NCBI GenBank assembly: GCA_963720135.1
Contig: CAVREJ010000028.1
Coordinates: 38,680-102,679, forward strand
From: an uncultured Acidobacteriaceae bacterium
Lineage (GTDB): Bacteria > Acidobacteriota > Terriglobia > Terriglobales > Acidobacteriaceae
DNA: 64,000 nt
Direction of reading: 5' to 3'
Part shown: positions 1 to 64,000 of the stretch, piece after piece
How the letters are laid out: every line of letters starts with the position of its first letter
Position numbering within the stretch: the first letter of the stretch is position 1
The notes under the pieces: generated by a model
What the model saw: the letters and a program-made list of their open reading frames with translations, nothing else
Told to the model about the DNA's origin: nothing
Databases searched by the model: none
Made by a program: the position numbers and the translations under genes

Positions 1-20
1 CTCCCTGAATTACCTGTTGA

Positions 21-1247
<1,227 letters not shown>

Positions 1248-1264
1248 AGGTACGTCTATGAGGT

Positions 1265-1286
1265 GCTGCGGGAGTGCCCCCGCAGC
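1265..1286. terminator. GC-rich hairpin between convergent genes (possible bidirectional terminator)
   Basis: GCTGCGGG (1265-1272) and CCCGCAGC (1279-1286) form an 8-bp stem with a 6-nt loop in the 43-bp gap between two convergent stop codons. No clear U-tract. Confidence 0.35.
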
Positions 1287-1290
1287 CTGC

Positions 1291-2334
1291 CTATGACTTG
1301 GTGCCGTCAGTGATCTGCCGGGTAACCAGGCGGGCAGCTTTCACCGCGCTGACAACCTTGCCGGAAAAGACGAAAATTTCTCCCTTGTCCTTTTCCAGGA
1401 TGTAAAGGGTCCTGCGATCCTGGGCTGGGTTATCTTCCACCACGCGAATGGTGAAGCGCGAGCCAAGATAGACCGCGTTCCTGGAGGAGGGAACGGCGAG
1501 CGCAGAGTCTTTTCGCATTGCTTCAAATCTGCTGGGCGTGAACGGCTCGAAATCGGGCCGGTTCAGTAACGGTTGATAGATCTCGGGAATCGGCTCATCT
1601 GGATTTGTACTTGTCCAGTGATTCGTATTCTTGGCTGAACCAAACAGCGATTGCGGTGAACTGCCGTAAGGATCGAAAGCGGTGAATGGGCCATCCACAA
1701 CCACCAACGATATCCCTTGCAAAGATAGCGGAAGTTGAATCAGGATCTTTTCGGCGACTTGGTATTTCACGCCTTTAAACAAACCGCGCCCGGGTCCTAA
1801 TCCGTAAGTCGCCCATACCAAATAGTCATATTCGGGGCGCATGTCCGGAGTGAATGCCCGTTGATTGAATGGGATGTTGAGCGCCTTTATGCGCGACGAT
1901 AACATCTCTCGCAGAGTGTCCGGATCGTAGATCTGCTCGTCGACTTCGTAGCATTTGTCGATGAAGCCGAAATCCATCCACTCGGGTCGACAAGGCCGCG
2001 CGCTGAGATGATACTCGGCCATCACCTTTTCGAACAATGCGGGCGGAGTTTGCGAGCCTTCGTGGGGAATCGCGTAATAGTGCCGGCTGTTGCGCACAAT
2101 CGCGGGCGCGAATCTGTCCAAGAATTCGGCCCGGGCTTCCAGCGTTTCGCGAATGGTCTCCGGGCTGCGCGGATAGTGGTATCCCGAATGAATGCGGTAC
2201 TGGTTGATTGCGGACGCGGCACGCAAAACGCCGAGCGGATCGAAAAGATGAACCTCGTGGCCGGCCTCGGCAAGGCTGATGGCAATGGTAGCGCCGTAGA
2301 CTCCAGCCCCCGCGACCGCAACTTTGGATTTCAT
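1291..2334 (-). CDS. FAD-dependent oxidoreductase (DAO-like family)
   Basis: N-terminal dinucleotide-binding motif VAVAGAGVYGATIA. I moved the start to ATG 2334 (MKSKVAVAG), 13 nt after the stop of the upstream glycosyltransferase gene. Family-level call only. Confidence 0.65.
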   Translation of the reverse strand: MKSKVAVAGAGVYGATIAISLAEAGHEVHLFDPLGVLRAASAINQYRIHSGYHYPRSPETIRETLEARAEFLDRFAPAIVRNSRHYYAIPHEGSQTPPALFEKVMAEYHLSARPCRPEWMDFGFIDKCYEVDEQIYDPDTLREMLSSRIKALNIPFNQRAFTPDMRPEYDYLVWATYGLGPGRGLFKGVKYQVAEKILIQLPLSLQGISLVVVDGPFTAFDPYGSSPQSLFGSAKNTNHWTSTNPDEPIPEIYQPLLNRPDFEPFTPSRFEAMRKDSALAVPSSRNAVYLGSRFTIRVVEDNPAQDRRTLYILEKDKGEIFVFSGKVVSAVKAARLVTRQITDGTKS

Positions 2335-2347
2335 TGGACCTCGTTGC

Positions 2348-3505
2348 TTACGACCCAGCCTTCGGCACGACTGGAACCAGAATTCCTTCGCGGATGAAAT
2401 ATTCAACGCCGCGCCAACGTATGGATTTGCGGCCGAAACTGACCAGCCAGATGAGGAAGGCCATCGCATCCCACAGCGGTATCAAGGCCATTTTCTTCCA
2501 CAAGCCGGACTGCCTCATGCCCCAGATGCCAATTAGCCCGGTCATGGCGACTCGAAGCACGGCATAGCTGCCCAGGTATCCCAGCGCAACTGCCATTGAA
2601 GGGCGGGTCGCAATCGCGATCAGCGCCCAGGGCAGTCCCCAGGTGAAGATCAAACCGAAATGACCCCACGGCCGCATCAGCCTCATTACAGTCATCCAAC
2701 GAACGCGTTTGTAAAACAAATCACTGAGCGAGGCGAAATCAGCGACAGTCTGCACAACGTAGGGGAGCAGCTTGACCTCGTATCCCAACTCGGCGATCAG
2801 ACGGCCCACGCGCAGGTCATCAGCCGGACGATTTTCAATCGCCTCATAGCCGCCGAAAGCAGCGATATTCTTGCGAGTGGTGACGATGGTTTGTCCAAAG
2901 GTGAACTTCACGCCGTCCAATTGCCAGGCGACGAAAATCCCCGCAAAGAAATCGGAGATCATCCCGATCGATTGCACTTCCTGGACGAGCGTGGTCTCTT
3001 TGGTAGAAGCGTAAATGCAAGTCGCTGCCCCGACCTTGGGATCGCGGAAGGGCGCCGCCACGGCCCGCAAGTAATCGGGCCCAACCCGGATGTCGCCATC
3101 GGTGATAACCAGCAGCTCGTGCTGCGCTTCGCTTACCAGCCGGACCAGCCTGGCAATCTTGTCGTTGATCGCGCTGCGACCCGATCCGAAAAGCAGACGG
3201 ATGCGGCGTTCTGGAAAGTCCTGAACCAGTTTCTCTAGAATCGGCAGCGCCGGATCATCCGGATCGACGCAAAAAAGGATTTCGTATTCGGGATAATCCT
3301 GGCGGCAGAAGCTGGCATAGTTCTCGTAGGCATCAGGGTCGAGCCCTTTGATAGGCTTCAGGCAGCTTATCGGCGGCGTAAAGTCGGTGTTCGGCGGGAC
3401 TCGCTTCCAGCTCAGAAAGTAGCGTGCAGAACTATAGAGAGCCAGCAGGTAATAGATGCCGGGAATGGCAGCAACAGCGAGGACAATGTAGCTGAGGACT
3501 GTCAA
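2348..3505 (-). CDS. GT2/GT21-type glycosyltransferase (ceramide glucosyltransferase / HpnI-like)
   Basis: 385 aa with an N-terminal TM helix. Motifs: SCLKPIKG...YENYASFCRQDYPEYEILF, acidic ITDGDI motif, C-terminal KRVRW ((Q/R)xxRW-like), and C-terminal TM segments. This is the layout I associate with ceramide glucosyltransferase/HpnI enzymes. Confidence 0.7.
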   Translation of the reverse strand: MTVLSYIVLAVAAIPGIYYLLALYSSARYFLSWKRVPPNTDFTPPISCLKPIKGLDPDAYENYASFCRQDYPEYEILFCVDPDDPALPILEKLVQDFPERRIRLLFGSGRSAINDKIARLVRLVSEAQHELLVITDGDIRVGPDYLRAVAAPFRDPKVGAATCIYASTKETTLVQEVQSIGMISDFFAGIFVAWQLDGVKFTFGQTIVTTRKNIAAFGGYEAIENRPADDLRVGRLIAELGYEVKLLPYVVQTVADFASLSDLFYKRVRWMTVMRLMRPWGHFGLIFTWGLPWALIAIATRPSMAVALGYLGSYAVLRVAMTGLIGIWGMRQSGLWKKMALIPLWDAMAFLIWLVSFGRKSIRWRGVEYFIREGILVPVVPKAGS

Positions 3506-3776
3506 TCCGTCTGCTCTCCAACAAGGGGATTAGGTGGTTTCACGGGAACGGAGGAAAGCCAATCTCGTGGGCGCCAACTCTTGCCAGCGGGGAAGAATAG
3601 GAACCAGATCGACGCCGATTCCGAGCCGCTAAAATATCTCTTAAATTGTGGAGTGTAACATGTGAGGAAATCCCCCGTCGAACCGCGGCACCGCATCGCA
3701 CAGCCGGGTAGGACGAGCGGCGCGGCAGATTTGGGTGGTGCCGAAGACGGCGCCTTTTATATAGGAATGCGATTGC

Positions 3777-4794
3777 ATGCGCGTTTGCGTGACTGGCGGC
3801 ACAGGTTTTTTGGGCGCGGCCCTGGTGCGAGACCTGCTGGCCCGCAAAGTTCCCGTTCGAGTGTTAGCCCGGCATTCGCAGCGTGCCGATCTACTGGAAA
3901 CGCACGGCGCGGAAGTTGTGCGTGGAGGATTGGAAGATGCAGACAGTATCACCCGCGCGGTTGAAGGGGTTGACGTTGTCTATCATCTCGCAGCCAAGGT
4001 CGATACTCCCGGCAAAAGAGCAGATTTCCTTAAAACCAATTTGGAGCGGAACGGAGAGGGTCCTGACCGCATGTCTCCGACAAGGGGTTAACCGCGTCGT
4101 ATATTCCAGTTCACTGGCAGTCTACGGCCCGGTCCGAAACGGCCGGCCAATCGACGAGACAACTCCCTACGATGCATCGCCGCAGCTACGCGACTTTTAT
4201 GCCGAATCGAAAATCCTGGCAGATGAGTTTGCCGTCAGCTTCGCACAAGAAACGGGATTACCGTTAACCATCGTCAGGCCTGGCATTGTGTATGGTCCAG
4301 GCAAGCAACTTCCGGTGGGCCTGCTGGGATTCACGCTGGGGAAGAGCAACTTCGTATTCGGCAATCCGAATAACCGCATTCCACTGAACTACGTGGAGAA
4401 TCTGGTCGATGCGTTGCACCTGGTTGTTCATTTCGCGAGTGATGAGCAACTCCAGCAATTCAATATCCTCGATGACGACGAACTCACCCTGGCGAAGTAC
4501 CACGCGGCGAGAACCGAGGTAGACAAAACGACAACTCATTTTTCCGGAGGTTGGCCGGTGCTTCTTGCGGCGCCTTTCGCGGAAGCCATCCTGCGAATGA
4601 CGCCAAACGGCGGCAGCGTGCGGTTTTCAAGGCACCAACTGAAGCGAGCGCTGCAGGATCGCTGGTATGACACGCATCGAATCCGCGAGCAAACCGGCTG
4701 GGTGCCGAAGGTGCCGCTGAAGGAAGCGCTGTACCGCACATGGAAAACTGACGCGAATCGTTCAACCAAACCTGGGCTGGGAGACGGAAGTTAG
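3777..4794 (+). pseudogene. NAD-dependent epimerase/dehydratase (extended SDR, 3-beta-HSD-like), interrupted by one apparent frameshift
   Basis: ORF 3777-4091 carries MRVCVTGGTGFLG. Overlapping ORF 3883-4794 carries the rest (VYSSSLAVYG, YAESK). The two frames join colinearly (...DFLKTNLE | GTERVLTAC...) if one base is added or removed near 4038-4052. Confidence 0.7.
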
Positions 4795-5561
4795 GACGCA
4801 CTAGAGGCAGTAGGAGTCGGGGTTTCTAAGAAAATCGGCGGGCCGGGCGAAGGAGAGGCGACTACGGTTCGCACCAGATCACCCGTAATTTGCCACCAAC
4901 CATAAAAGGTCTTGCCACCCTCATAAACGACGTGCAGCGGGCGCCAGCTGTTGAGGCTATCGGACTGCAAGGCGAAGGAAGGGTCTTCTGCGTGGTCTTC
5001 GTCTACCGGCTGCGCCGGACGGCCGGGATGAACTATCACGCTGCGGGTATCGATCCGAAGCCCAGTGCGCAGCGCTTTCATGGTGCTTTCCTTTGCACTC
5101 CAGAGCAAGGCCAAGAGCCGCGGTCGGTCGGGCGCGCACGTCCGCTCAATCAAGGCTCGCTCTCCATTCGTGAAGTAGTCGGCAATAAATGCGTCGCTAC
5201 GCGTCTCGATCAGTTCCAAGTCGCAACCCAGTTCCGCATTCGACGGCGCGATGGCACATGAAGCAACACCGGCGCGGTGGCTGAGCGAAATGGTAATCGG
5301 CACTGGTTTGTTCGCCACAAAAACTTCGGGCGCGCCAGACGCCGCCGGCCGTACCTCGATATCCGCAAGGGCACGCGGATGGCTGGGGAGCTTCCAGTAA
5401 ATCGCCAGCGCGCGTTTCCCCGTCCATCGGCCCAACCGCCAGTCGGCGTGGCGCTTGGCGAAACGCATACCGTCCAGTCGAGTCGCTTCGCTGGCGCTTA
5501 ACCAATCACTCTCCGACGGCACTTCGGCTTCGGTCTGTTCCAGCCAATACACGTCCATCAT
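4791..5561 (-). CDS. 4'-phosphopantetheinyl transferase (Sfp/PfaE type)
   Basis: 256 aa with a two-domain PPTase layout, GCDLE acidic site and LWSAKESTMKA (W-x-x-KE-x-x-x-K) motif. Its ATG overlaps the stop of the carboxylase gene (ATGA at 5558-5561). Confidence 0.8.
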   Translation of the reverse strand: MMDVYWLEQTEAEVPSESDWLSASEATRLDGMRFAKRHADWRLGRWTGKRALAIYWKLPSHPRALADIEVRPAASGAPEVFVANKPVPITISLSHRAGVASCAIAPSNAELGCDLELIETRSDAFIADYFTNGERALIERTCAPDRPRLLALLWSAKESTMKALRTGLRIDTRSVIVHPGRPAQPVDEDHAEDPSFALQSDSLNSWRPLHVVYEGGKTFYGWWQITGDLVRTVVASPSPGPPIFLETPTPTASSAS

Positions 5562-8500
5562 GCTTGTCCGACGCCGGAGATCATGAGTATCTCCTCAACG
5601 GGCGCCTCTTTCCGTAAAGGATTTCCGGCTTGTACCTCCCTGAGTACCGACTCCTCGGTCTTTCTCATGCCGCGTTCGACGGCATCGATGAGGTACGGGC
5701 GAAGACTTGCCGGCGGAAGAATACGATTCAGAGCACCTACCCTGAGTGCCCGATGCACACTATGTACGCGATCGAATTCCTCAGCCATCTCACCCAGCTT
5801 CTCCGAGTGTACGACTTTGAAAAGTTCGTTCCATTCAGCGCGCAGCCGGGCCTTCTCCTTGCCGTCGGCCTTAGCCATTGCTTGGGTCAGCGCTTCCACT
5901 CGCTCGTCCTTACGGGCCCGGGATTCGACTTCGCTGGAAAACACGACGGCCGCCGCGGGTGCGCCACCAATGACAGAAGCGTAAGTTCCCTCCAACGCTA
6001 CCACCTCGAGCTGCTCGTTCAGCGCCCGCGAGAAAACTACATACGCGCCCCCGTGATAGCGGGAAATCACGCAAAAGATCATGGGGCCTTTGAAGTTGAC
6101 CACGGCCCGCCCAATCTGCGCGCCGTACTCAAGCTGTAGCTTACGCATCGATTCGGGCGATCCGTCAAACCCCGACAGATTGGCCAGAATAACTACTGGC
6201 CGATTATTGCTGGCCGCATTGATCGCTCGAGCCAACTTCTTCGAGGAGAGAGGAAACAGCGTCCCAGCACTCCATTGGTCGGGTCCATCTGCCGGGACAA
6301 ATCCTAAGCGGGGGACCTGCTTGGATTCGATGCCGATGAGGCAAACCGGATAGCCGCCGAGATGGGCATCCCAAACCACTGCAGTTTCGGCGCCCCGCAT
6401 GCCGGGCCAGCGTTCCAGTGGACAAAGGTCCTGGTCCACAACTGCCCGCATCACGCTGCGAATGTCGAAGGACTTCTTCCGCCCGGCGTTGGTGTCGTCG
6501 GAGAAAATCTCGCCCACTCGAGCGAAACCGTTATCAGAACCGGTGCCGTGCGGGTATGCCCGCACATCGCGGTCAATGGGGTCGTTGGTGGCGGCCCGCC
6601 GCGGGAATCGCTCGCCCGGTGCTATGTAGGTGTGCTCATAATGGCGCAAAAGAATGTGGCAGGCTTGATCAATGTCGCGTGCCCAATACTGCGCCTGGCC
6701 GTTGATGCCCATGACGCGATCGTACCCGCCGATACCTTCGTTGTCCTCGGCTGAGACGCTGCCCGAATAATCAAGGGCACGCTTGCCGGTGAGCACCATT
6801 GCCGCTTTCGGCGTCATGATCAGAATGCCGCGGGTATGCATGAGCATGGTCGCTTCGGCGTTCCAATAGGGCTGTGCTCCGACGTTGATCCCGTTGATCA
6901 CCAGATTCACTTCGCCGCCTGCCTGCGTGAACTCGACCAGACGACGCAGGACGCGGGCAATCCAGTCCATGTTTTCCACGCCACTCTCCATCGAGATCTT
7001 CGCGCCAGCCGAGATCGGAAACCACTCCAGTGGAACGCCCATCTCTGCGGCAAGATCCAGGGCTGCTAGGATGCGCCGGCATTCGGGTTCAGCGAGTGCG
7101 CCCAGATCGCCGCTCGGATCGCCTAACAGCAACACTCTCGTCATGCCCTCGGGATACTTGGCGGTAAAGTTGCGGATGACGCCAACGATGATGTTGGATT
7201 TATTTTGTCCCGGCGCACGATCGACCGGTATCAGACGGCCTTCTGAATCAAGATCGTGCTCCAGAAAATCGCCGGGGGGGAATTCCGCGCGAGTATTCTC
7301 GCGGGCAGGCGTCAGCATTTTGATGATTTCGTAGGGATAAATGAGTCCCCGCCGGCGCATCCGAACGACCTTCTGGTTGTACTCGGTCAACGGTTTCATC
7401 AGTTGTAGCGTGCTAAGCGGCCTGAAGGTCATAAGCAAACCCGCGTCGCCGGGCGCCGAAATGCGCATCACCATGTCGCGCAATTCGCCGGTCTGCGGAT
7501 TGGGAATACAAGCGCGGACTACCACTTGTTCTAAACCCAGGCCATCCGTCGACGAGGCCAGTTTGTGTGCGATATCGTTGAGTTCATCCGGCTTGAGGTC
7601 GAATACCGGCCAAACGTAAAGGAAGATCCGATTCCAGTAGAGCCGCTCGTGCGCAGCGCGCCGCGACTGAAACAGCCGGATGCCCGCTACTGCTTCGGCG
7701 AACATGCGCTCCAAGTGTGGCAGTTGGACGATGCGACCTGTCTCGTCTCGTACCGGAGTTAAGTCACGGACTTCCGCAACCGCAAACAGCCGCTCGTCTT
7801 TGGGATTTTCTTTCGCCCTGGCATGCAGGAGATATACGTCTTCAACCGACGGCAGCCGCTCAACGGAAAAGTTCTTCAAGCGCCAGAGATGTAGCCGTTC
7901 GGCCATCATCGGGTGCACTCCACGGAAGAGCTTTTCTTCTGCAAAAACATTTGTGGAGAATTGATAAGTGAAGTGTTGCATGCCGGCCATGCCTTCGCCG
8001 CGACCAGGCCCCGAGACTGCCACCACGATCCGCTCAACGGGGCGAGGGAAGCAAGCCTGGTTAAGCCGGGAGCAAACTTCCTGCTGCGTGACCTCTTGCT
8101 CGGCCAGCGAACCGGAGTTCCACAGGTATAGATCGATAACAATGTCGTGCTCGGCCGGCACGTCCGCTATGCTAGGACACATTGCCTGTATCGCTTCCGC
8201 GAGCCGATCGTAATCAGCGTGGGCGGCCAAGACGTGGACGCGCCTTCCATCCTTGACATATTCCGCCGACACGCAGGAGTTTCCATTCGCCGGCAGAGGA
8301 CGAAAGTTCATGAGTGATTGCCCACGATAATATCGAGACGTGACCACTTCCAACATCAGGCGGCGCAACTCGGGGTCCGCGGCGGCAAAGCGGCGCGAGA
8401 AGAGGCTCGCCAGCGGTTGCGGACATTCGATCAACGCACTAACTCTCTCGTGCCGGTCCGCGGCTTCCGGGTTGGCAGCGAGGTAGGCGAGATGATCTCC

Positions 8501-11209
8501 GGCTTGCGCATAGATCTGTTTACGTGATTGCTCAAACAGCGCCTGCTCGAAGCACCGATAGCGCAGCTCGCGGGCGAGATGGCAGATGGAGGGAAAGGGT
8601 CCGCGGGTGATGGCAATCATTCGGTCCAGCAATAAACGGAACGAGTCGTCGGCGTGTGTCGCAAGGCTGTCGACACGTGCCAGACGCCGTTCCAGCAAAC
8701 CCAGAATAGGCGCCACTTGCCGCTCGACCCGTTGATGCGACTTGTAGATCCAGAGCAAGCTCTCTTCCAGTTCGGGCGAGCGGTCCAGAGTCTTCACGCC
8801 ATAATGAGCGAGGGTGCGCCGGAGCGCGTCCATAAACGCAGGCGGAAGTCCTTCGCCGTGCGTTTCCAGCATGCGCGAGTAGGAAAACAGGTACGCCTCG
8901 GTGCTGGGCTCTTCCCCACCGGCGGGACCATGCACGCTCGGCTTTCGGCGAAACAGAGAACATACATCCACAAAAATGTTGAGGATCTCATCTTCGCGGC
9001 GGACTACTTCGTCGCTGTCCGCCGGGGCTTCATGGAACTGACTCCATTGCGCGAACAGCCGCGTTGTCTGGGCCGGGTCCGCGTCGAAACCCAGCATGAG
9101 GTGCCGCAGTTCTTCCAAATCTTGCCGCCAGCGAGGTTGATTGCAAGGTTCGTTCGTGGTCGGCGTTTCACCAAACACCAGCCGCTGCATTGTTGCCGAT
9201 GTTTGGTCATCTGCGATGGCTTCGATTTGCACCAGTGGATCTCCGGCCGCTACCTGCACGTGCGGTATTGTCATTACTTGCCGCACTTTTCCGGAAAACG
9301 GCGCCATGACCGCCATCTCCATTTTCATTGCTTCCAACACAGCCAGGGTATCCCCGACGGAAACGGAGTCGCCCACCTTCACAGCGATGGAAACCACAAC
9401 TGACGGCCCCGGCGCGTGCACCACTCCACCGTCATCTCGATTGATCGAGTGCGACACGCCGTCCACTTCGATCCGGTAATTTACTCCTTGAACTACAGAA
9501 ACGAGGTGGAAGCGCCGTCCGAAGGCGGTGAGCCAATATTCAAACTTGCCCAGAGGGTGGATGAGAGCTTCGATGCATGATCCATCCACTTCTACGCGGT
9601 ACTGATGGGGGCCGAGGCAACAAATCCTGAGAGAGTAGCCTTGTCCTCGATAGCGCAGTTCCACGGTTCGGCCCAGCTCATGCCGAACGTGTGGGCGTCC
9701 GCGAACGGCTGAAGCATAGAACTGCGACTGTTCCACCGCCAACTCTGTGGAGTATGCCTCGATCGCGGCCTGCACCAGCGCTACCTGCGCGTGACGCCTG
9801 GAACAGTGCTCGCCGTTCGCCGCCAGACGGTCCAGCCATCCGATATCAACTTCGGCTCGCTGTACGTCGGGGCGGTTCACCAAGTCCAGCAGGAACGCCT
9901 TGTTACTGGCTCCGCCTTTGATGACGACAACGCTCTCGCGTAGCACCCGCTGCAGCCTGGAAAGAGCTTCCTTCCGGTTCTGCCCGTAGGTGATGATCTT
10001 GGCGATCATGGAGTCGAACTCCGGTGGGATAGCATCACCTACGGCCACACCGGTATCAATGCGCACTCCGGGGCCGGTGGCAAGCCTGAACCGTTCAATC
10101 ACACCCGGAGCGGGAGCGAATCCGTTTTCTGGATCTTCGGCGTTCAGCCGCACCTCAATCGCGTGACCGGTGGTCCGGGGAGGATCGCCTTCCAGACGTC
10201 CGCCGCGTGCGACGTGAATCTGAAGCTTGACGAGGTCGAATCCGGTGGTGCGTTCGGTCACTGGATGTTCGACTTGCAACCGGGTATTCATCTCCATGAA
10301 GGAGAAGCGGTGGCTTTCCGGTTGATACAGGAATTCAACGGTACCGGCGTTGTAATATCCTGCCGCCTGGCTCAAGCGCACAGCGGCCTCGCGGAGCGCC
10401 TGATCTTGCAGGATAGTAAGCGCGGGCGAGGGCGCTTCTTCCAGGACTTTCTGATGGTGGCGTTGAATGGTACAGTCACGCACTCCGACTGCCCACGTGG
10501 TCCCATACTGATCGGCGATGACCTGCACCTCAACGTGGCGCGCCGCCAGAAGCAATTGCTCCATGAAAACGGTGGCATTGCCGAAGGCCTTGAACGCTTC
10601 CGCGCGGGCGCCTTCAAAGGACGTCAGGAGCTGGGCCGCGGAGTTCACGCGACGAATGCCGTGACCGCCCCCTCCAGCGGTGGCCTTAATCAGGAGCGGA
10701 TAGCCAAGGCGTTCGGCATGACGCTTCGCATCAGCGAACGTTTCCACCGGGCCGCCGCTCCAGGGCGCCACCGGTATCTGGGCCTGCTCGGCCAGCAGTT
10801 TCGAGGCAATCTTGTCGCCCAGACGTCGCATCACATCGCCATCCGGGCCGATAAACACGATATCGAGCTTGCGGCAAAGGTCTGCGAACTCAGGGTGCTC
10901 CGCGACAAAACCCCATCCCACCCAGACCGCCTCCGCGCGTGCTGCCGTCAGCGTCCGTTCGAGCAAGTCATAATCGACGTAGCTGCTCTTGGAGTGACCC
11001 GTGGCCGGATCGTTGAGGAAAGCATCACCAAGAAACACGGCTTCGTCTGCCTCGCAAACGAACATAGCGTGGCGATCGGGCTCAGTGTAGAGCGCAATGG
11101 TACACAACGATGTGCCGTTCTCTTGATTGAACTCGCGCGCCGCATGTATGAAGCGCATCGCGGCTTCGCCACGATTGACAATGGCGACCCGTTGAAATTC
11201 GTGCTGCAT
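5558..11209 (-). CDS. Single-chain multidomain acetyl/acyl-CoA carboxylase (BC - BCCP - central region - CT)
   Basis: 1,883-aa ORF.
- Biotin carboxylase: RVAIVNRGEAA, AGGGGHGIR, MEMNTRLQVEHPVTE.
- Biotinyl domain: EAMKME, Lys codon AAA at 9323-9325.
- Long central region.
- C-terminal carboxyltransferase resembling multidomain eukaryote-type ACC.
GAGGAG SD lies upstream of ATG 11209. Confidence 0.9.
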   Translation of the reverse strand: MQHEFQRVAIVNRGEAAMRFIHAAREFNQENGTSLCTIALYTEPDRHAMFVCEADEAVFLGDAFLNDPATGHSKSSYVDYDLLERTLTAARAEAVWVGWGFVAEHPEFADLCRKLDIVFIGPDGDVMRRLGDKIASKLLAEQAQIPVAPWSGGPVETFADAKRHAERLGYPLLIKATAGGGGHGIRRVNSAAQLLTSFEGARAEAFKAFGNATVFMEQLLLAARHVEVQVIADQYGTTWAVGVRDCTIQRHHQKVLEEAPSPALTILQDQALREAAVRLSQAAGYYNAGTVEFLYQPESHRFSFMEMNTRLQVEHPVTERTTGFDLVKLQIHVARGGRLEGDPPRTTGHAIEVRLNAEDPENGFAPAPGVIERFRLATGPGVRIDTGVAVGDAIPPEFDSMIAKIITYGQNRKEALSRLQRVLRESVVVIKGGASNKAFLLDLVNRPDVQRAEVDIGWLDRLAANGEHCSRRHAQVALVQAAIEAYSTELAVEQSQFYASAVRGRPHVRHELGRTVELRYRGQGYSLRICCLGPHQYRVEVDGSCIEALIHPLGKFEYWLTAFGRRFHLVSVVQGVNYRIEVDGVSHSINRDDGGVVHAPGPSVVVSIAVKVGDSVSVGDTLAVLEAMKMEMAVMAPFSGKVRQVMTIPHVQVAAGDPLVQIEAIADDQTSATMQRLVFGETPTTNEPCNQPRWRQDLEELRHLMLGFDADPAQTTRLFAQWSQFHEAPADSDEVVRREDEILNIFVDVCSLFRRKPSVHGPAGGEEPSTEAYLFSYSRMLETHGEGLPPAFMDALRRTLAHYGVKTLDRSPELEESLLWIYKSHQRVERQVAPILGLLERRLARVDSLATHADDSFRLLLDRMIAITRGPFPSICHLARELRYRCFEQALFEQSRKQIYAQAGDHLAYLAANPEAADRHERVSALIECPQPLASLFSRRFAAADPELRRLMLEVVTSRYYRGQSLMNFRPLPANGNSCVSAEYVKDGRRVHVLAAHADYDRLAEAIQAMCPSIADVPAEHDIVIDLYLWNSGSLAEQEVTQQEVCSRLNQACFPRPVERIVVAVSGPGRGEGMAGMQHFTYQFSTNVFAEEKLFRGVHPMMAERLHLWRLKNFSVERLPSVEDVYLLHARAKENPKDERLFAVAEVRDLTPVRDETGRIVQLPHLERMFAEAVAGIRLFQSRRAAHERLYWNRIFLYVWPVFDLKPDELNDIAHKLASSTDGLGLEQVVVRACIPNPQTGELRDMVMRISAPGDAGLLMTFRPLSTLQLMKPLTEYNQKVVRMRRRGLIYPYEIIKMLTPARENTRAEFPPGDFLEHDLDSEGRLIPVDRAPGQNKSNIIVGVIRNFTAKYPEGMTRVLLLGDPSGDLGALAEPECRRILAALDLAAEMGVPLEWFPISAGAKISMESGVENMDWIARVLRRLVEFTQAGGEVNLVINGINVGAQPYWNAEATMLMHTRGILIMTPKAAMVLTGKRALDYSGSVSAEDNEGIGGYDRVMGINGQAQYWARDIDQACHILLRHYEHTYIAPGERFPRRAATNDPIDRDVRAYPHGTGSDNGFARVGEIFSDDTNAGRKKSFDIRSVMRAVVDQDLCPLERWPGMRGAETAVVWDAHLGGYPVCLIGIESKQVPRLGFVPADGPDQWSAGTLFPLSSKKLARAINAASNNRPVVILANLSGFDGSPESMRKLQLEYGAQIGRAVVNFKGPMIFCVISRYHGGAYVVFSRALNEQLEVVALEGTYASVIGGAPAAAVVFSSEVESRARKDERVEALTQAMAKADGKEKARLRAEWNELFKVVHSEKLGEMAEEFDRVHSVHRALRVGALNRILPPASLRPYLIDAVERGMRKTEESVLREVQAGNPLRKEAPVEEILMISGVGQA

Positions 11210-11248
11210 AAACTCTCCTCAACCGACCGGCCAGATCAATCGCATTGA

Positions 11249-14200
11249 CTACGCCATGACGGCGTGCAGTGTTTTGAAGGCTTCGGCATTGAGGCCGTCG
11301 GGCATCGCCGCCGTACGGTAGCCGAAGACCCGCAGGTAGCAATTCCCTTTTGCGTCCACGACCTCGGCATCGAAGCTTGCTTGGTCCGGATTGGGAGTGA
11401 CGACCGCATACAACTGGCTCTCCGCCAAGGCCGGCGCACGCAACAACGAAACTTCGTGGACCGCCAGTGGCAGACCAAACCGGTTTTGGACAGTCATTTC
11501 CCAAAGGCCGGCGGTCTGGAAGCAGAGCTCGATCAGCCGCGGCGTCATCAGCGTCGGCTGGTCGGATGGGCGGTGATTGCCCGGGAGGCCTTTGGCCATT
11601 ACTCCAACCATCTGCTTTCCATCCCACCAAGCCCGTTGCAGAACTTGGTAAGCCGGTCCGTGGAAATAGACGCGATAAATATCAGCAGCTTCGATGAACG
11701 AGTCAGCCGACATCTGCGGCGTCTTCCCGGTTACAGCTGTCGGTGTCTGTTTCGACAGCCGCACGCGGGCGGTGAAGTGAACGGTTTCTTGCGGCTCCGG
11801 GTGGTTGGGTAAGGTGCGCCGCCCGATGAGTCGGCAATCTGCGACCAAGCTGTCACCTTGCGGGCGGTACGCGGCTTGGACCGTAATCGTGCGCGGCTCA
11901 TCGCGGTAGAACTTGAACGGCGAGAGGAAATTTACCTCTGCCACCGCTTCGACATGCCAACCCGGAAGCACGCATCGGGCGGCTTCCGCGAAGCCTTCGA
12001 TTCCCATGACGCCCGGCAGTACCGGTGTGCCATCGATGCGATGATCGTACAAGAATGGTTGGATCTTCGGATCGAGCGTCGTCTCCATCGTCAAGCCGCT
12101 GTAAATTCCCATTCCCGTGATCTTGCCGACCATGGGCCCCTGTGCCGTTGTTTGCTTTCCGGCAACGGCTGCAAATGCGTCAGTGTCGAGCCCGCCCGTG
12201 GAATCCCACTCGGTCAGCAGAACGCCAAGATGCTGACCGACCACAACTTCACCGCGTGAACCTCCCAAGGTTAGTTCGCGGCGAATCCAAGGAATTCCCG
12301 CTTCAGGTCGGAGCATGTCGATGCCCGCCAGCTCCATCATCTTCGGGATGGAACCGCGTGTTGCCATTCCGATACCGGCCCACGCCGACCAGTCCAGGAC
12401 AATGCCACGCGTCAGTGGCCGCGTCGTGCGGAAGCTCGACGTGATCTTGCACAACAGATCGTTGGCTGAGCTGTAGTCCGTCTGCCCGCCATTGCCAAAC
12501 CGTCCTGCAACTGAGCTAAATGCTACCGTCGCTCCCAGCGGCATGTCGCCGATGGCCCGCAGCAGATTGAACCAGCCGTCACTCTTTACGTCGAAGACAA
12601 GATCGAATTCGCGTGGGTCCTTGTCTGGCAGGAAGTGGCTGCGCTCGACACCCGCAGCATGCAGCAGCACGTCAATGCGACCGCTGCGCTGGCGCACCTG
12701 GTTGACGATACTGGCCACCGCAGCCGTATCCGTAAGGTTGACGCTGAAGTAGTGCGCCGTGCCTCCGGCAGCTCGCACCGCGTCGATGGCGCTCTTGGCA
12801 GCGTGCGCCCGCTCTAGCGCTGCTAACTCCTTCTCGACCAGCGCCGGTGTAGCACGCTCACCGCGTGCCTGGATGCGTGCGAACAGATCCCGCTTCAGGC
12901 CATCTTTATCGGCCACAAAGCGCGCGACATCGGGATTATTCGGATCGGGTTCAGGCACCAGATCAAGCAAGTAGAACGTGCCACCAGAAGCTGCCGCCAA
13001 GTCAGCGGTGATGGCCGAGACGATACTTCCGGCCGCGCCAGTGATGAGAAACACAGTGTCGGTGTTCAAGGTCAGACCGGGCTGTCCATCGGCTACGGGC
13101 TGTTCTTGCAGGCCAACTGTCCAGCGCTGACCGTCCTTGTAGCCAACTTCGACTACTCCAGGGTCGCGCAGAGTTTCCTCAACAAGCAGTTCGGCAACCT
13201 CTGACGTCTTGGACTCGGCCTCGAAATCGACCGCCTTGACAAGGGCGTCGAGTCGTTCCCGCTTATAAGTTTTGGTAAAGCCGGTTACCGCGCCACCGAG
13301 CGGCGCAAGCGCTCCTGCCTCGTCGTATCCATGCTGCCCGCCCAATCTCGTGGCCGATACCAGGAATGTGCCCGGTTGTGCGACTTGGTCGAACAGAACA
13401 CGCATGGTGGTGTAAAGCAATTTCACTCTTATCTGCAGCGCCTCATGCCAAGCAGGCAAATCCAGTGTGCTGATGGATCCCTCGTAGTCCAGTGCTGGAA
13501 GCCAATAGACTCCTTGCACCGGCCCGGAGGCCAGCCAGCCTTGGAGGCGTTTGGCCAGCGTATCTGGATCGCGCGCGTCCTCGATCGCGAACACTTCGAC
13601 TCCCTTTGCCTGTAGCTGTTGGATCAATGCGCTCGCCACCCCGCCTTTGTCGGGCATGATTATCACGCGGCAACCCGCGCCAATTTTCACGCCGGTGGGT
13701 TTGCACAGGTTAAGCGGCGGCCGCAAGTTGGGCACTGGTACGCGACGTGGAATACTATCTGCCGCATCGAAGTTCGCGACTGGCAGCCGTGCAACCTTGG
13801 CCGTTGCCACAGCCGGTGTCGCAGAGACGGTTGCGGCGGATAGCCTTGTCCGCTGCCCAGCGTGTGCGAATTGAATAACGTGGGCCAGGGTCGGGAATTC
13901 GCGCAGCTTGAGATTCTCATCACGCGGGATGTTATATGCGGCGCGAATAGCAGCGAACATCTCCGCCTGCTTGACGGTGTCGATGCCGAGGTCCGCTTCG
14001 AGATCAAGGTCCAGATCGAGCATGTCCTTGGGATAGCCGGTCTTCTCCGCTACGATGTCGAGCACCTTCTCCTTAATGGAGGCATGCGTAACCGTCGCGG
14101 GCACGACAGCAGCCGGCTCGGGAACGGTCGGTTCAGCGGTCGTTGACGGTGACGATGCGGTAGGCGACAAATCGGGGCGCTTGTCATATACGAATTGGAT

Positions 14201-15238
14201 CACGTGCGCCAGGGTGGGGTAATCGCGTAGTTTGCGGTTCTCGTCGCGAGGAATGTTGTAGATTTCACGAATGGCGGCGAACATCTCCGCTTGCTTCACC
14301 GTATCAACGCCGAGGTCCGCTTCCAGATCGAGATCGACATCCAACATGTCTTTGGGATAGCCGGTCTTTTCCACCATCAATTCGAGAATGCGTTCCTTCA
14401 CCGACTCGCCAGCACCGTTGTTAGGAGTCGCCACGGCTGCTGGTGTTGTCAGTTGGGGCGAAACCGGCGTAGTCGGGGCCGCTGGCTCGCTAATCGTCGG
14501 AGACAATGAAGGCGTACCGGCCAGGTCGGGCCGCTTGTCATACACGAATTGAATCACGTGCGCCAGTGTGGGGTAATCCCGCAGCTTGCGGTTTTCGTCG
14601 CGTGGGATGTTATAGATCTCACGGATGGCGGCGAACATCTCCGCCTGCTTGACCGTGTCGACGCCAAGGTCCGCTTCCAGATCAAGGTCGACGTCCAGCA
14701 TGTCTTTGGGATAGCCAGTCTTTTCCACCATCAAAGCCAGGATGCGCTGCTTCACGGAATCGCCAGCGCCATCGGCCGGCGATGTTACCGGCGGCACGGG
14801 TGCGGTCGGCTGGACCGCGACGGGCGTCGGCGCAGGTGCAGGCGCCTCGGTCGTTTTCGGCGAGGGAGGAGTACCGCCAGCCAAGTCCGGCCGCTTTTCG
14901 TACACGAACCGAATCACATGCGCCAATGTCGGGTAGTCACGCAGCTTGCGGTTCTCGTCGCGCGGAATGTTGTAGATCTCGCGAATCGCCGCGAACATTT
15001 CTGCCTGCTTGACCGTGTCCACACCGAGATCCGCTTCCAGATCAAGATCGACATCCAACATGTCTTGCGGGTAACCGGTCTTCTCAACCATTAAGGAAAG
15101 GATGCGTTCCTTCACCGATTCGCCAGCGCCGTTCCTAGGAAGCACAGCGGGGGTTGCCGCAGGAACCTTCGTTACTTCCTTCACCGTCGCCCGCGTGGCC
15201 GATGCCGTCACGGCCGGTATCTGTTCTTTGACCGGCAT
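11249..15238 (-). CDS. PfaA-like megasynthase, C-terminal part: 4x tandem carrier (ACP) domains - ketoreductase - hot-dog dehydratase
   Basis: 1,329 aa.
- Four repeats of ...LDLEADLG[VI]DTVKQAEMF...
- KR Rossmann FLITGAAGSIVSA and DYSSAND.
- DH motif HRIDGTPVLP (HxxxGxxxxP).
ATG 15238 has no obvious SD and lies inside the 3' end of the upstream ORF. This ORF is probably the continuation of 15135-20139. Confidence 0.9.
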   Translation of the reverse strand: MPVKEQIPAVTASATRATVKEVTKVPAATPAVLPRNGAGESVKERILSLMVEKTGYPQDMLDVDLDLEADLGVDTVKQAEMFAAIREIYNIPRDENRKLRDYPTLAHVIRFVYEKRPDLAGGTPPSPKTTEAPAPAPTPVAVQPTAPVPPVTSPADGAGDSVKQRILALMVEKTGYPKDMLDVDLDLEADLGVDTVKQAEMFAAIREIYNIPRDENRKLRDYPTLAHVIQFVYDKRPDLAGTPSLSPTISEPAAPTTPVSPQLTTPAAVATPNNGAGESVKERILELMVEKTGYPKDMLDVDLDLEADLGVDTVKQAEMFAAIREIYNIPRDENRKLRDYPTLAHVIQFVYDKRPDLSPTASSPSTTAEPTVPEPAAVVPATVTHASIKEKVLDIVAEKTGYPKDMLDLDLDLEADLGIDTVKQAEMFAAIRAAYNIPRDENLKLREFPTLAHVIQFAHAGQRTRLSAATVSATPAVATAKVARLPVANFDAADSIPRRVPVPNLRPPLNLCKPTGVKIGAGCRVIIMPDKGGVASALIQQLQAKGVEVFAIEDARDPDTLAKRLQGWLASGPVQGVYWLPALDYEGSISTLDLPAWHEALQIRVKLLYTTMRVLFDQVAQPGTFLVSATRLGGQHGYDEAGALAPLGGAVTGFTKTYKRERLDALVKAVDFEAESKTSEVAELLVEETLRDPGVVEVGYKDGQRWTVGLQEQPVADGQPGLTLNTDTVFLITGAAGSIVSAITADLAAASGGTFYLLDLVPEPDPNNPDVARFVADKDGLKRDLFARIQARGERATPALVEKELAALERAHAAKSAIDAVRAAGGTAHYFSVNLTDTAAVASIVNQVRQRSGRIDVLLHAAGVERSHFLPDKDPREFDLVFDVKSDGWFNLLRAIGDMPLGATVAFSSVAGRFGNGGQTDYSSANDLLCKITSSFRTTRPLTRGIVLDWSAWAGIGMATRGSIPKMMELAGIDMLRPEAGIPWIRRELTLGGSRGEVVVGQHLGVLLTEWDSTGGLDTDAFAAVAGKQTTAQGPMVGKITGMGIYSGLTMETTLDPKIQPFLYDHRIDGTPVLPGVMGIEGFAEAARCVLPGWHVEAVAEVNFLSPFKFYRDEPRTITVQAAYRPQGDSLVADCRLIGRRTLPNHPEPQETVHFTARVRLSKQTPTAVTGKTPQMSADSFIEAADIYRVYFHGPAYQVLQRAWWDGKQMVGVMAKGLPGNHRPSDQPTLMTPRLIELCFQTAGLWEMTVQNRFGLPLAVHEVSLLRAPALAESQLYAVVTPNPDQASFDAEVVDAKGNCYLRVFGYRTAAMPDGLNAEAFKTLHAVMA
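13865..15127 (-). repeat. Four tandem coding repeats (about 330-360 nt each) encoding carrier-protein domains
   Basis: Amino-acid repeats start at residues ~38, ~158, ~276 and ~386 of the 1,329-aa ORF. Copies 1-3 are nearly identical in protein sequence but differ at synonymous sites. A/P/T-rich linkers separate them. Confidence 0.9.
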
Positions 15239-18200
15239 CCATGCGACCGGATTTCGCCATGGGCTTTGGCGGTGCGGACGCTACTGGCGGAGCCACTTGC
15301 GCCTGCACTTCGGGCTTAGTGGCTGGCTTGGGCGCAGGTGCCGTTACTGGCACGGAATCCTTGGCGGCTCCGGCGATCCGCGCTGCCAATCCTTGATCCG
15401 GCACTCGTAACGTGCGGTGGACCACTTCCAGATTCGGGACCAGACGGCCTGCCATCCGGGTTAGCCAAGCATTCCAGGCATCCTTGTCGGCAATACGGTA
15501 GGAGTAGCCAAGCGCCTTGGGACTGCGACGAATGCCGTCCTTGGTCGGCAGCCACTTCAACAAAATGATGCTGATCTGTGAACCGAAACCGGCGCCCAAA
15601 TGCATTGCATACTGGACGGGATAGGCGCCGCCCTTCGACAGGTTCAGGACGCCCAGCTCGGGATCGACTTCCTTGAAGTTGGCAACGGGCGGCAGCAATC
15701 CCGTCTCCAGCGCCTTCACGGCGAGGACATCTTCAATACCAGTCCCCATGGCGTGACCAGTCATCCCTTTGGTGTTGGCGATCACGACTTGATCCGCGCT
15801 GTCGCCGAAGATGCGACGCAGTGCATGGATCTCCGCCGAAGCGCTGCCACCACGAGCAGGGGTGTAGGTCTCGTGCGAAACGAAAACCATTTGCGGAGCT
15901 ATTTCGTTGCGGGTAACCCCGGTGCGCGTTTCGACTTGGCTTACCAGGCCCTCCATCACCTGGCCGATGTGCTGGACATCGAGGCGAGTGCCGTGAAACG
16001 CGCTATTGGCCGTCACCGTGCCCAGCACTTCACATATGGGCTGGATTCCGCGTTCACGAGCGGCATCCAAGCTCTCAATCACGAGCGCGGCGGCGCCCAT
16101 GCCCATAATCATGCCGTGCCGGCGGCGATCGAAGGGAACGGCGGCATCTTCCACCTTTTCGTCGGTGGCTGAGGTTCCGCTGGCCAAAAATCCGGCGCCC
16201 ATCCATCCCATCAGGTGGTCCGAGGTGACATCGTCGGCCGAGATGACGATCACGCGGCGGCAGCGCCCCGCGCGGATCCAGTCCTGCGCCAACGAAACTC
16301 CTTGAGCAGTGGTCGCGCATGCGGAATTGATTTGCGTGTTGGGACCACGCGCGCCGATGAGCTCGGCGAACTGCGAGTGCCCCATCGACAAAACTCTCAG
16401 CAGGAAGCGCCGGTCGAAGACGTAGTTTTCTTTCTCGATTGTGCTGCGCAACTCCTCGATGCGCCGGTCTAATTCTTGCCCCAGGTCCGAATGGCCATTC
16501 CCTGCCGCGCGGAGGCGCAAACCCTCCAGCAAAGCCAACTGTGCGCGACGCTCATGGTCCTCGTGATAGCTCCCTATAATGTCGGCGAAGGAATCATAAC
16601 CGGGGAAGGCCGAGCCGAAAATCACGCCGGTGTCGTCACGCATACCGTCCGGCAAACCCCAACGGTCAGGTAACTGCGTGCCTTTGGTCGTGGTCTTATA
16701 ACGCATGACCAGGGGGATGCCGGCATCACGTAGCGCGTCGATTCCCGCGCCGATAGCCAGGCGAGTAACCTGGTCGAAGGCGGCGAGGTGCTCGGTGGGA
16801 ACGCCGAATTCACTTTCCAAATCGAAAGCGCCCCCGCGACCTGCTAGCTTGATAACATCCGCCACATCCGTGATGGACTCGAAAGTGGGCTCTCCCTTTT
16901 CGCTCTTAACCAAGCGTCTGATGCGCTTGTCCACCATCTCCTGGCGGAAGCGCGCAGGGATCGAGCTGATGAATTGGTCGCCACGCAAGATGCGTTCGAT
17001 ATTGCCATCGTCGAAGATGCGCTCGGTACCTGGCAGACCCAGCGATGCTCCCGTGATGCTGACTTGGAGATTCGCGCTGGCAGAAGTGTCGCCGTGATGC
17101 CAGCCGGCGCGTTCCAGGGTCTCGGTCAACAGACGGCCGAGCTCGTCATATCCATGACCGTTCGAACGAGTTGCCGGTGTCGGAAAAGCAGCCGTGACGG
17201 AAGCCACCACCGGCATTGGTCTGGTCTCGTTCGCTGCCACAGAAGGCGCAGGTCTCACTGGGATATCGACCGCCACATCGGGTCTCCCGTGGCCCAATCC
17301 CGCCCCATAAAGTGCGCACAGCGCCTGGTTGAAGGCCGGAATATCCCCGAATTTCGGGTGATTCGTGAAAAGCGAAACCACGTCGCCGCGTCCGCCGAGC
17401 ACTTCTTCTGCAAATCCCTGCAACGCCTTCTTCGGCCCCACTTCAACGAAGATTCGCGCGCCCGCATCGTAGAGCGTGTTCAAGCCTTTCACGAACTGTA
17501 CCGGCGAAGCGACCTGCTGCGCGAGAAGCTCCAGCATCTGCGGGACAACATCAGGTCCGTTGGGATAAAACTCGCCATTTACGTTGGCGACCACTGGCAC
17601 AAGAGGTGGCCGGACGTTCAGGTGCGATAGCATTTCGCGTAGAGGCTCGCTGGCCGGAGCCACAATCGAGGTGTGGAAGGCGTGGCTCACCGGCAAGGGG
17701 GCCACGTCGTACCCGGCTTGCAGGAAGATCTGTATGGCTTGCTCGACTGCCTGGCTGGCCCCGCCGATGACCGACTGCTGACCGCTGTTTACGTTGGCGA
17801 TCACAACGTAGCCGTCAATGGTCTTCAGGATTCGCTCGACTTCAGCAAGCGGCGCAAAGACCGCCGCCATCTTTCCGGTATCTTTCACGGCCACTTTCGT
17901 CATGCCCCGACCGCGGGCGCTGACTGCCGACAATGCGTCCTCGAAGGTAAGCGAGCCTGACGCGACTAAGGCGCCGTATTCGCCCAAGCTGTGTCCCATG
18001 GTCATGTCAGGCCGGATGCCATAAGCGTCCAACAGCCGGGTTAGTGCGAGGTCGATCGTCAGCACGGTGGGCTGAGTGATCTCGGTCTGGCGCAGATCTT
18101 CTTCCGCTTTCGCCACGGCGTCCGGGTTAGTTTTGTCCACGAAGACAAACTCGCTCAATGGCCTGCCCAGCAGCGGAGTCATGATGCGGTCCGCTTCGGC

Positions 18201-20139
18201 AAACGTCTTGGCTACGATTGGTTCGGCAGCGCAGAGAGGCTCAAGCATGTTGACGTACTGCGAGCCTTGCCCGGTGTACAGGAACGCCACTTTGCCGGCA
18301 GTGCCGCTTCCACGGAAGATACCTTGTGGACGCAGGGCCTTCCAGATGGGAGGTTGATTGGCTTTCAGCGCCTTCAGGGCTTTGATCGATTTGTCGGCCA
18401 AATCGACGGCATCGGCGTAGTCAATCGCCAGGCGTTCGGGAGCTCTCAGGTCCGATTCCGCTGGAGCCGATGGTGCTGGTGCACGACCTGCCGCTGCATC
18501 CTGTTGAACTGCCTGCAGACGCTCCGCTAGAGCCACATCTGATTCAGCGCCGATCACGAGTGCGCCTCTCAATGGTGGTTTGCTGGAGACAGCTGATGGT
18601 GACAGAGACGCAACAGTCGGCACAGGAACAACAGCCGCCACGCTGACCGTCTGCTCTGCCACAACTGGCGATGGTGCGCTGACTGCAACCGAATGCCTGC
18701 CATTTCCGTTGAGCTTGCCGGGTATGTACTCTTCGAGGACGGCGTGGAAGTTGGTGCCGCCAAACCCGAAGGCGCTCAGCCCGACTCGCCGCGTGACATC
18801 CGCGGGGACCGTCCACGGTCGCAACTCGGTGTTGACATATAGAGGGGAGCGAGCAAAGTCAATGGCCGGGTTGGGATGTTTGAAATTCAGGCTGGGCGGC
18901 AACACCTTATCGCGCAGCGCCAAGGTTGCTTTCAGCAATCCAGCCGCGCCCGCGGCTCCTTTCAGATGCCCAATGTTCGATTTAACAGAGCCCAGTGCCA
19001 CCGACCCGGCGGGGAGATTCAAATTGCCGAACACATCGGCCATGCTTTGCAATTCAATCGCGTCGCCCACGCTGGTCGACGTGCCATGGCCTTCCATCAA
19101 CGTACCGGCGGTTGGAGATAACCCGGCATTTTGCCAGCCGCGCTCGATAGCCAGCTTTTGACCAATCGGGTTGGGCGCCGTAATTCCCTTTCCCTTGCCG
19201 TCGCTCGCACCGCCAATCCCGCGCAGCAGCGGCGTAGATTTTGTCGCCATCGTGCTCGGCATCGGCCAAACGCTTGAGCAAAAAGATCGCCGCGCCTTCG
19301 CCCATTACGAAACCATCGGCTCCCTCCGCGTAGGGACGGCTATCGATCGCCGAGAGCGCCCCGATCTTGCAAAACTTAACGAAGGTGGGGGCTCCCATGT
19401 TGCGATCGATCCCGCCGCAGACCGCCACGTCAAAGTCATTCGCCACTAGCCCTTCGACCGCCGAGCTGATCGCCGCCATTGCCGATGCGCACGCCGCATC
19501 GCACACGTAATTGGGCCCGTGAAAGTTGTAGATATTCGCAATGCGGCCGGCAATGCAGTTGGCCAATTCGCCGGGCATGCTGTCTTCTGTAATTTCAGGG
19601 AGGAGCTTAGCCATGCGGTCGTGCAATTCGCGCGTGATGTCTCGACGTGCTCCCGCCGGCAACGCGGCGAAGGTGGCGCTATCCGCCAACTCACGAGCGT
19701 ATTCCGGAAAGTGCACGCGCAATGAGGTGAGGTAATGTCTTTCGCCAGCCATGGCATTGCCCAGGATTACTGCAGTGCGATCAAGATTCAGTGGCCGCTT
19801 AGGATAGCCATAGTCTTCCAACGCTTCGCGGGTAGACGCGATGGCCCATTTTTGCGCAATGTCCATGGCATCGATTACGCGGGGCGGTATGGGCAGATGC
19901 CACTTCATTGGCTCCCACACATATTCCCGCACCCAGCCACCGATCTTCGAGTAGGTCTTGTCGGGCGCGCTGTGGTCGGAATCGTAATAAAGCGCCGGGT
20001 CCCAACGATCGGATGGAACCTCGCTGATGCTGTAACGGCTGTTCTTCACGTTTTCCCAGAAAGCCGGTACGTTCACGGCATCGGGTAGAACTGCCCCTGC
20101 CCCCACAATCGCAATCGCACGATGAGCGGTGTTTTCCAT
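15135..20139 (-). pseudogene. PfaA-like megasynthase, N-terminal part: KS - acyltransferase - second KS (one internal apparent frameshift)
   Basis: Frame 1 (20139 to ~19230): KS1 with DAACAS, Cys codon at 19489-19491.
Frame 2 (~19229 to 15135):
- KS1 C-half (EGHGTST, KSNIGH).
- AT with GHSLGE, Ser codon at 17988-17990.
- KS2 with NSACATT, Cys codon at 16317-16319, plus SHETYTP and TGHAMG.
- A/P/K-rich linker at the 3' end. Confidence 0.85.
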
Positions 20140-20417
20140 GTCTGGTCACTTCCTTTGGAACATTCTTTTGACTCGAACGAAAATGGTGGCTATCGGGCGA
20201 CGAAAAGCAGGCGTTCGGAGGTTGGGGCCTGTCTCACTCTTTCCCACGCGGGGAGTGACGATCCACTCTCACGGCCTGGATGACCCGGGTGCGCCCGAGA
20301 GCATCCCTACTGTGACAGGAGGCCTGTATCTGTGTCAGTGATGTAACGTTGGGGGCTCGGTGATGCAGGCCACACGGGAGGGTGATACGTCGCGAGTTAG
20401 ACTATTTGCATTATAAG

Positions 20418-20480
20418 TTACAACATATACATTACGTATTGCAACACGTATATTAAGTGTTGCAACATTAATTGTTGGAT
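20418..20480. promoter_or_regulatory. Three 21-bp-phased TT[A/G]CAACA direct repeats in an AT-rich island (candidate operator/promoter region)
   Basis: TTACAACA at 20418, TTGCAACA at 20439 and TTGCAACA at 20460. The last copy overlaps the palindrome CAACA-TTAAT-TGTTG (20463-20477). The site lies upstream of the megasynthase gene start at 20139. Confidence 0.4.
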
Positions 20481-20503
20481 AGGGCCGGACCAAAGCAGAT
20501 ACC

Positions 20504-20536
20504 ACAGGCATCCGATTCGCAAAACCGGATGCCTGT
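20504..20536 (-). terminator. Hairpin downstream of the acyl-CoA dehydrogenase gene (candidate terminator)
   Basis: ACAGGCATCCG (20504-20514) and CGGATGCCTGT (20526-20536) form an 11-bp perfect stem with an 11-nt loop, 20 nt after the acd stop. The T-rich tract is clearer on the plus strand (ATTTGTTTCT) than on the minus strand. Confidence 0.45.
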
Positions 20537-20555
20537 ATTTGTTTCTGTCCCACGC

Positions 20556-22241
20556 TTAAGCCAGGACGGCCTGTTCCACTTCCTTCTTCACCCGGCTATA
20601 GATCACGTCGGCTACGTAATCCATGTCTGAAACCACGCCGGCTTGTGCGCGGTGGATGGCTGACAATCCCAAGTCCGCTTCAAACCCAGCCATCTCCGCG
20701 TCGCTGACACCACCGGCTCCGGTCACCCAACGCAAGCCCTCTTCGCTTACCTTGAGGGCTGCCTCGCGCGCGAAGATCCGACTGATGGCCGCCAGCGCCG
20801 TCGGGTCGAAGCGGTCGTTGGCCTTCTCGTGCAGCCTGCCTTCGGCAGCCAGCGCAGCCCGGCGGGCCAGCGTGGCGGCGCATTCGGCATACGCAATCCA
20901 CTCACCAACGCGCAGCAGAATGTGTTGAAAGCGGGTGAGCCGATGAATGCGCGCCTTCTCCATCACCTCAGCCAAGGCGTGCAGCGCCAGGGCTGCTACA
21001 TCGGCGCCGACGTTGGGATGTGCGGCATGCAGCGCCTCGACCTCGCGCGCGCGATCATGATAGTGCTGTCCGCGCGTCTTCAGGTGGAGCTGCCAGCGGT
21101 CGCGGCTGATCGTCATCTCCATGATCTCCGAAGTACCTTCGTAGATGCGGGTGATGCGCACGTCGCGGCTCACCTTCTCCACCATGTACTCGTGGGTATA
21201 GCCGTAGCCGCCCAGCGCCTGAATGCTGGCGTCGGCGGCGGCATCGCCGGCTTCGGTGGACATGTACTTGGCGATGGCGCCTTCGGTGTTGAGGCTTCCC
21301 TCGTTGCCGGCGTCGATGCGTTGCGCCGTCTCTTCTATAAAGGCGCGTCCGGCTTCCAGCTTCACCACGTTGGGCACGATGAGCTTGTGGGTATAGCCTT
21401 GCTTCTCCGACAGCGGCGTGCCGCCCTGGATTCGCTTGGTGGAATAGGGGATGGCGCGGTCCAGCGCGGACCAACCGGCGCCCAGCCCGAAGGCCGCGAC
21501 CATCACCCGCGTGTAACCGAAGACCAGCTGGGCCTGGATGAGTCCCTGGCCTTCTACGCCACCGACCAGCCGGTCGGCATCGACGTAAACGTCGTTGAGG
21601 GCCAGCGCTGCCGTGTTGCTCAGACGAATGCCGTGCTTGTCCTCAGGCTTATCGTGAGCAAAACCCTTGGTACCCGCGTCCACGATGAACCAGCTTGGCC
21701 CAGCGGGGGTATTGGCCAGGATGGTGCAATAGTCGGCAATTCCGCCGTTGCTGATCCACTGCTTGCTGCCGTTGATCTTGTACCCGACGATCTTGCCGTC
21801 TTTTTCGACGCGATCGGCGGTCGTCTTCAGCGCGCCCAGGTCGCTGCCCGCTTCCGGTTCGGTCGCGCCGTAGGCGAACAGAACGCCTTCGTCGGCGATC
21901 TTGCCCAGCCACTTCTTTTTCTGCTCTTCAGTGGCGCCGAACGTTATGGGATCGCTGCCCAGGAATGTGGCGAACAGCGAGGTGGCGACGCCCAGGTCGA
22001 TGCGCGCCATCTGCTCGCAGATGAGATAGACGTCCATGGTGCTGCCGCCCATGCCGCCGTACTCTTCCGGAATGAACAACAGCTGAATGCCCAATTTGTC
22101 TGGGTCAGACATTTGCCGAACAATCTCCACGGGGCATTCATCGCGTTCATCCAGTGCGATCAGCTCTTCATCAGGCAGGCGCTTCTTCGCGAAGTCCCGG
22201 AGCGATTTCAAACTTAGCTGCAATGTCTTCTTGGTGATCAT
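20556..22241 (-). CDS. Acyl-CoA dehydrogenase with C-terminal helical extension
   Basis: ACAD blocks: [25 protein letters not shown]. About 180 extra C-terminal residues. I moved the start to ATG 22241 (MITKKTL), which follows an AGAGAGG SD and removes the overlap with etfA. Confidence 0.85.
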
Positions 22242-22263
22242 TGTCGGTGCCTCTCTTTGTCTC

Positions 22264-23247
22264 TTAGACCGAAACCGGTTTCGTTTCACGGACCTTGCTG
22301 GTCAACTCCGGCAAGAACTCCAGGATGTCGTCCACAATTCCGATGTCTGCAACCTGAAAGATCGGAGCCTTCGGATTCTTGTTGATCGCGACGATGAAGG
22401 GATTGCCTTTCAGGCCGGCCAGATGTTGGAAGGATCCGCTGATGCCACATGCCATGTAAACCTTGGGCTTGACCGTCTTCCCGGACGAGCCCACCTGGCG
22501 TGATTTCGGCAGCCACTTGGCATCGACCACCGGCCGCGAGCAGCTCACCGCCGCGCCCAAGGTCTCGGCCAACTCCTCAGCGATAGCGATGTTGTCTTTT
22601 TCCTGGATGCCACGGCCGACCGAAACGAGGACAGCGTGCTTGGTGATGTCCACATCGCCTGCCTCGGCAACGATCGTCTCGAGATAACGTCGGCCAGATG
22701 TCAGAGCGCCAACGTCCGCCGACTTGTCAACGACGACACCGTTGATGGGAGCGCCTTCCTGCGGTTTGAATGCGCCCGGACGCAGATTAAGGACTGCTCC
22801 GGCTGATGCATCGCACCGGACATGAGCGCTCACCTGTCCGCCGAACTCTTGCCGGACGAGCTTGAGCGTAGCACCGTCAACCCCGTCAATGCCGATTACA
22901 TCGGGCACATATGCCGCATTCATCTTGATGGCCAGACCCGGTGACAGGTCGATTCCAAAGTGTGAGTGAGAGACCAGCACAATGCCACCGTGTGGCAGGA
23001 CTTTCAGCAAAGCTTTTCTCACCAGCTCAGCATTGGGGTAAGCAAGTGCCTGGTTCGCGATCTTCCACACTTCTGCGTATGAGCCACCCAGGGTTTCGCA
23101 AACGGCGTCAAGCTCCGCGCCCCAACCGGTGACTACCGCGACCGGCGAGGCGGCCGCGTCGATCTTTTTCGCAGCGGCTAGGAGTTCGGCCGCTGAATCG
23201 TCGGCAATGCCGCCCTTATGTGCGATGTAGGCGAAGATGCGTGCCAT
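22264..23247 (-). CDS. etfA: Electron transfer flavoprotein alpha subunit
   Basis: 327 aa. The C-terminal FAD-binding block [27 protein letters not shown]...[13 protein letters not shown] is typical of EtfA. Its ATG overlaps the etfB stop (TAATG at 23245-23249). Confidence 0.9.
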
Positions 23248-24035
23248 TAGTTCAAGCCTCCTTTGGCCTTCATTAACTCAATCAGTTTGGCGATGACTTC
23301 TTCCCGGTCGCCTTTGAGCATCTCGGCGCCCTTGCCGAGCGCTGCCACGAAGTAGTCCACCCGTTTGACCTTCGCTCCGGCATTCCCGACTGCACTTGCA
23401 TCTACACCGAGGTCGGAGGCGCTGAAGGTCGGAACATCTACCGCCGCGACCTGCCGAATGCCTCGCATCCCGACGTAACGCGGCTCATTAATGCCGGTCT
23501 GAATTGAGAGCACGCAGGGGAGATCGATCTCGTTCATCTCCTTGTTCCCGCCTTCGATCTCGCGGCTCACCTTCAGCTTGCCGCCGTCAACTGCAATGGA
23601 ATTCACCAGAGAAGCGAAGGGATAGTCGAGCAGGGCCGCCAGCATTCCACCTACTTGGGCGCCGCCGTCCTCGGCCTGGACTCCGGTCAGGATCAGGTCG
23701 TAATGGCCCTTCTGCACGAACGACTTCAAAACCGTCGCGATGCCCTCGCCGTCGGATCCCTCGAAGGCCTTGTCGGAGATCAACACGCCGCGATTGGCGC
23801 CCATGGCCATCTCTCGACGCAGTACTTCCTCATCCTCATCGCTGCCGACCGTAACCACCGTGACCGTGCCACCGGCCTTGGCGGTGATCTGCAGGGCCTC
23901 TTCGACGGCGTAGTTGTCGGGTTCGTTGATCGAATAGACCAGATCGTCACGTTCGATATCGTTCCCGGCGGTATTGAGTTGAATTTCGTTTTCCGACGTG
24001 TCAGGTACTCGTCGTACGCAAACTAGAATTTCCAC
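23247..24035 (-). CDS. etfB: Electron transfer flavoprotein beta subunit
   Basis: 262 aa. Starts MEILVCVRRVPD (GTG start), followed by the INEPDNYAVEEAL block typical of EtfB. Confidence 0.9.
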   Translation of the reverse strand: MEILVCVRRVPDTSENEIQLNTAGNDIERDDLVYSINEPDNYAVEEALQITAKAGGTVTVVTVGSDEDEEVLRREMAMGANRGVLISDKAFEGSDGEGIATVLKSFVQKGHYDLILTGVQAEDGGAQVGGMLAALLDYPFASLVNSIAVDGGKLKVSREIEGGNKEMNEIDLPCVLSIQTGINEPRYVGMRGIRQVAAVDVPTFSASDLGVDASAVGNAGAKVKRVDYFVAALGKGAEMLKGDREEVIAKLIELMKAKGGLN

Positions 24036-24141
24036 GTTAACTCTCCACGAATTGATGTGCTCCGTTTCACGATTGGTGTCGCCCAGCTAATACGGGTAGT
24101 GCGGCGCTTTAGCTGGATAGTCATCTGTTTTCGGCAGCTTT

Positions 24142-24166
24142 GAAGGGGCACGGCTTCAGCCGTGCC
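24142..24166. repeat. 25-nt hairpin-containing repeat, left copy
   Basis: GAAGGGGCACGGCTTCAGCCGTGCC. It contains an 8-bp self-complementary stem (GGCACGGC/GCCGTGCC) and is the exact reverse complement of 25308-25332. Confidence 0.8.
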
Positions 24167-24249
24167 ATAAACCCGCCGTCATTTTGGTGGCTTTAGCCTC
24201 TGAGGGGCCTCGGTGTTGAAACCAAGTGCGACCTCCCTCAGCGGCTAAA

Positions 24250-25278
24250 TGTGAAGTTTCAATAGGTTGTTGTCCATTCGGCCAAGAACTGGGAAGCTGA
24301 AGTTGCGAAGCAACAGCTACCGAGGGGACCGAATGGACTATCACCATCATGCTCGACTTACGATTCATCGTCGAGAGGAACTTGCCGAAACCGTGATCCA
24401 GGGCCGACTGAGCTTGAAGGAGGCCGCGGCCGAGTTCAAGCTCAGTCGGCAGAGTGCCGCCAAGTGGGTGCATCGCTTCCGTACTGAAACACAAGCCGGG
24501 TTGCGCGACCGCAGCTCGCGACCGCACCGCTCTCCCCGTGCTACTTCCCCAGAACTGATGGATCGCGTGCAGCGGCTGCGACGTGAGCGTTGGACAGGGG
24601 TTCGCATCGCCCAGTCCACCGGCCTGAGCCGGGCCACGGTGAGCCGCATCCTGACCCGGTTCAAGCTGAATAAGATCAGAATGCTGGAACCGGCCGTGCC
24701 TATCGTGCGCTACGAACTTCCCGCTCCTGGCGATCTGCTGCACATCGACATCAAGAAGCTGGCCCGCATTCACAAGCCCGGCCATCGCCTCACTGGCAAT
24801 CCCCAGGATGAAACTCGTGGCGCCGGCTGGGAGTTTCTTTATGTCGCCATCGATGACCACTCCCGCATCGCCTTCACCGCCCTGCTGCCCGATGAAAAAG
24901 CGACTTCCTCCAGCAGCTTCCTCCGCCAAGCCGCGGCCTACTTCGCCCACCTCGGCATCCAGGTCCGTCGCGTCATGACGGACAACGGCCCTTGCTTCTG
25001 CTCCACCCGGTTCGCACAAGCCTGCGACGATCTCCAACTCAGACACACCCGAACCCGCATCTACACCCCACGCACCAATGGCAAGGCCGAGCGCTTCATC
25101 CAAACTGCCATCCGTGAGTGGGCCTACGCCCGTCTCTACCAGAACTCTGCCGAACGCTTTCGTCACCTGGCTCCTTGGATTCACCAATACAACTGGCATC
25201 GACCCCACACCGCCCTCAACCAAAAACCACCCATCAGCCGATCCGGTCTCGATGTCAACAACCTCTTGACACACCACA
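24250..25278 (+). mobile_element. IS481-family insertion sequence (about 1.03 kb)
   Basis: Imperfect terminal inverted repeats: TGTGAAGTTTCAATAGGTTGTTG (24250-24272) versus CAACAACCTCTTGACACACCACA (25256-25278), 19/23 complementary, with TGT...ACA ends. Flanked by the direct repeat GCTAAA (24244-24249 and 25279-25284). Contains a single DDE transposase ORF. Confidence 0.85.
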
Positions 25279-25283
25279 GCTAA
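24333..25283 (+). CDS. IS481-family DDE transposase
   Basis: Starts MDYHHHARLT. N-terminal HTH region, DDE/rve core (LLHIDIKKL..., FLYVAIDDHSR, TDNGPCF, TPRTNGKAERF), and the HRPHTAL tail typical of IS481 transposases. The stop codon TAA is supplied by the flanking duplication. Confidence 0.9.
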   Translation: MDYHHHARLTIHRREELAETVIQGRLSLKEAAAEFKLSRQSAAKWVHRFRTETQAGLRDRSSRPHRSPRATSPELMDRVQRLRRERWTGVRIAQSTGLSRATVSRILTRFKLNKIRMLEPAVPIVRYELPAPGDLLHIDIKKLARIHKPGHRLTGNPQDETRGAGWEFLYVAIDDHSRIAFTALLPDEKATSSSSFLRQAAAYFAHLGIQVRRVMTDNGPCFCSTRFAQACDDLQLRHTRTRIYTPRTNGKAERFIQTAIREWAYARLYQNSAERFRHLAPWIHQYNWHRPHTALNQKPPISRSGLDVNNLLTHHS

Positions 25284-25307
25284 AGCCTAACTCTTCACAC
25301 TCATAAC

Positions 25308-25332
25308 GGCACGGCTGAAGCCGTGCCCCTTC
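25308..25332. repeat. 25-nt hairpin-containing repeat, right copy (inverted)
   Basis: GGCACGGCTGAAGCCGTGCCCCTTC is the exact reverse complement of 24142-24166. The two copies bracket the IS481 insertion site. Confidence 0.8.
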
Positions 25333-25388
25333 AAGAGCGGTTGAAGCAATTTTTCTTCCTGCGTCTGCCTTCGACCTGAAGGCCAGCA

Positions 25389-27529
25389 CTACCCGCACAT
25401 AACCGCAGACTCTATTTGCCCGGCCGGGAGGCCGATCTCCTTCGGTCTTTCCCGCACGAGCTGTTTGTCCACGAGTTCCGCTAAGTCAATGGCGGTCATC
25501 TTGCCTTCCATGCCCGCAACTTTGATCGCATCCTCAATGTTCGCCATGCAGAACGGGCACGCAGTCACAATCACGTTGGCCCCCGCTTCGGCGGCCATCA
25601 GCACTCTCTTCACGCCCATCCTCTCGTCTTCCTTCGGCTCATAGAACAGCATCAGCCCGCCACCGCCGCAACAGAAGGACCGATCGCGGCAGCGGCTCAT
25701 CTCGACCCTCTTTAAACCAGGAATCGCATCCAGCACATCGCGAGGATCGTCGTAAACCTGATTGTGCCGTCCGAGATAGCAGGGGTCGTGATAGGCGTAA
25801 ACGTCGGCGGCATTTTCTACAGGATCGAGCTTGAGGTTGCCCGATTTCACTTCCCGGCAAATGACCTGGCTGATGTGCTCGACCGGCGGCATATCTTTGT
25901 AGTCGTGCTTCAGCGCGTTGTAGGCGTGCGGATCGGCGGTTACAATCCGCTGGACTCCAGATGCCTTGATGGCCTCGACGTTTTGATCGCGCAGGGCAAG
26001 TGAAAAGCATCTCTTCGCCAAAACGCCGGGCTTCATGTCCGCTGTCTTTTTCCGCCGACCCCAGAATTCCGAAATTCACTCCTGCCGAATCGAGAATCCT
26101 CGCCGTGGCGCGTCCAATCGATTGCATGCGGTCATCGTACGAGGTGATGCTGTCGACGAAATACAAAGTGTCTGCGCTGCTCTTCCCGTCCAACGTTTTC
26201 ACGTTGCAAGTGGGGCGAAGAGTCCTTGGCCTTTGTCCACTCAGCCCGCTTCTTCTCCATCTTGCCGTAGGGATTGCCGCGGCTCTCGAGCGCCTTCAGC
26301 GGCTTCTGCAGGGACTGCGGCACGTTCCCGTCGTCGATCATGCCCCGCCGCAAATCGACGATCTTGTCGATGTACTGGATCAGCAACGGGCATTCCTCTT
26401 CGCAGGCGCCGCAGGTGGTGCAAGACCAGATTTCATCGTCCGAATAAATTCCGCCGATGACTGGTACGCCGTTGCCTGTCGTGCCGAACATCGGATAATG
26501 CTGGAAGGCATAGTCTCTTGCCTTGGTCGTGAGGAACCTTGGCGACAGCGGCCGTCCTACCGCATTGGCCGGGCATTGGTCCGAGCAACGCCCGCAGTCG
26601 GCGCAGGAATAGAAATCCAGCATGTGCTTCCAGGTGAAGTCTTCAAATGTCTTCACGCCGAAAGATTTCACCTGGTCCAGGTGCTCGTCGGCGACTCCCA
26701 GTCTCACCGGTTTTAGCGTTCCACGGTCCAACTTCGCAAAATAAACATTGAACAGAGAAGTCTCGACGTGGAACTGAATTCCGAAGGGCCGGTAGCAGAG
26801 CAAAAAGTAAAAGGTCAGAACATCGACAAAGTAGGCGCTGAGATTGAGACTCTGAAGCGTGGTCAGCGGCGTGGTAGCGAGAACACTCTTAAACAGCCAC
26901 GGCAGCGATAGCGCGGCCAGAAATTCAGCTGGCCGACCTTGCTGTGTCTGATACGCCGCTTTGCTGGCCTCAAAGAGGCTCTCAGTCGCCATTAGCAGCG
27001 CAATCAGACCAAGGAGGAAGATGGCGTCGACGGGGTGACCTTTACCATATCTGGCAGGCACCGCGTAGCGCGCCGGCTTGAAGACGATGCGGCGAACAGC
27101 AGCGACGATCATGCAAAGGAAGACGATCGTCGCAGCGTAGTCCTTGACGATGTCGTAGATATGACCTGTTTCCCCTGAGGACCCCGGCAAAACAAAGTTC
27201 GGGGAAACACCGAGGATCAACAGAGAGAAAGCTTGAGTCGCAAGGATAAGGAAGCCTGCAAAGAAGAGGATATGCATGACCCCGGCGGTCGGGTAGCGTG
27301 GATGCTTCCACTGCCCCAGCCAATATTGCAATACCCTTTCCAATCGGACAAAAGGCCGATCGAAGCGCCAATCGCGTTCACCCCGGATGAGCGGCGTCAG
27401 CCGCTTCGACACGATATAGGAGAAGCACGCCAGTCCCAGAAGATTAAGGATTATGAAAAGGGTTCGCCCGGTTACCCACCAGTATGTAACTTGCGCGGGG
27501 GACTGGATGCCTTCCACCATGATGCTCAA
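25389..27529 (-). pseudogene. Membrane-bound Fe-S oxidoreductase (TM cytochrome-b-like domain + 2x[4Fe-4S] + CCG domains; HdrD/DsrK/GlpC-like, ETF-associated type), two apparent frameshifts
   Basis: Three colinear same-strand ORFs.
- 27529-26132: TM helices, CADCGRCSDQCP, CTTCGACEEECP.
- 26202-25639, useful part only: TLDGKSSADTLYFVDSITSYDD...GEEMLF.
- 26036-25389: DPCYLGR, SFCCGGGG, ACPFC.
The frame changes near 26205-26225 and 25995-26010. Confidence 0.75.
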
Positions 27530-27988
27530 CCTCTCCTACGGAGCGAGGTGTCGATTACTCCCGCAAATGTTATTCAGAGGGCGACGCAAGAAGCGGCTGC
27601 TGGACGCGCAGGACGAGAACACCAAATTGCAGCACTTGCTTTCGCCCTCGCAACAATCGAGGAGTAGCTCAGGTTTGGTGTTCTGGCCTGAGTACCCGGG
27701 AGTACGCCTCAGTTTGAAGGGAATGCGGACATATGTCTGTGATGCGAAGTATTGTGCGACTGTGACGTGGGATACGTCCTAGAGTGATGGCGATCGAATG
27801 CACCGTGCGGCCAATCATTAGGTGCGAAAAACTCTCGCGATTTGTCGTCCTAAGGGACGAGTCCGGTCGGCCTGGCAACCGTCCGAGGAGTCGGAGGCCC
27901 ATCCACACATTCTTCCTTTGGTCCGGAATTCATGAGTGGTGTTCCGGCCCGCAGTCTCCGGAAGAATGAGGATTAGAATACAAGGGCA

Positions 27989-29891
27989 TTGCCACCTCCG
28001 CTCTCAACGCTGCAGAAGCTTCCTAAGCCCGCGGGCGGTCGCGCGCCCACGTGGCAAGGGCGTTTTCGCGCTCTGCGTTCCATTCCCGCTTTTCTCCGCC
28101 TGGTCTGGGAGACGCATCGTGGCTATGCCGTTGCCACAGTCGCGCTGCGGTTGCTACGCGCCGGCATTCCAGTCGCCACTCTCTGGGTCGCCAAACTGAT
28201 TATTGACACTGTCGTGTCGGCGCGCATGGGGCGGCCAAACATATCCCAGCTTTGGTTTCTGGTTGGCCTGGAGTTGCTGATTGTTTTCGCCGGCGAGGTG
28301 CTGGATAAAGCTTCCACCGCGGTGGAAGGGTTATTTGGCGACCTTTGCTCCCATCACATGAGTGAAAAGCTCATTAGTCATGCTGCAAAACTCGATTTAT
28401 GCCATTTTGAAGATCCCGCATTTTATGATCAACTGGAGCGCGCGCAGCGCCAGACCACGGGACGAATAGGTCTGCTTACACAATTGTTGTCGGTTGGACA
28501 GGACTTTGTGACCCTGGTTTCACTGGCCACGGCGATCTTTGTTTATGGACCGTGGCTGCTTGCTCTGCTGGTTGTGGCGGTGCTTCCGGGATTTTTTGGC
28601 GAGGCCCACTTCAGCTCACTGGAGTATTCCCTGCTGCATCGCATGACGCCGGAACGCCGGCAGTTGGATTATCTGCAGTACGTCAGCGCCAGTGACAAGA
28701 CGGCCAAGGAAGTGCAGATGTTCGGCCTGGCCGGCTGGTTGGTCGGCCGTTATCGGTTGCTGGCGCGGCGATTTTATGAGGCGAATAAGCGCCTGGCCAT
28801 CCGCAAAGGCATTGCCGCTACAGCGCTTTCGTTGCTGGGAATTGCGGGATATTACGCGGCGTATGTAGTCATACTCTGGCGCGGATTTTACGGTGTCATC
28901 ACCATCGGCACGCTGACATTTCTGGCCGCATCATTTTCACGAAGTCGCGCCGTAACCGAACGAATGCTGCTGAGCGCCGGCAACATCTACGAGCAGTGCC
29001 TTTACATTCAGGACCTGCTCGATTTCTTTCGATGCAGCCAGCCATCGTCTCTCGCGGTCGATGCCCGCGCCGTTCCAGTACCTATTAGCCAAGGACTAGT
29101 TCTCGAGGACATAGGTTTTCAATATCCGGGCAGCAATACCTGGGCAGTGCGGCATGTGAACTTGCGCGTCGCACCGGGAGAGAAGATTGCTCTGGTGGGC
29201 GAGAATGGCGCGGGGAAAACTACTCTCACCAAGCTTCTGGCCCGACTCTACGATCCGACAGAGGGACGCATTTTGCTGGATGGAGTGGACTTGCGACAGT
29301 ATGATCTGGACTCCGTGCGCCACGCTTTCGGTGTGATCTTTCAGGATTTTGTTCATTACGATCTGACCCTCGACGAAAATATCGGGGTAGGTGAAATCGA
29401 GTCAGGTAAAGGACTATCTCGATCGGTTGGTGCAATCGGCTGATGGAGAAGACAGGTTCTCCAGTCATGCAGCCATTATGGCTGCCGCGAAAAAATCTCA
29501 GGCCCATTCATTGGTCACGCATTTTTCTCAGGGATACAGGCAGATGCTCGGCCGGCGATTTGAAGGTGGCATTGATCTTTCTGGCGGGGAATGGCAGAAG
29601 ATCGCGCTGGCCCGCGCTTACATTCGCAATTCGCAGATGATCATTTTGGACGAGCCAACGGCGGCGCTCGACGCGCGCGCCGAATACAAGGTTTTCAAGA
29701 GTTTTGCCGAGTTGGTTGCGGGACAGATGGTCGTGCTGATCTCGCACCGTTTTTCTACCGTTCGCATGGCCGACCGCATCGTGGTCTTGGAGAAGGGTGC
29801 CGTCCGGGAAGAAGGTACTCACGATCAGCTACTGTCGCAAAAGGGCCTTTATGCAGAACTGTTCCAGCTTCAAGCAGAAGGGTATCGCTGA
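27989..29891 (+). pseudogene. ABC transporter, fused permease/ATP-binding protein (exporter type), one apparent frameshift
   Basis: ORF 27989-29443 holds the six-TM domain plus Walker A GENGAGKTT. ORF 29391-29891 holds LSGGEWQK, Walker B MIILDEPTAALD and ISHRFST. The frames must join between 29391 and 29443. The start (TTG 27989) is uncertain. Confidence 0.75.
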
Positions 29892-29897
29892 GGAACC

Positions 29898-30668
29898 ATG
29901 GCTTCCACATTTGACGTTACCGCCGCCACCTTTGATCGTTACCGCGCTTTGCCCAAAGGCGTGGCGGAAGCGATTCTTGAAACCGTACGCGAAGCGGTGG
30001 GAGCACGATTGGCGGCGGGCGTGCTGGATTTAGGCGCGGGAACCGGGCGCATTGGCAAAGCGTTTGCCCAAACCAATGGTTGGTACGTAGGGCTTGATCT
30101 CTCTCTCCCAATGCTGCAGGAGTTTCGCGCGCAGGATGCCGCCGCGTGGCTGATTCAAGCCGATGGCCAGCACTTGCCGTTTCGCGATGGCACTTTTGGC
30201 CTGGTGCTTCTGATGCAAGTTTTAAGCGGCGCTCATGACTGGCAAAGCCTGCTTTGCGAGGTCGTGCGGGTATTAGCGCCCGCGGGCACGGTGGTAGTTG
30301 GGCACACAATAGCTCCCTCGACGGGGGTTGATGCGCAACTCAAACGCCAACTGGCTATTGTGCTTGAGCAGATGGGCGTTGCGTCGCATAGACGGAATAA
30401 GTCGCGTGAAAAAGCGCTGTCATGGCTGGAAGCACGTGCCGCCCGTCGGAGCCACGCGAGGGCAGCGTCTTGGATGGCAGAGCGAAGCCCGCGAGAATTC
30501 CTTAAGCGTCACCGCACGGGGGCGCGGTTTGCCGTATTGCCAGTTGGGGTGCAAGAGGAAGCGTTAACAAACCTCGCGGCTTGGGCGGAAGAACAGTTCG
30601 GCTCGCTGGATACAGTATTTTTGGAAGAGCACAGTTTTGAACTGGATATCTTTGACTTCTGTCGCTGA
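29898..30668 (+). CDS. Class I SAM-dependent methyltransferase
   Basis: 256 aa. Motif I VLDLGAGTGRIG, followed by a post-I acidic residue (GLDLS). Family-level call only. Confidence 0.7.
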   Translation: MASTFDVTAATFDRYRALPKGVAEAILETVREAVGARLAAGVLDLGAGTGRIGKAFAQTNGWYVGLDLSLPMLQEFRAQDAAAWLIQADGQHLPFRDGTFGLVLLMQVLSGAHDWQSLLCEVVRVLAPAGTVVVGHTIAPSTGVDAQLKRQLAIVLEQMGVASHRRNKSREKALSWLEARAARRSHARAASWMAERSPREFLKRHRTGARFAVLPVGVQEEALTNLAAWAEEQFGSLDTVFLEEHSFELDIFDFCR

Positions 30669-30719
30669 GTTCAGCAGCTAACGACGACATTCAACGTCTG
30701 GAGCATAAGGTTCCGAATC

Positions 30720-31589
30720 GTGCTCACGGCGAGTTCCAATTACTTCTCTATGCGTGATATAGACAAAAACGCGCTGCTCACTTCGCTAGGCAAACAGCTC
30801 ATTAATGGATCTCTCAATGATCCCGCCGTGATGCAGGCTACCGAAGCTGCACCCGATTACAAAATTCTGCCCTGGGTGAACGTCGTCAAGATCGGCGGAC
30901 AGAGCATCATGGATCGTGGCCGGCAAGCGGTCTTGCCCGTGGTGGAGGAGATCGTCGCCAACCTCAAGCAGCACAAAATGATTCTTGGCACGGGAGCAGG
31001 AACGCGCGCCCGCCATATCTACAGTCTGGCCATTGACCTTGGCCTTCCCACCGGAGTGCTAACGGTACTGGGTACTGCGGTCGCGTGGCAGAATGCGCAA
31101 ATGCTGCATTATTTGCTGGCGCAATATGGAATTCCCTTCATCGAGCCAGAGGGCTTCGGCACGCTACCTCATTATCTTATGGAACGCAACGCCGTCATCT
31201 GCCAAGGCATGCCGCCGTATAAGCTGTGGGAGCCGAACCCGGACAAGGGGCGCATTCCGCCGCAACGCACCGATACCGGATGCTTTCTGATTGCGGAGGT
31301 CTTCGGCGCACGCAAAATGATCTATGTAAAAGACGAGGACGGCCTCTACACCGCCGATCCCAAGAAGAATTCTGCCTGCGAACACATCCCGCGCATCGGT
31401 GTTGAGGAACTTCTGGCCCGAGACCTTGACGATCTCATCGTCGAGCGTGCAGTACTTGAATTTCTGGTGCGCGCGCGGCACATCAAAGAGATCCAATTCA
31501 TTAATGGATTGAAGCGTGGCCAACTCACCGCTGCATTGAACGGTGAGCCTGTGGGGACCATCATCTATCGCAATGGAGACCCAAGATGA
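30720..31589 (+). CDS. mosB: Molybdenum storage protein beta-subunit-like (amino-acid-kinase/UMP-kinase fold)
   Basis: VVKIGGQSIMDRGR, ILGTGAGTRARHIY, GMPPYKLWEP, QRTDTGCFLIAEVFGARKMIYVKDEDGLYTADP and INGLKRGQLTAALNGEPVGTII closely track the Azotobacter vinelandii MosB sequence as I recall it. The start is uncertain (GTG 30720 or ATG 30750). Confidence 0.75.
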   Translation: MLTASSNYFSMRDIDKNALLTSLGKQLINGSLNDPAVMQATEAAPDYKILPWVNVVKIGGQSIMDRGRQAVLPVVEEIVANLKQHKMILGTGAGTRARHIYSLAIDLGLPTGVLTVLGTAVAWQNAQMLHYLLAQYGIPFIEPEGFGTLPHYLMERNAVICQGMPPYKLWEPNPDKGRIPPQRTDTGCFLIAEVFGARKMIYVKDEDGLYTADPKKNSACEHIPRIGVEELLARDLDDLIVERAVLEFLVRARHIKEIQFINGLKRGQLTAALNGEPVGTIIYRNGDPR

Positions 31590-32405
31590 GCGCTGATGAG
31601 AGGGGCGCCCAGCATGTGCACTCAAGCCTGATGCGCGAATCGCTGGTGGATAGACATGTGATCGCGCGCAGCGAGGCGCAAGTTACCGCCATTCTACCCG
31701 ACGTTAATGTCATCCAGATCGGGGGACGCTCCATTATGGACCGCGGTCGCTCCGCCTTGATGCCGCTGCTGGATGAGATTGTGGCTAACCAGTCGAAACA
31801 CCGGATGATCATTGGGGTAGGAGCGGGCGTGCGTTCTCGACATATTTTTTCTGTGGGCCTCGACTTGGGTTTACCCACCGGCGCGCTCGCCGCTCTCAGC
31901 GCTAAAGATGCCGCACAAAATGCTTATATGGTTTCTTGCCTGCTGGCGAAACACGGCTTCGTCTATTTGGAAGCGCCGTTTGTAGTGCAATTGCTTCCCG
32001 CCATGCTGGCCGCAGCGCGCGGCGCGGTTTTCAACGGCATTCCTCCCTATTCGCTCTGGGAGCATCCCCCAGCAGTTGGCAAGCTCCCCCCGCACGGGAG
32101 CGATGCCGGATCATATTTGGTAGCGGAAGTCTTCGGTGCTCGCAGCATGATCTTTCTTAAGGACGTCGACGGCCTCTACACTGCAGATCCAAAGACCAAT
32201 CCGCAGGCCGAGATGATACGAGAGATAAGTGTCGAAGAGCTAATCCATAGAAAATTGCCGACGCTTCCGATCGAGCCTTCCGTCCTGGAGCTTATGAAAC
32301 ACGCCAGGCTGGCTCGAAGCGTGCAACTGGTTAACGGCCTTGTATCTCGGCAATCTGACCCGGGTATTGGCAGGCGAGGCGGTTGGAAGTGTAATCCACA
32401 CCTGA
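31586..32405 (+). pseudogene. mosA: Molybdenum storage protein alpha-subunit-like, one apparent frameshift near the 3' end
   Basis: IQIGGRSIMDRGR, GVGAGVRSRHIFSVGLDLGLP, PPHGSDAGSYLVAEVFG and VDGLYTADP are as in MosA. After VQLVNGLV the conserved tail GNLTRVLAGEAVGSVIHT* continues in another frame (shift near 32341-32352, stop at 32403-32405). ATGA overlap with mosB. Confidence 0.7.
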
Positions 32406-32476
32406 CGTTTGGGTGGCAACACGCCCTTCAATGCTCACTGACGCCCGCGCGGCCCTTTGCTGAAGGACCAGTGCCG

Positions 32477-33898
32477 CTAGCGGGTGTAAAGCCGGTCGAG
32501 CAAGACGCCATCGGCACTGACCAGCGAAATCTCGAGCGCAAGAACCCCGAAGGCGTGGGTTGAACAACTAAGGCACGGATCGTATGCCCGAACCACTGCG
32601 GAGACACGATTCAACATGCCTTCTTCCAGGCGATCACCTTTGATGAAGTGTTCGGCGACCTGGCGAACACTCTCGCCGATGGCATGATTGTTGTGGCCAG
32701 TAGCGACGATCAGGTTTGCCCAAACGATAGCACCGTTGTCGTCCACCTTATAGTGGTGAATCAAGGTGCCGCGGGGGGCCTCGATCATTCCCACCCCCTC
32801 CAGCGCGTTAACGCCAGCCGTCGCGCGAACGTGCGTATCCAGTACATCCGGTTCCAGCAACAGGATCTTGGTACGCTCGATGGCGTACAGCACCTCGATG
32901 AGCCGGGCGTAGTGATAAAGGAACGCGCTGTGCGGTGTGCGTCCAAAACGCTGGCGGAACTCCTGCAACTCCGCATCGGCCTGCGGCGTGCCCAAGGCGT
33001 CGGCGACATTCATTCGTGCTAGCGCGCCCACCCGGTAGCTTCCTTGCGGATAACCCAAAGAGCGGTAGAACGGTGCTTTCAGATAAGAATCAGAAACTGT
33101 GGCCTCAGCGATGAACTCTTTGTAAGCCTCGGCCGCAATGTTGTCCTGCACGATCTCGCCTGATGCGTCGCGGAAGCGCAGTACGCCGTCGTAAAGCTGT
33201 AGGTTTCCGGCGTAATCCACCATGCCCGCGTACATGGTTGGCGCCGATCCGAAACTTGCAATCTCTTCGGGGAACGAATCCAGGAGGTCCTTAAAGATGC
33301 CCAAGGTCTTTTCCGTGGTCGCCATCGCCAGTGGAATGGCCGCCAGGAAACGGTCGCGCGTTTGCACGGGCATTGGCGACTTAACGCCGCCGGGTACGAT
33401 CCAGGAAGGATGGACGCGCTCCTCGGCCAGGCCCTCGATGATCTGCAGTCCAAACTTGCGCAATTCAATGCCGGCACGTGCCAGCTCGGGATTAGCCTCG
33501 ATAACGCCGACAACGTTGCGGATTGCAGGATCGGCGTCCATGCCGAGCAGAAGATCAGGGGCCGCAAGATAGAAGAAGCTAAGCGCATGCGACTGCACAA
33601 TCTGGGCGCAATGTACGATCTCGCGCAGCAGCTGTGCGGTCCGCGGGATCCGAACCGCCATGATGGCTTCGCATGCTTTGGACGACGCCAGCTGATGGCT
33701 GATGGGACAGATGCCGCAGATGCGCGAGGTAATGCCCGGCATCTCATAGAAGGGGCGGCCTTCGGTGAACTTCTCGAAGCCGCGGACCTGGGTCACCTGG
33801 AATCTTGTGTCGGTCACTCTGCCGGCGTCGTCAAGCTGAATCGTGATCTTGCCGTGACCTTCGACACGGGTTACCGGTTCAATCGTAATGCGCTTCAT
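32477..33898 (-). CDS. hoxH: [NiFe] hydrogenase large subunit, group 3 (HoxH-type)
   Basis: 473 aa. N-terminal RVEGHG and RICGICPISH (L1), C-terminal DPCLSCSTH (L2), followed by a cleavable extension. Confidence 0.9.
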   Translation of the reverse strand: MKRITIEPVTRVEGHGKITIQLDDAGRVTDTRFQVTQVRGFEKFTEGRPFYEMPGITSRICGICPISHQLASSKACEAIMAVRIPRTAQLLREIVHCAQIVQSHALSFFYLAAPDLLLGMDADPAIRNVVGVIEANPELARAGIELRKFGLQIIEGLAEERVHPSWIVPGGVKSPMPVQTRDRFLAAIPLAMATTEKTLGIFKDLLDSFPEEIASFGSAPTMYAGMVDYAGNLQLYDGVLRFRDASGEIVQDNIAAEAYKEFIAEATVSDSYLKAPFYRSLGYPQGSYRVGALARMNVADALGTPQADAELQEFRQRFGRTPHSAFLYHYARLIEVLYAIERTKILLLEPDVLDTHVRATAGVNALEGVGMIEAPRGTLIHHYKVDDNGAIVWANLIVATGHNNHAIGESVRQVAEHFIKGDRLEEGMLNRVSAVVRAYDPCLSCSTHAFGVLALEISLVSADGVLLDRLYTR

Positions 33899-33906
33899 CG
33901 CCGCTC

Positions 33907-34437
33907 CTATCCAAACTTGATCTTGGCGTTGGCTTCCGGCTTACGCCCCTCGAGCAGGTTATTCAACAATCCTGCGATGACCTTGGTGGGAGGCGGACAT
34001 CCAGGAAGACAGATGTCAACCTTCACGAAATCGTGCGCCGGACGCGCCTGCTTCAACAGCTGAGGAAGGCCATCGAAGGGAATGCATGGGGTTTCATCGG
34101 CGCCCTCGACGTAAATTCGCTGCAACAGCTTTTTCACCGGAACTGTGTTTCGCAGGCCAGCCACATTGCCGGTGACGGCGCAGTCGCCGAGTGACACCAG
34201 CATCTTGGTGTTCTGGCGGATTTGCTGCAGTTTGTCCACGTCCTCCTGGGTGCTGATAGCGCCTTCGACCAGAGTTACGTCCACGTCTTCAGGAAACTCC
34301 TGCGCATCCACCAGTGGGCCATAGACGATATCGACCTTACGCACGATGGGAATCAGTGCGGCATCAAGGTCGAGCAGCGACATGTGGCAGCCCGAGCAGC
34401 CATCCAGCCAGACCGTGGCCAGCTTGATTTTCCTCAT
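33907..34437 (-). CDS. hoxY: [NiFe] hydrogenase small subunit, group 3 (HoxY-type)
   Basis: 176 aa. Motifs [19 protein letters not shown] and CLPGCPP; short group-3-type small subunit. Confidence 0.85.
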
Positions 34438-35147
34438 GCGTGAGCTCCTCTCCTGTGAGCCAGGGACGTGATTGGAGCCGTCGACCTAACCATTTCTTCC
34501 ACGGCCTTGCCCTTTTCGGCCAGAGCGCCGGTAGGGCAAGCCAGGACACATTTGCCGCAGTTGGTGCAAGTATGGGAGTCGCCCCACTTCTGGTCGAGGT
34601 CGGGAACAATACGGGCGTGAATGCCGCGCGACACCATCGCCCAGACGTGGGCGCCCTCGATCTCGGCACAGGTGCGAACACAGCGCGTGCACAGAATGCA
34701 GCGATTGTGGTCCAGGACAAAGCGCGGATGAGAGATGTCCACCGGCTGGCGGGGAAAGTTGTAGGCAAAGCGCACGCTGGTGATGCCCAGCGAGTACGCC
34801 ATGTCCTGCAACTCGCAGTGTCCATTGGCCACGCACACCGCACAGACATGATTGCGTTCCACCAGGAGGAGTTCAATCGTAATCCGGCGGTAGCGTGACA
34901 GCCTGGCCGAGGTGGTGACCACTGACATCCCATCCTGTACCGGTGTGGTACAAGCCGGGAACAGGCGGTCAATCCCAGAAACCTCGACCATGCACAGCCG
35001 GCACGCTCCAACGCTGCTCAGGCCTTCCAGGAAGCAGAGAGTTGGAATGTACTTCCCGCTCAGGCGGGCAACGTCGAGAATCGTCTGGCCCTCAGCGGCG
35101 TTGACCAGCTCACCATCGATACGGAGCGAAATTTTCTTTTGCGGCAA
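34434..35147 (-). CDS. hoxU: Hydrogenase diaphorase Fe-S subunit (HoxU / NuoG N-terminal-like)
   Basis: 237 aa. [2Fe-2S] motif [19 protein letters not shown] plus [4Fe-4S] motifs ([23 protein letters not shown]). 4-nt overlap with hoxY. Confidence 0.85.
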
Positions 35148-35164
35148 GGCGAGACTCCTCCTCT

Positions 35165-38100
35165 CTATCGAGAAACCGTCGCTTTCGCGTCACAACGCAG
35201 ACAGCGGCAACATTCCTCATGGGTTTCTTCGGCCGATAAACCGATCACGACTTCGTCAAACGTCGCAGCGCGCTTCGCAGGCGGCAACGAATGCGGGCGA
35301 TGTCTGCGGCTTTCGCTCGGTGCTTTGGGCGGAGTCTGTTCGTACTCCACCGGTTCGAACAGCATTTCCCAACGCTTGGCATCCATCAACTGCTCATCCA
35401 TGGCGCGTGCCGCCTGCTTGCCGTACGCCATGGCATTCGACACATTAGAGGCGCCGGTCACCAGATCGCCGCCGGCAAAGAAGCGCGGACGACTGGTCTC
35501 CAGCGTGAAGTGGTTCACCTCGATCGTGCCGCCTTCCTTGACTTGCAGGCCCGATGCCTTGGCAAAGTCGAGGTCGACGGTTTCGCCGACGGCCAGAATC
35601 ACCGAATCGCAATCGAAGCGCCACACCTCATCGGTCAGGACCGGTTTGCGGCGGCCCGAGCGGTCGTACTCTCCCAGGCGGGTCTTGACCATTTCCAGCG
35701 CCTTAACGTGCCCCTTGGCGTCGCCGATGATGCGGTGCGGCGCAGCCAGGAAGACGATCTTCGCTCCTTCCTCTTCGGCTGCCGCGGTCTCCTCTTCAAT
35801 GGCCGGCATGTCTTTGCGCTCGCGGCGGTAAACCACCGTTACCTCGCATCCCATGCGACGCGCGGTGCGCGCCGAATCAATGGCTGCGTTGCCGCCACCG
35901 ATCACCACGACCTTGCGTCCTAGTTCGACCGGTTCGCCCTTGGAGATGGACTCCAGGAGCGGCAAGGCCGGGAACACGCCTTTTAGTTCGGTTCCTGGCA
36001 GGTAAACCCACGATTCTTTCCAGGTTCCGATGGCAAGGCACACCGCGTCGAACTGATCATCCAGATCGTTCAGCGGGAAGATCGGCGCCAACGCGAGTGT
36101 TGAATACGAATTTCACTCCCATGCGCTCGATTAGCTCGACCTCGCGGCGCAGCACGGGTTTGGGCAGGCGATACTCCGGCAAAGCGAAGCGCAGCATGCC
36201 GCCAGCCTCTGGCATGGCGTCGAAGACGGTTACGTCATGGCCCAGCAAGGAAAGATAGAACGCGGCGGTCAGGCCAGCCGGGCCTGCGCCCGCGACGGCA
36301 ATCTTGCGGCCTGTCGGTTCCAGCTTGCGCCCGGCGATACGTTGGACCGCGCCTTCAAAACGATCCGACAACAGCACGCTATCGGCTATAAAGCGATGTA
36401 CCTCGCGCGTGTTCACTGCGTCGTCTACCGTCTGACGGCGGCAGCGCTCGTCGCAAGGATGCTGGCACACACGCCCGGTCGAGCAGGGCAGCGGATTGTC
36501 CATGATCACGGATTCGAATGCGTCCTCGAGACGGTTCTCCTTATAGAGTTGGAGAAAACGCGGAATGTTCATATGCAGCGGACAACTGTTCTCGCAAGGC
36601 GCGAGCGCCAGCTCGGTGCAAACGCCTGCCAGGCAGCGATGGGCCACAATATGATCTTCGAACTCCTGGCGGAAGTGGCGCATGGTGGTGAGCACCGGGT
36701 TAGGCGCGGTTTGGCCGAGGCCACATAAGGAGCAATCGCGGATATAACGGCTGAGGTCGTCGAGCGTCTCCATATGCTGCATGCGACCGGCTCCCAGCGT
36801 GATGCGGTTCAGAATGCGCAGGCATTTGTTCAGGCCAACTCGACAGGGAACGCACTTGCCGCAGGACTCGGAGTTGGTGAATTCCACAAAGTAACGAGCG
36901 ACGTCAACCATGCAATTGTCTTCGTCCATCACCACCATGCCGCCCGATCCCATGATGGAGCCAAGCTGCGCCAGACTTTCGTAGTCCACCGCCGTGTCAA
37001 ACATCTCGTGCGGAATGCATCCGCCGGAAGGGCCTCCGGTTTGCACCGACTTGATGCTGCGGCCATCCACTCCACCACCGCCGATGTCGTAGATGAAGGT
37101 CTTCAGCGGCGTGCCCAGCGGCATCTCGACCAAGCCGCTGCGATGTACTTTGCCGACCAGGGAGAAGACCTTGGTTCCGGAACTCTTGGTGCTTCCGGTT
37201 TCGGTGAACCACGCCGCCCCCCGCGTGATAATGGGCGCAACGTTGTACCAGGTTTCGACGTTATTAATGTTGCTGGGCTTGCCCCATAAGCCTTTCTGAG
37301 CGGGGAACGGGGGACGGGGACGGGGTCGTCCGGCTTCGCCTTCCAGCGATGCTATGAGCGCAGTTTCTTCGCCACAAACAAACGCTCCCGCACCTTCCAC
37401 GAGTTGAATGTCGAACTTGAAGCCGCGACCCAGGATGTTGTCGCCCAGCAGCCCATATTCGCGAGCCTGTTCGATAGCACGGTTGAGGCGGTGGACCGCC
37501 AGAGGATACTCGGCGCGCACATAAATGATGCCTTGCGTCGCTCCCATGACGTAGGCGCCGATGACCATGCCTTCCAGTAAAGCGTGGGGATCGCTTTCAA
37601 TTTCGTTGCGGTTCATGTAGGCGCCGGGATCGCCCTCATCGGCGTTGCAGATGATGTACTTCTGCTCGGCAATCGCCTTGCGCAAAAATTCCCATTTGTT
37701 GCCGGTGAGGAATCCCGCGCCGCCGCGTCCACGCAGCTTGGAAGCTTTTATCTGTTCGATGACGCTCTCCGGTTTTTCATCGATCAGCGTCTTGTAGAGT
37801 GCCTGGTAACCTCCGACGGCGATGTATTCCTCAATGTCGTCTGGATTGATGAGGCCACAGTTGCGCAGCACAATCTTTTTCTGGTTTTTGAAAAATGGCA
37901 CTTCGTTCCACAGCGGCACGTCAGGATAACCGTGTCCGTAGCGCGTAGTTCCGGTGATGTGGTCCCACTCCTCTACCTTGCAATAGGCCAGTTCGGAATC
38001 GCCGATCTTGCCGCTGGAAATATCGTGGACAATGCGCCCGGCGTCGTTGGCTTGGATGCGTTGCAGGATAAGTAAAGGGCTTCCTGGAATGTAAACGTTG

Positions 38101-38327
38101 ACCAATGGTTCCTGGTAGCAGGCACCAAAACATCCCGTGCCGGTCAGATAGAAATCGGTGCCACAACGTTCACAGATCTCGATAAACGCATGGTACAAAC
38201 TTTCTGCGCCATTGCCGCGGCCGCAGGTACCCATACCGATGGCGATGCGGGGGACGGAAGGCACCAGCTTGGCCAATCCAGTTTCACGGACGGCATTGAA
38301 TGCGCCAATATCCTCAATACGCGGCAT
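35165..38327 (-). pseudogene. hoxF: HoxF/NuoF-like NAD(H)-FMN subunit fused to a GltD-like (glutamate synthase small-chain type) FAD/NAD(P)H module; one apparent frameshift
   Basis: From ATG 38327 (MPRIEDIG):
- Thioredoxin-like [2Fe-2S] domain.
- NuoF core: GRGGAGFLTGNKWE, ESCGKCVPCR.
- GltD-type Fe-S region: CENSCPLH...CQHPCDERC.
- IAVAGAGPAGLTAAFYL.
The frame changes near 36078-36092, then VVVIGGGNAAIDSART...FAGGD and a C-terminal ECCRCLRCD follow. Confidence 0.8.
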
Positions 38328-38863
38328 CAGTCGTTCTCCCGTTCCAGCGAGCGAACTTCGCGTTGCAGGGTGCGTTCGTTTACGTGCCCGCAGATGCGGT
38401 GGTTGATCTCCACCACGGGAGCCAGGGCACATTGCCCGAAGCACGCCACCGTGCGGATGGTGAACTTCTGGTCGGCCGTGGTCAGGGTGAGCTTGTCAGA
38501 ATCGTTGGCCTCTTCGTCTTCGTTGAGTCCCATTCCCAGCTCAAGGCGAAGACTCTCCAGCAGTGCGCGCGAATTGCGCGTGTGGCACGCCGTTCCCCGG
38601 CAGATACAGATCGTGTTGTCGCCTTGAGGCTCCAGATTGAACAACGCGTAAAACGTCGCCATGCTATAGACGCGAGAGGGTGGCATATCCAATCGGTTGG
38701 CAATGTATTGCAGGGTTTCCAGAGGAAGGTACTTATGAGGGTTGTGCTCCTGTACTGCCTCCAGAATGGCCAGCAATTCGCCGGGACGTCCCTTCTGCTG
38801 GGTGATAACTTGATCAATAAACGCCCGTTCGGCGCCGTCCAAGGAAAGTTGAGCAGTGACCAT
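38327..38863 (-). CDS. hoxE: HoxE / NuoE-like [2Fe-2S] thioredoxin-like ferredoxin subunit
   Basis: NuoE blocks: SMATFYALF, ICRGTACH, ACFGQCALAP. I chose the start at ATG 38863 (MVTAQLS) behind an AAGGAG SD. Its stop overlaps the hoxF ATG (TGATG). Confidence 0.8.
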   Translation of the reverse strand: MVTAQLSLDGAERAFIDQVITQQKGRPGELLAILEAVQEHNPHKYLPLETLQYIANRLDMPPSRVYSMATFYALFNLEPQGDNTICICRGTACHTRNSRALLESLRLELGMGLNEDEEANDSDKLTLTTADQKFTIRTVACFGQCALAPVVEINHRICGHVNERTLQREVRSLEREND

Positions 38864-39431
38864 GTGCTTGGCGCTCCTTTCTGAGCCAGAGACCAGCGCT
38901 CCAGGGGAACTTCTCAGCACGATTCCAAAACTCGTCAAAAACAGGGAATTTGAGCACTTCGCCTATGTGGCCGGACCAGTTCCCTCTTCATACAAGTAAG
39001 CTTCGGCTTCTACGGACAATTGCTCAGTGCTGTGCATCACGTCAGGGGGTGACGCGTGGGCGAAAAAGGGAATCCCAGCACTATGGGAATGCAATTGCTC
39101 GATCTGGGTCGTTCTGCAGAAAGACGTTATGCCTTTGAACATACATTTCTTCCCGATTTCGCTGGAATAATGGTCTTCGTCGGACATCAATTGGGCTTCT
39201 GGAATTGGGAGATGGGTCTGGTCGCCTTTGGCGAATTTCTTGCCTTTGCATCGGCTGCGACGCGTCGTAGCTGAGCACTTTGACGATCAACGGATTATTA
39301 GGTGATAGACCGTTGACTCAGGTACCGGGATGCGGCCACGCAGGACATGGTCAGGGCGCACGGCAAGATAGTGGATGTTGCGTTAGACGGAGCGCGAGCA
39401 GACCGCAAGGCGAGTTAACTTATTGAACAGA

Positions 39432-39463
39432 TGGTGAGCGCGGAAGGAATCGAACCTTCAACC
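39432..39463 (-). other. tRNA 3'-end fragment (T-arm + acceptor strand + CCA), not a complete tRNA
   Basis: The minus strand reads GGTTGAAGGTTCGATTCCTTCCGCGCTCACCA: T-stem GAAGG/CCTTC, loop TTCGATT, 7-nt acceptor strand, discriminator A, CCA. No D-arm or matching 5' acceptor strand upstream. Confidence 0.5.
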
Positions 39464-40321
39464 TACTGATTAAGAGTAGGACGATCCTGGAACGACATTT
39501 TTCTGCTTTCGCCTATAAAGATCAATGGCTTACCCAAAACTTAGCCCGCACGGAAGCGTTTTTACCTGGTATTGAAAGGAAGCACTTTAGCTCACACGGG
39601 ACCGAAGCGTACGGCACACTTATGGCACACCTTTGGTGCTGCGTACAGGCCATGCCTGCCACGCCGGTGTAGCGAAGTACGCCTACCCTCCAATAAGACT
39701 AACGGACGGACGCGTCGGCTGCGTACGTCGCGACGGGTTTCATTCAAAGCGAGTCGAGTCTGAATGGCCTGTTTTCTCGCTTATGCTTGAATTGCAAAAC
39801 GAGATCCCTCTCAAGAGATCTGACCATAAAGAGGACTGACCATGCTGCAACCCAACGGCCAGAACGACACCGAGAATAAGGAAGGAGCACTCCAAAAAGT
39901 ACTCGACTTGGAAACGAATGCTATTGATTTCGGCAGTCGTTGTGGCAAGCATGGCCGTCGTGCCGCATTCACGGCATGGGGTGCCGCTCTACAAATCTTT
40001 GAGCCGAGGGACTAATTTCTCGGGAGCAGGTCAGTGCATCGGAACTTGGTTGGCTGCCGCACTAGAATAGTCACTTTCGCACAACTATCTCCGTAATACC
40101 AAGGGCCCCGGTAACAATAAAAAGCAGGGCCGCCCATGCGCCTTTTCCATAGGTCACGATTCGCCACATCACCTCTCGAAATAGAACACTCGCCGCATAT
40201 GCACACACAAAGAGGAGGCTACCCGATAAAAAATTGAAGCCAAACCTAGTAGCAGCAGAGCTTGACCGGCTAGAAGCCCCAAGGAAAGGAAAACAACCAC
40301 CGATACCGATGAAAGGGGTCC

Positions 40322-40516
40322 ATGAAGGAATGTAATGCCCGCGAACTGGTTTGGGTCGCAACGAAGTCGTTCACTGGCTGGCGGTGCCGGGCGTGCGGAT
40401 GGGCGCGCCCGTATCGTCGACTCATAGACCCCGACAGCAGTTCCAAGGTGGACGCGCGGATTGCTTTCGATCTCCATAAATGCGAGGAGAATCCGCTCCA
40501 TCGCAGGGTTGATTGA
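40322..40516 (+). CDS. Hypothetical small Cys-containing protein (64 aa)
   Basis: The ORF follows an AAAGGGG SD-like sequence. It contains W-R-C-R-A-C-G-W and H-K-C (a possible small zinc-binding fold). Supported only by ORF/SD logic. Confidence 0.3.
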   Translation: MKECNARELVWVATKSFTGWRCRACGWARPYRRLIDPDSSSKVDARIAFDLHKCEENPLHRRVD

Positions 40517-40946
40517 GCAAACGCGGGGTGCTGAGGGCATCGGATAAAGAATAGGATTGCGTGAACACTGAAGTGCACGCGCCGCGATGCATCTTCGCTC
40601 ATGTAACACCACTGGGCCGGAGAGTACCGCTCGTGGCTACTGCCACATTTCCTCCAATAGAAAACCCGCCCTTCGGCGCATAAGAGAGGCCGCCCGATGT
40701 CTCAACCAAGGGTGGCCTCTGTGTTGCAAATTCATCCCCTAAGAAAGGGATTCGCCCTTAACGCTAGACCTCCTATCCGATCATTGCAAGCGCTATTCTC
40801 AACAGATTGCTATGGTTCATACCTCATTTAGTTCTTATCCAATTCGAAATCGCGGCAGACTTCGCCAGGGCTGTAGAATAGGCCGCTTCCCGCCCGTCAT
40901 CATTGTGGACGTAGACAGCCAAGAATCGCTTTGGAGGAGAACGTCG

Positions 40947-41318
40947 ATGCAATTTGCTCTGCTGATCTATCACTTACCGCAGGAGTTTGCGATGAGGGAG
41001 AACGAGTATAACCATCCGCACCTCGCTGCCTGGCGGGCGTACTACAAGGTACTGGTCCAGGCCGACGTTTACGTTACCGGCAACGCCCTTGAAGTGCCAG
41101 AGACCGGAACGACCGTACGACTCAGGGAAGGTAAGCGCTACGTACAGGACGGACCATATGCCGAGACGAAGGAGCAACTGGGAGGTTTCATCATTCTGGA
41201 GCTTCCTTCGATCGACGCCGCGCTCGAATGGGCTGCGCGATGTCCAGGTGCTTCGATCGGCACAGTGGAAGTGCGGCCGCTGTCTCCCGAAACTTTGCGC
41301 CGCGGATTCACAGGATGA
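40947..41318 (+). CDS. YciI-like (YCII/DGPF) family protein
   Basis: Starts MQFALLIY behind a GGAGGAG SD. GPYAETKEQLGGFIILE and the C-terminal EVRP block are typical of YCII-family proteins that precede ECF sigma genes. Confidence 0.75.
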   Translation: MQFALLIYHLPQEFAMRENEYNHPHLAAWRAYYKVLVQADVYVTGNALEVPETGTTVRLREGKRYVQDGPYAETKEQLGGFIILELPSIDAALEWAARCPGASIGTVEVRPLSPETLRRGFTG

Positions 41319-42559
41319 GTGACGGCAACCAGGAGGAGATCTACAGCTCCGTTGAACGAGCCATAGAGCGTGTCGCTCGAGAGTCCTACGGTCGCCTTGT
41401 GGCATATCTGTCCGTCCACACTCACGATTTGAGCAGCGCTGAGGATGCCCTCAGTGAAGCGCTGCTTTCCGCACTTCGAACTTGGCCCTATAACGGCCTG
41501 CCGCAAAACCCGGAAGGGTGGCTGTTAACAGCAGCACGCCGTTCGCTCATCGATGTTGAGCGTCACCAGCGGGTGGTTGCGGGAGCTGAGCCGATGCTTG
41601 TGCTGCTGAAGGAAAACGTCATGGAACCGTTTTTCTCGAGTCCATTTCCAGATGAGCGGCTGAAGTTGCTCTTTGTGTGTGCACACCCGGCGATTGATCC
41701 GGCGATGCACACGCCTCTCATGCTGCAAACCGTGCTGGGCTTAGACGCAGCTCGCATCGCTCATGCTTTCCTTATCCAGCCCAAGACGATGGGCCAGCGG
41801 CTGTTTCGCGCGAAGACGAAGATTCGCGACGGCGGTATTCCGTTTGAAATCCCAGAAGAGCGCGACCTCCCGGAGAGACTCGATGCCGTGCTTGAGGCGA
41901 TCTACGCTGCCTTTGGAATCGGCTGGGACGACATGTTTGGCATTGACCAGCACGGACGCGATCTGGCCGAGGAAGCTATCTGGCTTGCGCGGGCTCTTCT
42001 ACAACTCATGCCCGGCGAGCCAGAGGCTCACGGCCTACTGGCGCTGATGCTGCATTGTGAAGCTCGGCACTCGGCTCGCAGGGCGCCAGACGGCCGCTAT
42101 GTTCCTCTTTCGGAGCAGGACCCCAAGCAATGGTCACTTCCTTTGATCGAAGAGGCCGAACACCATCTCGCCGAGGCGGCCAAACTTTGCCGCCCCGGAA
42201 GGTTTCAGCTTGAGGCTGCAATTCAGTCGGTGCATGCCGAGCGGGCGCTTACGGGTCGTACCGATTGGGCAGCCATAGCGTTGTTCTACCGACAGCTGAT
42301 CCAGATATCACCTACGCTCGGCGCACAGGTTGGATATGCTGCCGCACTCGCGGAAGCGGAAGGGCCGGAAGCCGGACTCGGCGTGTTGGACTCGATTACC
42401 TCTGACGCTCTAGCGCATTATCAACCGCACTGGGCAGTTCGCGCTCACCTCCTGCAATCCCTCGGTAAAACCTATGAGGCCGCAGAGGCTTATGACCGCG
42501 CCATCGGACTGGCCGAAGATCCTGAAGTTCGAGAGTTCCTGCTAAAAAAACGCGGTTGA
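41315..42559 (+). CDS. ECF-type sigma-70 family factor with long C-terminal extension
   Basis: Sigma region 2 (ESYGRLVAYL...AEDALSEA, WLLTAARRSLIDVER) and region 4 (RLFRAKTKI), then about 200 extra helical residues. ATGA overlap with the YciI-like gene. Confidence 0.75.
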   Translation: MSDGNQEEIYSSVERAIERVARESYGRLVAYLSVHTHDLSSAEDALSEALLSALRTWPYNGLPQNPEGWLLTAARRSLIDVERHQRVVAGAEPMLVLLKENVMEPFFSSPFPDERLKLLFVCAHPAIDPAMHTPLMLQTVLGLDAARIAHAFLIQPKTMGQRLFRAKTKIRDGGIPFEIPEERDLPERLDAVLEAIYAAFGIGWDDMFGIDQHGRDLAEEAIWLARALLQLMPGEPEAHGLLALMLHCEARHSARRAPDGRYVPLSEQDPKQWSLPLIEEAEHHLAEAAKLCRPGRFQLEAAIQSVHAERALTGRTDWAAIALFYRQLIQISPTLGAQVGYAAALAEAEGPEAGLGVLDSITSDALAHYQPHWAVRAHLLQSLGKTYEAAEAYDRAIGLAEDPEVREFLLKKRG

Positions 42560-42782
42560 TTTTTCCCCATGTAGAAATGCCCCCTCCCCAGTCGTCATCA
42601 CTGTAGAGACGGCTAAGCGGTGAAGGTGGCCACCTCGGAAGGGGAACACACAATGTGTCCATTTTGTATTGCGACTTTGGGACTGATTGTCGCCGGCGCA
42701 GTTTCTACGGGCGGACTGGCAGCACTTACCGTGAAAGTGTCTGAAAAGAAGAATAATTCAACACAATTCAAACTGAACTCAA

Positions 42783-43295
42783 ATGAATGATTATGCGAAT
42801 GGATACGACGAACACGGGAAATCGCTCGGTCCTGAGCCTCGGCAAAGGGGCGATGCGGCCGGCTCCATGCAGACAACTCTGCGTGATTATGCGCGATTTG
42901 TGCAAGCCGTGTTGAGCGGAGCGATCCCTGAAAAAGCGGAACGGAAGCTGATGCTCAGTCCTCAGATTCAGATCATGTCAAAGCATGAATTCCCCACGCT
43001 ATCCACTGAAACGACGACCGAGAATCGTGCGATACGCCTCAGTTACGGACTCGGCTGGGCCCTCTTCTGGACGCCGTATGGAAAAGCCCTTTTCAAGGAA
43101 GGACATGACGAGGGTTGGCGTCATTACGTTGTCTGTTTCGGCAAACCCAAGTCTGGGATGCTCATCATGACCAACAGTTCTAACGGCGAGGATATCTACG
43201 GCGGTCTACTGGACACCGTACTCGGAGACAAGTTCACCCCGCTTGAGTGGGAAGGGTTTAGAGCGTCAACAAACATTGCTCAAGGCCACCCATAA
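42783..43295 (+). pseudogene. Serine hydrolase / beta-lactamase-family protein, C-terminal fragment only
   Basis: The 170-aa ORF matches only the C-terminal third of class-C beta-lactamase/PBP-like hydrolases (YGLGW..., HDEGW (H-x-G) block, MLIMTNSSNG). The N-terminal S-x-x-K region is absent. Confidence 0.6.
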
Positions 43296-43432
43296 CGTCT
43301 GCGCGATGGCGGACTTATCAAGCCTGCCGCCCCCGTCCCGAATAACGGGCGACTCTTACCTAATCTTTGTAAGGGAAGGTTTGCCGACCAACCGCCCTGA
43401 AGGTTGAAACTGATCCCGGTCAACACGCAATA

Positions 43433-44227
43433 TCACTTCGAAGCGATCACCGGCTTCACCTGGTCGTATTCCGGGTTCTTCCACAGCTCACTGTGATACT
43501 CCAGAAAGCTCGCGGTGACCTGCGCTACCTCGCTCCCGTAGTATCTGGCAACGATGTGCAGCGCCAGATCCACACCAGAGGTCAAGCCGCCTGCAGTTGC
43601 GATTTTGCCGTTTTCCACGAAGCGCGTTCCACTGACAAAGTGCACTGCGGGATACTTCTTCTCCATGCTCTGCTGGTAGGCATGGTGCGTAGTAGCAGTT
43701 TGGCCGTCGAGCAGTCCATACGCCGCCAGCATCGACGCTCCGGTGCACACCGACATGGTCACATCGGCGTCGGCCGAGTTGGCCAGCAACCACGCTTTCT
43801 GGGCCGCGGTGCGACCGCCCTGAGCCGGAATAACGATGATCTGCGGCTTAGGCCCGTTGTCAAAAGTGTAGTTGGGGACGATGGTCAGTCCATTGGCATC
43901 CACCGGCTTCAGGGAATCGGAAACGGTGTAAACGTTGAACGGCATCACCATATCGTCCCCATCCGATTCATGCCAGGGCTTGCCTTTGGTCGTAAGCATG
44001 GTATCGCTGAAGGCCTCCCATGGGCCGGCAATGTCCATGACGTCGGCGCCCTCCGAGATCAGAAACGCTACGTTGATCTTGCCCGTGGCCGGCGGCTTTA
44101 ATGGGCGGACTTGCGGCGTTGAAGCCGGTATCTTGTCGGGCACCTTCGCGTGACTGATGAAAACTGCCAGGTCGAGAATCCCCACGATTACAACCGCCAC
44201 CCAGAGTCCTTGCTCTGTCCTCCTCAT
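43433..44227 (-). CDS. DJ-1/PfpI family protein with N-terminal membrane anchor or signal
   Basis: GATase1-like core (IVIPAQGG, nucleophile elbow SVCTGASMLA, ATAGGLTSGVDLAL). Start at ATG 44227 behind a GAGGAGGA SD. One hydrophobic N-terminal helix. Confidence 0.75.
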   Translation of the reverse strand: MRRTEQGLWVAVVIVGILDLAVFISHAKVPDKIPASTPQVRPLKPPATGKINVAFLISEGADVMDIAGPWEAFSDTMLTTKGKPWHESDGDDMVMPFNVYTVSDSLKPVDANGLTIVPNYTFDNGPKPQIIVIPAQGGRTAAQKAWLLANSADADVTMSVCTGASMLAAYGLLDGQTATTHHAYQQSMEKKYPAVHFVSGTRFVENGKIATAGGLTSGVDLALHIVARYYGSEVAQVTASFLEYHSELWKNPEYDQVKPVIASK

Positions 44228-44373
44228 ATGATCCTCCTCAGGAACTGCTTGCGTTAGGAGAGAGAGTATCGCGATAATGGTATGTCTCAAATGACATTAG
44301 TCCGACACTTCAGGACATTCTTGCTTTGGGGCCAAGCTAAGTCCCAAATCGCCGGAAAAAGGTCGTATTAGAC

Positions 44374-45390
44374 ATGCGCCTCCCTCGCTATTCTGACGGG
44401 ATGACGGCCATGACGCCCAAACATATCGTTGTCGTCGGCTATGACGACATTACCTCACTCGACCTTTCGGGGCCGCTGGAGGCATTCAGTAGTGCGTTCC
44501 TCGAAGACTCGAAGGGCAACCCACAGCCCTGTTACAAGGTGACGATAGCAGCGCTGGGCCCAAAGACCTTTCGCTCCGAGTCCGGACTTCGCATGACGGC
44601 CAGCTGCTTCCTGAGCTCCCTGCGCCATGTTGACACGCTCCTCATCCCGGGTGGCCGAGCCATGCGGCTCTCGTCCGCTGGTGCCAAGCTGGCAGACTGG
44701 ATCAGCCGCCGGGCCGGCAGCATTCGCCGAGTCGCCTCGGTGTGTACGGGCGTTTTTGGAGTCGCGCCCACCGGGCTGCTCGACGGCCGCCGGGTAACCA
44801 CCCACTGGAGGTTCGCTGCCGAGCTGGCCAGCCGCTTTCCGGCGCTGAAGATTGATGCCAACGCCCTCTACATTCGTGACGGCAAGTTTTACACTTCCGC
44901 CGGGGTTACCGCCGGGATAGATCTTTCTCTCGCCTTGATCGAAGAAGACTTCGGGCCGCAGGTGGCGCTCGCGGTGGCGCGCGAACTGGTCGTGTACATG
45001 AAGCGTCCCGGCGGGCAGGAGCAGTTTTCCGCGCCGCTGAAGTTTCAGGTTGCTTCTACCAGCCGTTTTGCGGATCTGGCGGCATGGATGCTCGGCCACC
45101 TCGATAAAGACCTTTCGGTTGAGGTGTTGGCCGAGCACATGAATCTCTGCCCGCGGCAGTTCTCGCGCCGCTTCAAGATAGAGTTCAACAGCAGTCCCGC
45201 AGCTTTTGTACAGCGCTTGCGGCTGGACGAGGGGCGCAAGCGGCTATCCGCTTCCGGCTCGACCGTCGAGGGCGTTGCCGACTCCGTTGGCTTTCACGAT
45301 CCCGACAGCTTTCGCCGTGCGTTTATGCAACACTTCGGCGTTGCCCCTACACACTATCGCAGCCGTTTCCTGGCTGGCGCGGAAAGCTAA
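44374..45390 (+). CDS. GlxA-family transcriptional regulator (DJ-1/PfpI-like domain + AraC-type HTH)
   Basis: N-terminal DJ-1-like domain (LLIPGG, SVCTGVFGVA). C-terminal AraC HTH (LAEHMNLCPRQFSRRFK..., VADSVGFHDPDSFRRAFMQHFGVAPTHYR). Divergent from the DJ-1/PfpI gene. The start may be 44401 or 44410 instead. Confidence 0.8.
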   Translation: MRLPRYSDGMTAMTPKHIVVVGYDDITSLDLSGPLEAFSSAFLEDSKGNPQPCYKVTIAALGPKTFRSESGLRMTASCFLSSLRHVDTLLIPGGRAMRLSSAGAKLADWISRRAGSIRRVASVCTGVFGVAPTGLLDGRRVTTHWRFAAELASRFPALKIDANALYIRDGKFYTSAGVTAGIDLSLALIEEDFGPQVALAVARELVVYMKRPGGQEQFSAPLKFQVASTSRFADLAAWMLGHLDKDLSVEVLAEHMNLCPRQFSRRFKIEFNSSPAAFVQRLRLDEGRKRLSASGSTVEGVADSVGFHDPDSFRRAFMQHFGVAPTHYRSRFLAGAES

Positions 45391-45568
45391 GCTCCTGGTC
45401 ACCGGAAGGTCTGCACTCTCATCTCCCGCTATACCAGCCATTTTCGTAAGTGATCTCCGACCGAGAACGGGTTCCTATATCGACAGAAATCGCTTAACGG
45501 ACAAACCGGAGATGGGGGAAGAGTTGCCGACCATCCAGGCCTCGAGTTGATCCGGAGTGTGAACAGAT

Positions 45569-46447
45569 TCAAGCCACCAGCAAAATCTTGCCCCCAGCTC
45601 CTTTTTCCACTGCAATATGTCCTTCGCGTGCGTCTCGTAAGGGCAATTTCTGCGAGACGGGAATCTTGAGTCTTCCATCGCGAACTGCTTTGGCCATATA
45701 GAGCGGCGTCTCCGTATCCTGTTTGGAGACAAAGGCAACGGTGCGGACGGAAGGATGGCTGTTGGCGATGTCGGGGACTCCAGTCACGGATGCGAACATG
45801 CCACCGTCTTTAACTTTGCTCAGCAACTGCTCGGCCGTTGCGCCCCGAACTGCGTTGGCGACCACGTCGACGGGAGCAAGCGCATCGAGAGCGGCCTTAT
45901 CGTCAAGAGCAATCACCTGATCCGCTCCAGTACTTTGAGCCTCGTTCAATTGTTTCCTTAAGACGCCGGCAAACACGACTGCTCCCTCGTCCTTTGCTGT
46001 GCAGACAGCCGCACGGCCGACGCCGCCGGCGGCGCCGGAAACTAAGACCGTCTGGCCCGGCTTGACTCCACTTGCCATGGAAATGAGCTGGCTTCCCGTG
46101 ATCGTGACGAGCGGCAGCGCAGCCGCGTCGATGACGTCAATACCGTCGGGGATCTTTGCCAGGATATCGGCCTTGACGGTACATAATTCTGCGTAAGTGT
46201 GGAAAGCCCATGCAAACACGCGATCCCCGACGGAGAACTCGCGCACGTCCGGGCCAAGGCTCACGACAGTTCCGGAGAGATCCCAACCGATGATCGATGG
46301 GAATTCGAGCGGCATACACGACTTTGTTGCATCGGATCGTTGCAGTAGATCGACCGGATTGACACCGGCGGCAGCAACTCGAATCAGGACCTCGCCCTTG
46401 CCCGGTACGGGATCGGAAAAGTCCAAATCCTCCAGTGAGGGCGCCAT
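45569..46447 (-). CDS. Zinc-independent MDR-family NAD(P)H:quinone oxidoreductase-like protein, N-terminus probably truncated
   Basis: GEVLIRVAAAGVNPVD and the cofactor loop VLVSGAAGGVGRAAV. The ORF begins at MAPSLEDLDF directly after an in-frame TGA, about 10 residues short of the usual N-terminal strand. Confidence 0.7.
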   Translation of the reverse strand: MAPSLEDLDFSDPVPGKGEVLIRVAAAGVNPVDLLQRSDATKSCMPLEFPSIIGWDLSGTVVSLGPDVREFSVGDRVFAWAFHTYAELCTVKADILAKIPDGIDVIDAAALPLVTITGSQLISMASGVKPGQTVLVSGAAGGVGRAAVCTAKDEGAVVFAGVLRKQLNEAQSTGADQVIALDDKAALDALAPVDVVANAVRGATAEQLLSKVKDGGMFASVTGVPDIANSHPSVRTVAFVSKQDTETPLYMAKAVRDGRLKIPVSQKLPLRDAREGHIAVEKGAGGKILLVA

Positions 46448-46619
46448 TCACGCGTAGGACTGCCGGTGAGTTGGCAACGAATAGCAGGTCCGACGCCCGG
46501 CGCTCGATGGCAACGGTCAGAAACTGGTCAAGCAGTTTGATTTCGTCCGCTTTCGATTCCTTGGCCGAACGATTTACTTGCTCGACGAGCCGCGTCAATT
46601 CGCCATCGTATTCACTCAT
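46437..46619 (-). pseudogene. PilT/GspE-like ATPase, N-terminal fragment (about 60 codons)
   Basis: MSEYDG...IKLLDQFLTVAIERRASDLLFVANSPAVLRVNGAL matches the N-terminal domain of PilT-type ATPases (..GASDLH...PP.IRV.G..). The ATPase core is missing and the frame runs out of register into the oxidoreductase gene. Confidence 0.5.
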
Positions 46620-47234
46620 ATGCCCCGACGAAAAACCGAGCCTCAAACTCCTGCCTGGCGTGTGTCGCCTTGATCATGCCAGCTCACTCGAAAATAGCAC
46701 TTTGGCATCGGGCGCGGAAAGCTCGTCGCTTCAGTTCCAGAGATCGTGTTCGCTCTCTTTGAGGTTTCCGGCTGCTACCGGTAGTTCACCGAGAATGCCG
46801 ACCGCCTTTCATTTGGTTCAACCGCTGAACTGGGCATAGGCTTAGCCCCGTTTTCAGACCGAGTTTTGTCTTGGGCCTCTGGTGTTGGAGATTTTCCCTT
46901 CCCGTATTTGCTCATTCCAGCCTCCACCGCAGCTGGCCAAGAGCCTGCCGCCTCTCGCTGGCGCATTGGGCGTTTCCCGTCAACCTGACGTAAGTGGACT
47001 TCACGAGCGGCCCGGAGCGGTCAAGGGCGCACTCGGCGCGGCGTAACCGAACTCTTGACGGCGAGGACCGCTCTGCCACCATGACGCGGGGAAGAAAAGA
47101 TGCCCATGGCCTGGGTAGAGAATTTAGTTAAGACCACCACGCCCGAGGCGAGCCCTGTCCCCAATCAGAGCTAAGATTACAGCTGTCAGTCGTCAGCTAA
47201 TGAAACATGGGAGGCGTTCAATGCCTTTTCACCT

Positions 47235-48404
47235 TCAGTGCCGCTCCGGGCCAGGTCTGGCCGGCTGGTTGTGCGGTTGTGGCGCCGGCCGCGCCAACTG
47301 CTGTTGCTCCTGCTGGTGACGCTGCTCCATTTGCATCGTCTGTTGCTGGTGCTGCCGCTCCATCTGCTGCATCTGCTCGTTGGTAGCAGGTTGCTGCGCC
47401 ATCCGCTGATGCTCCTGCTCCTGTTGCTGCGCTAGCTGCTCATGCTCCCGTTGTTCTTGGGCCCTGAGCTGCTCCTGCTGCTGCTGGTATTGCTTGTCTG
47501 CTTGAGAGTTCCCCGTATTCCGAGGCGTCGGCGCGGGAGGAGCAGGGACGTCGCGGGCATGAACCGGGGTCTGGGACCGAGACGGGTTGTTCGGCGGACG
47601 CGGCACGGACGCGGCCGTCTCATTGGGACGTGGGGCCTCGCCGGCACTCCCTTTTGCGGGAGGATGGTATGGCGCTCCTGCCGCGCTGGCACGTTCGACG
47701 CCGTGGCCGCTGAATGCCCCGGGTTTGGCGGTAGCCGCGATCGGTGGTCTGCCCTGATTTGCCTTAGCGCGCAGCTGCGGATTGTTGCGGGCGGCTTCCA
47801 CTTGCTGCTCTTGCGCCGCGACCGGAGCCACATGCCGCTCGCGAGCAGCCGCTTCTTCCGCTGCTGTGGGACTCGCTTCGACACCTCCAGGACCGCGGTT
47901 GTAGCTGACGCGGTTCACGGTGACGTTGTTGACCGTCACGTTATAGACATTGCGAATATTCGTGACATTGATGTTGTTCACCGCGCGGTTGTAGAAAAAC
48001 ACTCCATTGTTCCAGCGTCCGCCTTCGTAACCGTGGCCGAAGTAGCCGAATCCATAAACGATTCCGCCGTAGAAGCCGACCGTCGGTCCCCAGTAGCCGG
48101 CATGGAAAATGTAGGCGCCGCCTTGCCAACCCCACCACGGCGGAGTCCAGAGCAGCCCGACGGCAGGAGCTAGTACCCATGTCCCGGGAACCCAGTAATA
48201 ATCACCGAAGTTAGGATCGTAGGCCCAATAGCCGGGAACCCAGAGATAACCTGGCGCGGGACAAACCGACTGTACATACACGGGCAAAGCCGGCGGACCG
48301 AACGACACCGATATGGCGACCTGGGCGAACGATGCCCCCGAAAGCGAGAGCACGATTACTATAAGGGCGAACAAGATCAGGTGACTGCCTGGGAATTTTT
48401 GCAC
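47235..48404 (-). CDS. Secreted YXWGXW-repeat protein with Gln/Glu-rich C-terminal tail
   Basis: Signal peptide (LSLSGASFAQV). Aromatic/Gly repeats: GYLWVPGYWAY, YYWVPGTWV, WWGWQGG, GYWGP. N/V-rich segment, Pro-rich linker, then the low-complexity QQQEQLRAQEQREHEQLAQQQEQEHQ tail. Confidence 0.65.
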   Translation of the reverse strand: MQKFPGSHLILFALIVIVLSLSGASFAQVAISVSFGPPALPVYVQSVCPAPGYLWVPGYWAYDPNFGDYYWVPGTWVLAPAVGLLWTPPWWGWQGGAYIFHAGYWGPTVGFYGGIVYGFGYFGHGYEGGRWNNGVFFYNRAVNNINVTNIRNVYNVTVNNVTVNRVSYNRGPGGVEASPTAAEEAAARERHVAPVAAQEQQVEAARNNPQLRAKANQGRPPIAATAKPGAFSGHGVERASAAGAPYHPPAKGSAGEAPRPNETAASVPRPPNNPSRSQTPVHARDVPAPPAPTPRNTGNSQADKQYQQQQEQLRAQEQREHEQLAQQQEQEHQRMAQQPATNEQMQQMERQHQQQTMQMEQRHQQEQQQLARPAPQPHNQPARPGPERH

Positions 48405-48727
48405 GAGGCTCCTCCTGTAACTCAGCGACCAGAGATGTTGATTTTATCCGGAATTTCCTTTTTGGCGTCGAAAAGCAATGTGCTTTCAAGGAAGTCGGGC
48501 GCTCGCGCTAGTGTTCGCGCAGGCAGCACATTTCAGCGAAGCAGATCGACAAGGAGTTCCGTCGTGCAGCCTGCGCCAGCATCCGTCGCGGTTTGGCCCC
48601 ACTCTGCCCCGTGAATTGGCCCAATGTCGTCGCGTCAATCGTGCCGATGGCGGCTGCGCTCATCAGAACTATTCCGACCGCAGTCATCGGATGTTCATAA
48701 GGGTTATTGTCGCTCCTGTCGTTCTCG

Positions 48728-48904
48728 CTACTGCAGCTTCTCGTACTCGGCTTTGGCTTGCTGGTAGATGGGGATGTCGGGATCGGCGTCTTTCCAGAGG
48801 GTGAGGAAGTTCTGATACGCAGTGCGGGCTTTGTCGCGGGCGTGGGGGTCGGTCTGAGCTTCGAGCGTATAAGCACGGGCGACTCCCAGCCGCGCCAGCG
48901 CACG
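48728..48904 (-). pseudogene. C-terminal remnant of a TPR-containing protein (about 58 codons, no start)
   Basis: The frame reads [58 protein letters not shown], bounded upstream by an in-frame TAG (48905-48907). I recall this tail motif from TPR/Ser-Thr kinase proteins of Acidobacteriota. Confidence 0.45.
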
Positions 48905-49374
48905 CTATGGCAATCACTCGCCGAGGGGTACTCGTTTCGGGGAGCGCAATCGCGGCTCTCTCCACGCTTTATGGCCCTCACGGGACGGACGACTATCGCC
49001 AGCATTGATCGCACTGTGATCTGGTCGTAGTCGGTTCGTGGATGGTCGGCTACACGGAAGCAATCCACTTTGACGGTTTGTCGCCATCTCGGACAAGTGG
49101 AGCGGCAAACTCCCGAGAAACCGGCTTATGGGACATGTGCCGCACACGAACTCTTGGGTCCCAGTGATGTACCAGAAGAAGACTTGTGGGCAATTGTCGG
49201 GCTCTGCACGCGCGCTTGAGAGCCCTTTTCGGCGTAGGCGAGCAGGAGCACTTACGTTCGCGGTCTCTGCACTGTTTGGCAGTGACGCCCAGTGTCACCT
49301 AATTCCAAAGTGGCGGTGTTCCCCTACACCCCGGTTTTATCTACGCGAACCCACCAGTAAAATAATCTACGCCG

Positions 49375-52254
49375 TTATGGCTTAAATGCGGGATCAGAAG
49401 CGGCACCGGGCCGGGGTTTCCATTCCAGAGAATAGTATTGGCCGCGATCACGCGCCCAGGGATCAAACGAGTTGATTACATGCTGCAGCTCGGGACTCAG
49501 TTCGGGAATATTACGCATCAGCACGCGTTTGAGGGGCAAAACTGGCTGCCTATGGCCGTTCGGTTCTCCTGCTTCCATCAACTGTGGCCCTGGCCCGTTG
49601 TGCTTAACCCAGTCAACACCGAGCTGGGTGTAAAACTCGGGCCGGAAGCTCGACGTGAAGAACCGGTCGCCAAACAGCCGGCGCGAAGCATTCAGAATGA
49701 ACACAACAAACTGCGTTTCCGAGATGGCAAACCCATGAGGGCGGGTGTTCTCGGCCAGCCAGCCGACTACGGTGTCCACATCTTCGATGTTGTCAACAAC
49801 CGATCCATTCGGGTGTCCCAGACAGTCGTTGATCGGCGTGCCGTCGGGGTTCCGTTGTGCGTCGGTAATGACCTTTGATGAATCGCAGACGTGCCTCCCG
49901 TAGATCTCGCGTATCTCGGCAACAGTTTCCATCTGTTGCTTGCGGGCAGGCGAATCGGCGGGCAGTGTCTGGTCTACAAAGTCGTCGTAGCTCGTCAACT
50001 GACGCAGGCCGTACTGGCGCCGGAACTCATTAAAGCGCGGCACGCCGTGCTCGCGGTCACGAATCAGGTCGAGCGCCGCAATATCAATCTGCTGTGTCGG
50101 CGTATCCAGCCGCGGCAAGCGAATGTTCTGCAAGAACTGCGGATGATTATGCAGCGTCAAAAGGCCCAGCCGCTGGCGGCCCATGCTCAGGCCCCAGTTG
50201 GCGAGGCCACGCGAACGCATGGCATCGGTAGCTTTGCCTTCGAACGTTTCGATGACCGCGACTTTCTCGACAACCTGGTTGGGATCTTTGCTGATGTCAC
50301 GGTACTCGATTAGATCGGGAACGAGCGGGTGGAGACGATAAACCGTAACGAACTCTTCCGGGAAGTTGAACGGCGATCCGAAGAGATTTATCCCTCCGTT
50401 GACATCGTTGGGGTTGGTGATGTCGTAGTGCGAAACCGTGCTACCGAGGCCGAAGATGCCAGGGCCGGAAGCAAGTACGGAGTACCACTGAGTTTCTTTC
50501 TTGGCACTCTTGGAGGTGCCAAGGCCGTGCACCATAACATCGGAAAGCGCCTTAGAAACGTCTGGATCGTCCGGGCCCAGCAGGCCGTTCCAGTTCGCAT
50601 TCATGCCTTTGTAGAGCGGCTCATCATAAAGAAGCTGCGGCGTCCATTCGGTGGTGTGGATTTTGGCGATTTCGGCCGCGACCACAAGCCGGGCTACGTT
50701 AAAGAGTTCGTCCGCAGTAACATCTTTGTTGCGAATCACGCGCTTGGGATCGGAGGGGTTGCGTAGGCCGCTGTCAGCGTTTGGATTCTGTGCGGTCTGC
50801 TTGCGGAACTCGTCCACGAACGAATTGTGCTCGCGCGCAAACAGGTTGTGGAGAAAGCTCAACCCGATGGACCAGTTATCCGGGAACGCTACTGACTCCT
50901 GTCCCATCCACTGCGGCTGGACAGGATCGGTGGGCAGCAAAATCGGCAAATACCCAGGGCCCGTCATTCCAGCAACCGGTTCCAGCAGCATCTTTGCGGG
51001 ATCTTTGGGATCGCGCTTGACGCGCTTCAACGAAGTTCCGTCATAACCGTAAAGCTGTGAGGCATCCCACCATGCCGTATTGTTGTTGGCAAAAGTCTTA
51101 GGCGCGCGTGCCAGGTAGGTGCGCCCGCCAGCGGTAAATTGCCCCGGCGGCGAATCGTTGAGCACGTATGTTTTGTCCACCTGATCGACGGGACGGCAAC
51201 CCAAGTTTTGCACCTCTTCCGGTGTCAGGGGCGTCTGGACATTGTTCACCAACTCGCTCTTGCACCCTACCTCCATGTATCCCCCGGGAGCGTTATGCCC
51301 CTCGTCCATATGCGAAAACCAGTCGTGGGTCATAAATTGGATCCAATAGGCGGCAAGGACGTTGAAGAACGGCGCCTTCTGGTAGTCGCAGTTCGCGTCG
51401 GGCGAGTTGTTGGGCAGTCCGAAGCCGGAATTACACGAGGCTGGGTTGGACTGCAGCCGGGTGAACAGCTTGCGGCTGATCACCTGTGGGTCGGGAGTTA
51501 ACAACCCAATTCGGCCGCCATGACGGTTCTCAGTGAGCGTAGTCTGCCCGAGGTCGGGAAACGTGGTCTCAAATTCCACGTTGCGCGCAAATGGCATGCC
51601 CGTCGAACCCATCAGCGGATTACGAATGTCGTTGCAGATCCCTGTGAGAGTGCGGGCGCGAATCAGATCGCCCTTGCATATCTGCTCTCCATCGCCGCCG
51701 ACCGCGAGATAGTAAGAACTGTCTTTTGGCAGGCGCATCTCCGGCCAGGTCTTCACAGCAGGTCCGCTGACGCCGCCGCTACCGCTAATGTACGTCTGGT
51801 AGGTACCGGAATTATCGAACAGATTGAACTTAATCAGCTCGATCCGCTGGTACTCGAGATCCAGCAGCGCGCCTGCCACTCCACGCAGCTGTGGTCCTTT
51901 CACTGAAAGAAAACCTGTCGGTAGAGAAGATGAATCCCCTGCTCCCCAATATCGCGACCAGTCGACCCATGGCGTCGTGCGAAATTGAACAGCGTACTGG
52001 CCTCCACGGCAACGGGCTGTAGGTTCGGTCACCTTGCCTTCGAATCGCAGATCACGAGTACTCGGGACCTGAAGAAAGCCTCCGAGTACCATTTGTGCAC
52101 AGGCCTGCAATTCCGTAGCTTCCTCCTTCTTCGGACTAAGCTGCTGGTCAGCAGAGGTGGCCGCAGAAGGCTGATTGCTGGTCTGGCCCGTGGACGGCAG
52201 CGGACACAGGAATGTTCCGAACAGGAGCGCTGAAAGAAGGGTTTTCGTAACCAT
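49375..52254 (-). CDS. Secreted haem peroxidase of the peroxidase-cyclooxygenase superfamily (alpha-dioxygenase / fatty-acid dioxygenase-like)
   Basis: 959 aa with a signal peptide. Motifs: TGICNDIRNP, AAYWIQFMTHDWFSH (distal His region), LHNLFAREHN, EIAKIHTTEWTPQLL, IRDREHGVPRFNEFRRQYGL. The order and spacing match animal haem peroxidase / plant alpha-DOX domains. Confidence 0.8.
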   Translation of the reverse strand: MVTKTLLSALLFGTFLCPLPSTGQTSNQPSAATSADQQLSPKKEEATELQACAQMVLGGFLQVPSTRDLRFEGKVTEPTARCRGGQYAVQFRTTPWVDWSRYWGAGDSSSLPTGFLSVKGPQLRGVAGALLDLEYQRIELIKFNLFDNSGTYQTYISGSGGVSGPAVKTWPEMRLPKDSSYYLAVGGDGEQICKGDLIRARTLTGICNDIRNPLMGSTGMPFARNVEFETTFPDLGQTTLTENRHGGRIGLLTPDPQVISRKLFTRLQSNPASCNSGFGLPNNSPDANCDYQKAPFFNVLAAYWIQFMTHDWFSHMDEGHNAPGGYMEVGCKSELVNNVQTPLTPEEVQNLGCRPVDQVDKTYVLNDSPPGQFTAGGRTYLARAPKTFANNNTAWWDASQLYGYDGTSLKRVKRDPKDPAKMLLEPVAGMTGPGYLPILLPTDPVQPQWMGQESVAFPDNWSIGLSFLHNLFAREHNSFVDEFRKQTAQNPNADSGLRNPSDPKRVIRNKDVTADELFNVARLVVAAEIAKIHTTEWTPQLLYDEPLYKGMNANWNGLLGPDDPDVSKALSDVMVHGLGTSKSAKKETQWYSVLASGPGIFGLGSTVSHYDITNPNDVNGGINLFGSPFNFPEEFVTVYRLHPLVPDLIEYRDISKDPNQVVEKVAVIETFEGKATDAMRSRGLANWGLSMGRQRLGLLTLHNHPQFLQNIRLPRLDTPTQQIDIAALDLIRDREHGVPRFNEFRRQYGLRQLTSYDDFVDQTLPADSPARKQQMETVAEIREIYGRHVCDSSKVITDAQRNPDGTPINDCLGHPNGSVVDNIEDVDTVVGWLAENTRPHGFAISETQFVVFILNASRRLFGDRFFTSSFRPEFYTQLGVDWVKHNGPGPQLMEAGEPNGHRQPVLPLKRVLMRNIPELSPELQHVINSFDPWARDRGQYYSLEWKPRPGAASDPAFKP

Positions 52255-52284
52255 GATGGAGTTCCCGTGCGAGCAATTCGCTGA

Positions 52285-52989
52285 TCATACTTTCTGGTCC
52301 CTTAGCTTCTTCAGAACCTCGATCCCGCCATGTGAGATTGGTTCTCCGTGGCCGACTCCCACGACTTCAACGTCACCAAAATCCGAGAGCTTACCGACGG
52401 ACTGCACATTCTGTTTCATGTCCATCGTCAGGCCTGCCCAACCGGCTTCGACTCGCGGCCAGGTTACGACCACATCGCCAACGAACAAGGCCTTCTTCTC
52501 GGGCCAATAGAACGAAAGACAACCCGGCGTGTGTCCGGGAGTTGCGACAATCGTCAACGGGCCTATGTGGTCCGCTTCTTTCAGGGATTGGTCAACCAAG
52601 CAAGGCTTATGGCCGTCGAACCCCACGGCTAGCCCGAATTGCGTGTAATACGCTGCCAACGGCGGTTTGGGCCAGATCGCTACTTTGGTGGCCTTGCGCT
52701 TGCCCTCGATGATGCCGATTTCCCATTCGTGAGCGTAGACCCTGGCGTTGGTCTGGTTTTTCAGTTCCGCCATACCCCCAATATGGGAACGGTGGGCGTG
52801 GGTGGCGATGATGTTTTTGAGATTGGAAGGCTGCCGACCCATGGCAGAGATCTCGTCGAGGATGCGATGAGGTTCTGTATCGTACAGGGCATCGATCAAG
52901 GTGATTCCATTGCCGTCATCGAGCAGGAAAGCGTGAACATGGCCGCCCATATTCTGGTGTACGTAATGAATACCGTCGGCTACTTTCAA
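52285..52989 (-). CDS. MBL-fold metallo-hydrolase
   Basis: 234 aa. Motifs LIDALYD, THAHRSHIGG (H-x-H-x-x-H variant), ATPGHTPG. It sits 30 nt upstream of, and co-oriented with, the peroxidase gene. Confidence 0.7.
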   Translation of the reverse strand: MKVADGIHYVHQNMGGHVHAFLLDDGNGITLIDALYDTEPHRILDEISAMGRQPSNLKNIIATHAHRSHIGGMAELKNQTNARVYAHEWEIGIIEGKRKATKVAIWPKPPLAAYYTQFGLAVGFDGHKPCLVDQSLKEADHIGPLTIVATPGHTPGCLSFYWPEKKALFVGDVVVTWPRVEAGWAGLTMDMKQNVQSVGKLSDFGDVEVVGVGHGEPISHGGIEVLKKLRDQKV

Positions 52990-53329
52990 GGGTCACCCCC
53001 CCTGTTTTGAATCAGGCCAGACGTCAGAGTTATGCTGTCCCAACGCACCTTATTTCGGAACTAAGCGCAATACTATACACACAATCTCCGATCGCAAGCG
53101 GTTTTTCGCGCATTCCACTGCAGAAGCACAGCAAGGGATGGACCCCACCAAACGGGACCTCTGAGCTGGATGTTCAGGACACTTCTCCGCACAGCTGGCG
53201 AATCGTCAATGATCTGCATGCCTTCAGTGGGTCGAGCCGTTCAATAACACCGAAACGAATACAGTGCCGCACTCGACAGTCCCTTCTGAGGACGGGTCAA
53301 CTCTCGTCGGTTGCCACGTTCGCTCCGTA

Positions 53330-54016
53330 CTAGCGTAACAATGCCAAGTTGGTTCGGATCACAATCTGGAGTTTCGGATATCTATCGAATACTCCCGCGA
53401 GCATGACGCGAATGACATGGATCGCAGTCTCGATGTGCCAGCCCCAACCGGCACCCGCGAGCATATCAGTTACTATCGGCGCGAAACCACCATACGATGT
53501 GTCAATCACCGGCTTCGGGGGTTTTGTGGGGTGGAGATAGATCGGGATTTTCAGCGCTTCAGCGCTTTCGAAGATTGGCCAGAAAAATTTGTTATCGAGA
53601 TAGCGTCCACGGTTATGACCATTGATTATCGCTCCTTTGAAGCCATGGTCGCGGACCATCCGTTCCAATTCTTTAGCAGCCCTGTCTGGCGTCGCGGTTG
53701 GAAGCGCGGCAAATCCAGCAAGTCGGTCCGGGTTCCTTTTGACCGCATCGGCGAGGAAATCATTTGACTCGCGGGCAAGCGCCATCGCATCGTCCCCTTC
53801 GAGCTGTTCAGTGCCGGGAGAAGTGAGCGAAAGCACCTGCACATCGATCCTTGCGGCATCCATTTCCGCAATTCTTTTCTCGCCAACATCACAGAGTTGT
53901 TCAAACAGCTTTGCGGCAGCGGCTCCGAATTTCAAGGCTTGTGCTTTGAGTTCGTGTCCCGGGCCATCCAGGAAGTTAGGACTTGCGAAATGTTCTTCCA
54001 GCGCTATCGTTCGCAT
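53330..54016 (-). pseudogene. Amidohydrolase-2 (ACMSD / gamma-resorcylate decarboxylase-like) family, 3'-truncated
   Basis: The N-terminal 220 residues (MRTIALEEHF..., FAALP, PIYLHP, ETAIHVIRVMLAGVFDRYPKLQIVI) are colinear with the family. The expected GHMGE and the remaining ~100 residues are absent; the ORF ends in unrelated RTNLALLR*. Confidence 0.65.
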
Positions 54017-54460
54017 ATGATTGACTTTCCCAATTCGGATTGTCGCGTGTTTGCTCCCTTTGATGCTGAAGCTATCTCTCGCGATCGTTGAGCTCAGCCG
54101 CGCTTTTAGTTCGATCTGCTAACGCGATGTGGATGCAGCAGTTGACGATCGCCTGTTTCCGACGGATTACTCCCCCTGAAACACCCTTGTGTTCACGGAC
54201 CCGTCAACTCGGGTCGTCGGCTATTCGCGAGTTGTCCAGAAACGAGCTTTGTGGGACCTTGCGGACCGGGCAGCGTGCGTCGATTCGCCACTTCCCACAA
54301 CCAGATTTCTGGACAACTCGGGCTGGATTCACTTCCGCGAGATGGCCGTTATACGGCCAGATGAAAGGAGACCGTTCGTAAACACTGCCCGACTTGTAAT
54401 CTCCCACAAGCCTGTCACTCGACAACTTGCGCCATCGTCAAAGATGTAAACTCGACTCAG

Positions 54461-55803
54461 CTATTCGGCGGTAGGCGCGGCCGCGACCCGCGCCAAACTC
54501 GCAATAGTAAGCCAGGAAATAATCGGCCCGAGCAGGGCAACTCCAACCGCGAAGGCAGGTGCGGAGATGTAGCCCATCAGTTTCTCGCCACGAGAGGCGT
54601 ATAGAGCGTAAGCAATGAGTGCCGTTGGACCGGCCGTGAGAACACAGGCGAATGCCAGGTTGCCGGCCTTGAAGGAGCGCTCGAGTTTGGGCTCGCGGAT
54701 ACGCAAGACGATTAGAGCAACAAACACCAGCAGTAGGCTCGAACCGTACAGGATGAGATCAACCGAGATGAGTCGCTCGAAGGGCAGACGGAGGGCCAAT
54801 GCCCAAGCGAGTCCGCATAGCAGCACACTGACCCAGGGCACGCCGCGACGATTGCGCTGGGCAATAAAGCGCGGCAGCATGCCGTCCTCGGCCACGGCCA
54901 TGGGTAGTCGCGTGTAGCTCATCATGAGCGCATTGAACATGCCGACGCCACAGATGACGCCGCCTCCCAGCACGAGCAAACCGGGCCACTGGCCGCCTAA
55001 GGTGCTGCCGGCTGTCATCCAGTCGCCGGTCGAGAAGTTCTGCACGGAAAGTCCGGCCAATGCCAAGGCCAGCACTGGAAAGATGTAAGTGATGGCGGTA
55101 AGCGTTGCGGCGGCGACCATGGCGCGAGGATAGTTGCGTTGAGGATGGTCCACCTCCTGCGCTACTGTCGAGGCGTTGTCCCAGCCCATGTAGTTCCACA
55201 TCCCCACCAGGACCGCAGTAGATAAGGCGGCTCCGGAGACGGGATGAGTCCACTGCACGGCCGGATGGCGAGCAAGTCCGCGCCACAGTTCAAGCACGAG
55301 GAACACCGCAAAGGGCGAAAGCGTGAGGATGAAAAGGCCAATCGCCCCTTCACCGACAGCGGGCGCGCCCCGCAAGTTCCACAAACAACACCCGACCACA
55401 ACCGCCAGCGACCAGGCATAGCCTTACCAACCGGTCGTCAGCGCGGCGTTGAATCGTCCCAGGTCTAGAACAAAATTGCCGGATAGATGGCCATGTCGAA
55501 GACGCTGGCTGAAAGCGAAAGCCAGCTCTCCCGATATCCCCAAAACGGCCCCAAGGCGCGCCGAACCCAGATGCAAAATCCGCCTTCGGCGGGAATTGCA
55601 CTGGCGAGTTCCCCGATCATCAGTGCGGTGGGCAGGCTCCAAATGATGGGAAGCACCAGCAGAATGACGAGTGCCCGCGCGTAGCCAGCGCCGCCGAGAA
55701 TGTCCTCGATACCGTAAGGCCCACCCGACACCATGAAGTAGGTGGCGGCCACCAGCGGCACCAAGCGAAGCTTCCGACGCGCCGACTTCCGGGCCAGAAT
55801 CAC
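54461..55803 (-). pseudogene. APC-family amino acid permease, disrupted by one frameshift and one in-frame TAA
   Basis: - 55803-55465: TM1-3 (YFMVSGGPYGIEDI...).
- Frame change in a T-run near 55466-55480 (..AIYPAILF* versus ..FVLDLGRFNAALTTGW).
- In-frame TAA at 55424-55426.
- GYAWSLAVVVGCCLWNLRGA... continues to 54461 in the same frame. Confidence 0.75.
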
Positions 55804-56221
55804 AGGAGTTAATCTAACAAACTGGGTAGCACACTGCGATCCAAGGCTGGAACGATGTTGGAGGGTGTTGCATGAAGATGACGGCAGAATTTATGGACGT
55901 TGAGGTCTGGACTCAGTTAACGATAGAGGTGGTTCGGTACGGCGGGGACCAGAGCCCGGATCCACCGCCCGGTTGATGGAGAACCGGAATCGCAGGATGA
56001 ACGGGCGCCGAGACTACGGATCGATGCCACAACCGCCTCAAACGACTTGGAAGACGTCATGCTGAACCGTTCGATTTCGATTTTTCCGATGGTCATGTTT
56101 TCGTTCCCTTCAACTCTTATTGCCCGTCGCACATCCCAATCTCGGACAGGGGGACATAGTCGCCATTGCCGACATGGAGATGCTTTTTCGGGGCAATCGG
56201 GCGACATGCGGGAGCGGCAGA

Positions 56222-59200
56222 TTACGCCGCGATATTCTCACTAGCGCGTTTGGCTTCCTTGACTCTTCCTGTCTCTGACGCCCCAAGCCAAGTTTTTAGA
56301 ATCACGTAAAGCACGGGGATAAATATGAGGTTGAGCACCGTAGAGAAGAGCATCCCACCCACAATTGCCGTTCCCACCGAGTGCCGCCCCAGTTTGCCGG
56401 CGCCGCTGGCAAAATACAAAGGCAGCACGCCAAGGATGAAGGCAAAGGACGTCATCAGAATGGGCCGCAGCCGCAGTTCGGCTGCTTCAATGGCCGCCTC
56501 GGTAATCGAGCGACCACGCTGCATCAACTGCTCGGCAAACTCTACGATCAAGATTGAGTTCTTGGCCGAAAGGCCGATCAGCAGCACCAATCCGATCTGC
56601 ACATAAACGTTGTCGACCAATCCGCGCATCGAGACGAACAGCAGCGCGCCCAGCACCGCCATAGGTACCGCCAGCAAGATAATGAACGGCAGCGCGAAGC
56701 TCTCGTATTGCGCCGAAAGCGTCAGGTATACGACCAGCAAACCCAGGGCGAAGATGATGATAGCTTTGCCGCTGGCCTCCACTTCTTCCAACGCCAGCCC
56801 AGACCAACCGAACGACATGCCCTGCAGCATGTGCTCTTTCGCCAGTTGTTGCATAGACTTCAGGCCCTCACCCGAGCTGTATCCAGGCGCCGGTGCGCCG
56901 TCAATTTCCGCTGACCGGAACAGATTGAAGTGGTTGATGACCTGCGGCCCGGAAGTTTCCTTCAGCGTCACCAGATTGTCCAGCGGCACCAGGCTATTGC
57001 TGTCCGACCGCACATAGTACTGGCGAAGATCGCGAGAATTCATGCGGAACGGCTGGTCCGCCTGCACGTAAACACGATAGGAACGGTTGTTGAAGTCAAA
57101 ATCGTTCACATACTGCGAGCCCATGTAGACACTCAGGGCCTGGGTTATCTGGCTGATCGGCACGCCTATGGCCTTGGCCTTCTCGCGATCGATCTGCACG
57201 AGTTGTTGCGGATCGGTAGCCGTGTAACTGGTGAAAAGTCCGGTCAGGTCCTGACGCTGCCGGCTGGCGGCTACGATCTTATGGGCCACGTTGTCCAGGT
57301 CTTCGAGCGTATTGCGGCCAAGGTCTTGTAGCTGAAATTGGAAGCCGCCGAAGCTTCCGATGCCATTGATCGCCGGCGGCTCGAAGGCCACTACAATCGC
57401 TCCGGGAATGCCGAATAATTTGGGCGATACCCGGGCGACGATGTCGCTGGCAGCGTGCCCCTTGCCCTTGCGGTCGTCAATTGGCTTTAAGGGAGCGAAC
57501 ACCAGTCCGTAATTGGGTGAACTGCCTCCCGACAGTGAGAAACCGGGGACTGCGAACGTGCCAAAAACGTCGGGATCGGCGCGCAGGATTTGCTCGGCCT
57601 GGCGGGCGACATTTGTGGTGTAGGAGAGCGAAGCTCCAGGTGGCGCTTGTACCACGACGATGAAGTAGTTCTGGTCTTCCTGCGGCACGAATCCCGTAGG
57701 AACGTGGAGGTACATATAGCCCGCGGCTGCCAATCCGACCAGAAACAGCACGACTACGGCATAACGGTAGGCCAGGACTTTGGAGATTGCCTTGCCGTAG
57801 CCCACCCCCGTGCCGTGAATCGCGCGATCGACGCCGCGGGCGAATTTTCGATAGCCACGAGACAGCCAGCGGATATGTGTCCAGTCGAACACCGAATATT
57901 TGTGCTCTTCAGTACGCAGGAGTATGGCCGCCAGGGCTGGCGAAAGAGTCAGTGCGTTGAACAAGGAGATCGCGATTGCAAACGCGATCGTCAGCGAAAA
58001 CTGCTTATATAAAATGCCAGTTGTTCCCGGAAAAAAAGAAACCGGCACAAAAACTGAAATCAGCACCAGAGAAGTCGCGATGACTGCGCTGGAGACTTCC
58101 GCCATGGCTACCGATGTCGCCGTATGCGAGTCGGTGTGGTCATCGTTAATGTGTCGCTGTGCGTTCTCAATTACTACGATCGCGTCGTCAACGACCAGTC
58201 CGGTCGCCAGCGTAATTCCGAACAGCGTCAGTGAATTGATGGAGAAGCCGAAGATCTTAACGAAAGCAAAGGTGCCAACCAGCGAAACCGGGATGGTGAC
58301 GGCTGGGATTATCGTGGCGCGCCAATCTAGCAGGAAGAAGAAAATCACGATGATGACGATAAGGATGGCTTCTTCCAGTGTCGTCACCACTTCGCGCACC
58401 GAGTCGCCTACAACGGTCGTCGTATCGAATGCGATGACGTACTTGATTCCGGGAGGGAAAGACTTCGACAGCTCCAGCAATTCGGCTTTTGCGGCCTTAT
58501 CGACCTGGAGAGCGTTCGCATTCGACAGCTGTTGCACGCCGACGCCGATTGCATCGTGCCCGCTGTACATCAGATTCGTGTCGTAACTCTCGGCGCCAAT
58601 CTCAGCTCGACCGACATCTTTAAGCTGCACGATTCCGTTTTTCGTGCTCTTCAGGATGATCTTCTCGAACTCCCTCGGATCTGACAGCCGCCCCACAACG
58701 CGGAGTGCGACCTGGAAGTTCTGTCTCTGATCGGCGGGCGGACGGCCCAGCTGCCCAGCCGGAATCTCGACGTTCTGCTCCTGCAGAGCGGCGACCACAT
58801 CGGCTGCGGTCAACTGGCGCGCCGCCAGTCGCGTCGGATCGAGCCACACTCGCATGGCGTACTTACGCTCGCCGAAGATGACGACGTCTCCCACGCCGGG
58901 AATTCGTTTCAGCGCATCCTTGACGTAAACATCGAGATAGTTCGAGATGTACTGGTTGGAAAGGCTATTGTCGGGCGAATAAAATCCCGCAGCGAAAACG
59001 AAGTTGGGATTCGCCTTTGTAATGGTCACGCCCGTGTTCTTGATTTCTTGCGGCAAGCGTCCTTGTGCGGTGGCCACACGGTTTTGCACGTCCACTGCCG
59101 CAATATTCAAGTTGTAGCCTGTCCGAAAGGTTACATTGATGCTGCTGGTACCGTCGTTCGAACTTGTCGAGGTGATGTAGTGCATGCCCTCGACACCGTT

Positions 59201-59428
59201 GATTTGTTGCTCCAGCGGAATGGTCACAGCCGATTCGACAACCTGCGCATTCGCTCCCACGTAATTGCTGGTAACGGTAACCTGTGGCGGCGCCAGGTCG
59301 GGATATAAGGAGATCGGCAGCGTGGGAATACAAACCGCTCCCGCCAAAATGATCAGCAAGGCACAAACGGTCGCAAAAATAGGCCGCTGAATAAAAAAAT
59401 CAACCAACGCGAATCTCTCTTTTCTCAC
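56222..59428 (-). CDS. RND efflux transporter permease (AcrB/HAE1-like)
   Basis: 1,068 aa. Starts FFIQRPIFATV. 12-TM/two-large-loop layout with conserved GLVVDDAIVVIEN and LAVPMAVLGALL blocks. GTG start is uncertain. Confidence 0.9.
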   Translation of the reverse strand: MRKERFALVDFFIQRPIFATVCALLIILAGAVCIPTLPISLYPDLAPPQVTVTSNYVGANAQVVESAVTIPLEQQINGVEGMHYITSTSSNDGTSSINVTFRTGYNLNIAAVDVQNRVATAQGRLPQEIKNTGVTITKANPNFVFAAGFYSPDNSLSNQYISNYLDVYVKDALKRIPGVGDVVIFGERKYAMRVWLDPTRLAARQLTAADVVAALQEQNVEIPAGQLGRPPADQRQNFQVALRVVGRLSDPREFEKIILKSTKNGIVQLKDVGRAEIGAESYDTNLMYSGHDAIGVGVQQLSNANALQVDKAAKAELLELSKSFPPGIKYVIAFDTTTVVGDSVREVVTTLEEAILIVIIVIFFFLLDWRATIIPAVTIPVSLVGTFAFVKIFGFSINSLTLFGITLATGLVVDDAIVVIENAQRHINDDHTDSHTATSVAMAEVSSAVIATSLVLISVFVPVSFFPGTTGILYKQFSLTIAFAIAISLFNALTLSPALAAILLRTEEHKYSVFDWTHIRWLSRGYRKFARGVDRAIHGTGVGYGKAISKVLAYRYAVVVLFLVGLAAAGYMYLHVPTGFVPQEDQNYFIVVVQAPPGASLSYTTNVARQAEQILRADPDVFGTFAVPGFSLSGGSSPNYGLVFAPLKPIDDRKGKGHAASDIVARVSPKLFGIPGAIVVAFEPPAINGIGSFGGFQFQLQDLGRNTLEDLDNVAHKIVAASRQRQDLTGLFTSYTATDPQQLVQIDREKAKAIGVPISQITQALSVYMGSQYVNDFDFNNRSYRVYVQADQPFRMNSRDLRQYYVRSDSNSLVPLDNLVTLKETSGPQVINHFNLFRSAEIDGAPAPGYSSGEGLKSMQQLAKEHMLQGMSFGWSGLALEEVEASGKAIIIFALGLLVVYLTLSAQYESFALPFIILLAVPMAVLGALLFVSMRGLVDNVYVQIGLVLLIGLSAKNSILIVEFAEQLMQRGRSITEAAIEAAELRLRPILMTSFAFILGVLPLYFASGAGKLGRHSVGTAIVGGMLFSTVLNLIFIPVLYVILKTWLGASETGRVKEAKRASENIAA

Positions 59429-59466
59429 CGCGTTTGCGTCGCGGTGGTGGTAGTTGGCGATAGTGT

Positions 59467-60576
59467 TTAACTGATCGGCTGGACAGGCATGCCGTCAATC
59501 AGGAATTGCGTCCCTGAGATGATTACTTTCTCGCCCGGTTGCAGTCCGCTCTTGACGGCATAGTCGTTGCCGACTGTGTCGCCCAGAGTTACCGACCGTT
59601 GTTTGGCGACGATGCCGCCGTTGGTCTCGGTAGCGACGTAGACGAAAGGCTGACCTCCGATGCGGGTGACCGCCAGCACAGGAACGGTTGGCGCAGGACT
59701 GGTGCTCCAGATGACTCTCGCCTTCACCAGTTGCTCATTGCGGAAACGGTCCAGCGAGGTATGGATCGGCGCCTTTGCCAATATCCCCTGGACGGCGTTG
59801 TCGACCTGCTGCGAGATGAAGTAAACGTTGGTGCTCTCGATTAGCTCTCCGCCACTAGTCACGATCTGCACCGGCAGACCCATGCGAATATTGTGCGCCC
59901 GTTCGGTGGGGATATAGATGTAGGCCTCCAGCTCCGCGTTCTCATCCACCGTCGTCAGCAACGTCTGGGGGGAGACGTAGTCGCCCAAGTGCACGGGAAT
60001 GTCGCCTACAACTCCGGCGAACGGCGCAACCAGGCTGTAGTACGCCAACTGCCGCTGCTGCGTGACTCGCGCGGCTTTGGAGGCTTCCCAATCAGCCTTG
60101 GAATTGTCGTACGATTGCACGGCTTGCTCGTAAGTTTGCTTGCTGGCCACGCCCGAATCGAACAGGTGCTGCTGGCGATCGAGGTCGCGCGCAGCATAGT
60201 CGAAGACGGCCTTCTTTTGGGCCTCAGTGCTGACCTGCTGATCAACCGTCGCTTGCTGTCGCAGGGGATCGATCGTCATCAAAACCTGGCCGGCCCGTAC
60301 TTGATCGCCCGACTTCACCAGGATGCGGGTCAGCGTGCCGTCCACTTGAGGCTGAATGGTGGCGGAACGCCGCGACTTCACTGTCGCGACGTACTCATCC
60401 GTCTGCGGCACCGGAGAAAGATCAATGCTCTTGATGTTGACCGGCAGCGCCTTCTGGTGAACGGGCTGTTTTGCTTCCGTATTGTTGCAACCCGAATTTA
60501 CTAGAAGGACAAAACCCACCAGTAGAAATGGTACGTAGGCAACGATCTTTTTCAAATTCGCACCCCAAAACCTCAA
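59467..60576 (-). CDS. RND efflux periplasmic adaptor (membrane fusion protein), lipoprotein
   Basis: 369 aa. Lipobox LLVNSGC, then a lipoyl/barrel-sandwich block (VDGTLTRILVKSGDQVRAGQVLMTIDP). 38 nt upstream of the RND gene. Confidence 0.85.
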   Translation of the reverse strand: MRFWGANLKKIVAYVPFLLVGFVLLVNSGCNNTEAKQPVHQKALPVNIKSIDLSPVPQTDEYVATVKSRRSATIQPQVDGTLTRILVKSGDQVRAGQVLMTIDPLRQQATVDQQVSTEAQKKAVFDYAARDLDRQQHLFDSGVASKQTYEQAVQSYDNSKADWEASKAARVTQQRQLAYYSLVAPFAGVVGDIPVHLGDYVSPQTLLTTVDENAELEAYIYIPTERAHNIRMGLPVQIVTSGGELIESTNVYFISQQVDNAVQGILAKAPIHTSLDRFRNEQLVKARVIWSTSPAPTVPVLAVTRIGGQPFVYVATETNGGIVAKQRSVTLGDTVGNDYAVKSGLQPGEKVIISGTQFLIDGMPVQPIS

Positions 60577-60878
60577 CGGATAAAGATGCTACAGGGCGAG
60601 CAAGAGGTTCAGACTTGTTCGCCGCTGGAAACCAATTGCTGCGGACAGGTCAAACGGCGACATCAGGCGTGTGATAGGTCCATGACTCTGTTTTTGTCGT
60701 GCGATTTCATCTCAGGCATGGGTTGGCCTTTCGGTCCGTTCGGTTGTTAATGCTTCGCGGGCTGTCCTCAGTGCGGTGGTCCACCACAGCAAATCGCAGT
60801 GTGACTTACGACTAAGTGGCAATAGCCGTTGGGTCGGGATTCATTAGCTTGTCGGCATTATGTACGTTATGTACGTTG

Positions 60879-61415
60879 TTAGTGCCGTTCACAGGCATCA
60901 TCTGCCGAAGGCCCATAGATGCTCGGGACTTTGCCGCCCATCGGTCGAATGTACGTGCTCAATTGCCCGCGGTGGTGAACGGTATCGAACAATGCAATCC
61001 ACAACAGCCCACCCACCGTGTCTTTGAGCAGGATCTCTTCTGCGCCTTGAATCAACCATGCTTGGTGGTTCCAGCCGTTGTCGTCCAAGGAACGCAACTG
61101 AATTGCAAGGACGTCATGATCGCGCTCGTAATCGGAGATCATCTGCTCCTGATTGCCGAAACTCGCGGGGTCCTGCCAGCGCAAACCGCTGTAAAAACTT
61201 TTCCGACTTTTGCAAAGTTGAATACAACTCTGCTGGGCCGAAACCAGGAGAGCGACCAGTTCTTCCGCCGAGCGAGAGCGGGGATGGGGCCGGTAATCGA
61301 GACGATTAGTCGGCAGTGCTTTGAACACCCGCATGAAGGCGGAGTACTCTTGCTCCCATCTCTGAATGAAGAACTCTCGGTTGCTTAACTCTCTCCCAAG
61401 CAGTTGTGTTGCCAT
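60879..61415 (-). CDS. DinB-superfamily protein
   Basis: Four-helix DinB-like pattern with the C-terminal DTVHHRGQLSTYIR motif. I chose the start at ATG 61415 (MATQLLG). Confidence 0.65.
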   Translation of the reverse strand: MATQLLGRELSNREFFIQRWEQEYSAFMRVFKALPTNRLDYRPHPRSRSAEELVALLVSAQQSCIQLCKSRKSFYSGLRWQDPASFGNQEQMISDYERDHDVLAIQLRSLDDNGWNHQAWLIQGAEEILLKDTVGGLLWIALFDTVHHRGQLSTYIRPMGGKVPSIYGPSADDACERH

Positions 61416-61837
61416 AAAAGGACCTTTCTGTGTGCGCCAAATTCTGATCTCCAATGGCTGCAGCATTCGCCACGGAAACCATGGCGTCATTAGATGTCAT
61501 CGCGCAATTATGGTCGCTACGGCTTCGAATTCATCGAAAACATGTTTGCACTTCACAGGTTGCCCTGCCGAATCAGGTGCGCCTGAATCTCCGTGATCCG
61601 CGCCTCGGCGGTACGCAGGGCTGTGGCGCTTGTATGCGCGGAGTGGGAGCCGAGCCAACGGCGAACTCTGCATCGCATTGGCCCTTGAATTCGATCGCGC
61701 CGCTCGACGGCCTGAAGGCCACCACTTCTCCCTGCCGCACGTCGTCCGGGACCAGGATGGAATCCATCCCTACGGCGGTCCACAGCACGGTGTGTCCAGC
61801 TGGCAGACCATCTCGCAACGCCGGGCTGACAACATGA

Positions 61838-62031
61838 GGTTGCTGGCCAAGGATCTGGCGGCAACCGGACGTCTTCGGTCAGCCCTTTCCGACTCGAAGG
61901 CGGCAGACATTATTTGGAGTATGAACTCGCCGGAGTTCTATCTGTTGCTGGTCGAGCAGCGTGGCGGGTCCCTGGAGGAGTACGAGAGATGGCCGGGAGA
62001 CGCATGGATTCAGTTGCAACTGGAGCCGTGA
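61838..62031 (+). pseudogene. Possible TetR-family regulator C-terminal remnant
   Basis: MRLLAKDLAATGRLRSALSDSKAADIIWSMNSPEFYLLLVEQRGGSLEEYERWPGDAWIQLQL resembles the C-terminal ligand-domain tail of some TetR regulators. No N-terminal HTH is found upstream in any frame. Confidence 0.3.
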
Positions 62032-62547
62032 GCAAACCCGCAGGTGGCTCGCTGATTCTGGACGGGGGACAGCAATCCGGAGACAATCCAGTTTGACGAG
62101 AAGTCGGCTAGGCGCGGAAATGAAATGTGGTCGCGAGTTCGCCGCATCACATCCGCGCATGGGGCGTTTCTCGTCGTGCGCCGGGATAGTGCAGTGAAGC
62201 TAGTTGATGGTCTAACGGGTGAAAGTCCCGCCAGTGCAAATTGCCCAGTTGGCACTGTAGTGATATTCGGCGACGGCACGGGTGACCAAACCGTCGGAAG
62301 CCCGGATGTAAACGTCCTCGTCGGCCGGATGCAGATCTGGTCAGCTCCGACAGGAGGGCAAGCAAAGTACCAGGTCGTAGCGTAAGCGAACCGTAGTTAA
62401 GCCTCGAAAACGCACACCTCACCAGAATCGGAGTGTGAGGATGACGGGAACGCCGAAACTTTTATCCCAAGTTGAAGGCTAGCGTTTTTGGCGAAGTACT
62501 GGGTGCAGGCAGCCGAAAAGTTCCCCGTGGTCTCAGAGGACGACATG

Positions 62548-62988
62548 GTGCGAAAGATCATCAAGGAAAGCTCAGAACCAGTCGTGGGTCGCCTAGCCAC
62601 ATGCGAATGTGGACAGCGAAGGCATCTGGTATAAGCCGCGAGTCGGTGAAATCTGGGATGTGCCCGCGAGTGGGGCGGATGGGGCCGATTAAGTAACGAT
62701 GGACCGGGACAACATAACCCGGACCGGAGCGAGGGCCCCTGGGGTAGAGCGGCTGGTCTGCTCGCACGGAGGTGCCCATAAGCGCATCATCCCTGACACA
62801 GAGCAGGGGACCATGATGTCAGCAAATGAGCACGAAGGACGATGGCAAACCAGGTGGCTGGGAAGGCCTCGCCTGATATTCCGACCTTGAAGCCGTATCG
62901 GGGAAAACCCGCCGTACGGAATTTTAGGGGAGGCAATGGAAACGTCGGCATCATTCGAAGCCCGGTCCGCGCCATTGCCTTACCCGAC
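62548..62988 (+). ncRNA. Group II intron-like RNA, ORF-less or degenerate (5' boundary uncertain)
   Basis: - GTGCG at 62548.
- Several GNRA-capped hairpins, e.g. CCACAT-GCGA-ATGTGG.
- Domain V-like AAGCCGTAT-CGGG-GAAAA-CCCG-CC-GTACGG (62890-62919), with the AGC triad and a 2-nt 3' bulge.
- Domain VI-like helix GGCAATGG/CCATTGCC with bulged A 62982, 7 nt before ...GAC at 62988. Confidence 0.4.
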
Positions 62989-63397
62989 AACCGGCATGTT
63001 GTAGGGGATGCAAGAGCCCCACAGGAAAGGAGAAAGCGACTCCATCCTGACCTCTAGTCTTGCGTGATGCATCGCGAGGTGTGTTGCGAAGCGTAGACCG
63101 AGGCATCGGTGGGCGGGGTAATTGAGCTTCGAAAAACGCCAGATCAGGATGTCGACTCCCTGACGAGTAGGAGGAAGGCAACACGTGTATTCTCCCTGCG
63201 ACGCTAGGTCGCTCTGCTGATTTTGAACTGTTTGGTACGATAATAGACACGACGGCCGTGGTCAAGAGAATTTTTGAACTAGTCATTTCAAAATACCGTA
63301 GGACCCGTGGACGATAATGTAACTCTGCAATCGACTGCTGATTCGGGTCACCGGGATCAGTTCAGCCGCGATCGGGCTCTCCTCCAGGACACCGCTC

Positions 63398-64000
63398 TTA
63401 AGTTGCTGCGGAAGAGAAATCGACGCCAGAGACCTTGACGACGGCCTCCCACGCGGCTTCTTGGCTGGCGCGATCGTGAAGGTGTGGGTGGCGCTGCGCC
63501 TCAATTGGGCCTGAGAACTTCCCTTGAGCCGAGGCGAAGAATTGCCCTGAGACGTCGGTTCCGAACTCCGAGGCCTGGAGGTACCGACGGGCCGCGGTCT
63601 CCGGCGTCTGATTCATGCCGGGAATGAGGTTCACGATTGGGATAAACAGATACTTCAACACCGGGCCAGCGTTTCGCACCACCTTGGTGTCGGTCGCCCC
63701 ACCGGGCGATACGGCGTACACGGCCATGCCGGAGGGCAGCCGGCGGGCCAGCGCCGCGGTCCACCAAGCGATAATGAGCTTCGCGTCAGCATACGCATTG
63801 TTGGGCACGTACTTCACGTTCGGCCCGTTGCGCAGCAGGGCTTCAACAGCCGCGGTTTGGTCGCCCCGGTAGTATTTGGCCGCGAAGGCTGGCACGTCGG
63901 TGTACTTGAACATGGGTACCCCCCCGCGGGCAGGTTCTGCGCCGGAGATAACGATCCGCACGTTGGGGCTCAGCAGGTTGGCGCGGAGCAACCCGACAGT
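63398..64000 (-). CDS. SDR-family oxidoreductase (retinol-dehydrogenase-like), 5' end beyond the window
   Basis: The frame is open to the window edge. It contains the YADAK (Y-x3-K) catalytic motif and the VSPGGATDT (P-G) block of classical SDRs. The N-terminal Rossmann part is outside the window. Confidence 0.6.
   Translation of the reverse strand, partial: TVGLLRANLLSPNVRIVISGAEPARGGVPMFKYTDVPAFAAKYYRGDQTAAVEALLRNGPNVKYVPNNAYADAKLIIAWWTAALARRLPSGMAVYAVSPGGATDTKVVRNAGPVLKYLFIPIVNLIPGMNQTPETAARRYLQASEFGTDVSGQFFASAQGKFSGPIEAQRHPHLHDRASQEAAWEAVVKVSGVDFSSAAT

What the first reader, a model, noticed from the sequence alone, without database searches (positions are those of the whole stretch)
4791..20139. 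Self-contained PfaA-like megasynthase cluster (own single-chain ACC and PPTase) lacking PfaB/C/D, ER and TE functions
Seen: co-directional, tightly packed genes run from 20139 down to 4791, separated by a 39-nt gap and an ATGA overlap. They encode a megasynthase (KS-AT-KS-4xACP-KR-DH), a 1,883-aa carboxylase and an Sfp-type PPTase.

Established: canonical pfa/PUFA-type secondary-lipid clusters combine PfaA (KS-MAT-ACPn-KR-DH) with PfaC (KS-CLF-DH-DH), PfaD (enoyl reductase) and usually PfaB. None of these, and no thioesterase or ER domain, is visible anywhere in this window.

Inference: this is a reduced iterative synthase with a private malonyl-CoA supply. It would make a hydroxy- or enoyl-rich long-chain product rather than a classical PUFA. 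I do not recognise this gene set as a described pathway.
Basis: partly seen in the sequence, partly recalled or inferred. Interest (0 to 1): 0.8.

Follow-up and report, generated by a model that had tools for sequence, protein, structure and literature searches.

The report
Acidobacterial "Type R" fatty-acid-like synthase operon
This is a soil-acidobacterial copy of an already catalogued but never characterised lipid-synthase gene cluster, and it turns out to belong to a larger conserved operon that probably supplies the "missing" reduction step and uses carrier domains with an unheard-of threonine where the cofactor normally attaches to serine.

Summary
The genes are there as described: an Sfp-type PPTase (4791-5561), an 1,883-aa eukaryote-style single-chain ACC (5558-11209) and a KS-MAT-KS-4xACP-KR-DH megasynthase (11249-20139). 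The synthase is split by two frameshifts.

The set is not undescribed. It is the "Type R" secondary-lipid synthase of Shulse & Allen (2011), who noted the ACC between the pfaA and pfaE homologues in Koribacter. Its product is still unknown.

etfD-etfB-etfA-ACAD (20556-27529) is syntenic with the synthase in essentially every acidobacterial locus examined. In distant relatives the same 5' position holds a PfaD/FabK-type ER (fused or adjacent) or an OYE ene-reductase. I therefore infer that the ACAD, wired through ETF and EtfD to menaquinone, is the trans enoyl reductase. That would make this a self-contained FAS-like system rather than an ER-less one.

Two further points:
- KS2 keeps Cys-His-His, so it is not a true CLF.
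- All ACP repeats in the family (264 of 264 in the 80 genome loci plus the window) carry Thr instead of the pantetheinylated Ser. I found no report of this in the paper searches.

The frameshifts are probably assembly errors. An IS481 element inserted between etfD and etfB is real.

The parts
4791..5561 (-). Sfp-type 4'-phosphopantetheinyl transferase (256 aa), last gene of the operon; its start overlaps the ACC stop (ATGA)
   Evidence: Pfam ACPS 1.4e-17. Motifs GCDLE, WSAKESxxK and SLSH are present. It lies downstream of the synthase or ACC in the related loci.
5558..11209 (-). Eukaryote-style single-chain acetyl-CoA carboxylase, 1,883 aa: BC - BCCP (EAMKM, K629) - ACC_central - CT
   Evidence: Pfam. 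The C-terminal half matches best to yeast, Chaetomium and human ACC CT domains in the PDB. Biotinylation motif. Present in most acidobacterial loci and absent in 9 of them. An orthologue lies in the distant locus L167.
11249..20139 (-). One iterative type I synthase gene (about 2,956 aa once repaired): KS1-MAT-KS2-4xACP-KR-DH. In this window two frameshifts split it into three ORFs (19054-20139, 15135-19262, 11249-15238).
   Evidence: Pfam and NCBIfam. It is a single 2,850-3,390-aa ORF in most relatives. Frameshift sites were compared with relatives. dN/dS is 0.08-0.17.
15561..17069 (-). KS2 domain (the 'CLF' of Shulse & Allen). It retains Cys (16308-16331), His (15858-15878) and His (15744-15761).
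   Evidence: Sequence. Cys, His and His were conserved in 64, 75 and 78 of 80 loci; there was no substitution wherever the motif could be matched.
13961..15031 (-). Four tandem ACP domains with DLG(V/I)DTVKQAE. The Thr codons are at 15014-15016, 14654-14656, 14300-14302 and 13976-13978, in place of the pantetheinylated Ser.
   Evidence: Alignment to E. coli AcpP places the Thr in the Ser36 column. Thr in 264 of 264 motifs across the 80 genome loci plus the window. Thr is also present in distant KS2-containing representatives. There is no Ser-type ACP motif in 4600-28100.
11252..13705 (-). KR (Y at 12461-12475) and PKS-type double-hotdog DH (HxxxGxxxxP at 12014-12043)
   Evidence: Pfam KR, PS-DH and PKS_DH_N; motifs.
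20140..20555 (-). 416-nt intergenic region. It holds a hairpin just after the ACAD stop and three palindromic TGTTGYAAYW sites at 21-nt spacing (20416-20467). It is probably an internal promoter/operator specific to this clade.
   Evidence: In most other loci the ACAD-synthase gap is only about 40-120 nt.
20556..22289 (-). Long-form acyl-CoA dehydrogenase (about 560 aa in homologues) with catalytic Glu in IYEGTSE and a helical C-terminal extension. It is the candidate trans-acting enoyl reductase.
   Evidence: Pfam. PDB hits to ACADs and to Bcd and CarC. Identity is 77-99% across loci. 56 of 57 ACAD-selected metagenome loci have the synthase directly downstream. Orthologues sit next to distant synthases. 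dN/dS is 0.03-0.07.
22264..24035 (-). etfA (22264-23247) and etfB (23247-24035), a non-bifurcating-type electron transfer flavoprotein
   Evidence: Pfam. The group-2 motifs RxGV, GxxSPTxV and RPxFGG are absent. ETF alpha lies upstream of the ACAD in 62 of 62 metagenome loci.
24140..25334 (+). IS481-family insertion sequence (transposase 24267-25283, perfect 27-bp terminal inverted repeats). It interrupts the operon between etfD and etfB and is specific to this genome.
   Evidence: Pfam LZ_Tnp_IS481 and rve. Inverted repeats. Absent from the 93%-identical relative L060 and from all other loci.
25389..27529 (-). etfD: membrane-bound Fe-S ETF:menaquinone oxidoreductase. It has 4-5 N-terminal hydrophobic helices, 2x[4Fe-4S] and CCG domains. 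Here it is split into 26132-27529 and 25389-26036.
   Evidence: Pfam. The intact 709-aa orthologue matches M. smegmatis EtfD (PDB 9ojn) at 4e-86. Architecture as described in PMC13083937. Hydropathy. It is the first gene of the conserved block.

Best explanation
The region is the distal part of a conserved acidobacterial operon, etfD-etfB-etfA-ACAD-synthase-ACC-PPTase (window 27529 down to 4791). The operon encodes the 'Type R' PfaA-like secondary-lipid synthase in its Koribacter-type form.

**Shown here:**
- The single-chain ACC has all the domains and motifs needed to make malonyl-CoA.
- The synthase is one iterative type I protein with two catalytically complete ketosynthases, a malonyl-specific AT, four tandem ACPs, a KR and a DH. 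It has no ER and no TE.
- A canonical Sfp-type PPTase is co-encoded.
- A long-form ACAD, a non-bifurcating ETF and a membrane EtfD are strictly co-located.

**Inferred mechanism:**
- The ACC feeds malonyl-CoA to the MAT.
- The PPTase activates the ACPs. These carry Thr at the attachment site, so they probably need this dedicated enzyme.
- KS, KR and DH run iterative cycles on the ACP-bound chain.
- The ACAD reduces the trans-2-enoyl-thioester intermediates in trans. Electrons would flow menaquinol -> EtfD -> ETF -> ACAD, which is the reverse of the beta-oxidation direction.
- The system would therefore behave as a self-contained FAS-like machine that makes a largely saturated long-chain acyl product.

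How the chain is released is unknown. In this particular assembly the synthase and etfD reading frames are broken, most likely by sequencing errors. A genuine IS481 insertion separates etfD from etfB.
For: **Type R identity.** Literature. The domain parse matches it, including the ACC between synthase and PPTase.

**Synteny.**
- 80 species-level genome loci show FeS/CCG-ETFb-ETFa-ACAD-synthase-(ACC)-PPTase wherever the flanks allow.
- Flanks beyond this block are not conserved.
- In loci selected on the ACAD alone, 56 of 57 have the synthase next and 62 of 62 have ETF upstream. The median ACAD-to-KS1 gap is about 90 nt.

**ACAD tracks the synthase.**
- Actinomycetota loci keep the ACAD (67-71% identity) without ETF genes.
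- In distant loci L163 and L167 the ACAD orthologue (53% and 47%) co-diverges with the synthase.

**Non-orthologous replacement at the same position.**
- An OYE-type Oxidored_FMN gene lies directly upstream in L162.
- An NMO (PfaD/FabK-type) ER is fused to the N-terminus in P0324, P0339, P0366 and P0387.
- A 512-aa NMO gene is adjacent in L165.

**Redox chain.** The EtfD homologue matches PDB 9ojn at 4e-86 and has the architecture described in PMC13083937. The catalytic Glu of the ACAD is conserved.

**Selection.** All genes are under purifying selection.

**Frameshifts are probably artefacts.**
- Most relatives have a single ORF.
- Breaks in other long-read MAGs fall at different places.
- Unrelated genes in the window are also split.
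Against: - No experiment links any Type R cluster to a product.
- The direction of the ACAD reaction cannot be read from sequence. EtfD, ETF and ACAD are the classical beta-oxidation chain, and that chain runs oxidatively in mycobacteria.
- The ETF lacks the NADH-accepting (group 2) motifs. Reduction would therefore have to be driven by menaquinol. By my own estimate from standard textbook potentials this is thermodynamically feasible, but it is unproven here.
- Some distant Type R loci (L161, L168, L170) show no ER-type neighbour at all.
- ACADs normally act on CoA thioesters, not ACP thioesters.
- In this clade a 416-nt gap with operator-like sites separates the ACAD from the synthase, so the two may not be co-transcribed here.
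- No release enzyme is identified.
- A Ser-to-Thr change abolishes pantetheinylation of E. coli AcpP (PMC3340395), so the activity of these ACPs is itself an assumption.
Confidence: 0.58

Rival explanations
1. First reader's model. This is an ER-less iterative PfaA-like synthase with private ACC and PPTase that releases an enoyl-, polyene- or hydroxy-rich chain. The upstream ACAD/ETF/EtfD genes are ordinary beta-oxidation genes that merely sit next to it.
For: - The synthase itself has no ER domain.
- Enediyne PKSE and PfaA use the same KS-AT-ACP-KR-DH logic to make polyenes (own knowledge).
- Three distant Type R loci have no ER-like neighbour.
- A 416-nt gap with a terminator-like hairpin lies between the ACAD and the synthase in this clade.
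Against: - The ACAD orthogroup is found next to the synthase in 56 of 57 ACAD-selected loci.
- It co-diverges with the synthase across about 50% identity and across phyla.
- NMO-type or OYE-type ene-reductases take its place in other lineages, sometimes fused to the synthase.
Confidence: 0.17
2. The ACAD module works in the usual oxidative direction as a tailoring or turnover step. It would introduce a 2,3-double bond into, or begin degradation of, the finished acyl chain and pass the electrons via ETF and EtfD to menaquinone. Enoyl reduction during synthesis would be borrowed from the housekeeping FabI/FabK.
For: - EtfD, ETF and ACAD form the established oxidative chain in mycobacteria (PMC13083937).
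- The ETF is of the non-bifurcating type.
- ACAD homologues act as dehydrogenases on carrier-bound substrates in several natural-product pathways (own knowledge).
Against: The enzymes that replace the ACAD in other lineages (PfaD/FabK-type NMO, OYE) are reductases, not desaturases. A dedicated ACC and tandem ACPs also argue for a high-flux synthase that needs its own complete cycle.
Confidence: 0.15
3. In this particular genome the cluster is a decaying pseudo-operon. The two synthase frameshifts, the etfD break and the IS481 insertion would all be real, so nothing is made.
For: - The IS481 element has perfect 27-bp inverted repeats and is absent from the closest relative, so it is a genuine recent insertion.
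- Neither synthase frameshift lies in a homopolymer run.
Against: - dN/dS is 0.08-0.17 for the synthase pieces.
- Unrelated genes across the window are also split (ABC transporter, permease, amidohydrolase, epimerase).
- The sister MAG L060 and other long-read MAGs show breaks at different positions.
- The IS lies in an intergenic spacer.
Confidence: 0.2

Closest known systems
Type R secondary lipid synthase cluster (Shulse & Allen 2011; Koribacter versatilis Ellin345, Solibacter usitatus, Roseiflexus, Elusimicrobium)
   Same: It has a single pfaA homologue with KS-MAT-second KS-like domain-tandem ACPs-KR, a PPTase gene downstream and no pfaB/C/D. In Koribacter an ACC gene lies between the two, exactly as here.
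   Different: The published description stops at two or three genes and calls the second KS a CLF. Here KS2 keeps Cys-His-His and a PKS-type DH follows the KR. The conserved unit also includes etfD-etfBA-ACAD, and the ACPs carry Thr. None of these points is mentioned in that paper. The product remains unknown.
PfaA of the pfaABCDE polyunsaturated fatty acid synthase
   Same: The best NCBIfam match is TIGR02813 omega_3_PfaA, for all three ORF pieces. Both have KS-MAT...tandem ACP-KR-DH and a dedicated Sfp-type PPTase.
   Different: Each of the three ORF pieces scores far below the family cut-off (174, 393 and 408 bits against 1010). An extra KS lies between AT and the ACPs. There is no PfaB, PfaC (KS-CLF-DH-DH) or PfaD. 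The ACP motif is DTVKQAE, not DSIKRVE.
Mycobacterial FadE - EtfAB - EtfD beta-oxidation electron chain (and ACAD/ETF complexes that run reductively, e.g. clostridial Bcd-EtfAB or acryloyl-CoA reductase)
   Same: The three components are present: ACAD, heterodimeric ETF, and a membrane EtfD with 2x[4Fe-4S], CCG domains and a transmembrane region. The best NCBIfam hit of the ACAD and ETF alpha, and the second-best of ETF beta, are the acryloyl-CoA reductase subunits, although all score far below cut-off.
   Different: Here the genes are fused into one operon with a type I synthase. The ETF lacks the bifurcating group-2 motifs, so an NADH-driven Bcd-type mechanism is unlikely. The direction of electron flow is untested.
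Enediyne polyketide synthase PKSE (KS-AT-ACP-KR-DH-PPTase)
   Same: Both are iterative type I enzymes with KR and DH but no ER. Both have an associated PPTase, which is fused at the C-terminus in some distant Type R relatives.
   Different: PKSE has one ACP, no second KS, no ACC partner and a dedicated thioesterase, and it makes a conjugated polyene (own knowledge). Here an ER-type partner is linked. Phylogenetic placement was not tested.
Eukaryotic multi-domain acetyl-CoA carboxylase
   Same: The domain order BC-BCCP-central domain-CT lies on one chain. The CT half is closest to fungal and human ACC in the PDB.
   Different: It is about 350-500 residues shorter, has a reduced central region, is bacterial and is embedded in a biosynthetic operon. 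Substrate specificity was not tested.

Membership tests
Type R secondary lipid synthase cluster (Shulse & Allen 2011) | One pfaA homologue with KS-MAT-CLF-ACP(3-6)-KR | tested here: met
   Pfam and NCBIfam give KS, AT, a second KS-like domain, 4 ACPs and KR, plus a DH. The 'CLF' is the same domain but is catalytically complete.
Type R secondary lipid synthase cluster (Shulse & Allen 2011) | PPTase gene downstream; in Koribacter an ACC gene lies between synthase and PPTase | tested here: met
   ACC at 5558-11209 and PPTase at 4791-5561. The description is in PMC3098273.
Type R secondary lipid synthase cluster (Shulse & Allen 2011) | Occurs in Acidobacteria and is orthologous to the Koribacter/Solibacter genes | tested here: met
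   The closest homologues (65-93% identity) are annotated Koribacter/Korobacteraceae, Bryobacteraceae/Solibacteraceae and Terriglobales. The reference Ellin345 sequence itself was not retrieved.
Canonical pfa PUFA synthase (pfaABCDE) | PfaC (KS-CLF-DH-DH), PfaD (NMO-type ER) and PfaB (AT) genes beside pfaA | tested here: not met
   There is no further KS, AT or NMO in the 64-kb window and none in the Pfam scans of the other ORFs. None is present in the flanks of the 80 related genome loci.
Canonical pfa PUFA synthase (pfaABCDE) | PfaA equivalog score (TIGR02813 cut-off 1010 bits) and ACP motif LGIDSIKRVE | tested here: not met
   Each of the three ORF pieces scores below the cut-off: 174, 393 and 408 bits. 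The ACP motif is DLG(V/I)DTVKQAE.
Carrier proteins of the PP-binding superfamily | Conserved Ser at the start of helix II as the 4'-phosphopantetheine attachment site | tested here: not met
   Thr aligns with Ser36 of E. coli AcpP in all four repeats and in 264 of 264 repeats across the 80 genome loci plus the window. Whether the Thr is modified cannot be tested with these tools.
Chain length factor (CLF) | KS-like domain lacking the active-site Cys | tested here: not met
   KS2 has INSACATT, SHETYTP and TGHAMG. Cys, His and His were conserved wherever the motif could be matched.
Eukaryote-type single-chain ACC | BC, BCCP with MKM biotinylation motif, central domain and CT on one polypeptide | tested here: met
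   Pfam domains. EAMKM at K629. PDB matches to fungal and human ACC over the CT half. Acetyl-CoA specificity was not tested.
Sfp-type PPTase | About 230-260 aa, ACPS fold, motifs (V/I)G(I/V)D..E and (F/W)(S/C/T)xKE(S/A)xxK | tested here: met
   Pfam ACPS. GCDLE and WSAKESTMK are present.
EtfD-type ETF:menaquinone oxidoreductase | N-terminal transmembrane region, two [4Fe-4S] domains and two CCG domains | tested here: met
   The 709-aa orthologue in L059 was characterised by Pfam, by a match to PDB 9ojn at 4e-86 and by hydropathy. The window copy is split. Haem and quinone ligands were not checked.
Bifurcating (group 2) ETF / Bcd-EtfAB-type NADH-dependent enoyl-CoA reductase | Motifs RxGV and GxxSPTxV in the small subunit and RPxFGG in the large subunit | tested here: not met
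   The motifs are defined in PMC10734219. They are absent from the window ETF, which has RQEFGG instead.
Trans-acting enoyl reductase of a type I synthase (functional class, not a sequence family) | Reduces ACP-bound trans-2-enoyl intermediates of the partner synthase | not testable with these tools
   There is only comparative evidence: strict linkage, co-divergence, and replacement by NMO or OYE reductases.

The most novel reading that the evidence does not exclude
The whole Type R family would use carrier domains that are phosphopantetheinylated on threonine by their co-encoded PPTase. That would be the first natural O-(4'-phosphopantetheinyl)-threonine carrier proteins. It would give an activation system orthogonal to the cell's AcpS/ACP. 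In Acidobacteria the family would also complete its fatty-acid cycle with a menaquinol-driven ACAD/ETF/EtfD enoyl reductase instead of an NAD(P)H-dependent ER. Together with the eukaryote-like ACC, this would amount to a previously unrecognised, self-contained type I fatty-acid synthase system in one of the most abundant soil phyla.
Probability: 0.3. Interest if true: 0.85.

Novelty: new member of a known kind. Interest (0 to 1): 0.6.

Why it matters
Acidobacteriota are among the most abundant soil bacteria and their membrane lipids are used as environmental proxies. This large, highly conserved operon recurred in 113 relatives found in a species-level genome collection and in at least 550 ACAD relatives in metagenome contigs. 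It still has no known product 15 years after it was catalogued.

Three things would follow if the inferences hold:
- It would add a third kind of bacterial fatty-acid synthesis machinery: type I, with a private ACC, PPTase and quinone-linked reductase.
- It would show non-orthologous replacement of enoyl reductases (ACAD, PfaD-type, OYE) within a single synthase family.
- It would overturn the rule that carrier proteins are always modified on serine.

The Thr-ACP/PPTase pair could also be useful as an orthogonal tagging or pathway-insulation tool.

Tried and rejected
- **Full-length homologue search.** Searching with the repaired 2,956-aa protein failed in the tool, so I used the 1,375-aa middle ORF instead.
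- **ACAD homologue search**. It was swamped by relatives of 87% identity or more and gave no distant context. I replaced it with the ACAD-seeded metagenome scan.
- **AlphaFold model of the ACAD**. It was poor (pLDDT 51) because the alignment was shallow. I did not use it for fold search. It suggests only a helical C-terminal extension. A sequence search with that extension gave only a marginal hit to an ACAD alpha-domain (E = 0.27).
- **'unk373' ORF** (24156-25277, minus strand). This is not a cluster gene. It is the antisense frame of an IS481 transposase.
- **Natural split of the synthase after KS2.** I considered whether the many roughly 1,650-aa database entries reflect a real split. I rejected this because most species-level genomes have one continuous ORF, and the breaks that do occur are at varying positions.
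- **Downstream sugar and hopanoid-like genes** (30-4794). I considered whether they belong to the cluster. They are convergent or unlinked, and they are not found after the PPTase in the loci whose flanks extend that far.
- **Promoter and terminator consensus scans.** They gave no more hits than shuffled sequence.
- **Literature searches.** I looked for a product, for Thr-ACPs and for ACAD-linked Pfa-like synthases. Nothing turned up beyond Shulse & Allen.
- **PDB search with the PPTase.** It found nothing at E <= 0.01.

Full report
**1. The observation.**

The minus strand between 4791 and 20139 carries five ORFs: 4791-5561, 5558-11209, 11249-15238, 15135-19262 and 19054-20139. Pfam and NCBIfam assign them as follows:
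- an ACPS-family PPTase;
- a single-chain carboxylase with BC, BCCP, ACC_central and carboxyltransferase;
- three pieces that together read KS-AT-KS-ACPs-KR-DH.

The first KS is cut in two by the ORF1/ORF2 boundary. The ORF2/ORF3 boundary falls in the KS2-ACP linker.

Compared with relatives, the first break is a 1-nt insertion near 19219. The second is a 10-nt indel near 15215-15240.

The repaired protein is about 2,956 aa. Its catalytic motifs are all present:
- KS1: Cys-His-His.
- MAT: GHSLG and HAFH, the malonyl-type signature.
- KR: Y-x3-N.
- DH: HxxxGxxxxP.

The ACC has the EAMKM biotinylation motif. Its carboxyltransferase half is closest to fungal and human ACC. The PPTase has the Sfp-type motifs.

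**2. Source and state of the sequence.**

The closest proteins and loci are all Acidobacteriota: Acidobacteriaceae, Korobacteraceae, Bryobacteraceae and Sulfotelmatobacter. The nearest locus is a long-read MAG, L060, at about 93.5% DNA identity.

In most species-level genomes the synthase is one uninterrupted ORF of 2,850-3,390 aa. Where it is fragmented, the breaks differ from genome to genome. L060 has its own indel a few codons from the window's first frameshift.

Several unrelated genes in the window are also split. Examples are an ABC transporter whose ABC_tran domain is divided between two ORFs, a permease, an amidohydrolase and an epimerase.

dN/dS against two relatives is 0.08-0.17 for the synthase, about 0.09 for the ACC and 0.03-0.07 for the ACAD and ETF.

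I conclude that the frameshifts are most likely assembly errors. The sequence alone cannot prove this.

One disruption is real. An IS481-family element (24140-25334) has perfect 27-bp inverted repeats and is absent from L060. It sits between etfD and etfB.

**3. It is a catalogued cluster type.**

Shulse & Allen (PLoS One 2011, PMC3098273) define "Type R". It is one pfaA homologue with KS-MAT-CLF-ACP(3-6)-KR, followed by a PPTase gene. They found it in Koribacter, Solibacter, Elusimicrobium and Roseiflexus.

They state that in Koribacter versatilis Ellin345 a gene for acetyl-CoA carboxylase separates the pfaA and pfaE homologues.

They list the product as uncharacterised. Ten full-text searches found no later paper that assigns a product (among them). 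That the pathway is unknown remains true.

**4. The real unit is larger.**

Immediately upstream on the same strand lie four genes:
- a long-form acyl-CoA dehydrogenase (20556-22289);
- ETF alpha (22264-23247);
- ETF beta (23247-24035);
- a Fe-S/CCG membrane protein (25389-27529).

The intact orthologue of the last gene matches M. smegmatis EtfD (PDB 9ojn) at 4e-86. It shares the architecture of a transmembrane region, 2x[4Fe-4S] and CCG domains.

I examined 80 species-level genome loci retrieved with the synthase. The order etfD-etfB-etfA-ACAD-synthase-(ACC)-PPTase holds wherever the flanks reach. The genes beyond either end are not conserved.

To remove the selection bias I retrieved 80 metagenome loci with the ACAD alone.
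- 56 of 57 with enough downstream sequence have KS1 next. The median gap is about 90 nt.
- 62 of 62 with enough upstream sequence have ETF upstream.

The ACAD is the best conserved gene of the block, at 77-99% identity where the synthase is 65-93%.

Actinomycetota loci keep the ACAD and the ACC next to the synthase but lack ETF genes. The ACC is missing, with the PPTase following the synthase directly, in nine acidobacterial loci.

**5. Why I think the ACAD is the missing enoyl reductase.**

A profile-free search of 1.8 billion representatives with ACP4-KR-DH gave distant family members, at about 40-60% KS identity. I looked up the genomic contexts of some of them.
- L163: ACAD-synthase-PPTase.
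- L167: ACAD-synthase-PPTase-single-chain ACC. In both loci the ACAD is a full-length orthologue (53% and 47%) that co-diverges with the synthase.
- L162: an Old-Yellow-Enzyme-family gene directly upstream.
- L164: a PfaD/FabK-type NMO domain fused to the N-terminus and a PPTase fused to the C-terminus.
- L165/L166: a 512-aa NMO gene next to CT-BC-BCCP-synthase-PPTase.

Other long representatives also carry N-terminal NMO domains.

Three unrelated enzyme families thus occupy the same position. The one activity they share is reduction of a C=C bond conjugated to a (thio)ester. That is the classical signature of non-orthologous displacement of a required function.

Malonyl-CoA supply is likewise provided in three different formats.

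The most economical reading is a self-contained FAS-like cycle:
- the ACC makes malonyl-CoA;
- MAT, KS, KR and DH act on the tandem ACPs;
- the ACAD reduces the enoyl intermediate.

The ETF lacks the three motifs of bifurcating, NADH-accepting ETFs. Combined with the co-encoded EtfD, this points to menaquinol as the electron source. That is an inference. From standard textbook values (my own knowledge, not a tool result), the menaquinone couple lies below the enoyl/acyl-thioester couple, so the reduction would be thermodynamically feasible.

There are counter-arguments.
- The same three proteins form the oxidative beta-oxidation chain in mycobacteria.
- Three distant loci show no reductase neighbour.
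- In the window's own clade a 416-nt spacer separates the ACAD and the synthase. It carries a hairpin and three palindromic TGTTGYAAYW sites at 21-nt spacing.

No thioesterase or other release enzyme was found.

**6. Two features of the synthase that differ from the published description.**

First, the "CLF" is a complete ketosynthase. Cys, His and His are present in the window. They are unchanged in every related locus where the motif could be matched.

Second, all four ACPs read DLG(V/I)DTVKQAE. In an alignment with E. coli AcpP the Thr falls in the Ser36 column.
- Across the 80 genome loci plus the window, 264 of 264 repeats have Thr and none has Ser.
- No Ser-type carrier motif exists elsewhere in the operon, on either strand.
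- Among distant representatives, nearly every protein with the KS-AT-KS architecture has Thr.
- The KS2-less PfaA-type representatives have the usual DSIKRVE.
- One KS2-containing outlier (P0383) has Ser.

In E. coli, AcpP S36T cannot be pantetheinylated and is non-functional (PMC3340395).

Either the co-encoded PPTase modifies threonine, or these domains work in some other way. The paper searches and Shulse & Allen's text make no mention of this.

**7. Verdict.**

The system is non-canonical and self-supplied with malonyl-CoA and a PPTase. The interpretation misses the linked reductase module, sets the boundary too short and overstates novelty.

The locus is a new member of the known Type R kind. 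Its interest lies in the family rather than in this copy:
- the product is unknown;
- it is a very widespread, strongly constrained operon in a dominant soil phylum;
- it has a probable quinone-linked ACAD-type enoyl reductase;
- it has a family-wide Ser-to-Thr change at the carrier attachment site.

Noticed in passing
window 24140-25334: An intact IS481-family insertion sequence (transposase 24267-25283 on the + strand, perfect 27-bp terminal inverted repeats) is inserted between etfD and etfB, antisense to the operon. It is absent from the 93%-identical relative L060 and from all other loci.
   Followed up: yes
window 20416-20467 (within the gap 20140-20555): Three palindromic TGTTGYAAYW sites lie at exact 21-nt spacing. 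A 10-bp-stem hairpin directly after the ACAD stop precedes them. The motif occurs nowhere else in the window. Similar sites, at 21-nt spacing in L001, L002 and L060, lie in the same gap of close relatives, including L061. This is likely an operator or promoter for an unknown regulator.
   Followed up: partly
window 27989-29891; 25389-27529; 3662-4794; 53330-55399: Many genes unrelated to the finding are split or truncated. They include an ABC transporter whose ABC_tran domain is divided between two ORFs, etfD, an epimerase, an amidohydrolase and an amino-acid permease. This suggests an indel-error-prone (long-read) assembly.
   Followed up: partly
window 62213-62385 and 63013-63213 (+): There are two Rfam group II intron domain hits: D1-D4-4 (74.6 bits) and D1-D4-6 (103.7 bits). 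No reverse-transcriptase ORF was looked for.
   Followed up: no
window 32477-38938 (-): This is a Hox-like NAD(P)-linked [NiFe] hydrogenase gene set. It comprises a large subunit, a small subunit (Oxidored_q6), HoxU-like and HoxE-like proteins, and a 795-aa Nuo51-type subunit fused to a GltD-like/NAD-binding part, plus a Pyr_redox_2 protein.
   Followed up: no
window 49375-52254 (-): A 959-aa protein of the animal haem peroxidase family (Pfam 3e-67), which is unusual in bacteria.
   Followed up: no
window 30-4794: Next to the PPTase lie a UDP-sulfoquinovose-synthase-like gene (478 bits, below the cut-off of 575), an HpnI-like glycosyltransferase, an unassigned FAD oxidoreductase and an HpnA/OleD-like reductase. 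These could be glycolipid or hopanoid head-group genes. They are not conserved with the cluster in the loci whose flanks reach that far.
   Followed up: partly
L164 (P0324), and P0339, P0366, P0387, P0334: Distant family members fuse a PfaD/FabK-type NMO enoyl reductase (one or two copies) to the N-terminus, or a PPTase to the C-terminus; P0324 carries both. The fullest form is a single 3,500-4,000-aa ER-KS-AT-KS-ACPn-KR-DH-PPTase protein.
   Followed up: partly
L170 (P0383): This is the only KS-AT-KS-type representative seen with Ser-type ACPs (DLGIDSVKVAE). It has a C-terminal extension that was not scanned (a fused PPTase by analogy with relatives) and no ER or ACC neighbour. It may mark the Ser/Thr transition in the family.
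   Followed up: no
L089 (metagenome contig Ga0335078_10018856): This is the single ACAD-selected locus in which the sequence downstream of the ACAD is not the synthase. It could be a rearrangement or a chimeric contig.
   Followed up: partly
window 45569-46447 (-): An MDR-family zinc-type dehydrogenase (the fold used by PKS/FAS ER domains) lies 25 kb from the cluster, next to an AraC/DJ-1 regulator. There is no evidence that it is linked to the synthase.
   Followed up: no

Follow-up and report, generated by a model that had tools for sequence, protein, structure and literature searches.

A megasynthase with two ketosynthase domains

The window analyzed here, a 64,000-nucleotide stretch of DNA from an uncultured Acidobacteriaceae bacterium, carries on its minus strand a megasynthase with the domain order KS1-AT-KS2-ACP4-KR-DH, spread over three ORFs as assembled (Table 1). 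As the original prediction had stated, a second ketosynthase domain (KS2; about 505 aa, thiolase fold) lies between the acyltransferase (AT; GHSLGE motif at 17979-17996) and the four ACPs, and corresponds to aa 733-1237 of the ORF at 15135..19262. Both ketosynthases had also been placed in one polypeptide. This was true of the orthologues, in which KS-AT-KS-ACP-KR-DH forms one ORF of 2550-3200 aa, as seen in L012 and in Nonomuraea (L090, finished genome), and not of the window, with its three ORFs. No thioesterase domain was found in the synthase by Pfam search of the window or in the orthologue ORF.

Table 1. Features of the megasynthase locus (positions in the window)
Feature	Position	Strand	Evidence
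Sfp/HetI-type phosphopantetheinyl transferase (PPTase)	4791..5561	-	Domain searches
Fused multidomain acetyl-CoA carboxylase (ACC; BC-BCCP-central-CT)	5558..11209	-	Pfam
KR, then PKS-type DH; no ER domain	11300..12820	-	Pfam KR, PKS_DH_N, PS-DH
Four-ACP array	13859..15121	-	Pfam PP-binding (4 stretches); sequence
Frame break 2; Ala/Pro KS2-ACP1 linker longer by about 13 nt	15236..15251	-	Comparison with orthologues
KS2, second ketosynthase domain, FabF-like, full catalytic set	15552..17066	-	Pfam ketoacyl-synt (N and C halves); FabF as best match in NCBIfam and among PDB sequences
KS2 gating Phe codon (FabF Phe400)	15585-15587	-	Translation
KS2 Lys (FabF K335; codon 15768-15770) and second His (FabF H340; codon 15753-15755), KGMTGH within NTKGMTGHAM	15753..15770	-	Translation, alignment
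KS2 first catalytic His (FabF H303), motif HETYTP (SHETYTP)	15873..15875	-	Translation, alignment
KS2 active-site Cys codon (FabF C163), NSACATT	16317..16319	-	Translation
KS2 helical-hairpin insertion, family-specific, two long helices, directly before the Cys helix	16431..16598	-	AlphaFold model, alignment
KS2 beta-hairpin insertion 2, family-specific (LVMRYKTTTKGTQLPDRWG)	16656..16712	-	AlphaFold model, alignment, translation
KS2 beta-hairpin insertion 1, family-specific (RRLVKSEKGEPTFES)	16875..16919	-	AlphaFold model, alignment, translation
Malonyl-type acyltransferase (GHSLGE, HAFH)	17418..18284	-	Pfam Acyl_transf_1, NCBIfam FabD
KS1 C-terminal part (EGHGTST, KSNIGH) and KS C-terminal extension	18702..19228	-	Pfam, translation
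Frame break 1; KS1 longer by a single base (about 19229) than in L012, L014, L005 and L004	19225..19232	-	
KS1 N-terminal part, PfaA-type ketosynthase; Cys codon 19489-19491	19230..20139	-	Pfam ketoacyl-synt, E 3.8e-55
Acyl-CoA dehydrogenase (ACAD), long, 577 aa, directly upstream of the megasynthase; candidate trans enoyl reductase	20556..22289	-	Domain searches
EtfA, EtfB, an ORF without family match, a CCG plus 4Fe-4S oxidoreductase	22264..27529	-	Domain searches

KS2 retains a complete catalytic set on a FabF-like fold

The predicted Cys-His-His set of KS2 was intact on translation. The Cys, both His, the Lys, the gating Phe and the equivalents of FabF Thr305/307 and Glu314 were invariant in all 85 close homologues. 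In distant cluster representatives (45-66% identity), the residues of the catalytic set were retained in 55-57 of 57 (Cys in 55, Lys and second His each in 57). Some changes relative to FabF, which may bear on catalysis and are a point against an active KS2, were themselves invariant: D311 to Ala, N396 to Leu, G402 to Ser and, beside the first His, Gly to Glu (HETYTP); the Asp311 equivalent was Ala in 85/85 close and 51/57 distant homologues, with Ser in 5 of the distant ones. KS2 has Phe at the FabF I108 position, which is the sole hint on chain-length preference. Judged by its residue set, KS2 looks catalytically intact. Because KS2 is a real domain, is under selection (dN/dS = 0.09) and has a complete Cys-His-His-Lys set, the megasynthase carries two condensing domains that look competent, in agreement with the original prediction.

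The AlphaFold2 model of KS2 had a pLDDT of 91.9, and a Foldseek search with it returned FabF/KAS II chains as all of the best 39 matches (TM 0.84-0.87 to FabF). The long helical insertion predicted earlier (SEKGEP to EKENY) proved in the model to be three separate insertions with core ketosynthase elements between them; one of these is indeed a two-helix hairpin (model helices 165-196 and 202-220), of which about 45 aa have no counterpart in FabF or FabB.

KS2 is closer to FabF than to chain-length factors in profile and fold

The original prediction held that PfaA-type proteins have one ketosynthase and that the present order was not known from characterised systems. The order had in fact been described in 2011 as the Type R secondary lipid synthase, KS-MAT-CLF-ACP(3-6)-KR with a PPTase and, in Koribacter, an ACC between the two (Shulse & Allen 2011, PLoS One 6:e20146, PMC3098273). 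Its members are Koribacter versatilis, Solibacter usitatus, Elusimicrobium minutum and Roseiflexus, and its second domain is labelled a chain-length factor (CLF) (Shulse & Allen 2011, PMC3098273). In our literature search, this was the only paper found with a KS-AT-KS, KS-AT-CLF or KS-MAT-KS order, and no functional study was found for the Elusimicrobium PKS, the Acidobacteria hglE-KS or the Roseiflexus PfaA; a sponge swf paper had no bearing on the question.

The published label raises the alternative that KS2 is a CLF-like partner, which would form a heterodimer with KS1 and set chain length and/or decarboxylate malonyl-ACP for priming, with no condensation of its own. The Ala at the FabF D311 position is in line with this alternative, as is the composition of the synthase, which has no obvious loading domain, so that some ketosynthase must prime by decarboxylation. 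Neighbour-joining trees also joined KS2 with type II PKS CLFs at 88-100% bootstrap. When the CLFs were dropped from the tree, the placement of KS2 was lost, and when KS2 was dropped, the CLFs did not group with KS-alpha either. This behaviour upon taxon removal points to long-branch attraction, and after these tests and the profile comparisons a sister relationship of KS2 to type II CLFs was set aside as unreliable. Clustering with CLFs, which would have spoken against the original prediction, was thus confined to neighbour-joining and to the type II PKS form; the profile and fold comparisons disagree with it.

KS2 profile scores ranked FabF first, followed by KS-alpha, then type I KS and type II CLF at similar levels, with PfaC-CLF far behind. 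The FabF group scored 136 bits, type II CLF 51 and PfaC-CLF 5 (hhalign scores 248, 126 and 40, respectively), and PfaC-KS and PfaC-CLF gave profile scores of 3-9 bits. The NCBIfam FabF model TIGR03150 gave 147 bits, which is below its cut-off of 493.75, in an alignment that covers the C-terminal 280 residues only, and FabH models scored 21 bits or less. In the tree, the type I/Pfa ketosynthase clade contained KS1 and excluded KS2 with 100% bootstrap. At the catalytic positions of KS2, type II PKS CLFs have Q, D and R, and PfaC-CLFs have E and A; both kinds thus lack the Cys and the first His, and the type II form also lacks the second, whereas KS2 keeps all of them. Moreover, KS2 is only about 20% identical to KS1, and the AT lies between the two, whereas KS-CLF pairs adjoin. 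We therefore consider the CLF-like role unlikely. On sequence and predicted fold, KS2 is probably not a CLF; it is nearest to FabF and lies outside the type I/Pfa clade; affiliation with PfaC-type CLFs is clearly rejected by the sequence comparisons. The best explanation includes descent of KS2 from a FabF-type (type II) ketosynthase, which would have been placed into a PfaA-type scaffold. We also considered the AT-ACP spacer of canonical PfaA as a decayed KS2; the KS2-family HMM had no match there, and the stretch is low-complexity.

The synthase family is widespread and conserved

A scan of species genomes found relatives encoded in 295 stretches, and 309 clusters at 50% identity matched at E<=1e-30, so the architecture is common. 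The original prediction had named an architecture both common and functionally assigned as evidence against it; this one is common but has no assigned function. The 85 close KS2 homologues span at least 6 phyla, with groups in Acidobacteria, Actinobacteria, Myxococcota, Chloroflexi, Gemmatimonadetes and Gammaproteobacteria. Identity between phyla was 60-70%, and KS2, KS1, AT and KR were alike in this respect (64-67%). The loci closest to the window were those of Candidatus Korobacteraceae and Acidobacteriaceae MAGs. Automated pipelines label the two-ketosynthase synthase generically as a beta-ketoacyl synthase, and a Nostocoides locus (L083) holds a partial KS2 gene only.

Two frame disruptions relative to the intact orthologues raise the question of whether the synthase is a decaying pseudogene in the source organism, in which case the breaks would be real and KS2 would lie outside any working enzyme. 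The second break, at about 13 nt, does not look like the usual homopolymer error. Against such decay, the domains contained no stop codons or further damage, dN/dS was 0.05-0.10 in each synthase segment, and both breaks were seen in the window only and not in its closest relative (L004), whose KS2 protein is 97% identical. Among relatives from long-read assemblies ('MFD ... bin'), about 20 of 48 were broken, at other, differing positions, whereas those from short-read assemblies were nearly all intact. Both breaks are probably assembly errors, and a pseudogene is very unlikely.

A conserved operon with a candidate trans enoyl reductase

Synteny of the ACAD, megasynthase, ACC and PPTase genes was kept in distant taxa. 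In L084-L090, the ACAD occupied the same upstream position and the multidomain ACC directly followed the megasynthase; the Etf/oxidoreductase genes were also adjacent in L084, L087 and L088. EtfA, EtfB and the Fe-S oxidoreductase probably form the electron route of the ACAD. Acyl-CoA dehydrogenases normally oxidise, and a role of this one as the enoyl reductase is therefore a conjecture. In five other family members (P0233, P0217, P0234, P0188 and P0205), a PfaD/NMO-type ER was fused to the N-terminus of the synthase, and the P0233 locus has no ACAD. A search for ACAD-KS fusions as Rosetta-stone evidence found none, only the NMO-type ER fusions. The distant members L105 and L106 have neither an ACAD nor a fused ER directly beside the synthase; in L106, an ACOX/ACAD-like gene lies about 4 kb away. 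Among the flanking genes (window 30-27529), there were no PfaB, PfaC or PfaD genes and no oleBCD genes. The conserved operon, together with either an ACAD or a fused PfaD-type ER, points to a self-contained system resembling a fatty acid synthase.

Proposed role of KS2

We propose, with a probability of roughly 0.6, that KS2 is a FabF-derived, non-CLF second ketosynthase of a Type R synthase, which performs decarboxylative elongation and divides the cycles with KS1 by chain length. The cis AT would load malonyl units onto the tandem ACPs, and an acyl chain would be taken onto the KS2 Cys. The two His and the Lys would decarboxylate malonyl-ACP, and KS2 would join the acyl chain to the decarboxylated malonyl unit in an ordinary elongation. 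By analogy with FabH/FabB/FabF and with the PfaA-KS/PfaC-KS pair, one ketosynthase may prime and handle short chains, and the other would take long ones; the split between priming and elongation suggested originally is thus plausible. KR and DH would act in cis, and enoyl reduction would be carried out in trans by the adjacent ACAD with EtfAB and the Fe-S oxidoreductase or, in other family members, by the fused PfaD-type ER in place of the ACAD. The ACAD-synthase-ACC-PPTase operon would then form a self-contained unit resembling a fatty acid synthase, and its product may be an acyl chain, long and mostly reduced, destined for a lipid.

A noncanonical terminal reaction of KS2, whether the head-to-head (OleA-like) condensation proposed originally, another non-decarboxylative Claisen condensation or chain release, is most improbable: the helical hairpin and two beta-hairpins of the model could form an unusual substrate pocket, the release step is unexplained because the synthase has no thioesterase domain, and a neighbouring SDR has a very weak OleD-like match (53 bits against a 580-bit cut-off), but the triad of OleA and FabH-type enzymes is Cys-His-Asn, the Cys-His-His-Lys set and gating Phe of KS2 are typical of elongating ketosynthases that decarboxylate malonyl-ACP, the sequence and fold of KS2 are nearest to FabF rather than FabH or OleA, and the operon has no OleBCD genes.

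Beyond the elongating role of KS2, a broader reading is only tentative. The family may constitute a widespread, self-contained type I system resembling a fatty acid synthase, in which KS1 (PfaA-type) and KS2 (FabF-derived) would both be active and share out initiation and elongation between them, with either the ACAD and EtfAB/Fe-S proteins, as a non-homologous ER replacement, or a fused PfaD-type ER as the reductase. It may extend to Archaea, since the contig of one member encodes prefoldin as well as an archaeal-type D-aminoacyl-tRNA deacylase.

As a layout with two ketosynthases was already published in 2011, the finding in itself is a modest one. The present analysis adds two points: the second domain was probably mislabelled as a CLF and, on sequence grounds, appears to be a conserved ketosynthase, derived from FabF and seemingly active; and the synthase is encoded in a conserved operon together with its own ACC, PPTase and ACAD or ER. 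The family occurs very widely among soil bacteria (Acidobacteria, Actinobacteria, Chloroflexi, Myxococcota and others) and has no known product; learning the product, and why two condensing enzymes are needed, would close a genuine gap in what is known of lipid biosynthesis in bacteria.

Comparison with known systems

KS2 lacks the hallmarks of OleA and FabH (Cys-His-Asn, a FabH-like fold and oleBCD neighbours). It shares the broad FabF/type II ketosynthase superclade with KS-alpha and CLF of type II PKSs. Type II CLFs have neither the Cys nor the His, whereas KS2 has both, its profile is closer to FabF/KS-alpha than to CLF, and it has no adjacent partner from a recent duplication.

KS1, the AT, the tandem ACPs, the KR and the PKS-type DH are PfaA-like, and canonical PUFA synthases (PfaA, KS-AT-ACPn-KR-DH; PfaC, KS-CLF with two FabA-type DHs; PfaB, an AT; PfaD, an ER) likewise combine two condensing activities with tandem ACPs and use a PfaD ER, as some relatives of the present synthase use a PfaD-type ER. 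In contrast, the window locus has no PfaB, PfaC, PfaD or FabA-type DH, and its second ketosynthase lies between the AT and the ACPs of the same protein and is unrelated to PfaC-KS and PfaC-CLF. The PfaA model TIGR02813, whose cut-off is 1010 bits, gave 393 and 408, which places the locus outside canonical PfaABCD.

With FabF/KAS II, KS2 shares the thiolase fold, Cys-His-His, Lys335, Phe400, Thr305/307 and Glu314. The two differ in that identity is about 24%, that KS2 is embedded in a megasynthase whereas FabF is free-standing, that KS2 has about 95 extra residues in its three insertions, and that D311 is replaced by Ala, HGTSTP by HETYTP and GFGG by GFGS.

The closest known system is the Type R synthase. 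Both have a single pfaA homologue whose domains run KS-MAT-(KS-like domain)-ACP(3-6)-KR, a downstream PPTase and, as in Koribacter, an ACC in between; the window shows KS1, AT, KS2, four ACPs, KR and DH in that order, although with two frame breaks. The host lineage is also shared (Korobacteraceae/Acidobacteriaceae), the source of the window being a Koribacter relative, and neither synthase has an assigned product. A C-terminal DH, conserved ACAD/ETF genes upstream and relatives to which a PfaD-type ER is fused all go unmentioned in the Type R paper. The second domain is given there as a CLF, whereas KS2 of the window is FabF-like, with its Cys-His-His-Lys set intact.

Results

KS2 is a conserved domain with an intact catalytic set

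The megasynthase was encoded on the minus strand, like all the relevant genes, by three overlapping ORFs. The second ketosynthase domain (KS2) corresponded to residues 733–1237 of the middle ORF. Translation placed the Cys, both His, the Lys and the gating Phe at the codons listed below, and the original prediction of an intact Cys-His-His set in KS2 was therefore correct.

Features of the megasynthase locus and of KS2
Feature	Position	Strand	Remarks
UDP-sulfoquinovose-synthase-like gene	30-1247		beyond PPTase
HpnI-like family-21 glycosyltransferase	2348-3505		just past PPTase; 283 bits (cut-off 310)
SDR/epimerase	3883-4794		beyond PPTase; apparently short at N-terminus
Sfp/HetI-type PPTase	4791-5561	-	directly downstream, after ACC
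Fused multidomain ACC, 1883 aa	5558-11209	-	directly downstream of synthase; biotin carboxylase, BCCP, eukaryote-type ACC central region, carboxyltransferase
C-terminal ORF	11249..15238	-	four ACP domains, KR, PKS-type DH
Middle ORF	15135..19262	-	KS1 C-terminal part, malonyl-type acyltransferase (GHSLGE, HAFH), KS2
N-terminal ORF	19054..20139	-	KS1 N-terminal part (active-site motif DAACAS)
Break 2	15236-15251	-	~13 extra bases in Ala/Pro-rich KS2-ACP1 linker; not in relatives
Break 1	~19229	-	one extra base within KS1; not in L012, L014, L005, L004
KS2	15552-17066	-	
Gating Phe codon	15585-15587	-	
Second His codon	15753-15755	-	NTKGMTGHAM
Lys codon	15768-15770	-	NTKGMTGHAM
First His codon	15873-15875	-	SHETYTP
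Cys codon	16317-16319	-	NSACATT
Insertion 3	16431-16598	-	two-long-helix hairpin directly before Cys-bearing helix
Insertion 2	16656-16712	-	beta-hairpin
Insertion 1	16875-16919	-	beta-hairpin
Acyl-CoA dehydrogenase (ACAD), 577 aa	20556-22289	-	directly upstream of synthase
ACAD with EtfB, EtfA, CCG/4Fe-4S oxidoreductase	20556-27529	-	
373-aa ORF	24156-25277	-	between EtfB and CCG-domain gene; no Pfam/NCBIfam match

We aligned 85 close KS2 homologues (58–83% identity to the window KS2 over the aligned stretch) with E. coli FabF and FabB; by source name they came from taxa such as Acidobacteria, Actinobacteria, Myxococcales, Chloroflexales, Anaerolineae, Gemmatimonadetes and Gammaproteobacteria. 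FabF C163, H303, H340, K335, F400, T305, T307 and E314 each had an equivalent that never varied among them. In a distant set of 57 full-length KS2 domains (50%-identity cluster representatives, 45–66% identity), the Lys and second His were present in all, the first His and gating Phe in 56 each, and the Cys in 55. Between phyla KS2 was 64–67% conserved, equal to the first, PfaA-type ketosynthase (KS1), AT and KR. Several departures from FabF were fixed in the family: Ala at D311, Leu at N396, Ser at G402, Glu following the first His (HETYTP) and Phe at the I108 position.

An AlphaFold2 model of KS2, built on the 85-sequence alignment, was confident (pLDDT 91.9, pTM 0.93). Its best 39 Foldseek matches in the PDB were all FabF/KAS II chains (TM 0.84–0.87 on target), with an actinorhodin KS-alpha chain at rank 40 and no chain-length-factor (CLF) chain among the top 50. 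The predicted single long helical insertion resolved in the model into three insertions relative to FabF, with core elements between them. KS2 was thus shown to be conserved and under selection, to adopt the FabF fold and to retain all the catalytic residues of a decarboxylating ketosynthase. Both condensing domains of the synthase look competent, as had been predicted.

KS2 is of FabF type

Reference ketosynthases were taken from annotated records: E. coli FabF and FabB, Streptomyces and Bosea FabF, NodE, three type II PKS KS-alpha/CLF pairs, a Nostoc hgl-like cluster, a Beijerinckia ArsA-like PKS and, as the canonical Bacteroidota PUFA synthase, Persicobacter PfaA1, PfaA2, PfaBC and PfaD. 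Another kind of double-KS protein was met among the reference sequences, a 797-aa protein of an [Eubacterium] eligens plasmid (L101, 793-3186) with two tandem ketosynthase-like domains and an adjacent ACP gene.

In neighbour-joining trees, KS1, PfaA-KS, HglE-KS, PfaC-KS, PfaC-CLF and the HglC KS-like domain formed one clade (100% bootstrap). KS2 was not a member of it; it grouped with FabF, FabB and the type II PKS ketosynthases, among which it joined the type II CLF (88–100% bootstrap). KS-alpha is the accepted sister of type II CLFs. When the CLFs were removed the position of KS2 was not resolved, and when KS2 was removed the CLFs did not fall beside KS-alpha; neighbour-joining thus has little power on these long branches. 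We therefore set aside the placement of KS2 beside the type II CLF as unreliable; both controls undermined it, and the profile comparisons pointed elsewhere.

Profile comparisons of KS2 with ketosynthase groups
Comparison	FabF	KS-alpha	FabB	Type II CLF	PfaC-CLF	Type I KS	PfaA-KS	Own KS1
KS2-family HMM vs single sequences (bits)	95	84	57	41	3		17	5-14
Group HMMs vs 11 KS2 sequences (mean bits)	136	89		51	5	54		
hhalign score	248	163		126	40	128		

We concluded from these comparisons that KS2 probably descends from a FabF-type ketosynthase, exact sister group aside, and is unrelated to the PfaC-type CLF. Judged by the trait that defines a CLF, loss of the Cys, KS2 is not one, and a role as a CLF-like, non-condensing partner is rather unlikely. 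On phylogeny, the predicted competent domain stood apart from PfaC-CLF and the KS1/Pfa clade, but was grouped with the type II CLF in the trees that the controls undermine.

The frame breaks are most likely assembly errors

Against L012, a full-length orthologue carrying KS-AT-KS-ACP-KR-DH within one 2959-aa protein, the window aligned in three different frames. The whole synthase was one ORF (~2850–3200 aa) in most relatives, nearly all short-read assemblies included, and a single 2555-aa ORF in the finished genome of Nonomuraea gerenzanensis (L090). About 20 of the 48 long-read 'MFD ... bin' relatives were fragmented, at other, differing positions, so both breaks in the window are most likely assembly errors. 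The dN/dS ratio between the window and L012 was 0.05–0.10 in each segment. It is very unlikely that these breaks reflect a true pseudogene in the source organism.

The synthase lies in a conserved operon

The order ACAD, synthase, ACC, PPTase was repeated in distant high-GC relatives, among them Kibdelosporangium and Nonomuraea (finished genome), whose reading frames abut or overlap. The fused ACC was directly 3' of the synthase in distant relatives also; other family branches (L103, L105, L106) had separate ACC subunits in its place. In Saccharopolyspora erythraea, fatty acid synthesis cannot proceed without an ACC of this multidomain type (PMC6491548).

Domain searches found no ER domain in the synthases of the window, L012 and Nonomuraea. 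In Acidobacteria as in distant high-GC relatives (window, L084-L090), the synthase lacking an ER always had the ACAD immediately upstream; EtfB, EtfA and the CCG/4Fe-4S oxidoreductase adjoined it in the window, L084, L087 and L088. In another branch (P0233, P0217, P0234, P0188, P0205), the N-terminus of the synthase was extended by a fused PfaD/NMO-type enoyl reductase. The sole fused-ER locus examined (P0233, locus L103: three-gene ACC, synthase, PPTase, gpsA) had no ACAD. This distribution suggests that full reduction cycles may be part of the family chemistry and that ACAD may replace the ER where none is fused.

The PPTase was fused at the C-terminus in P0188 (3910 aa), P0193 (3187 aa) and P0217 (3592 aa); with their N-terminal ER, P0188 and P0217 are ER-KS-AT-KS2-ACP-KR-DH-PPTase as one polypeptide. 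At L106 (ENA ERZ25072729 contig_4), a 3187-aa KS-AT-KS2-ACP-KR-DH-PPTase synthase (7001-16564) was flanked by ACC subunit genes. Since genes for prefoldin and for an archaeal-type D-aminoacyl-tRNA deacylase (PRK03995) lie on the same 371-kb contig, an archaeon may carry the system.

Window positions 30-4794 were rich in lipid head-group genes, and a family-21 glycosyltransferase adjoined a partial KS2 gene in Nostocoides (L083). The gene gpsA, for NAD(P)H glycerol-3-phosphate dehydrogenase, followed the PPTase in two distant members (L103, 18249-19268; L089, 21934-21956 onward), which hints at a tie to glycerolipid synthesis.

Discussion

In this iterative KS-AT-KS-ACP-KR-DH enzyme, KS2 has a malonyl-specific AT on one side and tandem ACPs on the other. 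It would elongate ACP-bound chains using malonyl-ACP, and KS1 and KS2 may divide the labour by chain length or as priming versus elongation; divided condensing work has precedents in FabH/FabB/FabF and in the PfaA-KS/PfaC-KS pair. The acyl pocket may be shaped by the conserved Phe that aligns with FabF I108 and by the helical hairpin beside it. That KS2 carries out an unusual terminal or head-to-head reaction, also raised in the original prediction, is very unlikely because such enzymes use Cys-His-Asn. The interpretation offered there is thus partly supported.

The KS-AT-KS order, previously regarded as unfamiliar, is neither new nor rare. Relatives were encoded in 295 stretches in a species-genome scan, the closest all from Acidobacteriaceae, Candidatus Korobacteraceae or Terriglobales MAGs (77–97% identity), and the KS2-specific N-terminal half retrieved 309 clusters (E<=1e-30), and its match within full-length proteins nearly always began at about residue 1000–1250, beyond KS1-AT. 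Shulse & Allen (2011; PMC3098273) defined this architecture as the 'Type R' secondary lipid synthase, with one pfaA homologue (KS-MAT-CLF-ACP(3-6)-KR) and a PPTase gene after it; they described it from Koribacter versatilis, Solibacter usitatus, Elusimicrobium minutum and Roseiflexus and listed its product as uncharacterised. Besides theirs, our literature search found no paper with this domain string or a function. The window locus belongs to this described, uncharacterised kind.

The present analysis adds the conserved ACAD/ER-ACC-PPTase operon, which commends the family for experimental study, and a corrected label: the second Type R domain was called a CLF by Shulse & Allen, whereas its window counterpart is, by sequence, an apparently FabF-derived, active-looking KS. 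Koribacter carries an acetyl-CoA carboxylase gene between its pfaA and pfaE homologues (PMC3098273), the same placement of ACC between synthase and PPTase as in the window.

Follow-up and report, generated by a model that had tools for sequence, protein, structure and literature searches.

Organisation of the locus

In the current analysis a group II intron without an ORF, referred to as intron A, has been recognised on the plus strand at positions 62189-62988 of the window, a term used here for the whole stretch of 64,000 nucleotides analysed. Sequence comparisons make it very probable that A is complete, structurally intact and non-autonomous, and that it occupies its cognate homing site, namely nucleotides 1-14 of a second group II intron, referred to as intron B. 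The surviving part of B amounts to 209 nt (62176-62188 together with 62989-63184). No credible gene has been found in the surrounding region of 61.4-62.2 kb. The features of the locus are given below in order of position; the domain labels within A are our own assignment.

62176..62188, plus strand: first 13 nt of outer intron B (GUGCGCCGGGAUA), predicted to act as the 5' exon of A, with GUGCG 62176-62180 as IBS2 and GGGAUA 62183-62188 as IBS1 (uninterrupted intact B relatives; EBS2/EBS1 complementarity)
62189..62988, plus strand: inner ORF-less group II intron A, very probably complete, 800 nt, from 5' GUGCAG to 3' UUACCCGAC (homology limits in 28 distinct full-length relatives; RF02003; consensus fold)
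62195..62574, plus strand: domain I of A, helices 1-17, most of them with double changes (consensus fold)
62411..62415, plus strand: EBS2 (CGCAC), partner GUGCG 62176-62180 (shift-tolerant complementarity test)
62463..62468, plus strand: EBS1 (UAUCCC), in the hairpin loop 62457-62473, partner GGGAUA 62183-62188 (flank covariation)
62533, plus strand: EBS3 (U), partner the first 3'-exon base A62989 (flank covariation)
62575-62676, plus strand: domain II (assigned label; helices 18-27 cover 62575..62763)
62677-62680, plus strand: J2/3, GGAU (assigned label)
62681-62739, plus strand: domain III (assigned label; within the stretch of helices 18-27)
62747-62763, plus strand: hairpin after domain III (within the same stretch)
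62767..62883, plus strand: domain IV stub without ORF, 117 nt (helices 28-33)
62885..62929, plus strand: domain V, with AGC triad 62891-62893, GAAAA loop, CC bulge 62912-62913 and an extra AA bulge 62920-62921 (helix 34; pattern matches in many phyla)
62927-62985, plus strand: domain VI (helix 35, 4 pairs with double changes)
62989..63184, plus strand: outer intron B continued, domain I only, 3'-truncated, with A62989 as putative IBS3 for A (RF02005, 103.7 bits; homology to B-type introns)

Extent and ends of the inner intron

Searches against Rfam at gathering thresholds have revealed two matches on the plus strand, RF02003 (group-II-D1D4-4) at 62213-62385 with 74.6 bits against a cut-off of 49, and RF02005 (group-II-D1D4-6) at 63013-63213 with 103.7 bits. 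A weak RF02005 match of 44.7 bits also occurs at 62222-62540, so that both models cover the same part of domain I, and the two matches indicate two introns arranged head to tail.

The boundaries were located by comparing the DNA of 62150-63260 with 60 relatives, and a sharp break in homology is seen at 62989 across the matching ones. A first set of matches extends over about 62186-62989 and includes a copy in G030 that is 90% identical and three copies in G033 of about 75% identity. The second set, from G026, G030, G027, G010, G031, G007 and G008, begins at 62989. BLAST comparison with the domain V loci has identified 30 full-length relatives of A, 789-830 nt in length, in which homology starts at 62186-62191 and ends at 62986-62991. 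The flanks differ among these relatives and both ends of A are thereby fixed.

The intron described in the first-pass annotation was compact and class-C-sized, about 440 nt long, with GUGCG at 62548 as its start and 62988 as its end. Its 3' end is borne out by the homology breaks in the relatives and by intact host introns, in which the site runs through without interruption. The GUGCG motif is indeed present at 62548-62552 and domains V and VI lie downstream of it, but it forms part of the 3' strand of the closing helices of domain I, and the covarying helices of that domain enclose position 62548. Every full-length relative reaches 62189 and none starts at the equivalent of 62548; moreover EBS1, EBS2, EBS3 and the RF02003 match are all situated upstream of that position. 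The true 5' end is hence placed at 62189, and the length of 800 nt, the three exon-binding sequences and the AGC triad are not class-C-like. An intron of about 440 nt is accordingly given next to no credence.

The 5' end of A reads GUGCA(G), which departs from the GUGYG rule and is shared by 23 of the 30 listed copies. The remaining seven start with UUGCA, CUGCA or GCGCA, and position 5 is A in every copy. The 3' end is of the usual AY type, reading ..GAC with A62987 as the penultimate base. The first and the penultimate bases covary, being G..A in 25 copies and U or C..G in five. Group II introns have a known interaction between their first and penultimate nucleotides, and we infer that this covariation reflects it.

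Consensus fold and state of the copy

An alignment of 28 distinct full-length copies (A2, mean column identity 78%) was used to derive a consensus fold with RNAalifold. The fold comprises 208 pairs, 96 of which retain pairing through changes on both sides among the 28 copies. Paired cells make up 97.5%, as compared to 89.9% in shuffled alignments, and the 96 pairs with double changes compare with 54.6 +/- 3.4 in the shuffles, none of 500 reaching 96; since related copies share ancestry, these shuffle statistics overstate independence. When the 3' partners are slid by 1-3 columns, at most 30 pairs with double changes are obtained, and it is this control, together with the spread of pair types, that makes the fold secure. 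Folding of the single sequence gives a z of only -2.1 to -2.2, and the weight of the evidence for A is in the comparative data. The aligned copies thus support a predicted secondary structure of six domains with covariation, as is characteristic of group II introns.

Three hairpins noticed in the first-pass annotation correspond to helices 20, 25 and 30 of the family and show compensatory changes. The tip of domain IV at 62850-62861 (A2 columns 709-736) is variable, the relatives carrying from 0 to about 30 extra nt. The stem of domain VI (helix 35) covaries. The bulged A62982 that had been picked out as the branch point does not vary among the copies; its distance of 7 nt from the 3' end at 62988 agrees with the 7-8 nt from the 3' splice site expected for domain VI. 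The tail following domain VI reads ..CCCGAC up to 62988. The pairs at the base of domains V and VI do not vary, so that as far as covariation is concerned GGG 62927-62929 could close either of the two.

In the copy of the window 5 of the 208 pairs are broken, as against 1-11 in the family, and 8 departures occur in columns of at least 90% conservation, as against 1-18. The copy retains the triad, the two bulges of domain V, the branch A and the G1..A ends. The element had earlier been suspected of being decayed; with both counts within the family range, it is not obviously so. No further copy of A has been found in its own 4.9-Mb genome by BLAST and domain V patterns. The copy in G030 that is 90% identical is 5'-truncated.

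Domain V and its extra AA bulge

A canonical domain V measures about 34 nt, carries an AGC (or CGC) triad and a 2-nt bulge and is recognised by RF00029. The core of domain V in A reads GAAGCCGUAUCGGGGAAAACCCGCCGUACGGAAUUUU. The AGC triad, a middle helix of six pairs and the CC bulge occur at canonical spacing. The extra AA at 62920-62921 separates the partner of the triad C from the U residues able to pair with the G and the A, and UUUU follows. The domain V look-alike pointed out previously is thus real, occupying 62889-62925 with the triad at 62891-62893 and the CC bulge at 62912-62913. The observation of an odd AA opposite the triad was also correct.

A search with covariance models had been proposed as a check on the group II identity, and its outcome is divided. 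RF00029, the model of domains V-VI, has no match when the whole window is searched at the gathering threshold, nor with E <= 10 in 61000-64000 or in 62860-63000 alone (141 nt), whereas the domain I model RF02003 clears its cut-off of 49 with 74.6 bits. Low-threshold Rfam searches at domains V-VI yielded only chance matches to unrelated families.

A domain V pattern of 20 specified bases was scanned over one genome per species and has identified more than 119 loci, the chance expectation in this collection being about 1 by our own estimate. It occurs once in the 4.9-Mb source genome. The domain V region, including the AA, is nearly identical across 121 pattern matches. Because the AA is nearly invariant across phyla it is regarded as a trait of the lineage and not as decay, and on these sequence comparisons the AA bulge and the GUGCA 5' end are both taken as lineage traits. 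An AA bulge adjoining the catalytic triad could in principle impair canonical catalysis.

Exon recognition

The EBS1 of A (A2 columns 297-302) has been compared with the last six bases of the 5' flank in 21 copies with different flanks, and 95% of the cells pair, while shuffled flanks reach at most 0.58. The pairing of EBS1 comprises 6-8 bp. For EBS3, 90% of the pairs over distinct sites are Watson-Crick, and U-A, A-U, G-C and C-G all occur. The partner of EBS2 lies at exon bases of about -11 to -16, the mean longest complementary run being 5.96 as against 4.16 +/- 0.19 with shuffled exons (0 of 1000 shuffles). No EBS2 signal is seen at fixed offsets of 6-8 from the splice site; it is found only at offsets 10-12 and with the shift-tolerant test.

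All three pairings of the IIB-type set, EBS1-IBS1, EBS2-IBS2 and EBS3-IBS3, hold for the copy in the window, and the earlier suggestion to look for EBS/IBS pairs with the flanks has thus been answered positively. The partner of EBS2 at this locus is the 5' pentanucleotide of B itself. Taken together, the three partners define the whole target as the first 14 nt of B, GUGCG-CC-GGGAUA before the insertion point and A after it. Other sub-lineages possess different EBS loops and are found about 47 nt into B (L071, L101, L140), within another A copy (L037) or at hairpin-like sites.

The outer intron and the nesting

Intact relatives of B (L011, L012, L016 and L017) run ..GCGCCGGGAUA directly into AACCGGCAUG.. 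without a break, and the junction in them is an unbroken GUGCGCCGGGAUA followed by AACCGG. Likewise, in the set of matches starting at 62989 the sequence upstream of the break is ..G(U/A)GCGCCGGGAUA, after which AACCGGCAUG follows directly. At the present locus GUGCGCCGGGAUA is found at 62176-62188 and AACCGGCAUG from 62989. As the B relatives are continuous across this junction, 62189-62988, exactly 800 nt, has been inserted after base 13 of B, and no target duplication accompanies the insertion. The same A-in-B junction is found again in L041, L069, L136 and L139 and in locus L010 of G035.

With respect to the definition of a twintron, the nesting is precise, since GUGCGCCGGGAUA joined to AACCGGCAUG is the continuous sequence of the four intact relatives. 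A complete outer intron able to splice is not present; B stops at 63184 without domains II-VI, and no RF00029 match is found downstream of the stump. The B stretch is 82-88% identical to B-type introns up to 63185/63186. The sequence from 63182/63185 onwards is common to G029 and G036, both of which are intron-free there. Since homology to B ends at this point and the sequence is thereafter shared with intron-free relatives, B is considered a 209-nt 5' stump. A short-chain dehydrogenase gene of G029 begins at the point where the homology to B stops. The last 28 nt or so of the RF02005 alignment (63185-63213) were considered as part of B and rejected, as they are common to the intron-free relatives and the alignment end is spurious. 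In G036, a close relative whose neighbouring gene is 98% identical, A is absent from this locus.

The composite recurs in several MAGs of the Acidobacteriaceae, where 62176-63135 is matched at 82-86% identity, as would also be expected if 62176-63184 were one unusual intron or structured RNA with no nesting. B-type introns without A are known, however, with a continuous junction, A-type elements also occur without B, at unrelated sites fitting their own EBS loops, and two separate domain I matches, to RF02003 and RF02005, are present. A single RNA of this extent is therefore considered highly improbable. On the nested reading, about 1 kb of gene-less sequence (62176-63184) is explained as two nested retroelement RNAs. 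The element had been described as sitting in non-coding debris; its immediate flanks are instead the two halves of the 5' end of another intron, at the cognate homing site.

Absence of an encoded protein and candidate helpers

Domain IV of A contains no RT/maturase ORF, a gene that an autonomous mobile group II intron would be expected to carry, and no Pfam domains were found in the local ORFs tested. With tblastn and PF00078 no RT is detected on the contig of A, RTs of this genome being confined to contigs C18, C22 and C11. The earlier statement that no RT/maturase ORF lies in or near the element is hence upheld. The identification as a group II intron without an RT ORF likewise stands, on the basis of the RF02003 match, the covarying fold and the lack of a nearby RT; what has changed is its extent.

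The RT on C18 is an open frame within a 5'-truncated B-type intron that has a canonical domain V-VI (RF00029, 48.9 bits). C22 carries a 3' RT fragment, and C11 one further RT. No GIIM match is present in the genome. The search of the source genome for a full-length, IEP-carrying relative of A, which had been proposed as a check, found none. No helper IEP or intact IEP-encoding intron has been found in the assembly, which is 97.8% complete, so that a helper could be absent from the assembly.

Full B-type introns with an RT occur, for example, in L011 and L017. RT genes near A-type elements elsewhere are located downstream, upstream or on the other strand, in host introns; in no AA-type element among the loci checked is an RT situated between domains I and V. 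Two kinds of candidate IEP have been set aside. The 834-codon frame abutting domain V in L117 belongs to an outer RT-encoding intron of the RF02003 type with an A-like element nested in it, and the long ORFs that lie upstream of domain V, looked at in 10 loci, proved to be either genes of the host or frames kept free of stops by chance. The distances from domain III or domain I motifs to domain V indicate a short domain IV wherever the motifs are found, which is in about half of the 121 matches; the other half or so are left unclassified by motif distance owing to sub-families with different motifs.

Distribution of the lineage

The domain V pattern is carried by Acidobacteriota, Planctomycetota, 'Deltaproteobacteria', Binatia, Nitrospirota, NC10, Verrucomicrobiota, Bacillota and others. 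It is present in 6 of 89 genomes of the genus (about 7%) and in 2 of 401 genomes of an even sample of the phylum (<1%), the source genome being counted, and some MAGs have several copies. The lineage is thus taxonomically broad and sparse, and its patchy presence fits a mobile element. Among cultured carriers, Edaphobacter modestus DSM 18101 has an A-like element nested within a B-type intron (record NZ_SHKW01000007.1, 48-56 kb). Nested cases besides A-in-B include A within A (L037) and another intron within A (L010, L048, L057 and L089).

Comparison with known systems

The closest parallels are the ORF-less TeI3 introns of Thermosynechococcus elongatus and the TeI3-in-TeI4 twintrons (Mohr, Ghanem and Lambowitz 2010, PMC2882425). 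Like A, the TeI3 introns are bacterial group II introns that lack an ORF and fit their flanks well through EBS/IBS pairing. Their homing target is a conserved site within a different group II intron that encodes an RT, much as B appears to have been the target of A. Their mobilisation in trans by 'driver' IEPs has been shown experimentally (PMC2882425), whereas for A it would have to be supposed from the comparison. The TeI3 introns differ in having arisen recently from TeI4 by ORF deletion; remnants of the ORF are still visible in them, their domain V is canonical and they are restricted to one genome (PMC2882425), while in A no ORF remnant was noticed, domain V has the extra AA bulge and the lineage is spread over many phyla. 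The insertion sites also differ, TeI3 entering the IEP ORF of domain IV between its first two ATGs and A targeting the first 14 nt of the outer intron.

Nested group II introns of Methanosarcina acetivorans, both ORF-less and RT-encoding, have homed repeatedly into related introns (Dai and Zimmerly 2003, as summarised in PMC4424553 and PMC2882425). The resemblance is in the nested arrays in non-coding surroundings, comparable to A-in-B, A-in-A and intron-in-A; the difference is that these introns are archaeal and home into intron ORFs.

The HYERs (Liu et al. 2024, as described in PMC11754743) are ORF-less class IIC bacterial introns, with a recognition sequence of only about 7 bp and the activity of hydrolytic nucleases. 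They share with A the state of a bacterial group II intron RNA without an IEP. A does not belong to class IIC or to the HYERs, for which a small RNA, the lack of EBS2 and ORF-less propagation in many copies would be expected, being 800 nt long and single-copy and possessing EBS1, EBS2 and EBS3, the AGC triad and a branch A.

The lineage might nevertheless be chiefly a protein-free ribozyme, for example a HYER-like hydrolytic nuclease or a self-integrating RNA, its altered domain V being an adaptation to work without a maturase. Such a role would agree with the failure to find an IEP-bearing member in the loci checked, with the extreme conservation of domain V and of the long domain VI insert across phyla, and with the protein-free action on DNA described for P.li.LSU.I2 and for the ORF-less IIC introns, or HYERs (PMC11754743). 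It is opposed by the EBS-matched sites and precise bounds, which are the signature of reverse splicing and cDNA synthesis and so call for an RT, and by the conserved branch A and the first/penultimate covariation, which point to selection for lariat splicing. The frequent residence of A-type elements in RT-encoding introns also suggests dependence on their IEPs. Neither the single copy of A nor the character of its family, which is not IIC-like, recalls the IIC-type HYERs, which reportedly occur in multiple copies per genome. A predominantly protein-free way of life is thus regarded as improbable, and dependence on an RT supplied in trans is preferred.

RT-encoding introns in related loci score higher with RF02003 than A does, the intron of L143 with 94.3 bits and the RT-remnant intron of L010 with 119.8 bits. 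The latter has a canonical domain V, whereas domains V-VI of the A lineage give no RF00029 match at all. ORF-less introns have been described as rare in bacteria, with the caveat that introns with an unusual domain V may be overlooked (Zimmerly and Semper 2015, PMC4424553). A large genome survey detects domains V-VI with RF00029 (PMC8919778), and surveys resting on such searches would miss the A lineage. The family is sparse, and the general picture of abundance is left standing.

Proposed mechanism and present mobility

We infer splicing, branching and mobility of A from its sequence, and the following course of events is proposed. On transcription, domain I of A would pair with the B-derived 5' exon and with A62989. 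A62982 would then attack the junction between 62188 and 62189, the lariat would leave and the 5' end of B would be re-joined. New copies would arise by reverse splicing of the lariat into the same 14-nt site of other B-type introns, and an RT acting in trans, most plausibly from B-type or related RT-encoding introns, would copy the reverse-spliced A into DNA.

With B reduced to a 209-nt stump, A present in a single copy and the only B-type RT gene found (on C18) lying in a 5'-truncated intron, the present copy is probably stranded with regard to mobility, though its RNA looks as intact as that of any member of the family. A further step would be to regard it as an inert fossil, a once-mobile ORF-less intron whose RNA no longer splices or moves and which undergoes neutral decay in pseudogene debris. 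The single copy and the shortened host intron are in keeping with such a state, as are the failure to find an intact IEP-encoding intron in the assembly, the lack of a credible gene in 61.4-62.2 kb and the 5' truncation of the 90% identical G030 copy. On the other hand, its counts of broken pairs and of departures at conserved positions fall in the family range, all EBS/IBS pairings with the present flanks have been kept, and none of the triad, the two bulges, the branch A and the G1..A ends is missing; loss of mobility, besides, does not imply loss of splicing. The fossil state is for these reasons considered unlikely, though it is the most credible of the alternatives, and a structurally intact intron that has probably lost its means of moving is the reading retained.

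Implications

A provides a clean example of an intron targeting the universal 5' end (GUGCG...) of another intron. Its lineage has all the hallmarks of lariat splicing and guide-directed homing; it also carries a conserved two-base insertion beside the metal-binding AGC triad and no protein gene, and so serves as a natural experiment on the variation permitted in the active-site helix of group II introns and of spliceosome-like systems. A description of this lineage was not found in the literature searched, which is weak evidence of novelty. We tentatively propose, with slightly less than even confidence, that these elements constitute a phylum-spanning, apparently undescribed group II lineage, seemingly ORF-less throughout, with an invariant AA bulge and a GUGCA 5' end, that domain V surveys would miss and that homes mostly into conserved parts of other group II introns; a changed catalytic core, or one less dependent on protein, may lie behind the altered active-site helix. 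If this is true, the A lineage would be a parasite of a parasite.

Flanks of the nested introns

The first-pass annotation had placed the ORF-less group II intron (A-type, with an AA bulge in domain V) in non-coding debris, a description that has to be withdrawn for window positions 62176-62547, which are intron RNA comprising the 5' end of the B-type (RF02005-type) host intron and domain I of the A-type element. The region upstream of the host intron (window 61454-62175) has no Pfam match and contains overlapping short frames only. On the other side, the intergenic stretch 63185-63397 is common to the relatives G029 and G036 at ~86-87%. The source genome and these two relatives are wholly dissimilar upstream of GTGTATTCTCC, and position 63185 is therefore the border of a variable or rearranged region. 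A short-chain dehydrogenase gene begins at this point of divergence in G029.

Reverse transcriptases and intron remnants elsewhere in the source genome

The following features have been identified on other contigs of the assembly.

C18, ~48040-49340: 5'-truncated B-type group II intron (locus L002)
C22, 157956-158390: additional 3' fragment of a reverse transcriptase (RT)
C11, 209830-210267, minus strand: second match to the RT domain RVT_1, 62.8 bits, within a 527-codon open frame
C7, 142765-142874: sub-threshold match to the domain V-VI model RF00029, 37 bits (cut-off 40; locus L003)

The truncated intron of C18 has a 484-codon open frame with a complete RVT_1 domain, the initial ~35 residues of which frame are not RT-related, followed on the 3' side by a canonical domain V-VI (RF00029, 48.9 bits). 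Its RT is the sole B-type candidate helper RT within the assembly. The frame on C11 may encode a retron, defence or other RT. The match on C7, which is situated directly downstream of a glycosyl hydrolase family 15 gene, could be a further intron remnant or a chance occurrence.

Nested elements in other genomes

An A-like ORF-less element within a B-type intron is also encoded in a cultured strain, Edaphobacter modestus DSM 18101 (NZ_SHKW01000007.1:48001-56000); the host intron has a canonical domain V-VI (RF00029, 43.6 bits) and an RT reduced to its C-terminal part. Two complete RF02005 domain I matches, 624 nt apart on the same strand, are found in the relative G031 (L016:1488-2400), which suggests nested or tandem B-type elements. 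At another locus (L037:3395-4270) one A-type element lies within the domain V/VI linker of a second, with the 3' flank AAUUUUAGGGGAGG...

A-type elements at four loci (L010:1-940 on contig C1105 of G035, L048, L057 and L089) contain another group II intron, inserted in each case directly 3' of the ..ACGGAA of domain V. The inserted intron starts with GUGCGUCCAGC at L048, L057 and L089, where an RT is situated directly downstream; the G035 copy matches the domain I model RF02003 (119.8 bits) and has a canonical domain V and a maturase-domain remnant only. Since other group II introns have inserted after this domain V motif, A-type elements are homing targets in their own right.
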